44,645 bases of DNA from PVC group bacterium. GTDB lineage: Bacteria > Auribacterota > Erginobacteria > Erginobacterales > Erginobacteraceae. The stretch covers positions 1-44,645 of the forward strand of contig PWXJ01000162.1 of NCBI GenBank assembly GCA_003561965.1, in the 5' to 3' direction. The translations under genes were made by a program, and so were the position numbers. Shown here piece after piece: positions 1-44,645 of the stretch; position 1 is the stretch's first letter, and each line of letters opens with the position of its first letter. Below the pieces are notes generated by a model. It was given only the letters and a program-made list of their open reading frames with translations, was not told the DNA's origin and ran no database searches.

Positions 1-637
1 AGAGGACCAGCATCGTCAGGGAGTTGATCGCCACCATCACCAGGGTCAGGGCGTCGTTGCCCTTGGCCAGGTAGCCCCAGACCAGGACCATCGCCGTGCA
101 GGGGGCGATCCCGAGCAGGATGCAGCCGGCCAGGTAGCTCCGCCAGAGGGGGATCTCCAGCATCTTCACCCCTTCGTGCAGAATCACGGTCCCCGCCCCG
201 TGGGCCGCCCCCACCGGGAGGTCGAGGCCGAAGGGCATCCTCACCAGGTCGGTGGCCTCGGCCCCGATCAAGCCGCGGAAGAGAAAACCGAGAAAGAAGA
301 TCGAGATGGCGTACATCGTGAAGGGCTTGACGCACCAGTTGGCGAAGAGGGTCAGCAGGACCGGCTTCCCGCTCTTTCCGGCCTTGACCACCCCGCCGAA
401 GTCGATCTTGACCATAATCGGATACATCATAAAGAAGAGACAGACGGCGATCGGGATCGAGACCACCGGGGCCCCCTGGACGTAGATGGCCAGGCCGTCG
501 AGGTACTCGGCCACCCCGGGGGCGAACCTGCCCAGCAGGATCCCGGCCCCGATACAGAGCGCCACCCAGACGGTCAGGTACCGCTCGAAGATGTTGGTCA
601 TTCTCCTGTCGTTAGCATCGCTGACCGACTGATTCAC
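1..637 (-). CDS. acr3: Acr3-family arsenite efflux transporter (runs off the left edge of the window)
   Basis: Own translation of minus strand: GTG at 637 behind AGGAGG; ...[24 protein letters not shown]...[15 protein letters not shown]...[12 protein letters not shown]...[27 protein letters not shown], typical Acr3 motifs including the APCTAM Cys. Not in the ORF track because it is truncated. Confidence 0.93.
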
Positions 638-658
638 TTTTACACCTCCTTTGCCATC

Positions 659-685
659 AAAGGACTTAAAGGACCTGAAGGACAC
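659..685. repeat. 9-bp tandem micro-repeat, family AAAGGACNN, copy 1 (3 units)
   Basis: AAAGGACTT AAAGGACCT GAAGGACAC; overlaps the arsM stop codon. Confidence 0.85.
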
Positions 686-1487
686 CGGGGCCGGGCCTGA
701 TCGCCTCGATCCGGGCCGCGCGGACGAACCGCTCCGCCCCACTGTCCGGGAACCAGTCCTTGATGAAGAACGCGCTTTCCTCGTGCACCCGGACGCGGAT
801 GTCGGCAAATCCGGCCGCCTTGAGCATCGCTTCGGTTTCCGGGACGGCGGCGGCTCCGGCGACGCACCCGCTATAGGCCGAGAAGTCCCGTTTTACCCGG
901 TCGGGGATGGGTGCCACCGCCACCACGTCGGAGATGGCCAGACGCCCTCCCGGGCGGAGGACCCGGAAGGCTTCCGAGTAAACCCGCCCCTTATCCGGCG
1001 AGAGGTTGATCACGCAGTTGGAGATAATCGCGTCCGCCGTTTCATCGGACACGGGAAGATGCTCGATCTCGCCGAGGCGAAATTCGACGTTTTCATAGCC
1101 GCCGGCGGCGGCGTTGGTGCGAGCCTTTTCGATCATCTCCTCCGTCATATCAACCCCGATTATCCGGCCGGTCGGACCGACCCGGCGGGCGGCGAGAAAG
1201 CAGTCGAAACCGCCGCCGCAACCAAGGTCGATCACGGTCGCGCCCGCCTTCAGTTCCGCGATTGCCTGAGGGTTGCCGCAGCCCAGCCCCAGGTCCGCCC
1301 CTGCCGGTGCCGAGGAGATTTCCTCGGGCGAGTAGCCGATCCGGGCCGAGGCGCCGGGGGCGGGACCGGGGACGGCGGACGGCTGGCAGCAACCGGTGGC
1401 GCAGCCGCAACTTCCGGCGGATTTGGCGATCGCCGCGTAGCGGCGGCGGATTTCTCGCTTGATCTTCTCGGGCGGGCGGCTTTGCAT
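666..1487 (-). CDS. arsM: Arsenite S-adenosylmethionine methyltransferase
   Basis: [22 protein letters not shown] motif, [22 protein letters not shown]-terminal CGC..CC. Start placed at ATG 1487 (MQSRPPEK); the longer ORF-track start runs through a repeat array. Confidence 0.92.
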
Positions 1488-1499
1488 AACTTTTCCGAC

Positions 1500-1539
1500 C
1501 AAGGACATAAATGACCAAAAGGACCTAAAGGACACCTGG
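1500..1539. repeat. 9-bp tandem micro-repeat, family AAAGGACNN, copy 2 (4 units)
   Basis: CAAGGACAT AAATGACCA AAAGGACCT AAAGGACAC CTGG between the J-domain gene and arsM. Confidence 0.85.
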
Positions 1540-1542
1540 CGA

Positions 1543-1971
1543 CTAACCGGGCTTTTCCGGGCTGTTTCGGGGGCAGTCGATGACCTGGGGGCGCTTTCGC
1601 CAGGCGGTACAGGTCTCCATCTCCGGGCATTTCGGGCAGCCGGTTTCGGTCATCCGCCGGTAGTGGTAGCGCATCGCGAAACGGAAGAAGGGGTGGCCGG
1701 CCGGGCCGGGGGTCGGCCGGAGCCGGTCGGCCAGGTCCTCGTTGTAATCCGGGTCGCCGAAGCGATGATAACGGCGGCGGCGGGCGGGATCGGAGAGGAC
1801 CTCGTAGGCCTCCTGTATCCGGATAAACTCCTCCGAACGGCAGCCGCCCCGGCGGTCGGGGTGGTGCTCGCGGGCCAGCTTGCGGTAGGCCCGCTTGATC
1901 TCGGCATCCGTTGACTGTCGCGAGACCCCGAGGACCCGGTAATAATCAATCCGCCGGCGAATTCTTTTCAT
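1543..1971 (-). CDS. Small J-domain (DnaJ-type) protein with a Cys-rich C-terminus
   Basis: DYYRVLGV...IKRAYRKLAREHHPDR...FIRIQEAYEVLSDPARRRRY (HPD motif); tail CPKC-x5-C-x11-C. Start at ATG 1971 or 1995. Confidence 0.85.
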   Translation of the reverse strand: MKRIRRRIDYYRVLGVSRQSTDAEIKRAYRKLAREHHPDRRGGCRSEEFIRIQEAYEVLSDPARRRRYHRFGDPDYNEDLADRLRPTPGPAGHPFFRFAMRYHYRRMTETGCPKCPEMETCTAWRKRPQVIDCPRNSPEKPG

Positions 1972-1987
1972 CGTCCGCCAACCGTAA

Positions 1988-2218
1988 TTATCCAAGCAGA
2001 GCCTTGATTTCCGCGACGGTGGGTGCCTTGCCGGCGATCTTCACCTCGCCGTCGATCGCCACCGCCGGGGTCAGCATCACCCCGTAGTCGGCGATCTCTT
2101 TCAGGTTTTTCACCTCGGCCACATCGGCTTCCTTCCCCAACTCGGCCAGGGCGGCCTTGATGTTTTCCCTGGTCTCGCGGCATTTCGGGCAGCCGGTACC
2201 CAGGACTTCAATCTTCAT
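1988..2218 (-). CDS. Small redox-active thioredoxin-like protein (MTH895/ArsE, Thioredoxin_3 type)
   Basis: MKIEVLGTGCPKC...YGVMLTPAVAIDGEVKIAGKAPT, 76 aa, GGAGGG RBS; this is the C-terminal part of ORF 1988..2623. Confidence 0.9.
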   Translation of the reverse strand: MKIEVLGTGCPKCRETRENIKAALAELGKEADVAEVKNLKEIADYGVMLTPAVAIDGEVKIAGKAPTVAEIKALLG

Positions 2219-2232
2219 TTTCCCCTCCTTGT

Positions 2233-3747
2233 TCACAAAAAACCCAACAGGAGCCCGGCTATCATACCCGAGCCGAGCAGAAACATCACCAGCCCGGTGA
2301 TGAAGTGCATCTTCCCCGCCCCCTTCTGCCGCCAGCGCTCGGCCCGGGCGGTGGTGGTGTAGCCGAAGTGGACCGCAAAGGCGAGGACGACCAGGGGGAG
2401 GACGAAGAAGAGGTTGTAGAGCAAGAGCAGGAGCACCCCCTCCCGCCGCTCGGTGGTCTGGGAGAGGAGGGTGAGGATAGCCAGGTAGGGCCCGGAGGTA
2501 CAGGGGGCGAGGAAGAGCGACTCCAGGGCCCCGATCGCGAAGGCCCCGGGGACGCTGGTCACCGAGGCGGCCAGCTTCTTCGCCCGGGGCTGCCAGCTGG
2601 CCGGAATCTCGATCGTGAACCACTTCCCGTACCAGAAGAGGTCCTTCATCTGCCAGAGCCCGATCAGGATCGCCAGGATGGAGACGACCCAGAGGAAGGT
2701 GACCCGGAACCCCCGGGTCCCCACCGTCGCCCCCAGCAGCGTGTAGACCGCGAAACCCATCAGGAAGTACATCACGTAGACCCCGGCGATAAAGGCCAGC
2801 CCGGCCTTGAGGACCTTCATCCTCTGGCCGAGGACCATCAGGGTGCCCATCAACAGGAGCATCAGGGCGAAGTCGCAGGGGTTGAGCGAGTCGAGCAGCG
2901 CCGCCCCGATCACCGCCCAGAGGGTGAGCCGCTCCCTCAGCCGGAGCCGGTCCAGGGGCGAGGAGACCCCCTCCTCGGCCGCCCGGGCGGCGTAGGCTTC
3001 AATCCGGCGGACGATCTCCGCCGGGTCGGTGAACTTTTCCGGACTCCGGCGGCCGATATACAGGGTGTCGCCGATCAGGGCGAGGTCGCCGAGGAAGAGG
3101 GCCGGGGGCTCTCCGGGGAGGCCGAGCATCCGCTGAAGCCGCCGGAACCGGCTTTCCCGGTCGGGATCGTCGAGGTCGAAGATCTCCAGGGACAGGCGGG
3201 GGTCGTCCCTGACCAGCTCCCGGGCCCGGCGCTCCAGGGCCATCCCCTCCGGGTCCCCGGGGTGGAGGAAGACCAGGATCTCCGCCGCCGCCTCCTCCAG
3301 CCGCCGGAGGGGAGAGCGGGCCTCCTCCGCGATCGCCCGGACCACCGCTTCTTCCAGGGCGGTCTCCTTCTCCCGGCCCCGGAGGACGGCCGGCTCTTCA
3401 AGCAGGCCGTAAAATACCTCCCCGACCATCGCCACCTCCCCGATAAAGATCATCGGCACCGGGCCGATCTCCGCTTCGTAGGCGGCCAGCAGCCGGGGAA
3501 AGAGTTCCCTCCCTTCCGGGGTGTGGATATCGTAGCGGATAATCTCCAGGCCGGGATAGAGGCCGCGGAGGTAGTCGAGGGTCTCGGCCGCCTCGACACA
3601 ATCCGGACAGCCCGGTTCGTAGAGGTAAACCGCCTCCGTCTCCCCGGCCGGGGAGAGGGTGGGGAGGAACAAGAGCAGGGCCAGCCCCAGGAATACCGCC
3701 CGGACGGCGCCAGTTCGAATACGGAAAATTTCCCGGCGGGTGCTCAT
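2233..3747 (-). CDS. Thioredoxin/glutaredoxin-like domains fused to a CcdA/DsbD-type transmembrane electron-transfer domain
   Basis: Signal/TM segment, YEPGCPDC, second Trx-like repeat without CxxC, then TM helices with LDSLNPC and APCTSGPY Cys pair. ATG 3747 abuts the upstream stop. Confidence 0.85.
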   Translation of the reverse strand: MSTRREIFRIRTGAVRAVFLGLALLLFLPTLSPAGETEAVYLYEPGCPDCVEAAETLDYLRGLYPGLEIIRYDIHTPEGRELFPRLLAAYEAEIGPVPMIFIGEVAMVGEVFYGLLEEPAVLRGREKETALEEAVVRAIAEEARSPLRRLEEAAAEILVFLHPGDPEGMALERRARELVRDDPRLSLEIFDLDDPDRESRFRRLQRMLGLPGEPPALFLGDLALIGDTLYIGRRSPEKFTDPAEIVRRIEAYAARAAEEGVSSPLDRLRLRERLTLWAVIGAALLDSLNPCDFALMLLLMGTLMVLGQRMKVLKAGLAFIAGVYVMYFLMGFAVYTLLGATVGTRGFRVTFLWVVSILAILIGLWQMKDLFWYGKWFTIEIPASWQPRAKKLAASVTSVPGAFAIGALESLFLAPCTSGPYLAILTLLSQTTERREGVLLLLLYNLFFVLPLVVLAFAVHFGYTTTARAERWRQKGAGKMHFITGLVMFLLGSGMIAGLLLGFL

Positions 3748-3748
3748 C

Positions 3749-4762
3749 TCATCTGCTGATGTTGGAACGGAGGGGGACGAGGATAACATTCTGCCCGGGA
3801 AGATCGGTCTCGATCGTAACCTGGCCCGAGTAATGACCGGGCGCGGCATCCGGCCGGAGCCGGACCGATATTTCGAATTCCTTCCCCGGCTCGACGGTAT
3901 TCACCTCCACCTGGAAAGCTTCGACGTCGCTCCGGACCTCCCGGATCTCTACCGGTTGCTCGGCGCGGTTGACCAGGCTGATGTACTTCTCGATCCGCCG
4001 GGACTGTTCGTTCTCATTGAAAAAGAGCATCCGGGGCTGGTGCTGAATCAACCCCTCGACCGTGGCCAGCAGCCGCCCGGTCAGGCTGGTCATCCGGGGG
4101 TGGTCGATCCGGGCGGTCAGGCCGCCCCGGTGCCGGCCGACCGGCGCCTCCGGGGAGAGCGTCACCTCGATCCGGACCGGGCCCGCGGATTCGGGCTCTT
4201 CCGGCTCGATAATCCGGGCCGAGAAGAACTCGGGTTGGGCGGAGATCTCCAGGACCCTTACCGGGTCCCCGTCGAAGACCACGCTGACCTCCCTCACCGC
4301 CGGCTGGCCCTGAACCACCCGGCCGAACTGGACGTTCCGGGGGTCGAAGGCGGCCACGGTCTTGATCGTGGTCACGATCTCCACCCGGGCGGTGGGGTTC
4401 TGCCGGTCGTTGGAATGGATAAAGACGGGCTGGGTAGTCCTTCCCCGGTAGCCGCGGGTGTTGAAGGTCGCCCGGATCTCCCCGCTCTCCCCGGGGGCGA
4501 TCGTGTCGCTGGAGAGGTTGCTGGCGGTACAGCCGCAGGTGGTCCGGACCCGGCTGATCTTCAGTTCGGCGTCCCCGATGTTGGTGAAGGTGAAGATATG
4601 GGAAATCGATTCTCCTTCCCAGGTCTCCCCGGCGTCATAGACGGCCTCCCGGAAGGAGATCACCGGACCGGCCCGGTCGACCGTTGCTTCCTCCTCCGCC
4701 CGGAGGGGGAAGGCCAAGCTGCCGAGAATAATGGTAATCAACAATAGCTTCAATCTTTTCAT
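3749..4762 (-). CDS. Exported DUF1573-domain (Ig-like) protein
   Basis: AAAGGAGG RBS, ATG 4762, signal peptide MKRLKLLLITIILGSLAFPLRA, HIFTFTNIGDAELKISRVRTTCGCT...IAPGESGEIRATFNT. Confidence 0.85.
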   Translation of the reverse strand: MKRLKLLLITIILGSLAFPLRAEEEATVDRAGPVISFREAVYDAGETWEGESISHIFTFTNIGDAELKISRVRTTCGCTASNLSSDTIAPGESGEIRATFNTRGYRGRTTQPVFIHSNDRQNPTARVEIVTTIKTVAAFDPRNVQFGRVVQGQPAVREVSVVFDGDPVRVLEISAQPEFFSARIIEPEEPESAGPVRIEVTLSPEAPVGRHRGGLTARIDHPRMTSLTGRLLATVEGLIQHQPRMLFFNENEQSRRIEKYISLVNRAEQPVEIREVRSDVEAFQVEVNTVEPGKEFEISVRLRPDAAPGHYSGQVTIETDLPGQNVILVPLRSNISR

Positions 4763-4783
4763 CAATATTTCCTCCTTTCTACC

Positions 4784-4823
4784 CAGGGACCTAAAGGACT
4801 TAAAGGACCTAACAGACGCCTGG
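4784..4823. repeat. 9-bp tandem micro-repeat, family AAAGGACNN, copy 3 (4 units)
   Basis: CAGGGACCT AAAGGACTT AAAGGACCT AACAGACGC CTGG between the permease and DUF1573 genes. Confidence 0.85.
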
Positions 4824-4830
4824 TGGTTTT

Positions 4831-6009
4831 TCAGGACCAGACTGTGCCAAAAATATAACCGCTGGCGGTGGCCATCACCACCACCAGGGAGATGAAGACC
4901 AGGGTTTTCTTGGTTCCCATCACCGAGCGGATCACCAGCATATTCGGGAGGCTCAACGCCGGGCCGGCCAGGAGCAGGGCCAGGGCCGGCCCCTTGCCCA
5001 TCCCGGCGCCGAGCAGCCCCTGGAGGATCGGGACCTCGGTCAGGGTGGCGAAGTACATCAGGGCCCCGGCCAGCGAGGCGAAGAAGTTGGCGGAGAGCGA
5101 GTTTCCCCCGACGGCCCCGGCCACCCAGCCCGAGGGGATAATCCCCTCCCGGCCGGGACGGCCGAGCAGGGCCCCGGCCACCAGGACCCCGATGAAGAGC
5201 AGCGGCAGGATCTGCCGGGCGAAGGTCCAGGTGGAGGAGGTCCATTCCTTCAGTTCGTCCTTCCGGAACCAGGCAATCAGCATCCCGATCAGCCCGGCCA
5301 GGAAGATCCCGGTCAGGACCCACTTGATCCGGAAGATGAAATTCCAGACCCCGCCCTCGCCCCGGGCCGCCCCGGACCAGTTGGCGAAGACCAGGATCCC
5401 GACCATCGCGGCGAAAAAGAGGGCGTTCTTCCAGAGCGGCCGGTCTTCCTCTTCCTCCCCGGCGGCGAAGTCGACGGCGTTCTTCGCCTTCTCCCGCTCC
5501 TCTTTGAGGAAGATGAAGTGCATCGCCAGCCCGATGATTACGCTGAAGACCACCGCCCCGACGGCCCGGGCGACTCCCAGCTCCAGCCCCAGGACCCGGG
5601 CGGTGAGGATTATCGCCAGGACGTTGATCGCCGGGCCGGAGTAGAGAAAGGCGGTGGCCGGGCCGATCCCCGCCCCCCGCCGGTGGATCCCGGAGAAGAG
5701 GGGGAGGACGGTGCAGGAGCAGACCGCCAGGATCGTCCCCGAGACCGAGGCCACGCCGTAGGCGAGGAACTTGTTGGCCGAAGCCCCGAAGTACTTGATC
5801 ACCGCCGCCTGGTTGACGAAGACCGCGATCCCCCCGGCGATGAAGAAGGCCGGGACCAGGCAGAGCAGGACGTGCTCCCGGGCGTACTCCTGGAGCATCA
5901 GCAGGGCCTCCCCCGCCGGGCCGGGGATCTCCCAATTATCGAAGGGCAGGATGTAGGCGAGGAGAAAGACCGCCAGGAACAGCAGAATTATGGTCCAGGT
6001 CTTTTTCAT
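4831..6009 (-). CDS. ArsP/DUF318-family permease
   Basis: EHVLLCLVPAFFIAG, LAVCSCTVLPLF, FLYSGPAIN, MYFATLTEVPI, LLAGPALSLP motifs; many TM helices. Confidence 0.9.
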   Translation of the reverse strand: MKKTWTIILLFLAVFLLAYILPFDNWEIPGPAGEALLMLQEYAREHVLLCLVPAFFIAGGIAVFVNQAAVIKYFGASANKFLAYGVASVSGTILAVCSCTVLPLFSGIHRRGAGIGPATAFLYSGPAINVLAIILTARVLGLELGVARAVGAVVFSVIIGLAMHFIFLKEEREKAKNAVDFAAGEEEEDRPLWKNALFFAAMVGILVFANWSGAARGEGGVWNFIFRIKWVLTGIFLAGLIGMLIAWFRKDELKEWTSSTWTFARQILPLLFIGVLVAGALLGRPGREGIIPSGWVAGAVGGNSLSANFFASLAGALMYFATLTEVPILQGLLGAGMGKGPALALLLAGPALSLPNMLVIRSVMGTKKTLVFISLVVVMATASGYIFGTVWS

Positions 6010-6024
6010 AACCGGTGATGCTTT

Positions 6025-6378
6025 TCAGGCGGCCGGGGCGGGCCGGCAGATCTCATCCCGGTTGACCCGCCCGGCCGCGGTCCGGTCGGCGGCGATCCGC
6101 GGGTCGTCGTTCCCCCAGCGCCGCAGGCCGGCCAGAAGGTCGGAGGAAAGGTCAGCGCCGTCCGCGGAGAGGGAGTAGTTCACCCAGAGGCCGTCCTTCT
6201 CGTCGATCACCAGGCCGGCGTCCCGGAGAATCCCCAGGTGCCGGGAGACGGACGACTGACCGAGGCCGAGGATCCGGGTGATCTCGCAGACGCAGAGCGG
6301 CCGGACCTCGAGCATCTTGAGGATCCGGAGCCGGTTGCGGTCGCCCAGGGCCTTGAAGATTTTTTCCATCCTTCGCAT
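6025..6378 (-). CDS. arsR: ArsR/SmtB metalloregulatory repressor
   Basis: FKALGDRNRLRIL...LCVCEI...QSSVSRHLGILRDAGLV...GLWVNYSL; CVC metalloid-binding motif; heads the ars operon. Confidence 0.92.
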   Translation of the reverse strand: MRRMEKIFKALGDRNRLRILKMLEVRPLCVCEITRILGLGQSSVSRHLGILRDAGLVIDEKDGLWVNYSLSADGADLSSDLLAGLRRWGNDDPRIAADRTAAGRVNRDEICRPAPAA

Positions 6379-6395
6379 CAGCAGAAACTCACTAC

Positions 6396-6451
6396 TATAT
6401 CCATATATTTAGATATATACTAAATATTACCACCGTTCGGGGGCCTGTCAA
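6396..6451 (-). promoter_or_regulatory. Sigma70 promoter of the ars operon with a probable ArsR operator
   Basis: Minus strand TTGACA (6451-6446), 16 nt, TGn-TAATAT (6429-6424); downstream AT-rich imperfect palindrome TATATC-N10-GATATA (6396-6417). Confidence 0.7.
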
Positions 6452-6685
6452 GAGTCCGGGGAATTTTTTTCGGGAAACCCGGCCGAGGATCTGGTAGCCT
6501 GCCGGTGATGATACCGCGAAGAACCGGATCCAGGCCGGCAATAACCGAGCAGGCCGCCCGGGAGCGGAAAGCCCCGTTTCTTTAAGCACAGTGACTTTTC
6601 CGGTTTATCTATCCACCGATATCGAGTAATCTCCAAGCTGTCCGGTACAAATCCGGGGTAATCAGGTAATTTCAGGAGCGGGATA

Positions 6686-8374
6686 ATGGGAAATGATGCT
6701 CTCTGGTACAAGGACGCGGTTTTCTACGAACTCAACGTCAAGGGGTTTTACGACAGCGACAACGACGGGGTAGGCGACTTCCGGGGGGTGATCGAGAAGC
6801 TCGATTACCTCCAGGACCTGGGAATCGACTGTCTCTGGCTCCTCCCCTTCTACCTCTCACCCCAGAAGGACGACGGCTACGACATCTCGGACTTCTACAA
6901 GATCCAGCCTGAATACGGAACTTTAAAGGACTTCAAGGCCCTCCTCCGGGCGGCCCACAAGCGGGACATCCGGGTGGTCACCGACCTGGTGATGAACCAC
7001 ACCTCGGACCAGCACCCCTGGTTCGTCGAGTCCCGTTCCTCGAAGAAATCGCCCAAGCGGGACTACTACGTCTGGAGCGACACCGACAAGAAATACCGGG
7101 ACGCCCGGATCATCTTCGTCGACACCGAGGAGTCGAACTGGGCTTACGACAAGACCACCGGGCAATTCTACTGGCACCGCTTCTTCAGCCACCAGCCCGA
7201 CCTCAACTACGACAACCCCCGGGTCCGGACCGCGATGCTCCGGGTGATCAACCACTGGCTGAAGATGGGGCTGGACGGTTTCCGCTGCGACGCCGTCCCC
7301 TACCTCTTCGAGCGGGAGGGGACCAGCTGCGAGAACCTCCCCGAGACCCACGAGTACTTCAAGCACATCCGGGCCAAGATCGACGAGAAGTTCGACGGCA
7401 AGATCCTGATCGCCGAGGCCAACCAGTGGCCGAGCGACGTCCTCCCCTACTTCGGCGAGGGCGACGAGTTCCATATGGCCTTCAACTTCCCCCTGATGCC
7501 GAGGATCTTTATGGCCCTGCGGAAGGAGTCGGGGGAGCCGATCGAGAACATTATGCGCCAGATGCCCTCGATCCCGGAGAGCTGCCAGTGGGGGCTCTTC
7601 CTGAGAAACCACGACGAGCTGACCCTGGAGATGGTGACCGACGAGGAGCGGGACTATATGTACCGAGAGTACGCCAAGAACGGGAAGATGAGGTGCAACC
7701 TGGGGATCCGGCGGCGGCTGGCCCCGCTGCTCGACAACGGCCGCCGCCAGATCGAGCTCCTCAACAACCTCCTCTTCACCCTCCCCGGCTCCCCGGTGAT
7801 CTACTACGGCGACGAGATCGGGATGGGGGACAACATCTACCTCGGCGACCGCAACGGGGTGCGGACCCCGATGCAGTGGGACGGCTACCGAAACGCCGGT
7901 TTCTCGAAAGCCGACCCGGCCCAGCTCTACAGCCCGGTGAATATGGACCCGGTCTACGGCTGCCAGTCGATCAACGTCGAGGCCCAGCTGAGGACCTCGA
8001 CCTCGCTGCTGAGCTGGATGAAGCGGCTGATCAAAATCCGCAAGGACCATTGCCAGGTCTTCGGCCGGGGCGATTTGAAATTCGTCCCCTCCTGGAACCC
8101 GAAGACCCTCTCCTACACCCGGCGCTACCGGGACCGGATCGTCCTGATCGTCAACAACCTCTCCCGCTTCACCCAGCCGATCGAACTCGACCTCCGGAAG
8201 TACGAGGGTTTCCGCCCGGTGGAGATGCTCGGCGGGACCCCCTTCCCCCCGATCGGCACCCTCCCCTACTTCTTCACCGTCGGCCCCCACAACTTCTTCC
8301 ATTTCGACCTGGTCCCGGCCTCGGAACAGGCCGAGCAGAAACTCCGGAAGCTGCGGGCGGGAGAGACGGGATAA
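6686..8374 (+). CDS. treS: Trehalose synthase / maltose alpha-D-glucosyltransferase (GH13)
   Basis: WYKDAVFYE, DDGYDISD, DLVMNHTSDQHPWF, GFRCDAVPYLFE, AEANQWP, FLRNHDELTLEMVT, NLGIRRRLAPLL. Confidence 0.95.
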   Translation: MGNDALWYKDAVFYELNVKGFYDSDNDGVGDFRGVIEKLDYLQDLGIDCLWLLPFYLSPQKDDGYDISDFYKIQPEYGTLKDFKALLRAAHKRDIRVVTDLVMNHTSDQHPWFVESRSSKKSPKRDYYVWSDTDKKYRDARIIFVDTEESNWAYDKTTGQFYWHRFFSHQPDLNYDNPRVRTAMLRVINHWLKMGLDGFRCDAVPYLFEREGTSCENLPETHEYFKHIRAKIDEKFDGKILIAEANQWPSDVLPYFGEGDEFHMAFNFPLMPRIFMALRKESGEPIENIMRQMPSIPESCQWGLFLRNHDELTLEMVTDEERDYMYREYAKNGKMRCNLGIRRRLAPLLDNGRRQIELLNNLLFTLPGSPVIYYGDEIGMGDNIYLGDRNGVRTPMQWDGYRNAGFSKADPAQLYSPVNMDPVYGCQSINVEAQLRTSTSLLSWMKRLIKIRKDHCQVFGRGDLKFVPSWNPKTLSYTRRYRDRIVLIVNNLSRFTQPIELDLRKYEGFRPVEMLGGTPFPPIGTLPYFFTVGPHNFFHFDLVPASEQAEQKLRKLRAGETG

Positions 8375-8466
8375 CGGAATCTAATTAATCCGAAAAGATA
8401 CCGCGGAGGAACGCCAGGTCGGATTTCGAGCTTCCGGGCCGGCCGAGACGAGGGACGGGGACCGCC

Positions 8467-8985
8467 TCAGCCTGGAGCGCCGGGCGGGACTTTCGCCCGT
8501 TCCCGTACCTTCAGGTACTTCTGGAACATCAGGGAGTTGGGGATATGGATGTAGTTACCCTCCTCGTCCCTGAGGAGGGTGAAGAAGGTGTTGATGGCGA
8601 TCACCTTCCCCCGGACGCCGTCGGGGTGGATCTCCACGGTATCGTCGAGCTTGAAGGGGGAGGTGAAGTAGAGGAGGACGCCGGCCAGGATGTTGCCGAT
8701 CAGGCTCCAGACGGCGAAGAAGGCGATGGCCACCATTGTGATCAGGCCGGTGACGTAGACCCAGATGTTCCTGATCTCGAACCCCCAGACGTGAACGATG
8801 ATCAGCAGGGCGATCAGGGCGGTGATGGCGGAGATGACCTTCTTGACGATGATATACCGGCTCAGGGCCAGGCCTTTTTTCAACATTGTTCTCCGGGCCG
8901 AAAGCTTCAGGAAATGATAAACCAGGTAGAAGGCCGCCGCCGCGGCCGCCGATATGATCAGTCGGGTGAGGAATTCTCGTTCCAT
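8467..8985 (-). CDS. Short MscS-family mechanosensitive channel protein
   Basis: Three TM segments, then NILAGVLLYFTSPFKLDDTVEI...GKVIAINTFFTLL...IHIPNSLM. Confidence 0.8.
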   Translation of the reverse strand: MEREFLTRLIISAAAAAAFYLVYHFLKLSARRTMLKKGLALSRYIIVKKVISAITALIALLIIVHVWGFEIRNIWVYVTGLITMVAIAFFAVWSLIGNILAGVLLYFTSPFKLDDTVEIHPDGVRGKVIAINTFFTLLRDEEGNYIHIPNSLMFQKYLKVRERAKVPPGAPG

Positions 8986-8997
8986 CTGCTGCCTCCC

Positions 8998-11388
8998 TCA
9001 GTTTTCCGGACCCGCCGGGCGGGCGGTTGCCTCCGAGTCCAGGGCGGGAAGGATGACCTGAAAGGTCGTTCCCACCTCCGGCTCGCTCTCGACGGTGATC
9101 GCGCCCCCGTGACCCTGAACGATCCCCAGCACCGCCGCCAGTCCCAGCCCCCGGCCGGTGAACTTGGTGGTGAAGAAGGGTTCAAAGACCCGGAGCCGGG
9201 TCTCCTCGTCCATTCCGCAGCCGTTGTCCGAAACCCGGAGACGGACATACTCCCCCGGCTCCAGCCCGCCCTCCGGATCCAGGAGGCGGAGTTCTTCCGA
9301 GGAATAGCCGACCCTCCCGGTGGTCACGGTGACCACGCCGCGCCGCTCCCCGATCGCCTCCGAGGCATTGATGACCAGGTTCATCACCACCTGGCGGAGC
9401 TGGGTGGGATCCCCCTCGATAACCGCCGGCTGGAGGCCGTACTCCAGGACCACCCCCGAGGAGGTCGAACTCTTGAGCAGGGGGGCCAGCTCCCGGATCA
9501 GGGAGGCCAGGTCGAGCGGCTCCCGCTCCAGGGAGGCCCGGCCGGCGTAGGCCAGCATCTGCTTGCAGAGCTCGGCCGCCTGGCGGGAGGCGACCGAGAT
9601 CTCGGTCAACGACTCCCGCGCCGGGGAGAGCGACCCCGTCTCGCGCAGGGCCAGCTCGGCGTTGCCCAGGATCACCATCAGGATGTTGTTGAAGTCGTGG
9701 GCGATCCCCCCGGCCAGGACCCCGAGGCTCTCCAGCCGCTGGGTCTGCTGGAGCTCCCGCTCTCTCTCGAGTTTCTCCGCCTCAGCGCGCTTGCGCTCGG
9801 TGATATCCGTGGAGATTCCCGCCAGGGCGATCGGATTATCTTGCTCGTCCGACACCACCTGGGTGCGGCAATCCAGGATGACTTCCCGGCCATCGGCTGT
9901 CCGGTTGACGATTTCTCCCCGCCACGACCCCTGCCGCAGAGTTTCTTCAAGCACTTCCCGCTGGACGCCTCCCCGTTCCGGAACCTCGCCATATTTTTCC
10001 GTGGATTCGCCGATCAGGTCCTCGCGGGAGTAACCCAGTGCCCGGGCTTCGGCCTTGTTGACATAGGTGATGATGCCGTCGAGGTCGGTTACGGTCACGA
10101 AATCTCCGATCTGGTCGAGCACGAGCGCCTGCAGACGCAGCTGTTCCTCCACCCGCTTGCGCTCGGAGAGGTCGACGTCGATACAGAAGAGCATCGGCTC
10201 CGACTCCTCGGCGCAGACCGCGGTGTGGATGGAGTGGACCAGGACCCGGGAGCCGTCCTTCCGGCGGAGGCTGACCTCGCCGGCGGGCATAAACTCGCCG
10301 GATTCTTTCAGCCCGGCGCACATTTCCAGTCCCTTCCGGAAAAGATGCCGCAGTTCTTCGGGGATGATCAGGTCACCGAGGTTCTTCCCCAGGGCCTCTT
10401 CCGCGGAATAGCCGTAGACCCGCTCGGCTTCCCGGTTCCAGTAAACCACCGTCCCATCGGACCGGTAGCCCTGGATGGCCAGGGGGGCGTAAAAGAGGAT
10501 GTTCTTGAACCGCTCCTCGCTCCGGAGCAGTTCTTCCTCCGCCCGCTTCCGTTCCGTGATGTCTTCGTGGATCAGCACCAGGTTTTTGATGTTCCCCTCG
10601 GCGTCGAGCAGAGGGAAACCCGAGGCTCGGATCCACATAGGGTTGTCAGGCAGCCGGGGGGATACCAGCCGGGTGTTGTAATAAAACTCGGGAAAATGAA
10701 CCCGCTCGCCCGCGGCCAGGCGTTTCATCTGATTCCGGTAAATCTCGGAGCGATCAAAATTCGGGTCGCTGAGTATCGTGTAATCCGGCGGCGGGGCGAC
10801 GCCGAACAATTCCACAAACGCCGGATTGACCCGCTCGGTGTACCCTTCGGGGTCGAGCAGCTGTATGGAGTAAGGCGCCGAGTCGATGATGCCGCTGATC
10901 GTTTCTTTCGATACCCGCAGTTCCTCTTCGACCATCTTTCGCTCGGTGACATCGACCTGAACGCCGAAGTGTCCGGTTATCCGGCCTTGACCGTCATAGA
11001 GGCAGGTATAATCCCCGTCGATGACGATCGGGGTCCCGTCCAGCCGCCGCTCCCGGGTTTCGACCCGCCGGCGGCCCCGGTCGAAGAGCCCGCGCCAGAT
11101 CCGGCGGGCCTGGCCGAGGTCGTGTCGGAAGAGCTCCCCAATGGTGATGCCGACGAAGTCCTCCTCCCGGGCCCCGTACTGGTCGAGCATCGCCTGGTTG
11201 ACCAGGGTCATCCGCTGGTGTTCCAGCACGTAGTCGAGGGCCTTCTCCTTGTCCACCCCGTCGTGCCACTCGAGCGGCTCGTCGAGCATACAGATAAAGA
11301 AGCCGTGGAGCGACTGGGAGAAGAATAACTCAAGAATCTCCTTCGGCAGTGCCGGGTGTCCGGGATCGGGGAAGTTCTGATTATTCAT
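8998..11388 (-). CDS. Soluble multi-PAS sensor histidine kinase (no receiver)
   Basis: Four PAS/PAC units ending in DVTERK/DITERK/DLSERK/DITERK; LAGGIAHDFNN H-box, NLVINASEA, DNGCGM, FFTTKFTGRGLGL. Confidence 0.9.
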   Translation of the reverse strand: MNNQNFPDPGHPALPKEILELFFSQSLHGFFICMLDEPLEWHDGVDKEKALDYVLEHQRMTLVNQAMLDQYGAREEDFVGITIGELFRHDLGQARRIWRGLFDRGRRRVETRERRLDGTPIVIDGDYTCLYDGQGRITGHFGVQVDVTERKMVEEELRVSKETISGIIDSAPYSIQLLDPEGYTERVNPAFVELFGVAPPPDYTILSDPNFDRSEIYRNQMKRLAAGERVHFPEFYYNTRLVSPRLPDNPMWIRASGFPLLDAEGNIKNLVLIHEDITERKRAEEELLRSEERFKNILFYAPLAIQGYRSDGTVVYWNREAERVYGYSAEEALGKNLGDLIIPEELRHLFRKGLEMCAGLKESGEFMPAGEVSLRRKDGSRVLVHSIHTAVCAEESEPMLFCIDVDLSERKRVEEQLRLQALVLDQIGDFVTVTDLDGIITYVNKAEARALGYSREDLIGESTEKYGEVPERGGVQREVLEETLRQGSWRGEIVNRTADGREVILDCRTQVVSDEQDNPIALAGISTDITERKRAEAEKLERERELQQTQRLESLGVLAGGIAHDFNNILMVILGNAELALRETGSLSPARESLTEISVASRQAAELCKQMLAYAGRASLEREPLDLASLIRELAPLLKSSTSSGVVLEYGLQPAVIEGDPTQLRQVVMNLVINASEAIGERRGVVTVTTGRVGYSSEELRLLDPEGGLEPGEYVRLRVSDNGCGMDEETRLRVFEPFFTTKFTGRGLGLAAVLGIVQGHGGAITVESEPEVGTTFQVILPALDSEATARPAGPEN

Positions 11389-11400
11389 TTGTCGGGCTTC

Positions 11401-14400
11401 CTATCCGCCGCCGGGCAGCCATTTCTTCAGGACCTTCTCCAGGGCGGGGAGGGTGATCGGCTTGGGGAGGTAGTCGTTCATCCCGGCCTGGAGGCAGCGG
11501 TCGCGGTCACCCTTCAGGGCGTGAGCGGTCAGGGCGACGATTGGGATCCGGTGGTCGAGGACTCCGGAGGCGGGGTCGCGGATCTTTTCCGTGGCCTGGA
11601 GGCCGTCGAGCACCGGCATCTGGACATCCATCAGGACCAGGTCGAAGGGCTCTTCGGACAGAGCGGCCAGAGCCTCCCGCCCGTCGACGACGACCCGGGG
11701 ATCGTAACCGAGCTTCTTCAGCATACCGCGGACCACCTTCCGGTTGACCGGGTTGTCCTCCGCCACCAGGATCCGCCCGGACCGCCGGGGCGAGGGGACC
11801 TCCCCTTCCGGGGCGGGGACCGATGACGGCGCGGGAGGAGGAGGGTCCGCCCCCTCGAGGGCGGAGACCAGGACCCGGAGGAGGTCGGCGCGGCGGACCG
11901 GCTTGGAGAGGACGGCGGCGAAGCCGGGACCCTCCCCCCGGGACGGGCCGGGCCGGCCGAGGGAGGTCATCAGGACCAGGGGCAGCGGGGGGATGGCCGG
12001 GTCGGCCCCGATCCGTTCGGCCAGCTCCCCGCCGTCCATCCCCGGCATCATCATATCCAGGATCGCCGCCCGGTAGGGGTCGGACGACGCGGCCGCCCCC
12101 CGCAGTTCCTCCAGGGCCCCGGCGCCGGAGTCGGCCTCTCCGGGCCGCAGGCCCCAGCGGAAGAGCAGCGAAGACACCAGTTTCCGGTTGGTCGGGTTGT
12201 CGTCCACCACCAGCACCCGGGCCGAGCGATGGCCGGAGAGAGCCTCGCACCCCGGAACCCGGGTCGAGGAGACGGCGTCCAGGGCCTCGAAGCGGGCGGT
12301 GAACCGGAAGGTCGAGCCCCGCCCGGGTTGGGATTCGACCGAGATCTCCCCGCCCAGCAGCCCCGCCAGCTGGCGGGCGATCGTCAGCCCCAGTCCGGTC
12401 CCCCCGTGGCGGCGGGTGGTCGTTTCGTCGGCCTGGGTGAAGGGCTCGAAGATCCCCGCGAGGTGCTCCGGGGGGATCCCGATCCCGGTGTCGGCGACCG
12501 AGAAGCCGAGGACCGCCAGGTCCCCCTCTCTTCGCTTCAGGGATACCTCGACCGTCACCGAACCTTGATCCGTGAACTTGACGGCGTTGCCGACCAGGTT
12601 GTTGAGGACCTGCCGCAACCGGGCCGGGTCGCCCTTCAGCCGGGTCGGGGTTCCGGGGATCACCCGGCAGACGAACTCCAGGCCCTTGGCCCCGACCGGG
12701 GCGGCCAGGGCGGAAGAAAACTTCTCCAGTTCCTCCTCCAGGTCGAACTCGACCGTATCCAGGTCAAGCCGACCGGCTTCGATCTTGGATAAATCGAGGA
12801 TCTCGTTGATCAGGGTCAGCAGCGCCTCCCCGCTAGCCTCGATGATCTCGGCGTAATGGCGCTGCTCCGGGTTGAGCGGACTGTCCAGGAGCAGCCCGGT
12901 CATCCCCAGGACCCCGTTCATCGGGGTCCGGATCTCGTGGCTCATATTGGCCAGGAAACGGCTCTTGGCCAGGCTGGCCTCCTCGGCCTTCTTCGTCATC
13001 CGGTTGGCCCAGTCCAGGGCGGCCTGGAGCCGCCGGGTCAGCTGCTCCAGCTCCGCGGTCTTGGCCCGGAGGACCTCTTCGGCGCGCTTGCGTTCGGTGA
13101 TGTCCCGGATGATCGCCACCACCCGCTCCTCCCCGTCGATCTCGACCAGGGAGTTGCTGACCTCGATCGGGATCCGGCGGCCGTTTTTCGCCAGCTCCTC
13201 CGTCTCGATGTAAGTCCCGGGGGCGACCGTCTCCGGTCGGATGGTCGGCGGGAGCCCGGAGCGGGCCTCGGGGGGGAGGAGGTCGGAGACCCGCATCTTC
13301 AGCAGCTCCTTCCGGCGGTAACCGAGCAGGTCGCAGCCCGCCCGGTTGACGTCGACGATCCGCCCCTCCGGGGTCTCGATGAAGATCGCGTCCTGGGCCT
13401 GATTGAATACCGTCTGGAAGCGCACCTCGTTCTCCCGGACCTGCCGGAAGGCCCGGCGGATCTGCTTTTCGGCCCGGCCGGTGACCACCCAGAGGAGGGA
13501 GAGGACCGCCCCGCTCAGGGCCGCCGCCAGGGCCAGGTTAAGGAAGAGGACGGTCTCGTCCTCGGCGGCTTCCAGGGTGACATCCCGGAGGACGAAGATC
13601 GCCCCCACCGGCCGGCCGGCGGCGTCGGGGATCCTGATCATACCCCCGGAGAAGACCCTGCCCTCGTGTCGGAGTCCGACCGGTTCCCCCTCTCCCGGTC
13701 CGCCGGCCAGCCCGGCGGACCAGATCTCCTCGATCCCCTCCGGGGTACGATCGAGGGTCATATTGACCACCGCCACCCGGGAGAATTCGTCCCAGCTCCC
13801 GGCCAATCCCAGCGCTTCCCTCCCGTCCTGGAAATTCTCCCGGGTGGTGTGCTCCTTGTCGACAAGGGTGATGACCTCGGCCCCCAGGGCTCGGGCGAAG
13901 AGCCCGGCCAGGTGCTCGACCTCCAGCCCGAGCTTGAGAAAATCGGAGACCCGGCCGTCCGCCCACCGGGGACGGGCGTAGCGGAGCGTGAAGGTGCCCA
14001 GGGTGCCCATCTCCAGGCCCCAGGCGTCCTGCCCGGTCCGGGCGGCCGTCTCCAGGATCGTCCGCTCGGGTCGGTCGCCCCGGCAGGACGGATCGCAGAC
14101 CCGGAGGTGCCAGCTCAGGTCGGAGTCCGCCAGGTAGAAATGGCTGACCCGGTGGTTCCGCCGGAGCTCCTCGAGCAGGGGGGCCGCCCGGGAGGCCAGC
14201 TCCTCGCGGTCCGGCCAGGGTGCGGCCAGGGCGGGGTGCTCCTGGACCCGGTCGAGGACCGCCCCGAGGACCCGGGCCTCGCTCTCCAGCAGCCGGCTCC
14301 ACTGGCGGCGGGCCTGACCGGTCACCCTCCGGGCCGTCCTCCGGGACTCCTCGGCCCGGTGGAGTAACTGGTAGACCGCGAAGAGGGCCAGGAGCAAGAC

Positions 14401-15117
14401 GGCGGCCGCGCAGGTGGGGGCGAAGATCCAGGCCCGGAGCCGGAACCTACCGGACTCCAGGTCCCGGCGGTGCCGGAGGGCGAACGCCGCCGCCCCGGAG
14501 AGGACCAGGAGCAGGACGAGGGAGGCGGCCAGGGGGACGCGCCGGGCGGCAGCCAGTCGTCCCCGCCACTCGCCGGCCAGGATGTCGATCCCCACCGCCA
14601 GGATGACCTCGCCGGTGGCCGGGTCGAAGACCGGGGTCAGGGCGGAGACGAAGCTCCCGTATTCGTCCCGGTAGGGGCCGAAGACTTGGGAACGGCCGGT
14701 TTGGAAGACCTCCGCCAGTTCCGGGGGCGGCTGCCGGTAGACCGTCCCCGGAGGGCTGGCCATCGGGTCGTCGGGGGGATAGTCTTCGGGGCCGAAAACG
14801 AAGCGGCCGTCGAGGAGGGTCAGGCTGTAGATGCCCCGCTGTTCCCCGTTGATTCCGGCGGCGATCATCCTCTCCCGGAGATATTCAAAGGCGGGGGTGC
14901 CCCGGTCGGCTTCGGTAAAGGAAAGCTGCCTGACCAGTTCCGGGTTGAGCGAATCGGCCAGGGTCAGGACCCGGCTGAGCAGACGCTCCTCCAGCTCGGC
15001 CGCGGCCAGGGCGGCCCGGCGCTCCCCGGCCCGCCAGCCGGCCGCCAGGATCAGCCCGGCCGCCGCCAGCGCCGCCAGGCCGCCGGTCAGCCTTTTTCTG
15101 GTGATCACAACCTTCAT
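11401..15117 (-). CDS. Membrane-bound hybrid histidine kinase (Cache-like sensor regions, PAS, HK, two receiver domains)
   Basis: TM segments, FLANMSHEIRTPMNG, NLVGNAVKFT, GGTGLGL, two REC domains (LDMMMPGMDG, MDVQMPVLDG). ATG 15117 forms an ATGA overlap with the upstream stop. Confidence 0.9.
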   Translation of the reverse strand: MKVVITRKRLTGGLAALAAAGLILAAGWRAGERRAALAAAELEERLLSRVLTLADSLNPELVRQLSFTEADRGTPAFEYLRERMIAAGINGEQRGIYSLTLLDGRFVFGPEDYPPDDPMASPPGTVYRQPPPELAEVFQTGRSQVFGPYRDEYGSFVSALTPVFDPATGEVILAVGIDILAGEWRGRLAAARRVPLAASLVLLLVLSGAAAFALRHRRDLESGRFRLRAWIFAPTCAAAVLLLALFAVYQLLHRAEESRRTARRVTGQARRQWSRLLESEARVLGAVLDRVQEHPALAAPWPDREELASRAAPLLEELRRNHRVSHFYLADSDLSWHLRVCDPSCRGDRPERTILETAARTGQDAWGLEMGTLGTFTLRYARPRWADGRVSDFLKLGLEVEHLAGLFARALGAEVITLVDKEHTTRENFQDGREALGLAGSWDEFSRVAVVNMTLDRTPEGIEEIWSAGLAGGPGEGEPVGLRHEGRVFSGGMIRIPDAAGRPVGAIFVLRDVTLEAAEDETVLFLNLALAAALSGAVLSLLWVVTGRAEKQIRRAFRQVRENEVRFQTVFNQAQDAIFIETPEGRIVDVNRAGCDLLGYRRKELLKMRVSDLLPPEARSGLPPTIRPETVAPGTYIETEELAKNGRRIPIEVSNSLVEIDGEERVVAIIRDITERKRAEEVLRAKTAELEQLTRRLQAALDWANRMTKKAEEASLAKSRFLANMSHEIRTPMNGVLGMTGLLLDSPLNPEQRHYAEIIEASGEALLTLINEILDLSKIEAGRLDLDTVEFDLEEELEKFSSALAAPVGAKGLEFVCRVIPGTPTRLKGDPARLRQVLNNLVGNAVKFTDQGSVTVEVSLKRREGDLAVLGFSVADTGIGIPPEHLAGIFEPFTQADETTTRRHGGTGLGLTIARQLAGLLGGEISVESQPGRGSTFRFTARFEALDAVSSTRVPGCEALSGHRSARVLVVDDNPTNRKLVSSLLFRWGLRPGEADSGAGALEELRGAAASSDPYRAAILDMMMPGMDGGELAERIGADPAIPPLPLVLMTSLGRPGPSRGEGPGFAAVLSKPVRRADLLRVLVSALEGADPPPPAPSSVPAPEGEVPSPRRSGRILVAEDNPVNRKVVRGMLKKLGYDPRVVVDGREALAALSEEPFDLVLMDVQMPVLDGLQATEKIRDPASGVLDHRIPIVALTAHALKGDRDRCLQAGMNDYLPKPITLPALEKVLKKWLPGGG

Positions 15118-17180
15118 ATCTCCGGCGAGGGGCACTGATCCGGCTGGTCCGTATCGGGTTGTCCCGCCTCTTCCCCGGCCGGGAGGAGACGGGAGAGCAG
15201 GCCCCGGAGGCGGCCGAGGGAATAGGGCTTCTGGAGGATCCCGTCCAGGTCGCGGCCGGCGAAGCGTTCGGCCAGGTCGGCCTCGCTGTAGCCGCTGGCG
15301 ATCACCACCCGGGCCGACGGGTCGATCTTCCGGATCTCCTCCAGGGCTTCCCCGCCGTCGAGACCGGGCATCGTCAGGTCGAGCAGGACCAGGTCGATCT
15401 TCTTCCGGTCTTTCCGGAAGGTTTCAACCGCCTCCTTCCCGTCGGCGGCGGTGATGACTTCCAGCCCCAGCCGGTGGAGGACCTGGGAGCCCAGGGCCCG
15501 GAGGGTCTCCTCGTCCTCGGCCAGGAGCACCGTCCCCTTCCCCCGCCAATCCAGACCCCCGGCGACGGAGCCGCCATCGGAGGGGGCCGGCGCCGCCTTC
15601 CCGGGGTCGAGGGCAGGGAAAAGAACCCGGAAGGTCGTACCCTTTCCCGGCCTGCTTTCAATCCGGAGTCCCCCCCCGTGGCTCCGGACGATCCCCAGCA
15701 CCGCCGCCAGCCCCAGTCCCCGTCCGGTGAACTTGGTGGAGAAGAAGGGCTCGAAGAGCCGCCGGCGGACCTCTTCGTCCATCCCCGTCCCGGTATCGGC
15801 CACCTCGAAGAAGACGTAGAGCCCCGGTTCCAGGTCGTTGCCGAACTCGGTCCGTTTCAGTTCTTCTCCGTCGCAGAGCACGGCGCCGGTGGAGACGGTG
15901 ATGAAACCGCTGCGGTCCTCGAGGGCCTCGGAAGCGTTGATCAGGAGGTTCATCACCACCTGCCGGACCTGAGAGGGGTCGGCCTCGATCGGCGGGAGCC
16001 CCTCCTCGAGCTGGAGCTTGAGGACCGCCTTCTTGGAGATCGCGGCCTTCAGCAGATGGGTGATCTCCCCGACCAGGCGCTTTAAGTTAACCGGCTGGCG
16101 GACGAACGAAGACTTGCCGGTATAGGCGAACATCTGCCGGCAGAGGTCGGCGGCCTGGCGGGCGGAACCGGTGATCTGATCGAGATTGACCCGGGCCGGG
16201 GAGTAGGACTTGACCGACTCCAGGGCCAGTTCGGCGTTGCCCAGAATCACCATCAGGATGTTGTTGAAGTCGTGGGCGATCCCCCCGGCCAGGACCCCGA
16301 GGCTCTCCAGTTTCTGGGCCTGCTGGACCTGCCGTTCCAGCTCCCGCCGCTCGGCCTCCGCCTGTTTCCGGCCGGTGATGTCGATGGCCAGCTCGAAGCG
16401 GACGTCGCGGCCGTCGGGCCACCGGATCACCCGGTCGATGATCTGGTAGTCGCGGTCAAGTTTCGGATTGTGGTATTCCCAGTAATAGGGCTTTCCGTCG
16501 AGCTTCCGGATGATCTCGTTGGTGCAGAAGTCGCAGGGCTCCTCCCGCCCCTGGAGTACCCGGTAACAGGTCTTCCCGGTCAGCGATTCCCCGAAGTCGG
16601 CCTCGGTCGCCCGGTTGGCGAAGAGGATCTCGTGGGTGTCCATATCGGCCACGTAGATCGCCTGGCCGATGCTGTTGAAGATCGAGAGCAGCCGGCCGTG
16701 TTCCTCCCGGAGTGCCTCCTCCGCCCGGACCCGGGCGGTGATGTCACGGACGAACTCGACCACCCCGGTGACCTCCCCGGTGGCCGGGTCCTTCATCGGG
16801 TAGGCGAAGAGCTCCAGCCGCTCGGCCGGGGAGCCGGGGAGACCGGGGACGATATCCACCTCGGTCCGGCCGGACTGGAAACACCGCCGGACCGGGCAGA
16901 GGGAGCAGGGTCGTTTCCGGCTGTGGTAGGCTTCGTAGCACTTCTTTCCTTCCAGGGGGAGGTTGGCCCGGTACCACTCCTTCATCACCGGGTTGACGTG
17001 GCGGACGGTCAGGTCGGGGTCGAGGATCGAGATCCCGTCCTGGATGGTGTTGAGGACGTCGTCGATCAGCCGGCGCTCGCCGCCGCCGGCTTGAGCCAGT
17101 TCCCGCTTCAGGCGGGAGATCTCGCCCTGGAGTTCTTCCCGGGAGGGCGGGGAGGACTTTTTCTTTTTCGGGGCGGTCAT
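15114..17180 (-). CDS. PAS-domain hybrid histidine kinase with C-terminal receiver (CckA-like)
   Basis: Two PAS domains carrying GKKCY..PCSLCP and GKTCY..PCDFC Cys motifs; AHDFNN H-box; REC LLDLTMPGLDG. Confidence 0.9.
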   Translation of the reverse strand: MTAPKKKKSSPPSREELQGEISRLKRELAQAGGGERRLIDDVLNTIQDGISILDPDLTVRHVNPVMKEWYRANLPLEGKKCYEAYHSRKRPCSLCPVRRCFQSGRTEVDIVPGLPGSPAERLELFAYPMKDPATGEVTGVVEFVRDITARVRAEEALREEHGRLLSIFNSIGQAIYVADMDTHEILFANRATEADFGESLTGKTCYRVLQGREEPCDFCTNEIIRKLDGKPYYWEYHNPKLDRDYQIIDRVIRWPDGRDVRFELAIDITGRKQAEAERRELERQVQQAQKLESLGVLAGGIAHDFNNILMVILGNAELALESVKSYSPARVNLDQITGSARQAADLCRQMFAYTGKSSFVRQPVNLKRLVGEITHLLKAAISKKAVLKLQLEEGLPPIEADPSQVRQVVMNLLINASEALEDRSGFITVSTGAVLCDGEELKRTEFGNDLEPGLYVFFEVADTGTGMDEEVRRRLFEPFFSTKFTGRGLGLAAVLGIVRSHGGGLRIESRPGKGTTFRVLFPALDPGKAAPAPSDGGSVAGGLDWRGKGTVLLAEDEETLRALGSQVLHRLGLEVITAADGKEAVETFRKDRKKIDLVLLDLTMPGLDGGEALEEIRKIDPSARVVIASGYSEADLAERFAGRDLDGILQKPYSLGRLRGLLSRLLPAGEEAGQPDTDQPDQCPSPEI

Positions 17181-17205
17181 CTCTCGCCTGAAGCCTGGTG
17201 GGGAG

Positions 17206-17241
17206 AAAGGACTTAAAAGACGAAAAGGACCTCAAGGACAC
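17206..17241. repeat. 9-bp tandem micro-repeat, family AAAGGACNN, copy 4 (4 units)
   Basis: AAAGGACTT AAAAGACGA AAAGGACCT CAAGGACAC in the leader of the kinase cluster. Confidence 0.85.
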
Positions 17242-17244
17242 ATT

Positions 17245-17285
17245 AACTTAACACTTCAGACCGGCTTCTGTCAAACTATTTTGAC
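17245..17285 (-). promoter_or_regulatory. Probable promoter of the kinase cluster with an overlapping palindrome
   Basis: Minus strand TTGACA (17274-17269), 18 nt, TGt-TAAGTT; perfect GTCAAA-CTAT-TTTGAC at 17270-17285. Confidence 0.5.
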
Positions 17286-17306
17286 GTGAGGAAGCGGTTG
17301 CCCAAT

Positions 17307-17849
17307 TTAGAGGATAAAGACCGCGGCGGCGACGGTGGTGGTCCAGAGGCCGTTGCGGTCGCCCTCGGCCGACTGGCAGATATTGGTGGTGGTGATGATC
17401 TTGCCCGAGGCCCGGTAGATCTGTTTCCGCTCGTCCCAGGCGGTCTCGGGGTCGAACTCGATCCCCAATGTGGTGGCGAGCATCGTCGCCGCCAGGTCCT
17501 CGGCGTATTCGCCGGATTTCTTCGCCGTCTCCCCGTGGGCGTGGTGCTCGGAGAGATACCCGTAGCCTTTCTTCCGGGCCGGCCTGGCCACCCCGATGGC
17601 CGAGGAGACCAGGCGGTTGGGCTCGTTCGTATCGTTGCGGGCCAGCACCACGAAGACGATCTGGCCGGGCTGGAGGAGTTCTCTCCCCTCCCGGCCGGTC
17701 AGTTTCCGGCAGCCGGGGGGGAGGATGCTGGAGACCTGGACCAGGTTGCACTTCTCGATCCCCGCCTTGCGCAGGGCCATCTCGAACGAGGCCAGCCGGT
17801 CCTTGTGGACCCCGACCCCCTTGGTCAGGAAATACTGTTTCGGGATCAT
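17307..17849 (-). CDS. pdaD: Pyruvoyl-dependent arginine decarboxylase
   Basis: [13 protein letters not shown]...[27 protein letters not shown] (Ser-Ser cleavage site), [19 protein letters not shown]; ATGA-coupled to the DHS-like gene. Confidence 0.92.
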
Positions 17850-18877
17850 CGGCTTTCCTCCTCGAGGATGTCGGCGTAAGCCCTCGGTTCTCTCCGCCGC
17901 CAGTCCGCCCGGTGATAGACGTAGCCGGCCAGCAGCGGCAGGGCGATGGTCGCCTCGGAATAGACCATCTGCTCGTAAACGTCGTCCACCTTGCCCCAGG
18001 AGTGGGCTTCCTTCAGGGTGGACCCGGAGAGAGCCCCGTCGCGCTCGTCGGCCACGGTGATCTGGATCGCGTAGCGGTGCATCGAGGGGTTTTCCTCGAG
18101 GATATCGGCCGCGACCACGATGTCCTGGGCGAAGTTCTTCGGCACCCCGCCGCCGATCATCACCAACCCGGTCTCCCCGGCCTTGATCTTGAGCCGGGTC
18201 AGCTCGAGAAAGTCGCGGGCGCTGTCGATGGTCACGGCGGCCTTTTTCCCCCGCCGGTGCTGGTGGGCGACCAGGCCGAAACCGGCCGAACAGTCGGAGA
18301 AGGCGGGGACGAAGACCGGGACCGCCCGCCGGTGGCACTCCAGGGTCAGGGAATCTTCCCCCTTCCCCTCCCGCTCCAGGTACCGGCCCAGCTCCCGGAT
18401 GAACTCCCGGGAGGAGTAGGGGCGGGGGGGGAGGGAATCGGCAATCTTCTCCACGGTATGATCGCAGACCCGCAGCTCTTCCTCGTCGATGAAGGTGTCG
18501 TAGATCCGGTCGATCATATTCTCCCGGAGCAACTCGTCGTCGATAAACGGCGTCCCCCGGTAATGCCGGAAACCGAGCGCTTCGAAGAAATCCTGGTCGA
18601 CGATGATCGCCCCGGTGGAGACGACGGCGTCGACCATCTTGTAGCGGACCAGATCCCGGACGACGGTCTTCAGCCCGGCGGAGAAGAGGGAGCCGGCCAG
18701 GCAGAGGATAATCGCGCAGTCCTTATCGGCGATCATCCGCTCGTAGATCCGGCAGGCGGCGGCGAGGTTGCGGGCCTGGAAGGCCATCTTCCCGTAGGCC
18801 TCGATGAGCGGGGCCGGGTCGAAGGCGGTGATGTCGATATGTTCGACCGGGGTGTTGAGAAGATCCTGGCGGTTCAT
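17846..18877 (-). CDS. Deoxyhypusine synthase-like protein (SpeY-type homospermidine pathway enzyme)
   Basis: [57 protein letters not shown] with the catalytic Lys; start at ATG 18877. Confidence 0.9.
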
Positions 18878-18946
18878 TTCTATTCTCTCCAATCGTGATC
18901 CGGCGGCCCGGGCGGGCCGGACCGGCCTCTGGTTAACCAAGCGTGT

Positions 18947-18975
18947 ATGTTATGAATAATTACCGGGACGCGCAA
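18947..18975 (-). promoter_or_regulatory. Sigma70-like promoter for the DHS-like and ArgDC genes
   Basis: Minus strand TTGCGC-17 nt-TAACAT. Confidence 0.5.
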
Positions 18976-19013
18976 CCAATTCCTCCCCGGCCGGAATCCG
19001 GGAAAAAATAGTA

Positions 19014-19041
19014 TTGCCTTTTCCGGCGAAACAATTATAAG
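19014..19041 (+). promoter_or_regulatory. Sigma70-like promoter for the small ORF, agmatinase and TrkA-C genes
   Basis: TTGCCT-16 nt-TATAAG in an AT-rich island, divergent from the previous promoter. Confidence 0.45.
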
Positions 19042-19076
19042 GGTTGGGCAGAGTTCAAACCGGTCCAGGTGTCACT

Positions 19077-19247
19077 ATGAATTTGGATTATCTCGAACTG
19101 GAAGAAGGCGAATTCGAAGACTCACCCGGCCGGCGGGGGAAAGCCCGCCACCGCTCCCGGAACGACGAAGAGTTCCGGGGCCGGAAGGACCGCCGGAGCC
19201 AGCGGGAACGGATCAGAAGAATCAGAAAGGCCCAGGAGAGGTTTTAA
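19077..19247 (+). CDS. 56-aa small protein or leader peptide, acidic N-terminus and Arg-rich C-terminus
   Basis: AGGTG RBS, ATG 19077; MNLDYLELEEGEFEDSPGRRGKARHRSRNDEEFRGRKDRRSQRERIRRIRKAQERF. Confidence 0.6.
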   Translation: MNLDYLELEEGEFEDSPGRRGKARHRSRNDEEFRGRKDRRSQRERIRRIRKAQERF

Positions 19248-19249
19248 CC

Positions 19250-20140
19250 ATCCCTCCCCTCCCCGATCAATTTCTGGACGACGGGACCGAGCCGTCTCCC
19301 TACGTTCCGGCCGCGCGGGCGGCGGTCGTCATCATCCCCGTACCGCTGGAGAAGACCGTCTCCTACCTCCCCGGGACCGCCGCCGGACCGCGGAAAATCC
19401 TGGAAGCTTCCCGGCAGGTCGAGCTCTACGACCCCGAACTGGGGTTTTGCCCCTACCGGCTCGGGATCCACACCGCCGCTCCGGTCGACTGCCGGGGGGA
19501 TTCCGCCGCCGCCCTGGCGGCGGTCGAAGAGGCGGTCGAAGCGGCGTCTGGCCGGTCGGTCCCGGTCTGCCTGGGGGGAGAGCATACCCTGACCCTGGGG
19601 GCGATCCGGGCCCTCCGGGCCGCCGGCGAAAAATTCAGCGTCCTCCACCTCGACGCCCACGCCGACCTCCGGGAGAGTTACGGCGGCGACCGCCTCTCCC
19701 ACGCCTCGGTGATGCGCCGGGTTTACGAACTCGGACCGGACCTGGTCTCGGTCGGGATCCGGTCACTGGAGCGGGAGGAGGCCGACTTCATCGAGGCGGA
19801 GAAGATCAAGGTCTTCCCGGGCTGGAACTTCTCCGGAGAGGACTACCCCTGGACGGAGGTGGCCGCCGCGGTGGGCGAACGGGTCTATCTCACGATCGAC
19901 CTCGACGTCTTCGACCCCTCCGAGGTCCCCGGGGTCGGGACCCCGGAGCCGGGAGGCCTGAGGTGGCGCCAGGCGCTCGATCTCTTCCGAGCCCTCCGGG
20001 ACGCCGGGACGACCCTGGCCGGGGCGGATCTGGTCGAACTCTGCCCGCGGGAAGGCTCGATCATCTCCGAGTTCTACGCCGCGCGCCTCCTCTACAAGCT
20101 GATCGGGTACTTCTTCGGGCCGGAGAAGGAAATCTCCTGA
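19250..20140 (+). CDS. speB: Agmatinase (ureohydrolase), apparently starting at ATC
   Basis: Frame is continuous upstream of ORF 19709..20140: IPPLPDQFL...VIIPVPLEKTVSYLPGTAAGP...LGGEHTLT...LHLDAHADLRESY...SHAS...VGIRS...TIDLDVFDP...PEPGG...DLVE; 296 aa; no in-frame ATG/GTG/TTG before 19709. Confidence 0.88.
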   Translation: MPPLPDQFLDDGTEPSPYVPAARAAVVIIPVPLEKTVSYLPGTAAGPRKILEASRQVELYDPELGFCPYRLGIHTAAPVDCRGDSAAALAAVEEAVEAASGRSVPVCLGGEHTLTLGAIRALRAAGEKFSVLHLDAHADLRESYGGDRLSHASVMRRVYELGPDLVSVGIRSLEREEADFIEAEKIKVFPGWNFSGEDYPWTEVAAAVGERVYLTIDLDVFDPSEVPGVGTPEPGGLRWRQALDLFRALRDAGTTLAGADLVELCPREGSIISEFYAARLLYKLIGYFFGPEKEIS

Positions 20141-20171
20141 CCGACAATAATTACCAACCAAGGACCGATTT

Positions 20172-20960
20172 ATGAATATCCTGCTTTTCCTGGCGACCCT
20201 GGTCGTCTCGGTGATCGCCGTCCGGATCGGGGCGGTGGCCTTCAACCTGACCGGACTGGAATGGTCCGCCGCCAAGTTCCAGTCCCTCTCCTGCTTCACC
20301 GGGACCGGATTCACCACCCGGGAGTCGGAGCTGATCCTGGCCAGCCCCCGGCGGCGGCGGATCGCCACCTACCTGATCGTGATCGGCCACGCCGGCCTGG
20401 TGGCGTTGATCGCCACCTTCGCCAACACGATCCGGCCCAGCTTCGACCTGACCCGGCTCGACCTCCCGTTCCTCCGGTCGTTCATCCCGGCCCAGCTGCT
20501 GCCTCTGATCAACCTCCTGATCATCGCCGGGGCGGTCTACCTGCTGATCAAGCGGGTCCCCAACACCCGCCTGGCCCGGCAGGTCACGGTCCTGGCCAAG
20601 GAGAAGCTGGTCGGGAAGAAGATCATCCCCCCGGAGAAATTCGAGGAGATCTTCGTCGCCCCCGGCGGCTACGGGATCTCCCGGGTGGACATCGAGGAGA
20701 GCAGCCCGGTCCTCGACAAGACCCTGATCGAGGCCGATTTGCGGAGTCACGGGATCACCGTCCTGGTCATCGAACGGGGGATGACCACGATCCCCAACCC
20801 CCCGCCCGACACCCGGATCCGGGCCGGGGATGTCCTGCTCTGCTTCGGAAAGCTATCGGCGATGAAGGAAGAAATCTACACCCTGGCCGGAGACACCGAT
20901 AATTCCGGAGCCGATGAAAATCCCGGAGAAACAGAGCGTCCGGAGATTCCCGGGAATTAA
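20172..20960 (+). CDS. Membrane protein with TrkA C-terminal (RCK-C) domain, putative K+ transport component
   Basis: AKFQSLSCFTGTGFTTRESELI pore-like motif, TM helices, C-terminal KTLIEADLRSHGITVLVIERG..IPNP..RIRAGDVLLCFG. Confidence 0.8.
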   Translation: MNILLFLATLVVSVIAVRIGAVAFNLTGLEWSAAKFQSLSCFTGTGFTTRESELILASPRRRRIATYLIVIGHAGLVALIATFANTIRPSFDLTRLDLPFLRSFIPAQLLPLINLLIIAGAVYLLIKRVPNTRLARQVTVLAKEKLVGKKIIPPEKFEEIFVAPGGYGISRVDIEESSPVLDKTLIEADLRSHGITVLVIERGMTTIPNPPPDTRIRAGDVLLCFGKLSAMKEEIYTLAGDTDNSGADENPGETERPEIPGN

Positions 20961-21007
20961 CTGTTGCCTAATGGTGGTAGGCGGATAATAATGCCGGGAG
21001 TAAGAAG

Positions 21008-21042
21008 TCAGAATCCAGAATTCAGAATCCAGAATTCAGAAG
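21008..21042. repeat. Heptamer tandem repeat (T/C)CAGAAT x5
   Basis: TCAGAAT CCAGAAT TCAGAAT CCAGAAT TCAGAAG, ending 9 nt before the hisG ATG. Confidence 0.9.
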
Positions 21043-21051
21043 ACAAACACG

Positions 21052-21951
21052 ATGAAAACCAATAGCAGTCCGGACAACCCGACCCTGATCAGGCTGGGGC
21101 TACCCAAGGGGAGCCTGCAGGAATCAACCTTCGAACTCTTCCGGCGGGCCGGTTTCGCGATCGCGGTCGGGAGCAGGTCCTATTACCCCCGGATCGACGA
21201 CCCGGAGATCGAGGCGGTCCTGATCCGGGCCCAGGAGATCCCCCGCTACGTGGAACAAGGCGCGATCGACGCCGGTATCACCGGTTTCGACTGGCTGAAG
21301 GAGAGCGGGGCCGGGGTGGAGGAGATCGCCGACCTGGTCTACGCCAAGGCCGGTTTCCGCCCGGTCCGCTGGGTCCTGGCCGCCCCCGAGGATTCGCCCT
21401 TCCGCAAGCCCGAGGACTTCCGGGGGAAGAGGATCGCCACCGAGCTGGTCTGCGCCACCCGGGATTTCTTCTCCTCCCGGGGGATCGACTGCGAGGTGGA
21501 ATTCTCCTGGGGGGCGACCGAGGTCAAGCCCCCCCAGCTGGCCGACGGGATCGTCGAGCTGACCGAGACCGGCTCCTCGCTGCGGGCCAACAACCTCCGG
21601 ATCGTCGAGACGGTCCTGGAGAGCACCACCCGCTTCATCGCCAACACCGCGGTCTGGAAGGATCCGGCCCGTCGGCGGAAGCTGGAGAATATCGCCCTCC
21701 TCCTCCAGGGGGCGATCGAGGCCCAGGGCAAGGTCGGCCTGAAGATGAACGTCCCCCGCCGGGTCCTGGAGCAGTTGCTGGAGATCCTCCCCGCCCTCCA
21801 TTCCCCCACCCTCTCCGACCAGATCGACCGCGACTGGGTGGCGGTCGAGGTGGTGATCGAGGAGAAGCGGGTCCGGGAACTGATCCCGGTCCTGAAGGGC
21901 GCCGGGGCGGAGGGGATCATCGAATACCCGTTGAACAAGATCGTCAAGTAA
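21052..21951 (+). CDS. hisG: ATP phosphoribosyltransferase (long form)
   Basis: [52 protein letters not shown]-terminal regulatory domain. Confidence 0.95.
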
Positions 21952-22024
21952 CCCGTCTTATATACTGTCCGATCCTCCGGGCCACGGGCGGAGGATCCGG
22001 AAACCCACCTCAAGGAGTTGACCT

Positions 22025-22114
22025 ATGCCCTCGGGAAGAAAAAAGCGAAAGGCCAAGATCGCCAAGCATAAACGGAAGAAGAGACTGCGGCGGGACCGCC
22101 ACAAGAAGAAATGA
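22025..22114 (+). CDS. 30S ribosomal protein bS22 / AURKAIP1-COX24 domain peptide (29 aa)
   Basis: AAGGAG RBS; MPSGRKKRKAKIAKHKRKKRLRRDRHKKK; TGA overlaps the next ATG (ATGA); below the ORF-track length cutoff. Confidence 0.85.
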   Translation: MPSGRKKRKAKIAKHKRKKRLRRDRHKKK

Positions 22115-23505
22115 TTCCGGGACGCGCCCTTATTGTCTGCGGGTTAGCCCTCGCCCTGCAGGCCGGGTGCGTACCCCGTTCCCTTCCCCCCAACCGTCCG
22201 GGCGGGGGCAAATCCGGCCCCGAAGCCGACCGGCGGCAAGCCTACTTCCATTACGCCCGGGCCGCCTACCACGAATACCACCGGGAATTCGATTCCGCCC
22301 TCGAAGAGTACCAAAGAGCCCTCCGGTACGACCCCGGCTCCTTCGAGGCCGCCCTGAAGATCGGCTCGATCCTGATCAGCCGGGACGAAACCGAGGAGAG
22401 CATCGAGTGGCTGGAAAAGGCCCGGGAGATCAAACCCGGTTCCTTCCGGGCGGTCTTTCTCCTGGCCACCGCGCATTACAAGGCCGGCCGGGAAGATCAA
22501 GCCCTGGCCGGATACCGGGAGGCGAGCCGGATAGCCCCGGAAGAACGGAGTCCCCACCTGCTCTCGGCCGCCATCTACACCCGCCGGGAGGATTACCGGG
22601 CGGCCCTGGAATCCTACCGGAAGGTGATCGAGGCCGACCCCAAACAGCCGGACCCCTGGTTCCGGATGGGGTTGATTTACACCAAGCTCGAGGACCTGCC
22701 CTCGGCGGTCGCGGCCTTCGAGAAAGCCCTGGAACTGGTCCCCGCCTCCCTGGAGGCAAGGCTGGCCCTGGCCCTGGCCTACGACCTCCTCGACGAGAAC
22801 GAGAAGGCGATCGCGGAATACGAGCGGGCCCGGGTCTTCTCGCCCGCCAACGCCACCATCCAACGGCGGTTGGGGGTGCTCTACTACGCCGTCGGTCGGC
22901 ACCGGGACGCGGTCACGGCCTTTCAGCGGCTGGTGGAACTGGAACCGGACGACCCGGAGGCGATGTTCCTGCTCGGAACCGCCCAGCTCCGGGCGAAGAA
23001 CTACCCGGAAGCCATCGCCGCCTACCGGGAAGCCAAGGAAAGGGGCGAAGTCTCCGACCTCCTCCTCTTCCAGCTGGGGGCGGCCCACGAGCGGAACAGC
23101 GACTTTGAAGAAGCGGTCCGCCACTTCGAACGGGCGATCGAACTCAACCCCCGCAACGCCGCCGCCTACAACTACCTGGGATATATGTACGCCGAGCGGG
23201 GGGTCCGCCTCGACGAGGCCCGGGAGCTGATCAAGCGGGCGCTGGAGTTCGAGCCGGACAACGGGGCCTTCATCGACAGCCTGGGCTGGGTCTATTACCA
23301 GCAGGGATACTACGATCGGGCGGTCGAACAGCTGGAGAGGGCGGCCTCGATCATCCCCGACGACCCGATCATCCGCGACCACCTCGGCGACGCCTACGCC
23401 CGGCTGGGCCGGGAGGACGACGCCCGCCGGCAGTGGGAGAAAGCCCTGGGACTCGACCCCGAGAACCCGGAGGAGATCCGGGAAAAGCTGGATGACGGGG
23501 AATGA
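22111..23505 (+). CDS. TPR-repeat lipoprotein
   Basis: Lipobox LQAGC; many TPRs; C-terminal AYNYLGYMYAE...FIDSLGWVYY...DHLGDAY typical of ispE-linked TPR proteins. Confidence 0.88.
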   Translation: MIPGRALIVCGLALALQAGCVPRSLPPNRPGGGKSGPEADRRQAYFHYARAAYHEYHREFDSALEEYQRALRYDPGSFEAALKIGSILISRDETEESIEWLEKAREIKPGSFRAVFLLATAHYKAGREDQALAGYREASRIAPEERSPHLLSAAIYTRREDYRAALESYRKVIEADPKQPDPWFRMGLIYTKLEDLPSAVAAFEKALELVPASLEARLALALAYDLLDENEKAIAEYERARVFSPANATIQRRLGVLYYAVGRHRDAVTAFQRLVELEPDDPEAMFLLGTAQLRAKNYPEAIAAYREAKERGEVSDLLLFQLGAAHERNSDFEEAVRHFERAIELNPRNAAAYNYLGYMYAERGVRLDEARELIKRALEFEPDNGAFIDSLGWVYYQQGYYDRAVEQLERAASIIPDDPIIRDHLGDAYARLGREDDARRQWEKALGLDPENPEEIREKLDDGE

Positions 23506-24388
23506 AACAACCGTTCTCTCTCCCTGCAAGCTCAACCTCTTTCTCGACGTGACCGGCCGGAGGCCGGACGGCTACCACGAGGTGGTGACGGTTATCGAAC
23601 CGCTCGACCTCGCCGACCGGCTCCACTTCCGGCCCCGGCGGAAGGGAATCTCGGTCACCACCGACCACCCGGATATCCCCGGGGGGAAAGAGAACATCGT
23701 CTTCCGGGCCGCCCGGCTGCTGGCGGAGACGGCCGGGACGGAGCGAGGGGTCTCGATCCGGATCGAGAAGAACGTCCCCGCGGCGGCCGGACTGGGGGGA
23801 GGATCGGCCGACGCGGCCGCGGCCCTGACGGCCCTCAACGGCCTCTGGGAACTGGGATTGCCGTTGCCGGATCTGTTCGCCCTGGCCGGGCGGCTGGGGT
23901 CGGACGTCCCCTTCTTCCTCAACCCCCGGACCTCGCTCTGGCGGGGACGCGGGGAGCGGGGGGAGCCGCTTCCCCCGGCCCCGCCTTTCTTCGCCGTGCT
24001 GATCAACCCCGCCTTTCCCCTCTCCACCCGCCGGGCCTACGGGGAACTCGGCATCTCCGGCCCGACCCGGCCGCCTCACCGGAAGCTGGAAGAGCTGGTC
24101 GCCGCCCTGGAGCGAGCCGACCTGGGAGCCCTGGAAGGCTCTCTCTACAACCGCTTCCAGGAGATTTTGGCCCCCCGCTACCCCCGGATCCGCCAACTGC
24201 TGGAATTCTTCCGGGGCCGGGGCGCCGCCGCCCTCCTCTCCGGTTCCGGGCCGACCGTGGCCGGCCTGGCGGCCACCGGGGAACGGGCCGGGGAGCTGGC
24301 CGCCGCCGCCCGCGCCGACTTCCCGAAGAACTATCGGGTCGTCGTCGCCTCCAACCGGGGAGAGATTCTGCCCAGGCCCTCGCGGTAA
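23492..24388 (+). CDS. ispE: 4-diphosphocytidyl-2-C-methyl-D-erythritol kinase
   Basis: PCKLNLFLDVTGRRPDGYHE, KNVPAAAGLGGGSADAA, LGSDVPFF, LSGSGPT. Confidence 0.95.
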   Translation: MTGNETTVLSPCKLNLFLDVTGRRPDGYHEVVTVIEPLDLADRLHFRPRRKGISVTTDHPDIPGGKENIVFRAARLLAETAGTERGVSIRIEKNVPAAAGLGGGSADAAAALTALNGLWELGLPLPDLFALAGRLGSDVPFFLNPRTSLWRGRGERGEPLPPAPPFFAVLINPAFPLSTRRAYGELGISGPTRPPHRKLEELVAALERADLGALEGSLYNRFQEILAPRYPRIRQLLEFFRGRGAAALLSGSGPTVAGLAATGERAGELAAAARADFPKNYRVVVASNRGEILPRPSR

Positions 24389-24412
24389 TCCGATATCGCC
24401 AAAATTATCTTA

Positions 24413-24441
24413 TTGACTCCCTCCGGAGGCTGGGGTAGTGT
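24413..24441 (+). promoter_or_regulatory. Sigma70 promoter upstream of tRNA-Gln
   Basis: TTGACT-17 nt-TAGTGT. Confidence 0.6.
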
Positions 24442-24626
24442 GCTTCCGGCTGGGCCCAGGGTGTCCAAATTTCCGACGAGTCGGACGAGCCGGTCCAGCC
24501 AGGGGTTCCCCGAAAATATGGGGCGAGGCGGGGGAAAAAATCGAAGAGATCCGATAAGCACAGTTTCTGCCCAGGAGGCTTCCGAGCATCGCGTCGCGAG
24601 CCGAACCTCAACCCGCTCCCGTCTTA

Positions 24627-24697
24627 TGCCCGGTGGTGTAATGGTAACACATCGGCCTTTGGAGCCGAGTTTCGAGGTTCGAGTCCTCGCCGGGCAG
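24627..24697 (+). tRNA. tRNA-Gln(TTG), CCA not encoded
   Basis: Acceptor TGCCCGG/CCGGGCA, D arm GTGT-AATGGTA-ACAC, anticodon stem TCGGC/GCCGA with loop CTTTGGA, T arm CGAGG-TTCGAGT-CCTCG; usual ispE-tRNAGln-prs position. Confidence 0.95.
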
Positions 24698-24851
24698 TCG
24701 CCGGTATCCGGGAGGCGGCCGAGTATATCCCGCCGCCGCTCCCGGCCGCCGTACCGGCGGCCTCCCGCCTGACGTTCCTCGTTTCCCTCCGGACGGCACC
24801 CGGTCCGGCCGCGGCCATCGCCGGCCGGCAGCCCGGATCGAATAGTAAATT

Positions 24852-26390
24852 GAGCCTGTTCAATATTATAATGTGTTGATGGCTAAGCACTTACGTAGAC
24901 GATACCGCCAAAGTAACTCAAAATACCCCCCAAAATAGGGCTTTTCCCCCCTTAAAGTCCGAAAAATGGCAAAAAGTAACTCAACTTTTAGGTCCCAAAA
25001 TATAGGAAGCAACTCAACTATTTTACGATTAGCTCCAAACTATGATATTTTGTAAATATAAGCAATATTTGAGGTTAGGGCTTGTACTGCCCTTCCTGTA
25101 TGCTCCTGCAATATTGAACACCAATATTGAACAGGGGGTACAGGCTATGCCTATTATTCGCACTCCACAAGAGAAGGAATTCCTCGAATATTTCCGCAAA
25201 ATCAAGAAGTCTGCTATCCAGAATATTCTATCTCAATACCGTTCTTCAGGCCCGGTCGGATATTCCACTTCACTGATATTGGCACGCATTCTCAAGGTCA
25301 AAGAACGTATATCCTCGGACCGAGAACTCAGCGAAAAACTGGGTAGGATTTCAATCTACCGGCAGGCTATCGGATTACGCCATAATGAAATCCCCGCACA
25401 CAATACTTTCAACACACTCCGTCAACGATTGGGGCCGGAAGGTTTTATTCGCATTCATCAATCCTTTATTCAGCAGGCATACAAGATTGGCCTGCTTACT
25501 CCCCCGATCCAGGGCCTCCCGAAAATGGCAGAAAATAAAATTGTCCTCCTTGGTGATTCAACTTTTCTCAAGGCCGTTGCCAATAGCAAAGGCGAAAAAA
25601 CCGAAGACGGAAAATGGTTGTTTACTGATGACAGTATCGCCTTTGGAAAACCACACCATAAGCATAAATATCCTGTTGGCCATCGAGCTCATACCCTTGT
25701 GTCCATCAGTGGCATCCCTATGGTCAGCTTACTTGCTCCTGCCAACGAAAGTGACCAAGCCTATGTTATGCCGCTCTTAAACACAACTCTACGTCGATAT
25801 CCAGAACTCCCCTTCGTCGCCGTAATCCTCGACGCCGGGTATGACGCGGAAGATTTTCACCGGGATATTTATACCCAACTAAATCTCTTGCCGATCATCA
25901 TTCGCCACCCATCTATGAAGTGGGGGAAAAATTTCAGTGATGTTGGTACCCCACTTTGTCCCTTTGGGTATGCTACCCGACGGCGGGGAATTGAATACAA
26001 TCACAAACGGACTAAATTTGCGTGTTATCATGCTTGTCACGATGACTCTCAAAAACTTCTTTTCTCCTGCAAACACCAACAATCAAAGAGCCGATTCGGC
26101 TGGATGACTTACACCTACTTCAAGGATAGTTATCGGCGCTATGGTCCGGCAGTCCCGGGCTCAAGAATCTATAATCACCTGAAAAAGTTTCGCACTGGCA
26201 TTGAGCGTTATTATGGTTTGACTAAAGAAAATCGATATCATATGGAGTTTAACAATACTTATAAAGGCCACGATAATGTAATGATCCATGTGATTGAACA
26301 CGACATTGTGGCCACCTTGGATATCATTTTTGAGCACTCGAAAACCGGCAAGTGGAGTGACGTTCTCAACGTCTAATATTGAACAGGCTC
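24852..26390 (+). mobile_element. Complete insertion sequence, IS4-superfamily DDE (IS1182/IS5-like), 1539 bp
   Basis: Perfect 17-bp TIRs GAGCCTGTTCAATATTA (24852-24868) and TAATATTGAACAGGCTC (26374-26390); AAATT direct repeats at 24847-24851 and 26391-26395; sharply lower GC than the flanks. Confidence 0.92.
25147..26376 (+). CDS. DDE transposase
   Basis: SDRELSE..PAHNTFNTLRQRLG (DUF772-like), LLGDST, LDAGYD, RTGIERYYGLTK (YREK-like). Likely start is ATG 25147 (alternative 25042); stop lies in the right TIR. Confidence 0.88.
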   Translation: MPIIRTPQEKEFLEYFRKIKKSAIQNILSQYRSSGPVGYSTSLILARILKVKERISSDRELSEKLGRISIYRQAIGLRHNEIPAHNTFNTLRQRLGPEGFIRIHQSFIQQAYKIGLLTPPIQGLPKMAENKIVLLGDSTFLKAVANSKGEKTEDGKWLFTDDSIAFGKPHHKHKYPVGHRAHTLVSISGIPMVSLLAPANESDQAYVMPLLNTTLRRYPELPFVAVILDAGYDAEDFHRDIYTQLNLLPIIIRHPSMKWGKNFSDVGTPLCPFGYATRRRGIEYNHKRTKFACYHACHDDSQKLLFSCKHQQSKSRFGWMTYTYFKDSYRRYGPAVPGSRIYNHLKKFRTGIERYYGLTKENRYHMEFNNTYKGHDNVMIHVIEHDIVATLDIIFEHSKTGKWSDVLNV

Positions 26391-26455
26391 AAATTCCCGG
26401 CACCGGGATCAAGATCTTCCGATGTCCTGAATAATCGCTGGAGCCAAGAGGAGAT

Positions 26456-27475
26456 ATGATAAATCACAAGCTGATGCTGTTCGCGGGCAACTCCAACCCG
26501 GTCCTGGCCGGGAAGATCGCCCGGTACCTGAACGCGTCCCTGAGCGACGCCCTGGTCGGCCGCTTCCCGGAAGGGGAGGTGGCGGTGGAGATCCACGAAC
26601 ACGTCCGGGGGGCGGATGTCTTTTTGATCCAGGGGACCTCGCCGCCGCCCAACGACAACCTGATGGAGCTGCTGATTATGACCGACGCCCTGAGCCGGGC
26701 TTCGGCTTCCCGGATCACCGCGGTGGTTCCCTTCTTCGGCTACGGCCGCCAGGACCGGAAGAACCGCCCCGGGGTCCCGATCACCGCCAAGCTGGTCGCC
26801 AACCTCCTGACCGCCGCCGGGGCCGACCGGATGCTGACCATCGACCTCCACGCCGCCCAGATCCAGGGCTTCTTCGATATCCCGGTCGACCACCTCTACG
26901 CCGCCCCGGTCCTGGTCAAGCACCTGAAAAAGGTCTTCCCCCCCGCCCGGCGCAAACGGCTGACCATCGTCTCCCCGGACGTCGGCGGGATCAAGGTGGC
27001 CGACCACTTCGCCCGCGACTTCCAGTGCCCCCTGGCGATCGTCGACAAGCGGAGGATGGGAAACTCCCGGGCCGAGGTCCAGAACGTGATCGGGGACGTG
27101 ACCGGCCGGGATATCCTGATCGTCGACGATATGATCTCGACCGGCGGCTCGCTGGCCGCCGCCGGGCAGATCCTGAAGTCGCGGGGGGCCCGGGAGATCT
27201 ACGCCGTGGTCACCCACCCGGTCCTGCCGGAAGGCGCGGTCGGAAACGTCGAACGGTCGCCGCTGAAGACCCTCTGGGTCAGCGACACCATCCCCCTCTC
27301 CCCCGAGGCCGCCGGCTCAAGGAAGATCAAGGTGATCTCGGTGGCCGATCTGCTGGGGGAGGCGATCAAGCGGATCCACGCCGATACCCCGGTCAGCATT
27401 CTGTTCGAATATTCGGAAGACCGCCGGCCGCCAGGAAAAGCCGGGGGGAAAACCGCTCGAAAAAAGAAGAACTGA
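26456..27475 (+). CDS. prs: Ribose-phosphate pyrophosphokinase
   Basis: FPEGE, NDNLMELLIM, YGRQDRK, DLHAAQIQGFF, VSPDVGG, VDDMISTGGS. Confidence 0.96.
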   Translation: MINHKLMLFAGNSNPVLAGKIARYLNASLSDALVGRFPEGEVAVEIHEHVRGADVFLIQGTSPPPNDNLMELLIMTDALSRASASRITAVVPFFGYGRQDRKNRPGVPITAKLVANLLTAAGADRMLTIDLHAAQIQGFFDIPVDHLYAAPVLVKHLKKVFPPARRKRLTIVSPDVGGIKVADHFARDFQCPLAIVDKRRMGNSRAEVQNVIGDVTGRDILIVDDMISTGGSLAAAGQILKSRGAREIYAVVTHPVLPEGAVGNVERSPLKTLWVSDTIPLSPEAAGSRKIKVISVADLLGEAIKRIHADTPVSILFEYSEDRRPPGKAGGKTARKKKN

Positions 27476-27527
27476 TTTTCGGCACCCGGCCTCCGGGCCG
27501 GAAAAATATATCCAAGGAGACTCAGCT

Positions 27528-28232
27528 ATGGCCCAGCTCACCATACCCGCCCAACAACGCTCCGGGATCGGGGGTAACCACCCCCGGCGGCTCCGGAAAG
27601 GGGGAATGATCCCGGCCGTCCTTTACGGCGGCGGCGAAGCGGCGATCTCCCTGGCCCTGGACCAGGCCCGGATTAAGAAGGAATCCGGGATACTCCACGA
27701 AAACCAGGTCGTCTCCCTGGAGATCGAGGGCGGCGGGGACAACCGGCCCCGCTCGGCGATCGTCAAGGATATCCAGGTCGATCATATCTCCGGGGCTTTC
27801 CTCCATATCGATTTCCAGCAGATCTCCCTGACCGAAAAACTGGATACCACCGTCGAAGTCGAGGCGGTCGGGGACCCGGTCGGGGTCACCCGGGACGGGG
27901 GCATCCTGGAACACACCCTCCGGGAAATCGAGATCCGCTGTCTGCCGGCCGACATCCCCGAGGTGATCGAGGTCGATGTCTCGGCGCTGGAGATCGGAGA
28001 CTCCGTCCACGTCGGGGACATCCGGCTCGAGGAAGGGATCGAGGTCCTGACCGAACCCGAACTCAGCGTCTTCACCATCGCCGCCCCGATCAGCGAGGAA
28101 GAGGCCGAGGCACTGGAAGCCGCCGCCGCCGAGGTTCCCGGGGAGCCGGAGGTCACCGAAGAGGCTGAAGAAGCGGCCGGGGAAGAAACAGAAACAGAAA
28201 AAGAAAAAGAAGAAGAGGAAAGGGTTGAGTAA
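27528..28232 (+). CDS. rplY: 50S ribosomal protein bL25 (Ctc form)
   Basis: RRLRKGGMIPAVLYG, HIDFQ, GVTRDGGIL, IEVDVSALEIGDSVHV; acidic tail. Confidence 0.95.
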   Translation: MAQLTIPAQQRSGIGGNHPRRLRKGGMIPAVLYGGGEAAISLALDQARIKKESGILHENQVVSLEIEGGGDNRPRSAIVKDIQVDHISGAFLHIDFQQISLTEKLDTTVEVEAVGDPVGVTRDGGILEHTLREIEIRCLPADIPEVIEVDVSALEIGDSVHVGDIRLEEGIEVLTEPELSVFTIAAPISEEEAEALEAAAAEVPGEPEVTEEAEEAAGEETETEKEKEEEERVE

Positions 28233-28301
28233 ACCCGGCGCGGGCCCGGCCCGGATCAGGACCCCGGGCCCCCTGGCCGGCGGCCGGAAGGAGAAAGAGA
28301 T

Positions 28302-28883
28302 TTGCGGGTCGTAGTCGGACTGGGCAACCCGGGCCTCCGGTACCGGGGAACCCGCCACAACCTGGGGTTTCGGGTCCTCGACCGACTGGCAGAGGAGGCG
28401 GGGACCGGCTGGAAGAAAAAACGGCTATTTCCAGCCTGGATCGGCCGCCGGGGAAACCTGATCCTGGTCAAGCCCGCCACCTACGTGAACCTGAGCGGGG
28501 GGGCGGTCCGGGCGGTGCTCGATTATTTCCGCCTCTCCGCGGGGGAACTTCTGGTGGTGGTGGATGACGTCAATCTGCCGGCGGGGACGATCCGGATCCG
28601 GGCCGGGGGCGGGGCCGGGGGACACCACGGGCTGGAGTCGATCATCCGGGCGCTGTCCACCAGGGATTTCGCCCGGCTCCGGATCGGGGTCGGCGGGGGA
28701 AAGCTGTCCGACCTGACGGGCCACGTACTTTCCCGGCCGGGAAAAAAGGACAACGCCCTCTTCCGGCGGGCCGTGACCGAGGCCGGTGCCGCGGTCGAGG
28801 TCATTGCAACCGAAGGGGTGGAGGCGGCGATGAATAGATTCAACAAAAAACAATCCGACACCAACGAGGAGGTCGCAGATTGA
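28302..28883 (+). CDS. pth: Peptidyl-tRNA hydrolase
   Basis: VGLGNPG..Y..TRHNLGF, KPATYVNLSG, GGAGGHHGL, RLRIGVG; TTG start. Confidence 0.95.
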   Translation: MRVVVGLGNPGLRYRGTRHNLGFRVLDRLAEEAGTGWKKKRLFPAWIGRRGNLILVKPATYVNLSGGAVRAVLDYFRLSAGELLVVVDDVNLPAGTIRIRAGGGAGGHHGLESIIRALSTRDFARLRIGVGGGKLSDLTGHVLSRPGKKDNALFRRAVTEAGAAVEVIATEGVEAAMNRFNKKQSDTNEEVAD

Positions 28884-29305
28884 ACCGGTACGAGATGGTC
28901 AATATCATTGACGTTAACTGGGGGGAGGGCGAGACCGCCCCGGCCCAGAAAATGATCTCGGAGGAGATCGCCAGAGCCGGGGGGACCGTGGAAGATATCG
29001 GTTCGATGGGCCGGAGGCGCCTCGCCTACCCGATCGACCGCAAGAAGGACGGGATCTACATAGTCTCTCATTTCCTCCACTCCCCGGAGGGAGTGGTTCC
29101 GCTCCGGGACAGCCTGAAACTGAACCCGGCCGTGATCCGGACCCTCCTGGTCCGCTACCGGGGACAGCCGGGGGCCATACCCCGGGAGGAAGTTCCGAAA
29201 AAAGAGGAGCCGGCGGCGGAGGAGGAGACCGGTCCGGAGAAAGCCGGACCGGCCGAGGATAACACGGAGAAAGAATCCCAGGCCGCCCGGACCCCGGAGA
29301 AATAA
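28880..29305 (+). CDS. rpsF: 30S ribosomal protein bS6
   Basis: RYEMVNI, GRRRLAYPI..K..GIY; GAGGAGG RBS and TTG start. Confidence 0.92.
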   Translation: MNRYEMVNIIDVNWGEGETAPAQKMISEEIARAGGTVEDIGSMGRRRLAYPIDRKKDGIYIVSHFLHSPEGVVPLRDSLKLNPAVIRTLLVRYRGQPGAIPREEVPKKEEPAAEEETGPEKAGPAEDNTEKESQAARTPEK

Positions 29306-29387
29306 CCCCGGCGGACCGGAAGGCAACCATAACCCGCGCGGCTGACCCGCCCGGAGACGGCGGGGGCAGACGGCAAGGAGGTGTGAT

Positions 29388-29849
29388 ATGGTCAGTGTGA
29401 ACAGCGTTATTTTAGGGGGAAACCTCACCCGGGACCCCGAGGTCCGCTACACCCCGCAGGGAACCGCGGTAGCCAAGCTCGGCCTGGCGGTCAACCAGGT
29501 TTACCGGACCCGGGACGGCGAGAAGAAAGAGGACGTCTGCTTTGTCGATGTCGAGGTCTGGGCCCGGCAGGCGGAGACCTGCGGCGAATACCTGAAGAAG
29601 GGACGGGCGGTCCTGGTCGAGGGAACCCTGAAGCTCGACACCTGGTCGGACAAGGAGACCGGGCAGAAGCGGTCCCGGCACAAGGTCCGGGCCCGGAGGG
29701 TCCATTTCCTCGGCGGACCGGGCGGGGAGAGCCGCCGGGATTCGAGTGACGCCGCTCCCTCCCCGGCCCCTTACGAAGTCAACTTTCCCCCGGAACCCTC
29801 TTCCTTCAGCCCGGATTCGGACGGGGAAGACGAACTGCCACCATTTTAA
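29388..29849 (+). CDS. ssb: Single-stranded DNA-binding protein
   Basis: NSVILGGNLTRDPEVRYTP, YLKKGRAVLVEG, acidic tail DEL-PPF. Confidence 0.96.
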   Translation: MVSVNSVILGGNLTRDPEVRYTPQGTAVAKLGLAVNQVYRTRDGEKKEDVCFVDVEVWARQAETCGEYLKKGRAVLVEGTLKLDTWSDKETGQKRSRHKVRARRVHFLGGPGGESRRDSSDAAPSPAPYEVNFPPEPSSFSPDSDGEDELPPF

Positions 29850-29864
29850 ACCAAGGAGACACCG

Positions 29865-30125
29865 ATGCCGACCGCCAGAAGAAAATCCGGGTCCCGGAGG
29901 TCCCGGAAAAAGTCTTTTCACCCCAGGAAGCCCTGCCGCTTCTGTCAGAAAGATACCCCGCGGATTGACTACAAGGACGTGGATACCCTCCGCCAGTTTG
30001 TCACCGACCGGGGCAAGATGCTCTCCCGGCGGATAACCGGGGTCTGCGCCCGCCACCAGCGCGGGTTGAGCCGGGAGATCAAGAAAGCCCGTTACATCGC
30101 CCTCCTCCCCTTCCTGGAGGATTGA
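29865..30125 (+). CDS. rpsR: 30S ribosomal protein bS18 (Zn-binding form)
   Basis: [39 protein letters not shown]. Confidence 0.96.
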
Positions 30126-30192
30126 ACAAACCCGTAAACCGGAACCCAGCCCCGCCCGGGAATCAACGAAACCGAAGGGAGTCGATTAATTT

Positions 30193-30636
30193 ATGAAGGT
30201 GATACTGACCAAAGACCACCCCACCCTGGGAGAAGAAGGTACGATCCTCGAAGTCGCCCCCGGCTACGGGCGGAACTTCCTCCTCCCCCGGGGGTTGGCC
30301 TACCCGGCCACCGGGCACCACATCGCCCTGATCGAGCAGGCCCGGGAGAAGAAGAAACGCCGGGAAGAAGAGCGGCTGGTCAAGGCCCGGGAGATGGCGA
30401 CCCGGATGAACGAAGCCTCCTGCACGATTACCGTCGCCGCCGGGGAAGGCGACACCCTGTACGGGTCGGTGACCGCGGCGATGATCGCCGAGGCCCTGGC
30501 CGGGGAGGGGTTCGCGGTGGATAAAGACCAGGTCGAGCTGGAAGCCCCGATCAAGAAACTGGGGATCTACACCGTCCCGGTCTCCCCGGGACCGGAGATC
30601 ACCGCCCAGGTCAAGGTCTGGGTGGTTAAGGAATAG
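30193..30636 (+). CDS. rplI: 50S ribosomal protein bL9
   Basis: MKVILT..LG..G..VAPGYGRNFLLPRGLA, LYGSVT, PIKKLG. Confidence 0.96.
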   Translation: MKVILTKDHPTLGEEGTILEVAPGYGRNFLLPRGLAYPATGHHIALIEQAREKKKRREEERLVKAREMATRMNEASCTITVAAGEGDTLYGSVTAAMIAEALAGEGFAVDKDQVELEAPIKKLGIYTVPVSPGPEITAQVKVWVVKE

Positions 30637-30675
30637 GAAGTAGGCAGTAGGCAGTGGGGAGTGGGCAGTGGGGAG
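30634..30675. repeat. Heptamer tandem repeat T(A/G)GG(C/G/A)AG x6
   Basis: TAGGAAG TAGGCAG TAGGCAG TGGGGAG TGGGCAG TGGGGAG, starting at the rplI stop codon. Confidence 0.88.
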
Positions 30676-30735
30676 CGATGATTACGAGGGCGGGGGACTG
30701 ATCAGGATAATCCGTGTAATCAGGTGACCTTAATA

Positions 30736-32091
30736 ATGGAAACCCAGCCAAATACCGTCCGGGCCCAGCCCCGCAACCTGGACGCCGAGATGTCGGTCCT
30801 GGGGGCGATGCTCCTCGACCAGGCGGCGATCCCCCGGGTGATGGAGGTAATCTCCGCCGAGGCCTTTTACCGGAACTCCCACCGGAAAATTTACGACGCC
30901 GTCCTCTCCCTCTACGACGCCGGGACCCCGGCCGACGCCATCACCCTGGTCGATGAGCTGAAGAAAAGGGGGGAACTGGAGGCGGCGGGGGGGAGCGAGT
31001 ACGTCGCCTCCCTGATGGAGTATATCCCCACCGCCGCCCACCTCGACGCCCACCTGAAGATCGTCGCCGAGAAAGCCCTGCTCCGGGAACTGATCGCCAC
31101 TTCGACCGATGTCGTCAACCGCTGTTACGGCGAGGAGTGCGAGACCGCGGTGGTCCTCGACGAGGTGGAGAAGAAGTTCTTCCAGCTGACCCAGCGGGGG
31201 ATGCGGCAGCAGATCGTCCCGATGCGGATGCTGGTCAAGGAGATTATGGAGGATATCGACTCCCGGGAGGGGAGCCAGTCGCTGGTCACCGGACTGGCCA
31301 CCGGGCTGCGGGATCTCGACAACCTGACCTGCGGGCTCCAGCCCTCGGAGCTGGCCGTCCTGGCCGGAAGACCCTCGATGGGAAAGACGGCCTGCGCGCT
31401 CTCGATCGCCGAGCACGCCGCCCTGGTCGAGAAGCAGGCGGTGGGAATCTTCAGCCTGGAGATGAGCTCCGACGCCCTGGTCCGGCGGCTGCTCTGCTCC
31501 CACGCCCGGGTCGACGCCCAGGCGATGCGGCGGGGGTTCCTCTCCGGGAAGGATATGCTGAAGCTGGCCCACGCCGCCGGCCGGCTCTCCGACGCCGAGA
31601 TCTACATCGACGACCTCCCGGGGGCGACCAACCTCGAGCTGAGGGCCCGGGCGAGAAATATGAAGGCCAGGTTCGATATCAAGCTGCTGATCATCGACTA
31701 CCTCCAGCTCCTCCAGGCCACCACCGGCCGGACCGAGAGCCGCCAGCAGGAGGTCTCGGATATCTCTCGTTCAATGAAGTCCCTGGCCCGGGAGCTGGAG
31801 ATCCCGGTCCTGGTCCTCTCCCAGCTCAACCGGGGCCCGGAAGACCGGCCCGACCGGCGGCCCCGGCTGGCCGACCTGAGGGAATCGGGGGCAATCGAAC
31901 AGGACGCCGACCTGGTCATCCTGATTATGCGGCCGGGAGCTTACCCGGACCTGACCGAAGACGACCCCAACCTGGAAAACCTGGTCTACGTCAACGTGGC
32001 CAAGCAGAGGAACGGGCCCACCGGGGAGATCAAGCTGACCTTTATCAAGAAGTACACCCGGTTCGAGGATTATGCCGAAGCTGAAGAGTAA
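30736..32091 (+). CDS. dnaB: Replicative DNA helicase
   Basis: AEMSVLGAML, AGRPSMGKT, FSLEMS, IIDYLQL, LSQLNR, DLRESGAIEQDAD, AKQRNGPTG. Confidence 0.96.
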   Translation: METQPNTVRAQPRNLDAEMSVLGAMLLDQAAIPRVMEVISAEAFYRNSHRKIYDAVLSLYDAGTPADAITLVDELKKRGELEAAGGSEYVASLMEYIPTAAHLDAHLKIVAEKALLRELIATSTDVVNRCYGEECETAVVLDEVEKKFFQLTQRGMRQQIVPMRMLVKEIMEDIDSREGSQSLVTGLATGLRDLDNLTCGLQPSELAVLAGRPSMGKTACALSIAEHAALVEKQAVGIFSLEMSSDALVRRLLCSHARVDAQAMRRGFLSGKDMLKLAHAAGRLSDAEIYIDDLPGATNLELRARARNMKARFDIKLLIIDYLQLLQATTGRTESRQQEVSDISRSMKSLARELEIPVLVLSQLNRGPEDRPDRRPRLADLRESGAIEQDADLVILIMRPGAYPDLTEDDPNLENLVYVNVAKQRNGPTGEIKLTFIKKYTRFEDYAEAEE

Positions 32092-34441
32092 ATCGCCCGG
32101 GCGGAAGATCTTCCCGCGGTTTTTCCTTCCCCTGCTCCTGCTGGGCGCCGCCCTGGCCGGGCCCCAGGAAGTATCGGCCCGGGAAAAAACCGTCTCCTCG
32201 GTCCGGGTCGAGGGGCTCCGCCGGCTAAGTCAATCCGCCGTCATCTCCCGGATCCGGATCCGGGAGGGTGAGCCCTACCGCCGGGAGGAGATCAACGCCG
32301 ACCTCCAGCGCCTCCACGAGTGGGGACCCTTCTCCTCGATCCGGATCGACGCCGAAGAGGACGAAGCGGGACTGGTGGAAGTGGTGATCACCGTGGAGGA
32401 GAAACCCCGGGTGAGGCGGATCTTCTTCGAGGGCAACCGGCATTTCCGGGACAAGAAGCTCTCGGAGGAGATCGCCACCGCGACGGGCGACCTCCTCTCC
32501 AAAACCCGGCTCCACCAGGATATTCGGGCGCTGGAAGAACTCTACGAAAAAGCCCGCTACTACCAGACCGAGATCGATTACCGGATCAGGACCGACCCCG
32601 AAGCCGGCGAAGCGGACGTCTTCATCAATATCCGGGAAGGCCACCAGGTCCGGGTCCGGCAAGTCGATATCCGGGGCCTGGACGAACTGACGGCGAAAGA
32701 ACTGCGAAAGGTGATGCGGACCCGTCCCCGCTCCCCCTTCGCGATCATCCGCCGGGGGCGGTTTGAGGAGGACGAGTTCGGTCTCGACCTCGAGCGGATC
32801 GCCCTCTACGCCCGCTCCCGGGGCTACCTGGACTTCCAGGTCCTGGAGAGCGATCTGGAAGTTACCGAGGACGGCGCCGGGCTGCTGATCGAGATTCGGG
32901 TCGCCGAGGGGGAGAGGTATTACGTCGGGGTGGCCCGGGTAGCCGGCAACGATAACTTCCCCGCCGCCGAACTCGAGAGGCTGCTCCGGTTGCGGGCCTC
33001 AGACGCCTTCTCGCCGGAGGCGATGAGAACGGACGCCGCCACCCTGCGGGATTTCTATTTCCAGCGGGGCTACATCGACGCCTTGATCGACCCCCGGCAG
33101 GTCCTGAACCCGGAGACCGGGAAGATCGAGATCACCTACCGGATCCGGGAGAACCGGATTTCCTATATCAACCGGGTTGAGATCTCCGGCAACCTGATTA
33201 CCCGGGACCGGGTGATCCGGCGGGAACTCCGGGTCAAGCCGGGGGAGATCTTCGACGGGATCAAGGTCCGCCGGGCCCGGAGCCGCCTGCAAAACCTCGG
33301 GTTCTTCCAGCAGGTCAGCATCGACCCGGTCCCCACCGCCGTCCCGGAAAAGAAGGACCTGGCGGTCCGGGTCGAGGAGAAGAAGACCGGAGAGTTTATG
33401 TTCGGGATCGGCTACAGCTCCGAGGACGATTTCATCGGTTTCGTCGAGATCGCCCAGGGCAACTTCGACCTCTTCAACCCTCCCTTCTTTATGGGCGCCG
33501 GGCAGAAGATGAGGGTCCGGGCCGAACTGGGAACCAGGAGGTCCAACTACGAACTGAGTTTCACCGAGCCCTGGCTCTTCGGCATCCCCCTCTCCTTCGG
33601 GGTCGACCTCTACCGGAGAAACCGCTTCTGGTCCGACTACAGCGAGAAGCGGACCGGCGGGGCCCTCCGGCTGCGGAAGATGATCACCGACTTCACCCAG
33701 CTCGGACTGACCTACCGGTTGGAAGATATCGACATCTACGACATCAGCAGTTTCGCCGACCAGTCGATCCAGGACGAGAAGGGGAGCAACTGGGTGAGCA
33801 GCATCACCCCCTCGATCACCCGGGACACCCGGGACAGCTTTCTGATCCCCACCCGGGGGGCTCGGGCCACCCTGTCCTGCCAGGTGGCGGGCGGGATCCT
33901 GGGGGGCGACCGGGATTTCATCAAGGCCACTTTCGACGGCAGCTACTTCATCTCGATCTTTCCCCAACACGTCCTCGGCTTCCGGTTCCGGGCCGGGACC
34001 GTCCACGCCTACGGCGACACCGATGTCGTCCCGGTCTACGAGCGTTTCTTCCTCGGCGGCGGCAGCACCATCCGGGGCTTCCGCTTCCGGGAGGTTGGAC
34101 CCGAAGGGATCGACCCCGAGACCGGTGAACCCAACCGGGAACCGGTGGGGGGAGATTCGATGATGATGGCCACGGCCGAGTACACCTTCCCGATAATCAA
34201 TATGCTCCGGGGGGCGTTATTTTACGACGTCGGCAACGTCTGGGCGGACGGGGACTGGGAGAACGACGAGCCGATCTTCACCGACGGCTGGTTCAAGAGC
34301 CTGAATTCCGGGGCCGGGATCGGGATCCGGTTCTACTCGCCGATCGGCCCGATCCAGCTCGACTACGCCTGGCCCCTGGTTTACGAGGACTGGAACAAGA
34401 CCTCGGGGCGGTTCCACTTCAACCTCGGCTACGCGTTCTGA
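32072..34441 (+). CDS. bamA: Outer membrane protein assembly factor BamA
   Basis: Signal peptide, POTRA repeats, TRDRVIRRE, FTEPW, FFLGGGSTIRGF, SPIGPIQLDYA, terminal F. Confidence 0.94.
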   Translation: MPKLKSKSPGRKIFPRFFLPLLLLGAALAGPQEVSAREKTVSSVRVEGLRRLSQSAVISRIRIREGEPYRREEINADLQRLHEWGPFSSIRIDAEEDEAGLVEVVITVEEKPRVRRIFFEGNRHFRDKKLSEEIATATGDLLSKTRLHQDIRALEELYEKARYYQTEIDYRIRTDPEAGEADVFINIREGHQVRVRQVDIRGLDELTAKELRKVMRTRPRSPFAIIRRGRFEEDEFGLDLERIALYARSRGYLDFQVLESDLEVTEDGAGLLIEIRVAEGERYYVGVARVAGNDNFPAAELERLLRLRASDAFSPEAMRTDAATLRDFYFQRGYIDALIDPRQVLNPETGKIEITYRIRENRISYINRVEISGNLITRDRVIRRELRVKPGEIFDGIKVRRARSRLQNLGFFQQVSIDPVPTAVPEKKDLAVRVEEKKTGEFMFGIGYSSEDDFIGFVEIAQGNFDLFNPPFFMGAGQKMRVRAELGTRRSNYELSFTEPWLFGIPLSFGVDLYRRNRFWSDYSEKRTGGALRLRKMITDFTQLGLTYRLEDIDIYDISSFADQSIQDEKGSNWVSSITPSITRDTRDSFLIPTRGARATLSCQVAGGILGGDRDFIKATFDGSYFISIFPQHVLGFRFRAGTVHAYGDTDVVPVYERFFLGGGSTIRGFRFREVGPEGIDPETGEPNREPVGGDSMMMATAEYTFPIINMLRGALFYDVGNVWADGDWENDEPIFTDGWFKSLNSGAGIGIRFYSPIGPIQLDYAWPLVYEDWNKTSGRFHFNLGYAF

Positions 34442-34463
34442 CCCCCGGCGACCCCAAACAATA

Positions 34464-34552
34464 TTCACCGCAAAGCCGCAAAGAACGCAAAGATCCGCGA
34501 AGTTTAAATTAACTCAACTCCCTCCTGGCGTTCTTCGCGCCCTGGCGGTGAA
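34464..34552. repeat. Imperfect inverted repeat built from 9-bp CGCAAAG(A/C)(A/C) units
   Basis: Left arm TTCACCGCAAAGCCGCAAAGAACGCAAAG; right arm CCTGGCGTTCTTCGCGCCCTGGCGGTGAA; between bamA and skp. Confidence 0.8.
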
Positions 34553-34627
34553 ATTTTCCCAGGGGGGTGGACAGGCCAGGGGACCAGGAGAGGATAGGAA
34601 ACCGGGAAGTACCGGAGGAAAACCAGG

Positions 34628-35152
34628 ATGAAAAAGTTCACTATACTTACAGTTACGCTGTTCCTTCTCGGGGCGCCGGGGATTCCGGCGGCGGCCGAGG
34701 AGGAAGCGGCCGCCGCGGGAGGGATCGCCTGGATCGATCTCCCCCGGGTGATGCGGGAGTACCACCGGGCCAAAGACCTGGTGGAGGAATTCGAGAAGGA
34801 GAAGGCGGCCCGGGAGGCCCAGATCCAGGAACTGATCGACGAGATCGAACGGCTGGAAGGCGAGATGCTCCTGCTCAGCGACCGGGCCCGGGGGGCCCGG
34901 GCGGAAGAGGTTATGAAGAAAAAGATCGCCGTCAACCGGATGATCGAGGCGGCGGAACGGGAACTTTCGATGCAGTCGATGCTCCGCCAGGAGGACCTGC
35001 TGGAGGAGATATCCGCGGCGGCGGAAACAGTCGCCCGCCGGGAAGGTTACGCCTACGTCCTCCGGCGGGAGGTGCTGCTTTACCAGGATCCGGAGCGGGA
35101 GATCACGGACGCGGTCATCGAAGAACTGAACCGGAAAGCGGAAAACCGATAA
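34628..35152 (+). CDS. skp: OmpH/Skp periplasmic chaperone
   Basis: Signal peptide, IAWIDLPRV, coiled coil, VARREGYAYVL, EITDAVIEELN; follows bamA. Confidence 0.88.
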   Translation: MKKFTILTVTLFLLGAPGIPAAAEEEAAAAGGIAWIDLPRVMREYHRAKDLVEEFEKEKAAREAQIQELIDEIERLEGEMLLLSDRARGARAEEVMKKKIAVNRMIEAAERELSMQSMLRQEDLLEEISAAAETVARREGYAYVLRREVLLYQDPEREITDAVIEELNRKAENR

Positions 35153-35200
35153 CCGGAAATAATTCCGGGTCCGGATCTCCGGGAGGAACCCGAGTCGGAT

Positions 35201-36058
35201 ATGAGCCCGGCCAGCCAGAATACCATCGCCCGGCCCGTCCGGTTCCGGGGGCCGGGGGTCCATACCGGGATCGCCGCCGGGCTGAAGATCGCCCCGGCGG
35301 AGGCCGAACGGGGGATTGTCTTCGTCCGGGCCGACCTCCCGGACCGGCCGGAGATCCCGGCCGTGGTCGACCGGGTCTCCGGGACCTCCCGGGGGACCTC
35401 CCTCGGGCCCGAGGGAGCGGGGGTGAAGACGGTCGAACACCTGCTGGCGGCGCTTTCCGGGCTGGAGATCGACAACGCGGTGATCGGGATGGACGGCCCC
35501 GAACTGCCGATGGGGGACGGAAGCGCCCGGCCGTTTGTCGAACTGATCCGGGAGGCCGGGATCCGCCGGCTGGCGTCCCCCCGGCGGTTTCGGAGACTGG
35601 GACGGCCGGTCGCTCTCGAGACCCCGGATGGGCTCATCGCCGCCCTCCCGGCCGGGAGGCTCCGGATCGCCTGCGCCGTCGCCTTCGGCGATCCGCTGCT
35701 CGACGCCCAGTACCGGGACCTGACCCTGGACCCGGAAGTCTTCGCCCGGGAACTGGCCCCGGCCCGGACCTTCGGGTTCTACCGGGAGGCCCTGCCCCTC
35801 TTCCGGCAGGGGCTGATCAAGGGGACCAGCCTCGACAACACGGTGGTTATCGGCCCCGGGGCGGTCTACAGCCGGGGGGGGCTGCGCTTCCCCGATGAAT
35901 GCGTCCGGCACAAGATGCTCGATCTTCTCGGGGACCTGGCCCTGCTCGGGAGTCCCCTGCGGGCGACGGTCGTGGCTATCAAACCGGGGCACCGATTGAA
36001 TATCGATTTTGTCAGGAAACTCAAGGAGGCGCTCGATGGCTCAGAACAATCGAACTGA
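35201..36058 (+). CDS. lpxC: UDP-3-O-acyl-N-acetylglucosamine deacetylase
   Basis: QNTI, GVHTG, TVEHLLAAL, DGSA, APARTFGF, RHKMLDLLGDL, GH. Confidence 0.95.
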   Translation: MSPASQNTIARPVRFRGPGVHTGIAAGLKIAPAEAERGIVFVRADLPDRPEIPAVVDRVSGTSRGTSLGPEGAGVKTVEHLLAALSGLEIDNAVIGMDGPELPMGDGSARPFVELIREAGIRRLASPRRFRRLGRPVALETPDGLIAALPAGRLRIACAVAFGDPLLDAQYRDLTLDPEVFARELAPARTFGFYREALPLFRQGLIKGTSLDNTVVIGPGAVYSRGGLRFPDECVRHKMLDLLGDLALLGSPLRATVVAIKPGHRLNIDFVRKLKEALDGSEQSN

Positions 36059-36512
36059 AGCGGAGAAACCGGTCTACGATATCCAGAAACTGCTGGAGAC
36101 GCTGCCCCACCGTTATCCCTTCCTCCTGGTCGACCGGGTCACCGAACTGGTCCCCGGGGAGAGGATCGCCGGTTACAAGAACCTGAGCTTTAACGAACCT
36201 TTCTTCCAGGGGCACTTCCCGGGGTCCCCGATTATGCCCGGGGTCCTCCAGCTCGAGGCCCTGGCCCAGCTCTCGGGGATCCTGCTGCTGCAGAAACCGG
36301 AAGACCGGGGCAGCCTGGCCTTCTTTATGGCCATCGACGGGGCCCGGTTCCGCAAGCCGGTCTTCCCCGGCGACCGGCTCGACCTGGTGGGCAGCGTCCT
36401 GAAGATGAAGACCCGACTGCTCAAGGTCCGGGGCGAGGCCTTCGTCGACGGGGCCCTGGTCACGGAGGCCGAGCTGATGTTCCAGGTCCTCCCCCGCTCG
36501 GAGATGATCTGA
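36036..36512 (+). CDS. fabZ: 3-hydroxyacyl-ACP dehydratase
   Basis: AAGGAGG RBS, ATG 36036; LPHRYPFLLVDR, FFQGHFP..PIMPGVLQLEALAQ, FRKPVFPGD. Confidence 0.95.
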   Translation: MAQNNRTEAEKPVYDIQKLLETLPHRYPFLLVDRVTELVPGERIAGYKNLSFNEPFFQGHFPGSPIMPGVLQLEALAQLSGILLLQKPEDRGSLAFFMAIDGARFRKPVFPGDRLDLVGSVLKMKTRLLKVRGEAFVDGALVTEAELMFQVLPRSEMI

Positions 36513-36518
36513 ATTCCT

Positions 36519-36606
36519 TAATCGGTATCGGGATCGCTATCGGTATCGGGATCGAGTCACGACAGCCTTTCGATAGCGATCCCGATCCCGATAGCGATAG
36601 CGATTA
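36519..36606. repeat. Long inverted repeat made of ATCG(G/C)(T/G) hexamers
   Basis: TA-ATCGGT ATCGGG ATCGCT ATCGGT ATCGGG ATCGA, 14-nt loop, TCGAT AGCGAT CCCGAT CCCGAT AGCGAT AGCGAT-TA. Confidence 0.9.
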
Positions 36607-36638
36607 TCCCTGATCGGGAGCAACTATAAGGGGTAATA

Positions 36639-37664
36639 ATGGACACGATAAAAGTCGCGGTGGTCGGGGTCGGACACCTGGGGTCCCGCCACGCCCGAAT
36701 TTATTCCGAACTCGACCGGGTCGAACTGGTCGGGGTGGTGGACAGCGATCCGGACCGGGCCGGGGAGGTCGGCCGGGAATACGGCTGCCGGGCCTTCCGG
36801 CGGGTGGAGGATCTCCCCGGGGAGGTCGAGGCGGTCAGCGTGGTGGTCCCGACCGACCGCCACCACCAGGTCGCTGCCGCCCTGATGGAACGGGGCTGCC
36901 ACCTGCTGGTCGAGAAGCCGATCACCGACTCCATCCCCACCGCCCGGGAGCTGCTCCGCCAGGCGGAGAAGAACGGACTCCTCCTCCAGGTCGGCCACGT
37001 CGAACGGTTCAACCCCGGGATCCTCGCCCTGGAGAAGATTATCAAGGAACCGCGTTTCATCGAATGCCACCGCAACGCGCCCTTCCAACCCCGGGGGACC
37101 GAGGTCGGGGTGGTTCTGGACCTGATGATCCACGACCTGGACATCATCCTCCACCTGGTCGCCTCGCCGGTGGAGAGCCTGGAAGCGGTCGGGGCCACCG
37201 TCCTCTCCGGGCACGAGGATATCGCCAACGCCCGGATCAAATTCAAGAGCGGGTGCATCGCCAACATCACCACCAGCCGGATCAGCCCGGGAAAGTTGAG
37301 AAAGATCCGGGTCTTTCAGGACGACGCCTACATCTCCCTCGACTATATGGGCCGGGCGGGAAAGGTCTTCCGGAAGACCGGCGGCCGGATCGAAGCCGGC
37401 GAACTGGCGATCCGGGACGGCGAACCGCTCAAGCTCGAGCTGGAGTCCTTTCTCGAGGCGGTCCGCCTGGGAGGCAAACCCCAGGTGGCGGCCGAGGACA
37501 GCCTGGCCGCCCTGAGGGTGGCGGTCGAGGTGACCCGTGAGGTGGAGAAGTGCGAGAAAAAACTGCAAAAACTCCGGGAAAAATCCGCCGGGGAGCTGGA
37601 AGGCGGCCAGCTGGAGATTCCGGGTATCGGGAACGGGGAATGGGGAATGGGGAATGGGGAATAG
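36639..37664 (+). CDS. Gfo/Idh/MocA oxidoreductase, GnnA-like (UDP-GlcNAc 3-dehydrogenase candidate)
   Basis: VAVVGVGHLG, HLLVEKPI, QVGHVERFNP, VVLDLMIHDLD, DIANARI, SRIS; directly upstream of lpxB. Confidence 0.85.
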   Translation: MDTIKVAVVGVGHLGSRHARIYSELDRVELVGVVDSDPDRAGEVGREYGCRAFRRVEDLPGEVEAVSVVVPTDRHHQVAAALMERGCHLLVEKPITDSIPTARELLRQAEKNGLLLQVGHVERFNPGILALEKIIKEPRFIECHRNAPFQPRGTEVGVVLDLMIHDLDIILHLVASPVESLEAVGATVLSGHEDIANARIKFKSGCIANITTSRISPGKLRKIRVFQDDAYISLDYMGRAGKVFRKTGGRIEAGELAIRDGEPLKLELESFLEAVRLGGKPQVAAEDSLAALRVAVEVTREVEKCEKKLQKLREKSAGELEGGQLEIPGIGNGEWGMGNGE

Positions 37665-37669
37665 GGAAA
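37621..37669. repeat. Heptamer tandem repeat GGGGAAT (7 units, 4 perfect)
   Basis: CGGGTAT CGGGAAC GGGGAAT x4 AGGGAAA across the oxidoreductase/lpxB junction. Confidence 0.9.
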
Positions 37670-38802
37670 TAATGATCGTCGCCGGGGAGACGTCCGGGGA
37701 TATTCACGGAGGGCGGCTCTGCCGGGAGTTGAAGAAACTCGACCCGGAGATCCGTCTCTTCGGGATGGGCGGGGAGCGGATGGCCGCGGCCGGGGTGGAA
37801 CTGGTCCAGGAGATCGGGAAGACCGGGGTGGTCGGTTTCTGGGAGGTTTACAAGGATATCGGCCGTTACCGGAAGATCTTCCATAACCTGGTCCGGGTGA
37901 TGGAGGAACGCCGGCCCCGGGCGGTGATTTTAATCGACTACCCCGGTTTCAACCTCCGGTTCGCCCGCCGGGCTCGCGAACGGGGGGTCAGGGTCATCTA
38001 TTATATCAGCCCCCAGCTCTGGGCCTGGGGGAAACGGCGGGTGGAAAAGGTCCGGCGGTTTGTCGACCGGATGATAGTGATCTTCCAATTCGAGCAGGAG
38101 TTCTACGCCCGGGAGGGGATCGAGGCGGTCTGGGTCGGCCATCCGCTGGTGGCCGAGCTCGACCGCTCCCCGGACCGGGATTCCGCCCGGAAGACCCTGG
38201 AGACAACCGGATCCCCGGTAATCGGGCTCCTCCCCGGCTCCCGGAAGTCCGAGATCGAAAAGATCCTTCCGGTGCTGCTTCAGACCGCCGGCCGGATCTC
38301 CCGGGATTTCCCGGAAGCCGAATTCCTCCTCCCGGCGGCGACGGCCGGGCTGCGGCCGCCCATCGACGACTGCCTCCGGGATTCCCCGGTCCGGGTCCGG
38401 GCGGAAGAAGGGTTGAGCCGGGAGGTCATCGCCGGGGCCGACCTCCTCCTGGCCGCCTCGGGTACCGTGACCCTGGAGGCGGCGCTCCTGGCCCCCCCGC
38501 TGATCATCATCTACCGGCTGAGTTTTTTCACCTGGCTTTTCATCCGGATGATGATTAGAATACCCCACATCGGGCTGGTCAACATCGTGGCGGGAAAGGA
38601 AATCGTCCCGGAATTCATCCAGTACCGGGCCCGGCCGGACCGGATCGCCCGGGAAGCGAAAAAAATCCTCTCCCGGCCGGAGATCCGCCGGCGGATGGCC
38701 GAGGAACTGGCCGAGGTCGGAAAAGCCCTCGGCGAGCCGGGCTCCAGCCGGCGGGCCGCCCGGGCCTGCCTGGAAGCAATCGCCGACCGCGCCGACAACT
38801 AG
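37654..38802 (+). CDS. lpxB: Lipid-A-disaccharide synthase
   Basis: IMIVAGETSGD, IDYPGFN, YYISPQLWAWG, VGHPL, LLPGSR, ASGTVTLE, LVNIVAG; start at ATG 37654 or 37672. Confidence 0.95.
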   Translation: MGNREIMIVAGETSGDIHGGRLCRELKKLDPEIRLFGMGGERMAAAGVELVQEIGKTGVVGFWEVYKDIGRYRKIFHNLVRVMEERRPRAVILIDYPGFNLRFARRARERGVRVIYYISPQLWAWGKRRVEKVRRFVDRMIVIFQFEQEFYAREGIEAVWVGHPLVAELDRSPDRDSARKTLETTGSPVIGLLPGSRKSEIEKILPVLLQTAGRISRDFPEAEFLLPAATAGLRPPIDDCLRDSPVRVRAEEGLSREVIAGADLLLAASGTVTLEAALLAPPLIIIYRLSFFTWLFIRMMIRIPHIGLVNIVAGKEIVPEFIQYRARPDRIAREAKKILSRPEIRRRMAEELAEVGKALGEPGSSRRAARACLEAIADRADN

Positions 38803-38803
38803 T

Positions 38804-40615
38804 ATGAGAAGCTACCTGGTAATGCTGAAACTGGTCCGCCGGTACTGGTTGTTCGTGCTTCTGGCGGTGGTCCTCTCCACCCTGATCAGCACCACGATGG
38901 GGGGCAGTTTCGCCGCCATCGTCCCCTTCTGGTCGAGGATCGTTGAGGGGGATCCCTTTATCCCCCAGGTCTCGATTCCCCTGCCCCAGGGGATCGAAGC
39001 CGCCCTGAACTCTTTCGCCGACTGGGTCAACAGCCTGCCCAACCAGCAGCTGCTCTTTTACCTGCTTTACTTCGTGATCGGCTCCACCCTGCTCCGGGGG
39101 CTCTTCCAGTTCACCACCGACGTCACCCTCCAGTTCATCGGCAACACCGTGGTCCGCGACGTCCGCTCCCGGCTCTACCGCCACCTCCAGGGCCTTTCGA
39201 TGGATTACTTCAGCGAACAGAAGACCGGGGAACTGATGGCCCGGGTAACTTACGACTCCGAACTCCTCCACCGCGGGGTCGCCGACGGCCTGACCCGGCT
39301 CTTCACCCAGACCTTCGACCTGGTTCTCTACCTCTCGATCACCTTTATCCTCAACTGGAAACTCTCCCTGGTGGTCTTCGCGGTCTTCGGGCTGATCCTC
39401 CCCCCGGTAATAATCATCGGCAACGTGATCAAGAAACTCTCCTCCCACTCCCAGGAAAAGATCGGGACCATCTCCACGATGCTCCAGGAGACGATCTCGG
39501 GGATTCGGGTGGTCAAGGCCTTCTCGATGGAGAACTACGAGACCCGGAGATTCGACCGGCACAACCGCCGCTTCTACCGGATTATGATGCGGATGGCCCG
39601 GCGGGACGCCCTGCTCTCCCCGATCACCGAGTTCGTGGTTCTGCTGGCGGCGGCGATCGTCTTCGTCTTTATGGGCCGGGCGATGCTGGCCGGGGAGATG
39701 GGCGCCGGGGGGACCTTCATCCTTTACCTGGTCTGCCTGGGTTCGATCCCCCGCCCGGTCAAGCAGCTGGGCAAGACCAATAATATGATCCAGCGGGCGT
39801 CGGCCGCCGCCGACCGGATCCAGTCCGTCCTCGACCTGAAGAGTTCCGTGGTCGAGAAACCCGACGCCGGCATCCTCCCCGAGTTCCGGGATTCGATCCG
39901 GCTGGAGAACGTCGCTTTCTCCTATAACGGAGGAATCCCGGTCCTGAGGGAGATCAACCTCGAGGTCAAGAGGGGCGAGGTCCTGGCGATCGTCGGCTCG
40001 AGCGGCTCCGGAAAGAGCACCCTGGTCAACCTCCTCCCCCGGTTCTACGACCCGACCTCGGGCCGGGTCCTGATCGACGGGCACGACCTGAAGGACGTGA
40101 CCCTGAAATCCCTCCGGGCCCAGACCGGCATCGTCACCCAGGAAACCATCCTCTTCAACGACTCGGTGGCCCGGAATATCTCCTACGGGATGAAGGGCAC
40201 CTCCCGGGAAAAGATCGAGAACGCCGCCCGGATGGCCAACGCCCACGATTTCATCGTCCGGATGCCCCACGGCTACGATACCACCATCGGGGAGCGGGGC
40301 TTTATGCTCTCCGGGGGGGAGCGACAGCGGATCGCCCTGGCCCGGGCGATATTAAAAGACCCGCCGATCCTGATCCTTGACGAGGCGACCTCGGCCCTTG
40401 ACGCCGAGTCGGAGCGGCTGGTCCAGGAGGCGATCGCCCGCCTGATGTTCCACCGGACGGTCTTCGTGATCGCCCACCGCCTCTCCACGATCAAGAACGC
40501 CTCTCGGATCATCGTCCTCGACGGCGGCCGGATCGTCCAGGAAGGAACCCACGACGACCTGATCGAGGTCGAAGGGCTCTACAAGAAGCTCTACGAGATG
40601 CAGTTCAGCGACTGA
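38804..40615 (+). CDS. msbA: MsbA-like ABC exporter (TMD and NBD)
   Basis: TM domain, GSSGSGKST, LSGGERQR, ILDEATSALD, IAHRLST; follows lpxB. Confidence 0.85.
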   Translation: MRSYLVMLKLVRRYWLFVLLAVVLSTLISTTMGGSFAAIVPFWSRIVEGDPFIPQVSIPLPQGIEAALNSFADWVNSLPNQQLLFYLLYFVIGSTLLRGLFQFTTDVTLQFIGNTVVRDVRSRLYRHLQGLSMDYFSEQKTGELMARVTYDSELLHRGVADGLTRLFTQTFDLVLYLSITFILNWKLSLVVFAVFGLILPPVIIIGNVIKKLSSHSQEKIGTISTMLQETISGIRVVKAFSMENYETRRFDRHNRRFYRIMMRMARRDALLSPITEFVVLLAAAIVFVFMGRAMLAGEMGAGGTFILYLVCLGSIPRPVKQLGKTNNMIQRASAAADRIQSVLDLKSSVVEKPDAGILPEFRDSIRLENVAFSYNGGIPVLREINLEVKRGEVLAIVGSSGSGKSTLVNLLPRFYDPTSGRVLIDGHDLKDVTLKSLRAQTGIVTQETILFNDSVARNISYGMKGTSREKIENAARMANAHDFIVRMPHGYDTTIGERGFMLSGGERQRIALARAILKDPPILILDEATSALDAESERLVQEAIARLMFHRTVFVIAHRLSTIKNASRIIVLDGGRIVQEGTHDDLIEVEGLYKKLYEMQFSD

Positions 40616-40632
40616 TCCGGCCGCTCTTTCCT

Positions 40633-41304
40633 ATGGCATCCGATCTTCTCAACTCCCTCGCCCCGTCCCTGGCGGCGGGCTATATCCGGCTGGTCGGGAC
40701 GGCTTCCCACTGGGAGTACGAAGATTTCGAACCGGTCAGGGAATTCTTCGAGGGCGGCCGGAGGGCCATCTTCGCCTTCTGGCACAACCGCTTCATCCTG
40801 ATGCCCTATTTTTACCGCCACCGCCAGGGGAGGTCGCGGATCGCGGTGATCGTCAGCCCCAGCCGCGACGGCCGGCTGGTGGAGGATTTTATCGGCCGGT
40901 TCGGCTTCCGGACGGTCCGGGGGTCGAGCAGCCGGGACGGGGAAAAGGCAATGATCTCCCTGGTCCGCCTCCTCCGGCAAGACTGGAACGCGGCGGTCAC
41001 CCCGGACGGACCCCGGGGTCCCCGTTACCGGGTCCAGGACGGGATCCTGACCCTGGCGGCGATCTCCGGCCTCCCGATCGTCCCCGTCTCCTGCTCGGCC
41101 TCGCTCCGCCTGGTCTTCCGGGGAAGCTGGGACCACTTCCGGCTCCCCCTGCCCGGATCGCGGATCCGGATGGTCTTCGGACAGCCCCTGGCGGTGGGGA
41201 AAAACCTTGAAGAGAGAACCCGGGACAACCTGCGGGAAGAACTGCGCCGGCGCCTGCGGCGGGCCGACCGCCGGGCCGAAACCCTGGCCGGACACCGGCG
41301 CTGA
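40633..41304 (+). CDS. Lysophospholipid acyltransferase family protein (DUF374)
   Basis: IFAFWHNR, VSPSRDG, VRGSSSRDG, TPDGPRGP, WDHFRLPLP. Confidence 0.88.
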   Translation: MASDLLNSLAPSLAAGYIRLVGTASHWEYEDFEPVREFFEGGRRAIFAFWHNRFILMPYFYRHRQGRSRIAVIVSPSRDGRLVEDFIGRFGFRTVRGSSSRDGEKAMISLVRLLRQDWNAAVTPDGPRGPRYRVQDGILTLAAISGLPIVPVSCSASLRLVFRGSWDHFRLPLPGSRIRMVFGQPLAVGKNLEERTRDNLREELRRRLRRADRRAETLAGHRR

Positions 41305-41318
41305 CCGGGAAAATCCCC

Positions 41319-41346
41319 TTGCCCGGCTCCGGTACTCTGCTATACT
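41319..41346 (+). promoter_or_regulatory. Promoter of rpsB-tsf-pyrH-frr
   Basis: TTGCCC-16 nt-TATACT with extended -10 TGc. Confidence 0.65.
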
Positions 41347-41502
41347 ACGCCCCACTCGAAATACCGGCCGGGAGCGGGGAAAGTTTCCCCGGCGCCAACT
41401 CCCCGGTCGTCATCGTAACCCCGGTAGTATCAACGTCCCCGCCGCCGAGCGGGGAGACAACATATCAGCCGGCGACCGATCCGGTTGAGCAAAGGAGGAA
41501 AG

Positions 41503-42417
41503 GTGAGTTCAGTGACCATCAAGGAACTGCTCGATGCCGGAGTTCATTTCGGCCATCAGACCAGACGCTGGAACCCGAAGATGGAGGATTTTATCTTCGA
41601 GGCCCGCAGCAAGATTCATATCATAGATGTCCGCCGGACCAGAAGGCAGCTCCTGGCCGCCCTCGACTATATCCGGGAGAAGGTGGCCGAGGGAGAGGAT
41701 GTCCTCTTCGTCGGAACCAAGAAACAGGCCCGGGAGATCCTGAAAGAGAGCGCCGAGCGGCTCCGGATGCACTACGTGACCGACCGCTGGCTGGGGGGAG
41801 CGCTGACCAACTTCCGGACCATCCGGCTCTCGATCAACCGCCTGATCGAACTGGAAGCCCTCCGGGAGGGCGACGCCCTGACCGGCCGGTCGAAGAAAGA
41901 AGTGGCCTCGCTGAGGCGGGAAGAACACAAGCTTCACCGGAACCTCGACGGCATCCGGGCGATGGAGGAGCTGCCGGGGGTGATGGTGGTCTTCGATATC
42001 GGCCGGGAACTGAACGCGGTCCGGGAGGCCCGGAAGCTGAAAATCCCGATCGTGGCCGTGGTTGACACCAACTGCGACCCGACCCTGGTCGACTTTCCCA
42101 TCCCCGGCAACGACGACGGAATCCGGGCCACCAGGCTGATGGTGGCCAAGATCGAGGAAGCGATTATGGAGGGGATCGAACTCCGCAAGCGGAGGATCGG
42201 GGAGAAGAAGGATAAAGAAAAGAAAGATAAAGAGAAGAAGGATACAGAGAGAAAGGATAAAGAAAAGAAAGATACAGAGAAAAAGGCTAAAGAGAAGGAA
42301 GACAAAGAGGTGGAGGGGGAAGCGGAGAAAAAACCCGCCGCCCGGAAGCGAAAAATCTCCGAAGCCGCCGCGGAAAAAACTGAAATCAGTGCCGGAAGCG
42401 AGGAGTCGAAAGCGTAA
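41503..42417 (+). CDS. rpsB: 30S ribosomal protein uS2
   Basis: ELLDAGVHFGHQTRRWNPKM, LFVGTKKQA, RWLGGALTN, VDTNCDP, PGNDD; GTG start after AGGAGG. Confidence 0.96.
   Translation: MSSVTIKELLDAGVHFGHQTRRWNPKMEDFIFEARSKIHIIDVRRTRRQLLAALDYIREKVAEGEDVLFVGTKKQAREILKESAERLRMHYVTDRWLGGALTNFRTIRLSINRLIELEALREGDALTGRSKKEVASLRREEHKLHRNLDGIRAMEELPGVMVVFDIGRELNAVREARKLKIPIVAVVDTNCDPTLVDFPIPGNDDGIRATRLMVAKIEEAIMEGIELRKRRIGEKKDKEKKDKEKKDTERKDKEKKDTEKKAKEKEDKEVEGEAEKKPAARKRKISEAAAEKTEISAGSEESKA
42205..42309 (+). repeat. 15-bp coding tandem repeat (KKDKE-like x7) in the uS2 tail
   Basis: AAGAAGGATAAAGAA AAGAAAGATAAAGAG AAGAAGGATACAGAG AGAAAGGATAAAGAA ... Confidence 0.85.
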
Positions 42418-43227
42418 ATGAATATCAGTTCACGACAGGTAAAGGAATTGAGAGATCGGACCGGGGCCGGGATCCTGGCCTGCAAGAAAGCCCTCCAGCA
42501 GACCGGGGGCGACCTGGAAAAGGCGATTGACATCCTCCGGGCCGAGGGGGCGGCCAGGGCCGCCAAACGGGAAAGCCGGGAAGCCCGGGAAGGGCTGATC
42601 CGGCTCCGGCAGGGCGAGGGCGGCCGCCGGGCCGCCCTGCTCGAGCTGAACTGCGAGACCGACTTCGTCGCCCGGACCGATGACTTCGCCCGCCTGGCCG
42701 ACGACCTGACCGACCTCCTCCTGGCCGGGGGCGAAGAAGCCCTCCAGGGGAAAGAACCCCAATCCCGGATCTCCGAAATGGCGGCGACGATCGGTGAGAA
42801 GATCACCCTGGGCCGGGCCGTGCGCTGGGAGAAGGACGGCCGGATCGGCGCTTACCTTCACCACAACGGGAGGGCGGCCGCCCTGGTCGAACTCTCCGAG
42901 GACCTCCCCGAGGCGGCGGCGGAACTGGCGATGCAGGTGGCGGCCACCAATCCCCCGTTCCTCTCCGAGGACGATGTCCCCCCGGAAGAGAAGGAGCGGG
43001 AGTGGGAGATCTTCCGCCAGCAGATCCAGGACAAGCCGGAAGCCATCCAGGAGAAGATCATCACCGGCAAGTGGCGCAAGCGGCTGACCGAACTGACCCT
43101 GGTCAATTCCCCCTTTCTCCGCGACGACAAGATCAGCGTCGCCCGCTACCTCGAACAGCAGCAGTCCCCTTCCGGAAAGCCGGTCGAGATCAGGGATTTC
43201 GTTCTCTTCCGCCTGGGGGAAGCGTAA
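42418..43227 (+). CDS. tsf: Elongation factor Ts
   Basis: VKELRDRTGAGILACKKAL, ELNCETDFVA, AMQVAATNP, KIITGK. Confidence 0.96.
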   Translation: MNISSRQVKELRDRTGAGILACKKALQQTGGDLEKAIDILRAEGAARAAKRESREAREGLIRLRQGEGGRRAALLELNCETDFVARTDDFARLADDLTDLLLAGGEEALQGKEPQSRISEMAATIGEKITLGRAVRWEKDGRIGAYLHHNGRAAALVELSEDLPEAAAELAMQVAATNPPFLSEDDVPPEEKEREWEIFRQQIQDKPEAIQEKIITGKWRKRLTELTLVNSPFLRDDKISVARYLEQQQSPSGKPVEIRDFVLFRLGEA

Positions 43228-43234
43228 TTCATTC

Positions 43235-43258
43235 ACTCGTACACGTTCTTGTACTCGT
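43235..43258. repeat. Hexamer micro-repeat ACTCGT family, copy 1
   Basis: ACTCGT ACACGT TCTTGT ACTCGT just after the tsf stop. Confidence 0.7.
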
Positions 43259-43299
43259 TAGAATATCAGCGGTGAAATAAGCATCACCGGGAGAAGACG

Positions 43300-44019
43300 A
43301 TGACCGACCGCCGGACGGGCTGCGACCGGGTGATCCTGAAGATCAGCGGGGAGAGCCTGGCCGGGGAGGAGGGCCAGCCGTTCGACCCCCGGGCCCTCGA
43401 CCAACTGATCGACCGGATCCGGGAAGGGCGACAGAGCGGCGCCGGACTGGGGATCGTCTGCGGCGGGGGTAACATCATCCGGGGACGGCTGGCCGGCTCC
43501 GGGCTGCTCGAGCGGACCACCGCTGACGGGATGGGGATGCTGGCCACGGTGATCAACAGCCTGGCCATCCGGGACGGCCTCGAACGGTCCGGGATCCCGG
43601 CCCGGCTCTTCTCCTCGGTTCCGGCCGGAGTCCTGGCCGAACCTTATTCCCCCCGCTCCGCCCGGGCCGCCCTGGACCGGGGCGAGGTGGCGGTCCTCTC
43701 CGGGGGGACCGGAAACCCTTATGTCTCGACCGACACCGCGGCGGTGCTCCGGGCCTGCGATCTCGGGGCCGGGGCGGTCCTGAAGGCGACCACCGTCGAC
43801 GGGATCTACAGCGCCGACCCGAAGACCGACCCCTCCGCCCGGCGGCTCGACCGGGTCTCATATGCCCGGGCCCTGGCCGAGGATTTAAGGATTATGGACG
43901 GCCCGGCGATCGCCCTGGCCCGGGAGAACCGGATCGCGGTGATCGTCTTCGATTTCCGGGAGAAAGACGCCGTCCGGCGGGCGGTCGGGGGAGAGCCGGT
44001 CGGGACCATCCTCAACTGA
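43300..44019 (+). CDS. pyrH: UMP kinase
   Basis: ILKISGESL, GGGNIIRG, DGMGMLAT, GGTGNPY..TDTAA, VDGIYSADP, LRIMD. Confidence 0.95.
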   Translation: MTDRRTGCDRVILKISGESLAGEEGQPFDPRALDQLIDRIREGRQSGAGLGIVCGGGNIIRGRLAGSGLLERTTADGMGMLATVINSLAIRDGLERSGIPARLFSSVPAGVLAEPYSPRSARAALDRGEVAVLSGGTGNPYVSTDTAAVLRACDLGAGAVLKATTVDGIYSADPKTDPSARRLDRVSYARALAEDLRIMDGPAIALARENRIAVIVFDFREKDAVRRAVGGEPVGTILN

Positions 44020-44040
44020 ACCCCAGAGGAGGGAAGCACT

Positions 44041-44601
44041 ATGAAACTGGAGAGCATCCTCGAAGAGGCGGAACTGAAGATGATGAAATCGGTCGAGGTG
44101 GTCAAGAGCGAGTTCTCCTCGATCCGGACCGGGAAGGCCTCCCCGGCCCTGGTCGAGAACCTCCTGGTCGATTACTACGGCTCCAGGACCCGGCTGCGGG
44201 ACCTGGCCGGGATCTCCACCCCGGAGGCCCGGCTCCTGGTCGTCCAGCCCTGGGACCCCGGGGCGCTGGAGGCGGTGGCCAAGGCAATCCAGTCGGCCAA
44301 CATCGGGCTCAACCCGATGAACGACGGCAAGATCATCCGGATCCCGATCCCGGAGATGAGCGAGGAACGGCGGCAGGATATGGTCCGGGTGATCAAGACC
44401 ATCAGCGAGGAAGGCCGGGTCTCGATCCGGAACATCCGCCGGGAGGCCAACAACGAACTGGAGACCATCTTCAAGGCCGGCTCGCTCCCCGAGGACGACA
44501 AGTTCCGGGGGTTGAAGGAAGTCCAGGAGAAGACCGATGGGTACATCGAGGAGATCGACAATCTCCTCAAGGAGAAGGAAGAGGAACTGCTGCGGATATA
44601 A
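44041..44601 (+). CDS. frr: Ribosome recycling factor
   Basis: IRTGKASP, VDYYG, VQPWD, GLNPMNDG..IRIPIP..SEERR, IRNIRR. Confidence 0.96.
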   Translation: MKLESILEEAELKMMKSVEVVKSEFSSIRTGKASPALVENLLVDYYGSRTRLRDLAGISTPEARLLVVQPWDPGALEAVAKAIQSANIGLNPMNDGKIIRIPIPEMSEERRQDMVRVIKTISEEGRVSIRNIRREANNELETIFKAGSLPEDDKFRGLKEVQEKTDGYIEEIDNLLKEKEEELLRI

Positions 44602-44625
44602 ATCCACTTCCAACCCCTGATCCAT

Positions 44626-44645
44626 ATTCGTACTCGTACTCGTAC
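44626..44645. repeat. Hexamer micro-repeat ACTCGT family, copy 2 (cut by the window edge)
   Basis: ATTCGT ACTCGT ACTCGT AC after the frr stop. Confidence 0.75.

Follow-up and report, generated by a model that had tools for sequence, protein, structure and literature searches.

Small inserts with inverted ends around a gene are known from 23S rRNA of Coxiella, Leptospira, and other bacteria, where they are referred to as IVSs. As described by Warrier et al. (2016, PMC4990558), the Coxiella IVS possesses a terminal stem of 28 bp and an S23p ORF preceded by two to three tandem heptamers. The elements considered here share with IVSs the character of a small selfish insert whose inverted ends form a long stem around a PF05635/TIGR02436 ORF, a variable number of tandem heptamers just before the ORF, and a position within a transcribed, essential unit (PMC4990558). 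They differ in lying between protein-coding genes of operons, whereas IVSs lie in rRNA helices, and in having arms that consist entirely of tandem arrays; in addition, gene-less hairpins and single arms are their common forms, and those of the window contain no ORF. IVSs are also excised by RNase III, whereas rnc was not found in any of the 14 genomes of the present order that were searched. An IVS-like RNase III step is therefore doubtful in this order and probably does not apply.

Tandem heptamers have also been described in Xanthomonas and Nostoc, with units such as GGGAATC and GGGGA[CT]T, some of them in inverted pairs; these had no associated gene or link to a mobile element, and their function was left open (Rehm et al. 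2015, PMC4692102). Related heptamers occur here (e.g., GGGGAAT), and in both cases length and sequence differ among close relatives (PMC4692102). In contrast, the arrays of the present Omnitrophota bracket four-helix-bundle genes in sister genomes, include units of 6, 8, 9, and 10 nt, and contain a G4 motif in only 33 of 213 cases. No published link of heptamer arrays to a gene-carrying cassette was found in the literature, and the findings below tie these enigmatic bacterial repeats to a gene-carrying element.

The STRR repeats of cyanobacteria, which Mazel and colleagues reportedly treated in 1990, are grouped here with the tandem heptamers; an earlier note describes such arrays as hosts of very small mobile SDR elements. 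REP and REPIN elements are said (after Bertels and Rainey, 2011) to come with a RAYT transposase. Like these, the elements described here comprise many gene-less intergenic palindromes and few gene-carrying copies, such that the gene-less ones resemble non-autonomous derivatives. They differ in that they carry no Y1 (IS200-like) transposase as cargo and in having tandem-array arms whose unit varies by cassette, whereas a REP is one conserved sequence; the sole Y1_Tnp gene of this genome adjoins unrelated palindromes. MITEs offer a further parallel to one family, the CGCAAAG elements, which possess terminal inverted repeats of ~45–50 bp and about 20 gene-less copies of 160–300 bp with a shared core, plus one longer, gene-carrying copy. 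Unlike MITEs, they have no transposase family, and their inverted repeats are phased boxes conserved across phyla.

The window analyzed here is a 44,645-nt stretch that forms one whole contig of a MAG (76% complete). All 11 of the short arrays that the earlier note had placed at gene boundaries exist, and each occupies the junction of two same-strand genes, as judged from our own gene calls and Pfam names; the latter agree with the earlier designations rplI-dnaB, bamA-skp, fabZ-oxidoreductase-lpxB, and tsf-pyrH. With a score threshold of ≥30, TRF picks up nine of them (659–683, 1501–1533, 4787–4812, 21003–21041, 30630–30675, 34467–34502, 36521–36554 with 36571–36604, 37622–37668, and 44628–44645). 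The array at 17206–17241 is hidden from TRF by its degeneracy and resolves by motif clustering into four phased boxes, while that at 43235–43258 is weak, with two exact ACTCGT units and decayed units in between. Overlap with stop or start codons, also claimed earlier, is borne out at three stops, which arrays contain or adjoin (666–668, 30634–36, and the stop of gene 36639–37664). Arrays with a unit GC of ≤0.6 number eight in the window versus 0–3 in 20 shuffles of 100-bp blocks, and 228 in the genome versus 2, 4, and 7 in three shuffles; chance is therefore excluded as their origin.

Four of the window arrays belong to the GTCCTT family, and all are solo arms on the minus strand. The first (659–683) has three phased boxes with a 9-bp period, which read AAGGAC on the plus strand; it holds the stop of a methyltransferase gene (666–1487, minus strand) and lies upstream of an SBF-family gene (2–637, minus strand). 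The second (1500–1545) has four GTCCTT-type boxes (1501–1533) and a CCTGGCGACT-like stub (1535–1544), and such a stub is also found after the AAAGGAC arm wherever complete hairpins represent this family. The third (4784–4826), with three boxes and a GCCTGGTG stub, precedes the GGAGG of a DUF1573 gene (3749–4762, minus strand) by 22 nt; an array of this family is retained behind the orthologous permease gene in the relative G001 and partly in G008. The fourth (17206–17241), with four degenerate boxes, has as neighbors genes for an arginine decarboxylase (17307–17849, minus strand) and a hybrid histidine kinase (15114–17180, minus strand).

The remaining arrays read on the plus strand. Solo heptamer arrays occur at 21003–21041 (about five CAGAAT[CT] units, upstream of hisG at 21052–21951), at 30630–30675 (about six TAGGCAG/TGGG[CG]AG units, the first of which encloses the rplI stop at 30634–30636, with the dnaB start at 30736), and at 37621–37668 (about six GGGGAAT units). 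The CAGAAT[CT] unit constitutes both arms of a four-helix-bundle cassette, L167, in G001. The GGGGAAT array codes for the final residues and stop of the oxidoreductase gene (end 37664) just before the lpxB start (37672), and at this junction all four congeners examined possess an array hairpin with an inverted partner where the window has the left arm only. Hexamers are represented by a decayed ACTCGT array between tsf and pyrH (43235–43258), a junction with a complete ACTCGT/ACGAGT array hairpin in G001 and a solo array in G003, and by three TCGTAC units behind frr (44626–44645), which the contig end cuts; behind frr, hexamer arrays of this family are present in G001 and G003 as well.

Two loci are gene-less hairpins. 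The bamA-skp junction holds a collapsed copy of a GxxExxY-type element (34464–34565), consisting of a CACC clamp, four C[AG]C[AG][AG]AG boxes (34469–34502), a ~25-nt loop, and a degenerate inverted arm that closes with GGTGAA; its predicted folding energy is −34.3 kcal/mol (z −2.1). At the junction of fabZ with the GFO/IDH/MocA oxidoreductase gene, 5.7 ATCGGN units are followed by a 16-nt loop and 5.7 units of the complement (36519–36604), with a predicted fold of −54.2 kcal/mol (z −4.3). The window thus comprises two gene-less hairpins and nine single arms in left-arm orientation. No cargo link was found for the ATCGGN and ACTCGT hexamer families.

Every family of the window was found again on other contigs; the earlier note had seen two of them return at distant loci of the window. 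Its description of the families as unrelated does not apply to the heptamers, which form one graded series of roughly [AG][AG][GT][CG]A[AG]T, often shifting to the next type inside a single array; positions 5–7 of that consensus are partly forced, since the heptamer phase was picked to fit ....A[AG]T. Genome-wide, the mean CDS overlap is 0.19 for the 228 low-GC-unit arrays, 63% of which are situated no more than 30 bp from a gene boundary, versus a mean overlap of 0.89 for the 286 GC-rich-unit arrays. Orientation is also nonrandom, with 12 of 12 GTCCTT arrays on the sense strand, heptamer arrays in the sense direction 62 times versus 25, and solo heptamer arrays 59 times versus 23 (binomial p about 9e-5). 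Where an array separates co-directional genes (155 cases), it adjoins or overlaps the upstream stop in 50 and adjoins the downstream start in 10. Solo arrays match the left arm of a cassette both in orientation and in position at stop codons. They are far commoner than paired ones: an exact 12-mer partner in inverted orientation lies no more than 250 bp away for only 30 of 213 arrays, and cassettes may therefore not be the only source from which arrays arise or spread.

What such arms belong to is seen at loci that still carry a gene. Inverted CGCAAAG boxes form the ends of a GxxExxY (TIGR04256) cassette. The only filled copy in this genome, on contig C88 (6768–7115; 154 bits), is flanked by inverted four-box arms; the locus continues on contig C234 and occupies the same junction as filled copies in G001 and G003. 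The genome contains 42 box clusters, which resolve into 13 inverted pairs and further single and tandem arms, and many of these enclose a homologous core of ~95 bp. Across many phyla, inverted arms were called at 49 of 80 GxxExxY loci (>10 score points above the best of 20 shuffles), nearly all of them composed of CRCRRAG boxes. Of the 17 four-helix-bundle (TIGR02436) genes in relatives at the genus and family level, 14 lie between inverted arrays scoring above 50 shuffles, with arm units that include GGGGAAT, CAGAATT, CAGTAAT/G, and AAGTTCA. These loci, together with C88, bear out the statement of the earlier note that similar arrays flank both kinds of gene within housekeeping operons. A TIGR04258 gene in G003 is bracketed by three GTCCTT and four AAAGGAC units. 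In one complete cassette, L168, the arms are predicted to pair in RNA as a single long stem that surrounds the ORF (−182 kcal/mol, z −4.6). In the assembly of this genome, at its 76% completeness, cargo amounts to a single GxxExxY gene and a truncated four-helix gene versus 213 arrays.

On balance, we favor the reading that the arrays are terminal arms, or remnants, of small palindromic cassettes common in this Omnitrophota family, and most window arrays look like leftover end-repeats of such cassettes. A complete cassette begins directly at the stop codon of a host gene, with a left arm of 3–10 tandem 6–10-nt units. Next come a short spacer, which holds a ribosome-binding site, and a single small cargo gene, and the cassette closes with a right arm in reverse complement to the left. 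The cargo is the four-helix-bundle “23S rRNA IVS protein” (TIGR02436) for heptamer arms, the longer TIGR04258 form for GTCCTT arms, and the PD-(D/E)XK “GxxExxY” protein (TIGR04256) for phased C[AG]C[AG][AG]AG boxes; in the window, all of it has been lost or was never there. Full cassettes presumably decay to hairpins and solo arms, with slippage changing the unit number and selection for a stem, whether in RNA or in single-stranded DNA, maintaining arm complementarity. Left arms are probably kept because they often contain the host gene’s stop codon.

Filled and empty alleles, as anticipated earlier, were encountered at four junctions that are filled in relatives and empty here, as located by tblastx of the flanking genes. 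The empty sites range from a GTCCTT-like array (C279:10361–10452) through about one unit per arm (C314:7333–7356) and two CAGTAAT units (C243, near 240–255) to zero units (C157:4445–4465). The C314 unit overlaps the last codons of the upstream gene, which the G001 orthologue shares in near-identical form; the sites with one or two units could be footprints or pre-insertion seeds. Neither a filled allele nor a cargo gene was found for the window’s own junctions in 93 loci (10 syntenic relatives, 80 oxidoreductase-based loci, and 3 dnaB loci), and descent of the 11 sites from filled cassettes is therefore inferred rather than seen. Turnover between species is fast. For instance, TAGGCAG stands at the rplI-dnaB junction of this genome, CAGTAAG at that of G003, and AAGTTCA at that of G001. 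Order-level relatives have compact junctions without an array. Four relatives (G009, G010, G014, and G024) have both cargo families and zero arrays in the 10–17 kb sampled.

It is unlikely that the arrays are instead host cis-elements under their own selection (G-quadruplexes, 3′ exonuclease barriers, elements for processing or spacing, or binding sites for proteins) that cassettes merely share or exploit. Such a role would suit the strong strand bias, array densities per kb of 0.80 in co-directional, 0.91 in convergent, and 0.22 in divergent gaps, the GTCCTT array kept behind the permease gene, and the ACTCGT arrays retained across the genus at two junctions. It accords poorly with family replacement at one junction within the genus, the array-free junctions of order-level relatives, and the scarcity of G4 motifs. 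Moreover, solo arrays fold no better than shuffles (z +0.2 to +1.6), the hairpins lie inside lipid-A and ribosomal operons with no T-run after them, and the position rule is also explained simply by where inserts are tolerated.

The earlier note took the arrays to be empty sites or scars of an insertion/excision system in which each repeat family acts as an address. Scars fit better; that the families are pre-existing junction addresses, with small genes inserted and excised and the window arrays as empty docking sites, seems rather improbable. Relatives do show filled and empty alleles of one junction, C314 and C243 retain one or two units of the family that forms arms in filled relatives, and one junction holds a four-helix cassette with related G-rich arms in three genera (L166, L177, and L178). 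However, the flanking arrays are inverted like element ends rather than direct like a split target, and sister species carry different families at the same junction. Arm type also tracks the cargo clade: six four-helix proteins of 60–98% identity, two of them paralogues in one genome, occupy three different junctions and share C[AG]GT[AG]A[GT] arms throughout, and arms therefore follow the cargo rather than the site. Nor do the arrays have a linked recombinase; the sole Y1 gene adjoins other palindromes, as stated above, and a DDE ORF of the window is described below.

An origin as ordinary replication-slippage microsatellites or fragmented-MAG assembly artefacts without common origin, to which unit numbers of 3 to 17 and short public contigs terminating at arrays might point, is refuted by the shuffle counts (228 versus 2–7), by the same units recurring on dozens of contigs in fixed orientation, by fixed four-box arms with conserved clamps and the same design in relatives’ independent assemblies, and by the inverted arms at 49/80 and 14/17 loci.

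The window had earlier been said to contain neither cargo nor recombinase, which holds for cargo and, save for one ORF, for a recombinase. An IS-type DDE transposase ORF is present at 25042–26376; it has no visible tie to the arrays and occupies a separate, low-GC island.

All eleven short repeat arrays listed in the earlier note were recovered in the window, nine of them scored by TRF, and each lies between two genes on the same strand, with three including or touching a stop codon. They consist of GTCCTT arrays at positions 659, 1500, 4784 and 17206 (the last degenerate and recovered as four phased boxes), heptamer arrays at 21003, 30630 and 37621, a CGCAAAG-type array at 34464, and hexamer arrays at 36519, 43235 (weak) and 44626. 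Pfam upheld the gene names proposed for these neighborhoods, namely L9-DnaB, BamA-OmpH/Skp, LpxC-FabZ-GFO/IDH/MocA oxidoreductase-LpxB, and EF-Ts-PyrH-RRF. The window is the entire contig C179 of a 2.32-Mb MAG (here G000) with 319 contigs, 64% GC, and 76% completeness. The nearest named relatives of its DnaB are Candidatus Euphemobacter, Candidatus Erginobacter, and a “PVC group bacterium”, names that we take to be those of Omnitrophota, and all sampled relatives (G001–G030, of which G001–G013 share the window’s order) are assigned to one phylum. Genes were called with our own codon-usage caller, giving 2177 genes and 88% coding sequence; because a codon-based caller overlooks low-GC cargo, such as the gene on contig C88, the gaps were additionally searched for ORFs of every kind.

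Genome-wide, 514 arrays with a period of 5–12 and at least three copies were found, and they fall into two groups. The 286 arrays with GC-rich units are coding (mean CDS overlap 0.89), whereas the 228 with a unit GC of ≤0.6 are nearly all intergenic (mean overlap 0.19), 63% of them no more than 30 bp from a gene boundary. Shuffling in 100-bp blocks left only 2–7 low-GC-unit arrays in the genome and 0–3 in the window, versus 228 and 8 in the real sequences. Arrays with a CDS overlap of <0.6 and a unit GC of ≤0.72 (n = 213) were set apart as “special”; they occupy 162 of 1312 gaps, and 128 of them have a period of 7 and 3–17 copies, as exemplified in the window at 21003, 30630, and 37621. The heptamer “families” intergrade, with a common form of roughly [AG][AG][GT][CG]A[AG]T, in which the last three positions are partly forced, since the phase was fitted to those letters. 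Solo arrays are far commoner than paired ones, and for 183 of the 213 no exact inverted 12-mer partner lies within 250 bp.

The suspected enrichment at gene junctions was borne out. Among 1504 co-directional junctions, 123 have an array, as do 18 of the 174 convergent and 10 of the 183 divergent ones (0.80, 0.91, and 0.22 arrays per kb of gap, respectively). In co-directional gaps, 102 of 155 arrays are nearer to the upstream stop than to the next start; 50 overlap that stop or lie within 3 bp of it, and 10 adjoin the start of the downstream gene. Strand bias likewise emerged, with GTCCTT arrays in the sense orientation in 12 of 12 cases and heptamer arrays in 62 versus 25 antisense. The placement rules given for GGGAATC and GGGGA[CT]T repeats by Rehm et al. 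2015 (PMC4692102), who leave the role of heptamer repeats open, are those found here. The heptamer SSR (or STRR) class has tandem 7-nt units in 2 to over 20 copies, dispersed over the genome, with an excess in the non-coding DNA that separates aligned ORFs and a deficit between divergent ones, all of which is matched by the present arrays.

Ten genes of this genome have arrays within 80 bp on both sides. They are of ordinary length (median 300 aa vs. 278), and in nine of the ten the repeat family differs between the two sides. On contig C187 (1013–1201), a 62-aa ORF lies between inverted GGGGAAT arrays.

In relatives, inverted arrays of this kind form the arms of cassettes that carry a small gene. 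Genes of the TIGR02436 (four-helix bundle) and TIGR04256 (GxxExxY) families are multicopy in most relatives; of 31 genomes, 23 have the former and 22 the latter. Among 17 four-helix genes taken from genus and family relatives, 14 lie between inverted arrays exceeding 50 shuffles, with arm units that include GGGGAAT, CAGAATT, CAGTAAT/CAGTAAG, and AAGTTCA, and the left arm begins at the stop codon of the host gene. In the predicted fold of a complete cassette transcript, both arms pair around the ORF (−182 kcal/mol, z −4.6). A cassette of the GTCCTT family exists in the relative G003, where a 193-aa gene (TIGR04258, 70.6 bits; TIGR02436, 30.4 bits) lies between GTCCTT x3 and AAAGGAC x4, with an outer partner arm on each. 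Gene-less hairpins of the same family are found in the window’s own genome on contig C260, and an inverted pair of pattern matches on contig C13 of G004 suggests another. In the window, the GTCCTT arrays at 1500 and 4784 retain the first bases of the GTCCTT-family hairpin loop.

TIGR02436 has no match in the window, and its sole match in the genome, a truncated 61-aa ORF on contig C29 followed by a HigB-like gene, has no flanking arrays and was rejected as an array cassette. A link between array density and the presence of the cargo families is weakly supported: 4 arrays were counted in 106.8 kb from six cargo-free genomes and 86 in 312.8 kb from 22 cargo-bearing ones, a comparison in which kinship and GC are confounding factors. 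In the sampled stretch, four cargo-bearing relatives had no arrays. Across the 31 genomes, which are kin and not independent, TIGR02436 and TIGR04256 are co-distributed, with both in 21, neither in seven, and one only in three.

The CGCAAAG arrays are fixed arms, not microsatellites. Each arm has 3–4 phased boxes plus a CACC clamp, and inverted pairs of arms enclose 88–835 bp. The 42 box clusters in this genome include 13 inverted pairs, the rest being single or tandem arms, and many of the elements have a core of about 95 bp in common. One pair brackets a GxxExxY gene (contig C88, continuing on C234) that scores 154 bits with TIGR04256 and 151 bits with PF13366 and occupies a junction at which two congeners also have filled copies. 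At 49 of 80 GxxExxY loci from many phyla, inverted arms scored more than 10 points above the best of 20 shuffles, and nearly all of these arms are made of C[AG]C[AG][AG]AG boxes; the features measured across these 80 loci serve as the criteria for a GxxExxY cassette, for which there is no published definition. The window copy (34464–34565) has four C[AG]C[AG][AG]AG boxes, a clamp of the CACC/AACC ... GGTG/GGTT type, and a degenerate inverted arm, and it aligns with copies on contigs C205 and C105. It is a collapsed, gene-less hairpin (predicted fold, −34 kcal/mol, z −2.1) with only about 25 nt between its arms and no GxxExxY/PDDEXK_3 gene there. Elsewhere in the genome (contig C288, 7284–8186), two small genes are flanked by a pair of complete CGCAAAG elements that lack a gene of their own and are inverted relative to each other. 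The product of the first gene (72 aa) matches Unstab_antitox (43 bits), and that of the second (98 aa) matches ParE weakly (18 bits, below the cut-off).

A MITE has terminal inverted repeats plus a target-site duplication and derives from a transposase-bearing IS. The CGCAAAG elements have inverted repeats and a shared core, and their gene-carrying copy encodes a PD-(D/E)XK protein and no known transposase. In REPIN-RAYT systems, a Y1 (IS200-like) RAYT gene is expected. PF01797 matches occur at C79:236–571 and on contig C56 and none occur in the window; a RAYT link was rejected, as the Y1 transposase adjoins other palindromes. The gene at C79:236–571 (104 bits) stands beside palindromic repeats of about 90 bp at C79:1000–1400 that are unrelated to the arrays, and the two may constitute a REP/RAYT-type pair.

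Filled and empty states can be compared at orthologous junctions. Four junctions that are filled in relatives were located by tblastx of the flanking genes, and all four are empty in this genome, in differing ways: a GTCCTT-like array is present on contig C279, about one unit per arm on C314, two CAGTAAT units on C243, and nothing on C157. The site on C314 (7333–7356) could be a footprint or a seed. In both G001 and G000, the final codons of the upstream gene, which are near-identical between the two, are overlapped by AAGTTCA, the unit of the cassette arms in the relative G001 (locus L168).

At the window’s own junctions, whose alignment in relatives had been proposed earlier, synteny is kept in ten relatives and the inserts are not. 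For example, the rplI-dnaB junction has TAGGCAG units here, CAGTAAG in G003, AAGTTCA in G001, and no array in two order-level relatives. Between the oxidoreductase gene and lpxB, only a left GGGGAAT arm is present here, while all four congeners have array hairpins. The oxidoreductase gene runs into the GGGGAAT-type array in this genome and in the four congeners (37621–37668 and loci L064–L068); therefore, its last few residues and stop codon are array-encoded and differ between species. At the fabZ-oxidoreductase junction, G003 and G004 have elements with CACAGAG boxes and the window has a hexamer hairpin, and ACTCGT-type arrays are kept across the genus at tsf-pyrH and in the region behind frr. 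No cargo gene was found at the window’s own junctions in 93 loci, 80 of which came from a wider search for filled alleles with the oxidoreductase protein; that search returned mostly distant phyla and no adjoining cargo. The window has empty forms only.

The region upstream of dnaB has further repeats. A run of AATC-containing words of 8–10 nt, GATAATCC GTGTAATC AGGTG, occupies 30676–30735 and is kept in three relatives (loci L001, L003, and L004, around 2750–3000). A G-rich module, GATTCGCGAAGATTAGTGG ... GAGG.GGGGG, is repeated once or twice upstream of dnaB in relatives; elsewhere in this genome, on other contigs, it also occurs after arrays.

The earlier note proposed that each repeat family acts as an address in the insertion and excision of small genes. 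This part of its proposal is less likely. Six four-helix proteins of 60–98% identity, two of them paralogs in one genome, are spread over three different junctions and share one arm type, C[AG]GT[AG]A[GT]; four-helix proteins with other arms share ≤56% identity with bearers of a different arm unit. In this small sample of related genomes, the pattern speaks for arms that belong to the cassette or are the cognate site of its protein and against addresses tied to a site. No cargo link was found for the two hexamer families.

Gene-less hairpins and solo left arms may be decay products of cassettes. The left arm may persist because it is often the source of the host gene’s stop codon, slippage would alter the number of units, and a stem in RNA or single-stranded DNA may maintain the complementarity of the arms. 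More tentatively, array-armed cassettes could represent a widespread and so far undescribed self-propagating class whose cargo proteins recognize their own arm units, with Avd-like four-helix bundles matched to heptamer and 9-mer arrays and GxxExxY PD-(D/E)XK proteins to CRCRRAG boxes. The heptamers of cyanobacteria and Xanthomonas would be their arms and relics, and such relics would have piled up in an RNase III-less order of Omnitrophota at about one junction in twelve.

Besides the address model, plain slippage and host cis-elements were weighed as rivals to the cassette model, and a role of the arrays as cis-elements would not exclude it. A published parallel is the intervening sequence (IVS) of 23S rRNA (PMC4990558), in which 2–3 heptamers precede an S23p ORF and RNase III cuts a terminal stem of 28 bp. 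Terminal inverted repeats that form a long stem are shared by two of the 11 window loci (34464 and 36519) and by 14 of 17 four-helix cassettes of relatives, and the S23p (four-helix) ORF of the IVS loop is present in relatives’ cassettes but absent from the window. In contrast to the IVS, which sits in an rRNA helix, all 11 window loci lie between protein-coding genes, and the only Rfam match in the window is one tRNA, with no known RNA family at the arrays. RNase III (TIGR02191) was not found in any of the 14 genomes of the window’s order (G000–G013; completeness 76–97%), although 15 of the 17 Omnitrophota sampled outside the order (G014–G030) have it; PF14622 and PF00636 gave nothing in the five genomes scanned (G000–G003 and G008). 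The order may have undergone a lineage-wide loss of rnc. With the gene not found there, RNase III is doubtful as the processing enzyme of the cassettes in this order, as is an IVS-like excision that depends on its cutting step.

Further explanations were considered. The heptamer class is described as having a G-rich unit able to form a G-quadruplex (four G-tracts). Only 33 of the 213 special arrays have a G4 motif on either strand, and, by eye, the window has it at 37621 and 30630 but in none of its other arrays; G-quadruplexes are thus unlikely as a general explanation. The hairpins at 34464 and 36519 were considered as intrinsic terminators, but no T-run follows either, and both are inside essential operons. 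Masking of ribosome-binding sites by the pyrimidine-rich GTCCTT arrays was dismissed because GGAGG stays unpaired in the folds of 4740–4830(−) and 1470–1542(−), and of 200 shuffles, 192 and 197, respectively, fold more strongly.

Heptamer arrays in cyanobacteria and Xanthomonas have been known since about 1990, and tandem arrays at gene ends were catalogued there without a function or an origin. To our knowledge, no role has been described for TIGR02436/PF05635 or TIGR04256/PF13366, two very large families of small proteins. The present data link the arrays with both families, as the arrays look like the arms of cassettes carrying those genes; a literature search of papers, supplements aside, found none linking the heptamer arrays to the two families. 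With filled, gene-less, and single-arm states that can be aligned at orthologous junctions, an old descriptive puzzle becomes a set of testable questions on the binding of own arm units, arm complementarity, and cassette copying. The arrays also have practical consequences, in that they break short-read assemblies and change where and how housekeeping genes end, affecting both the C-terminus and the stop codon. Logan contigs from four public runs mostly end at arrays, with a few joints (21–34 nt sides) at 30633/30793 and 36542/36577.

Two other features of the window merit mention. In the stretch 24627–26376, a 444-aa ORF at 25042–26376 (+), with weak matches to DDE transposase and DUF772, lies in a 54% GC island adjoined by a tRNA gene (24627–24697); it looks like an IS element and has no visible tie to the arrays. 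Just upstream of tsf, a 15-nt repeat of 7.2 copies (alternatively, 45 nt x2.4) occupies 42202–42309 in the 3′ part of an ORF (41512–42417) that was taken as rpsB by its position only, and, read by eye, it encodes a tail rich in lysine, glutamate, and aspartate.
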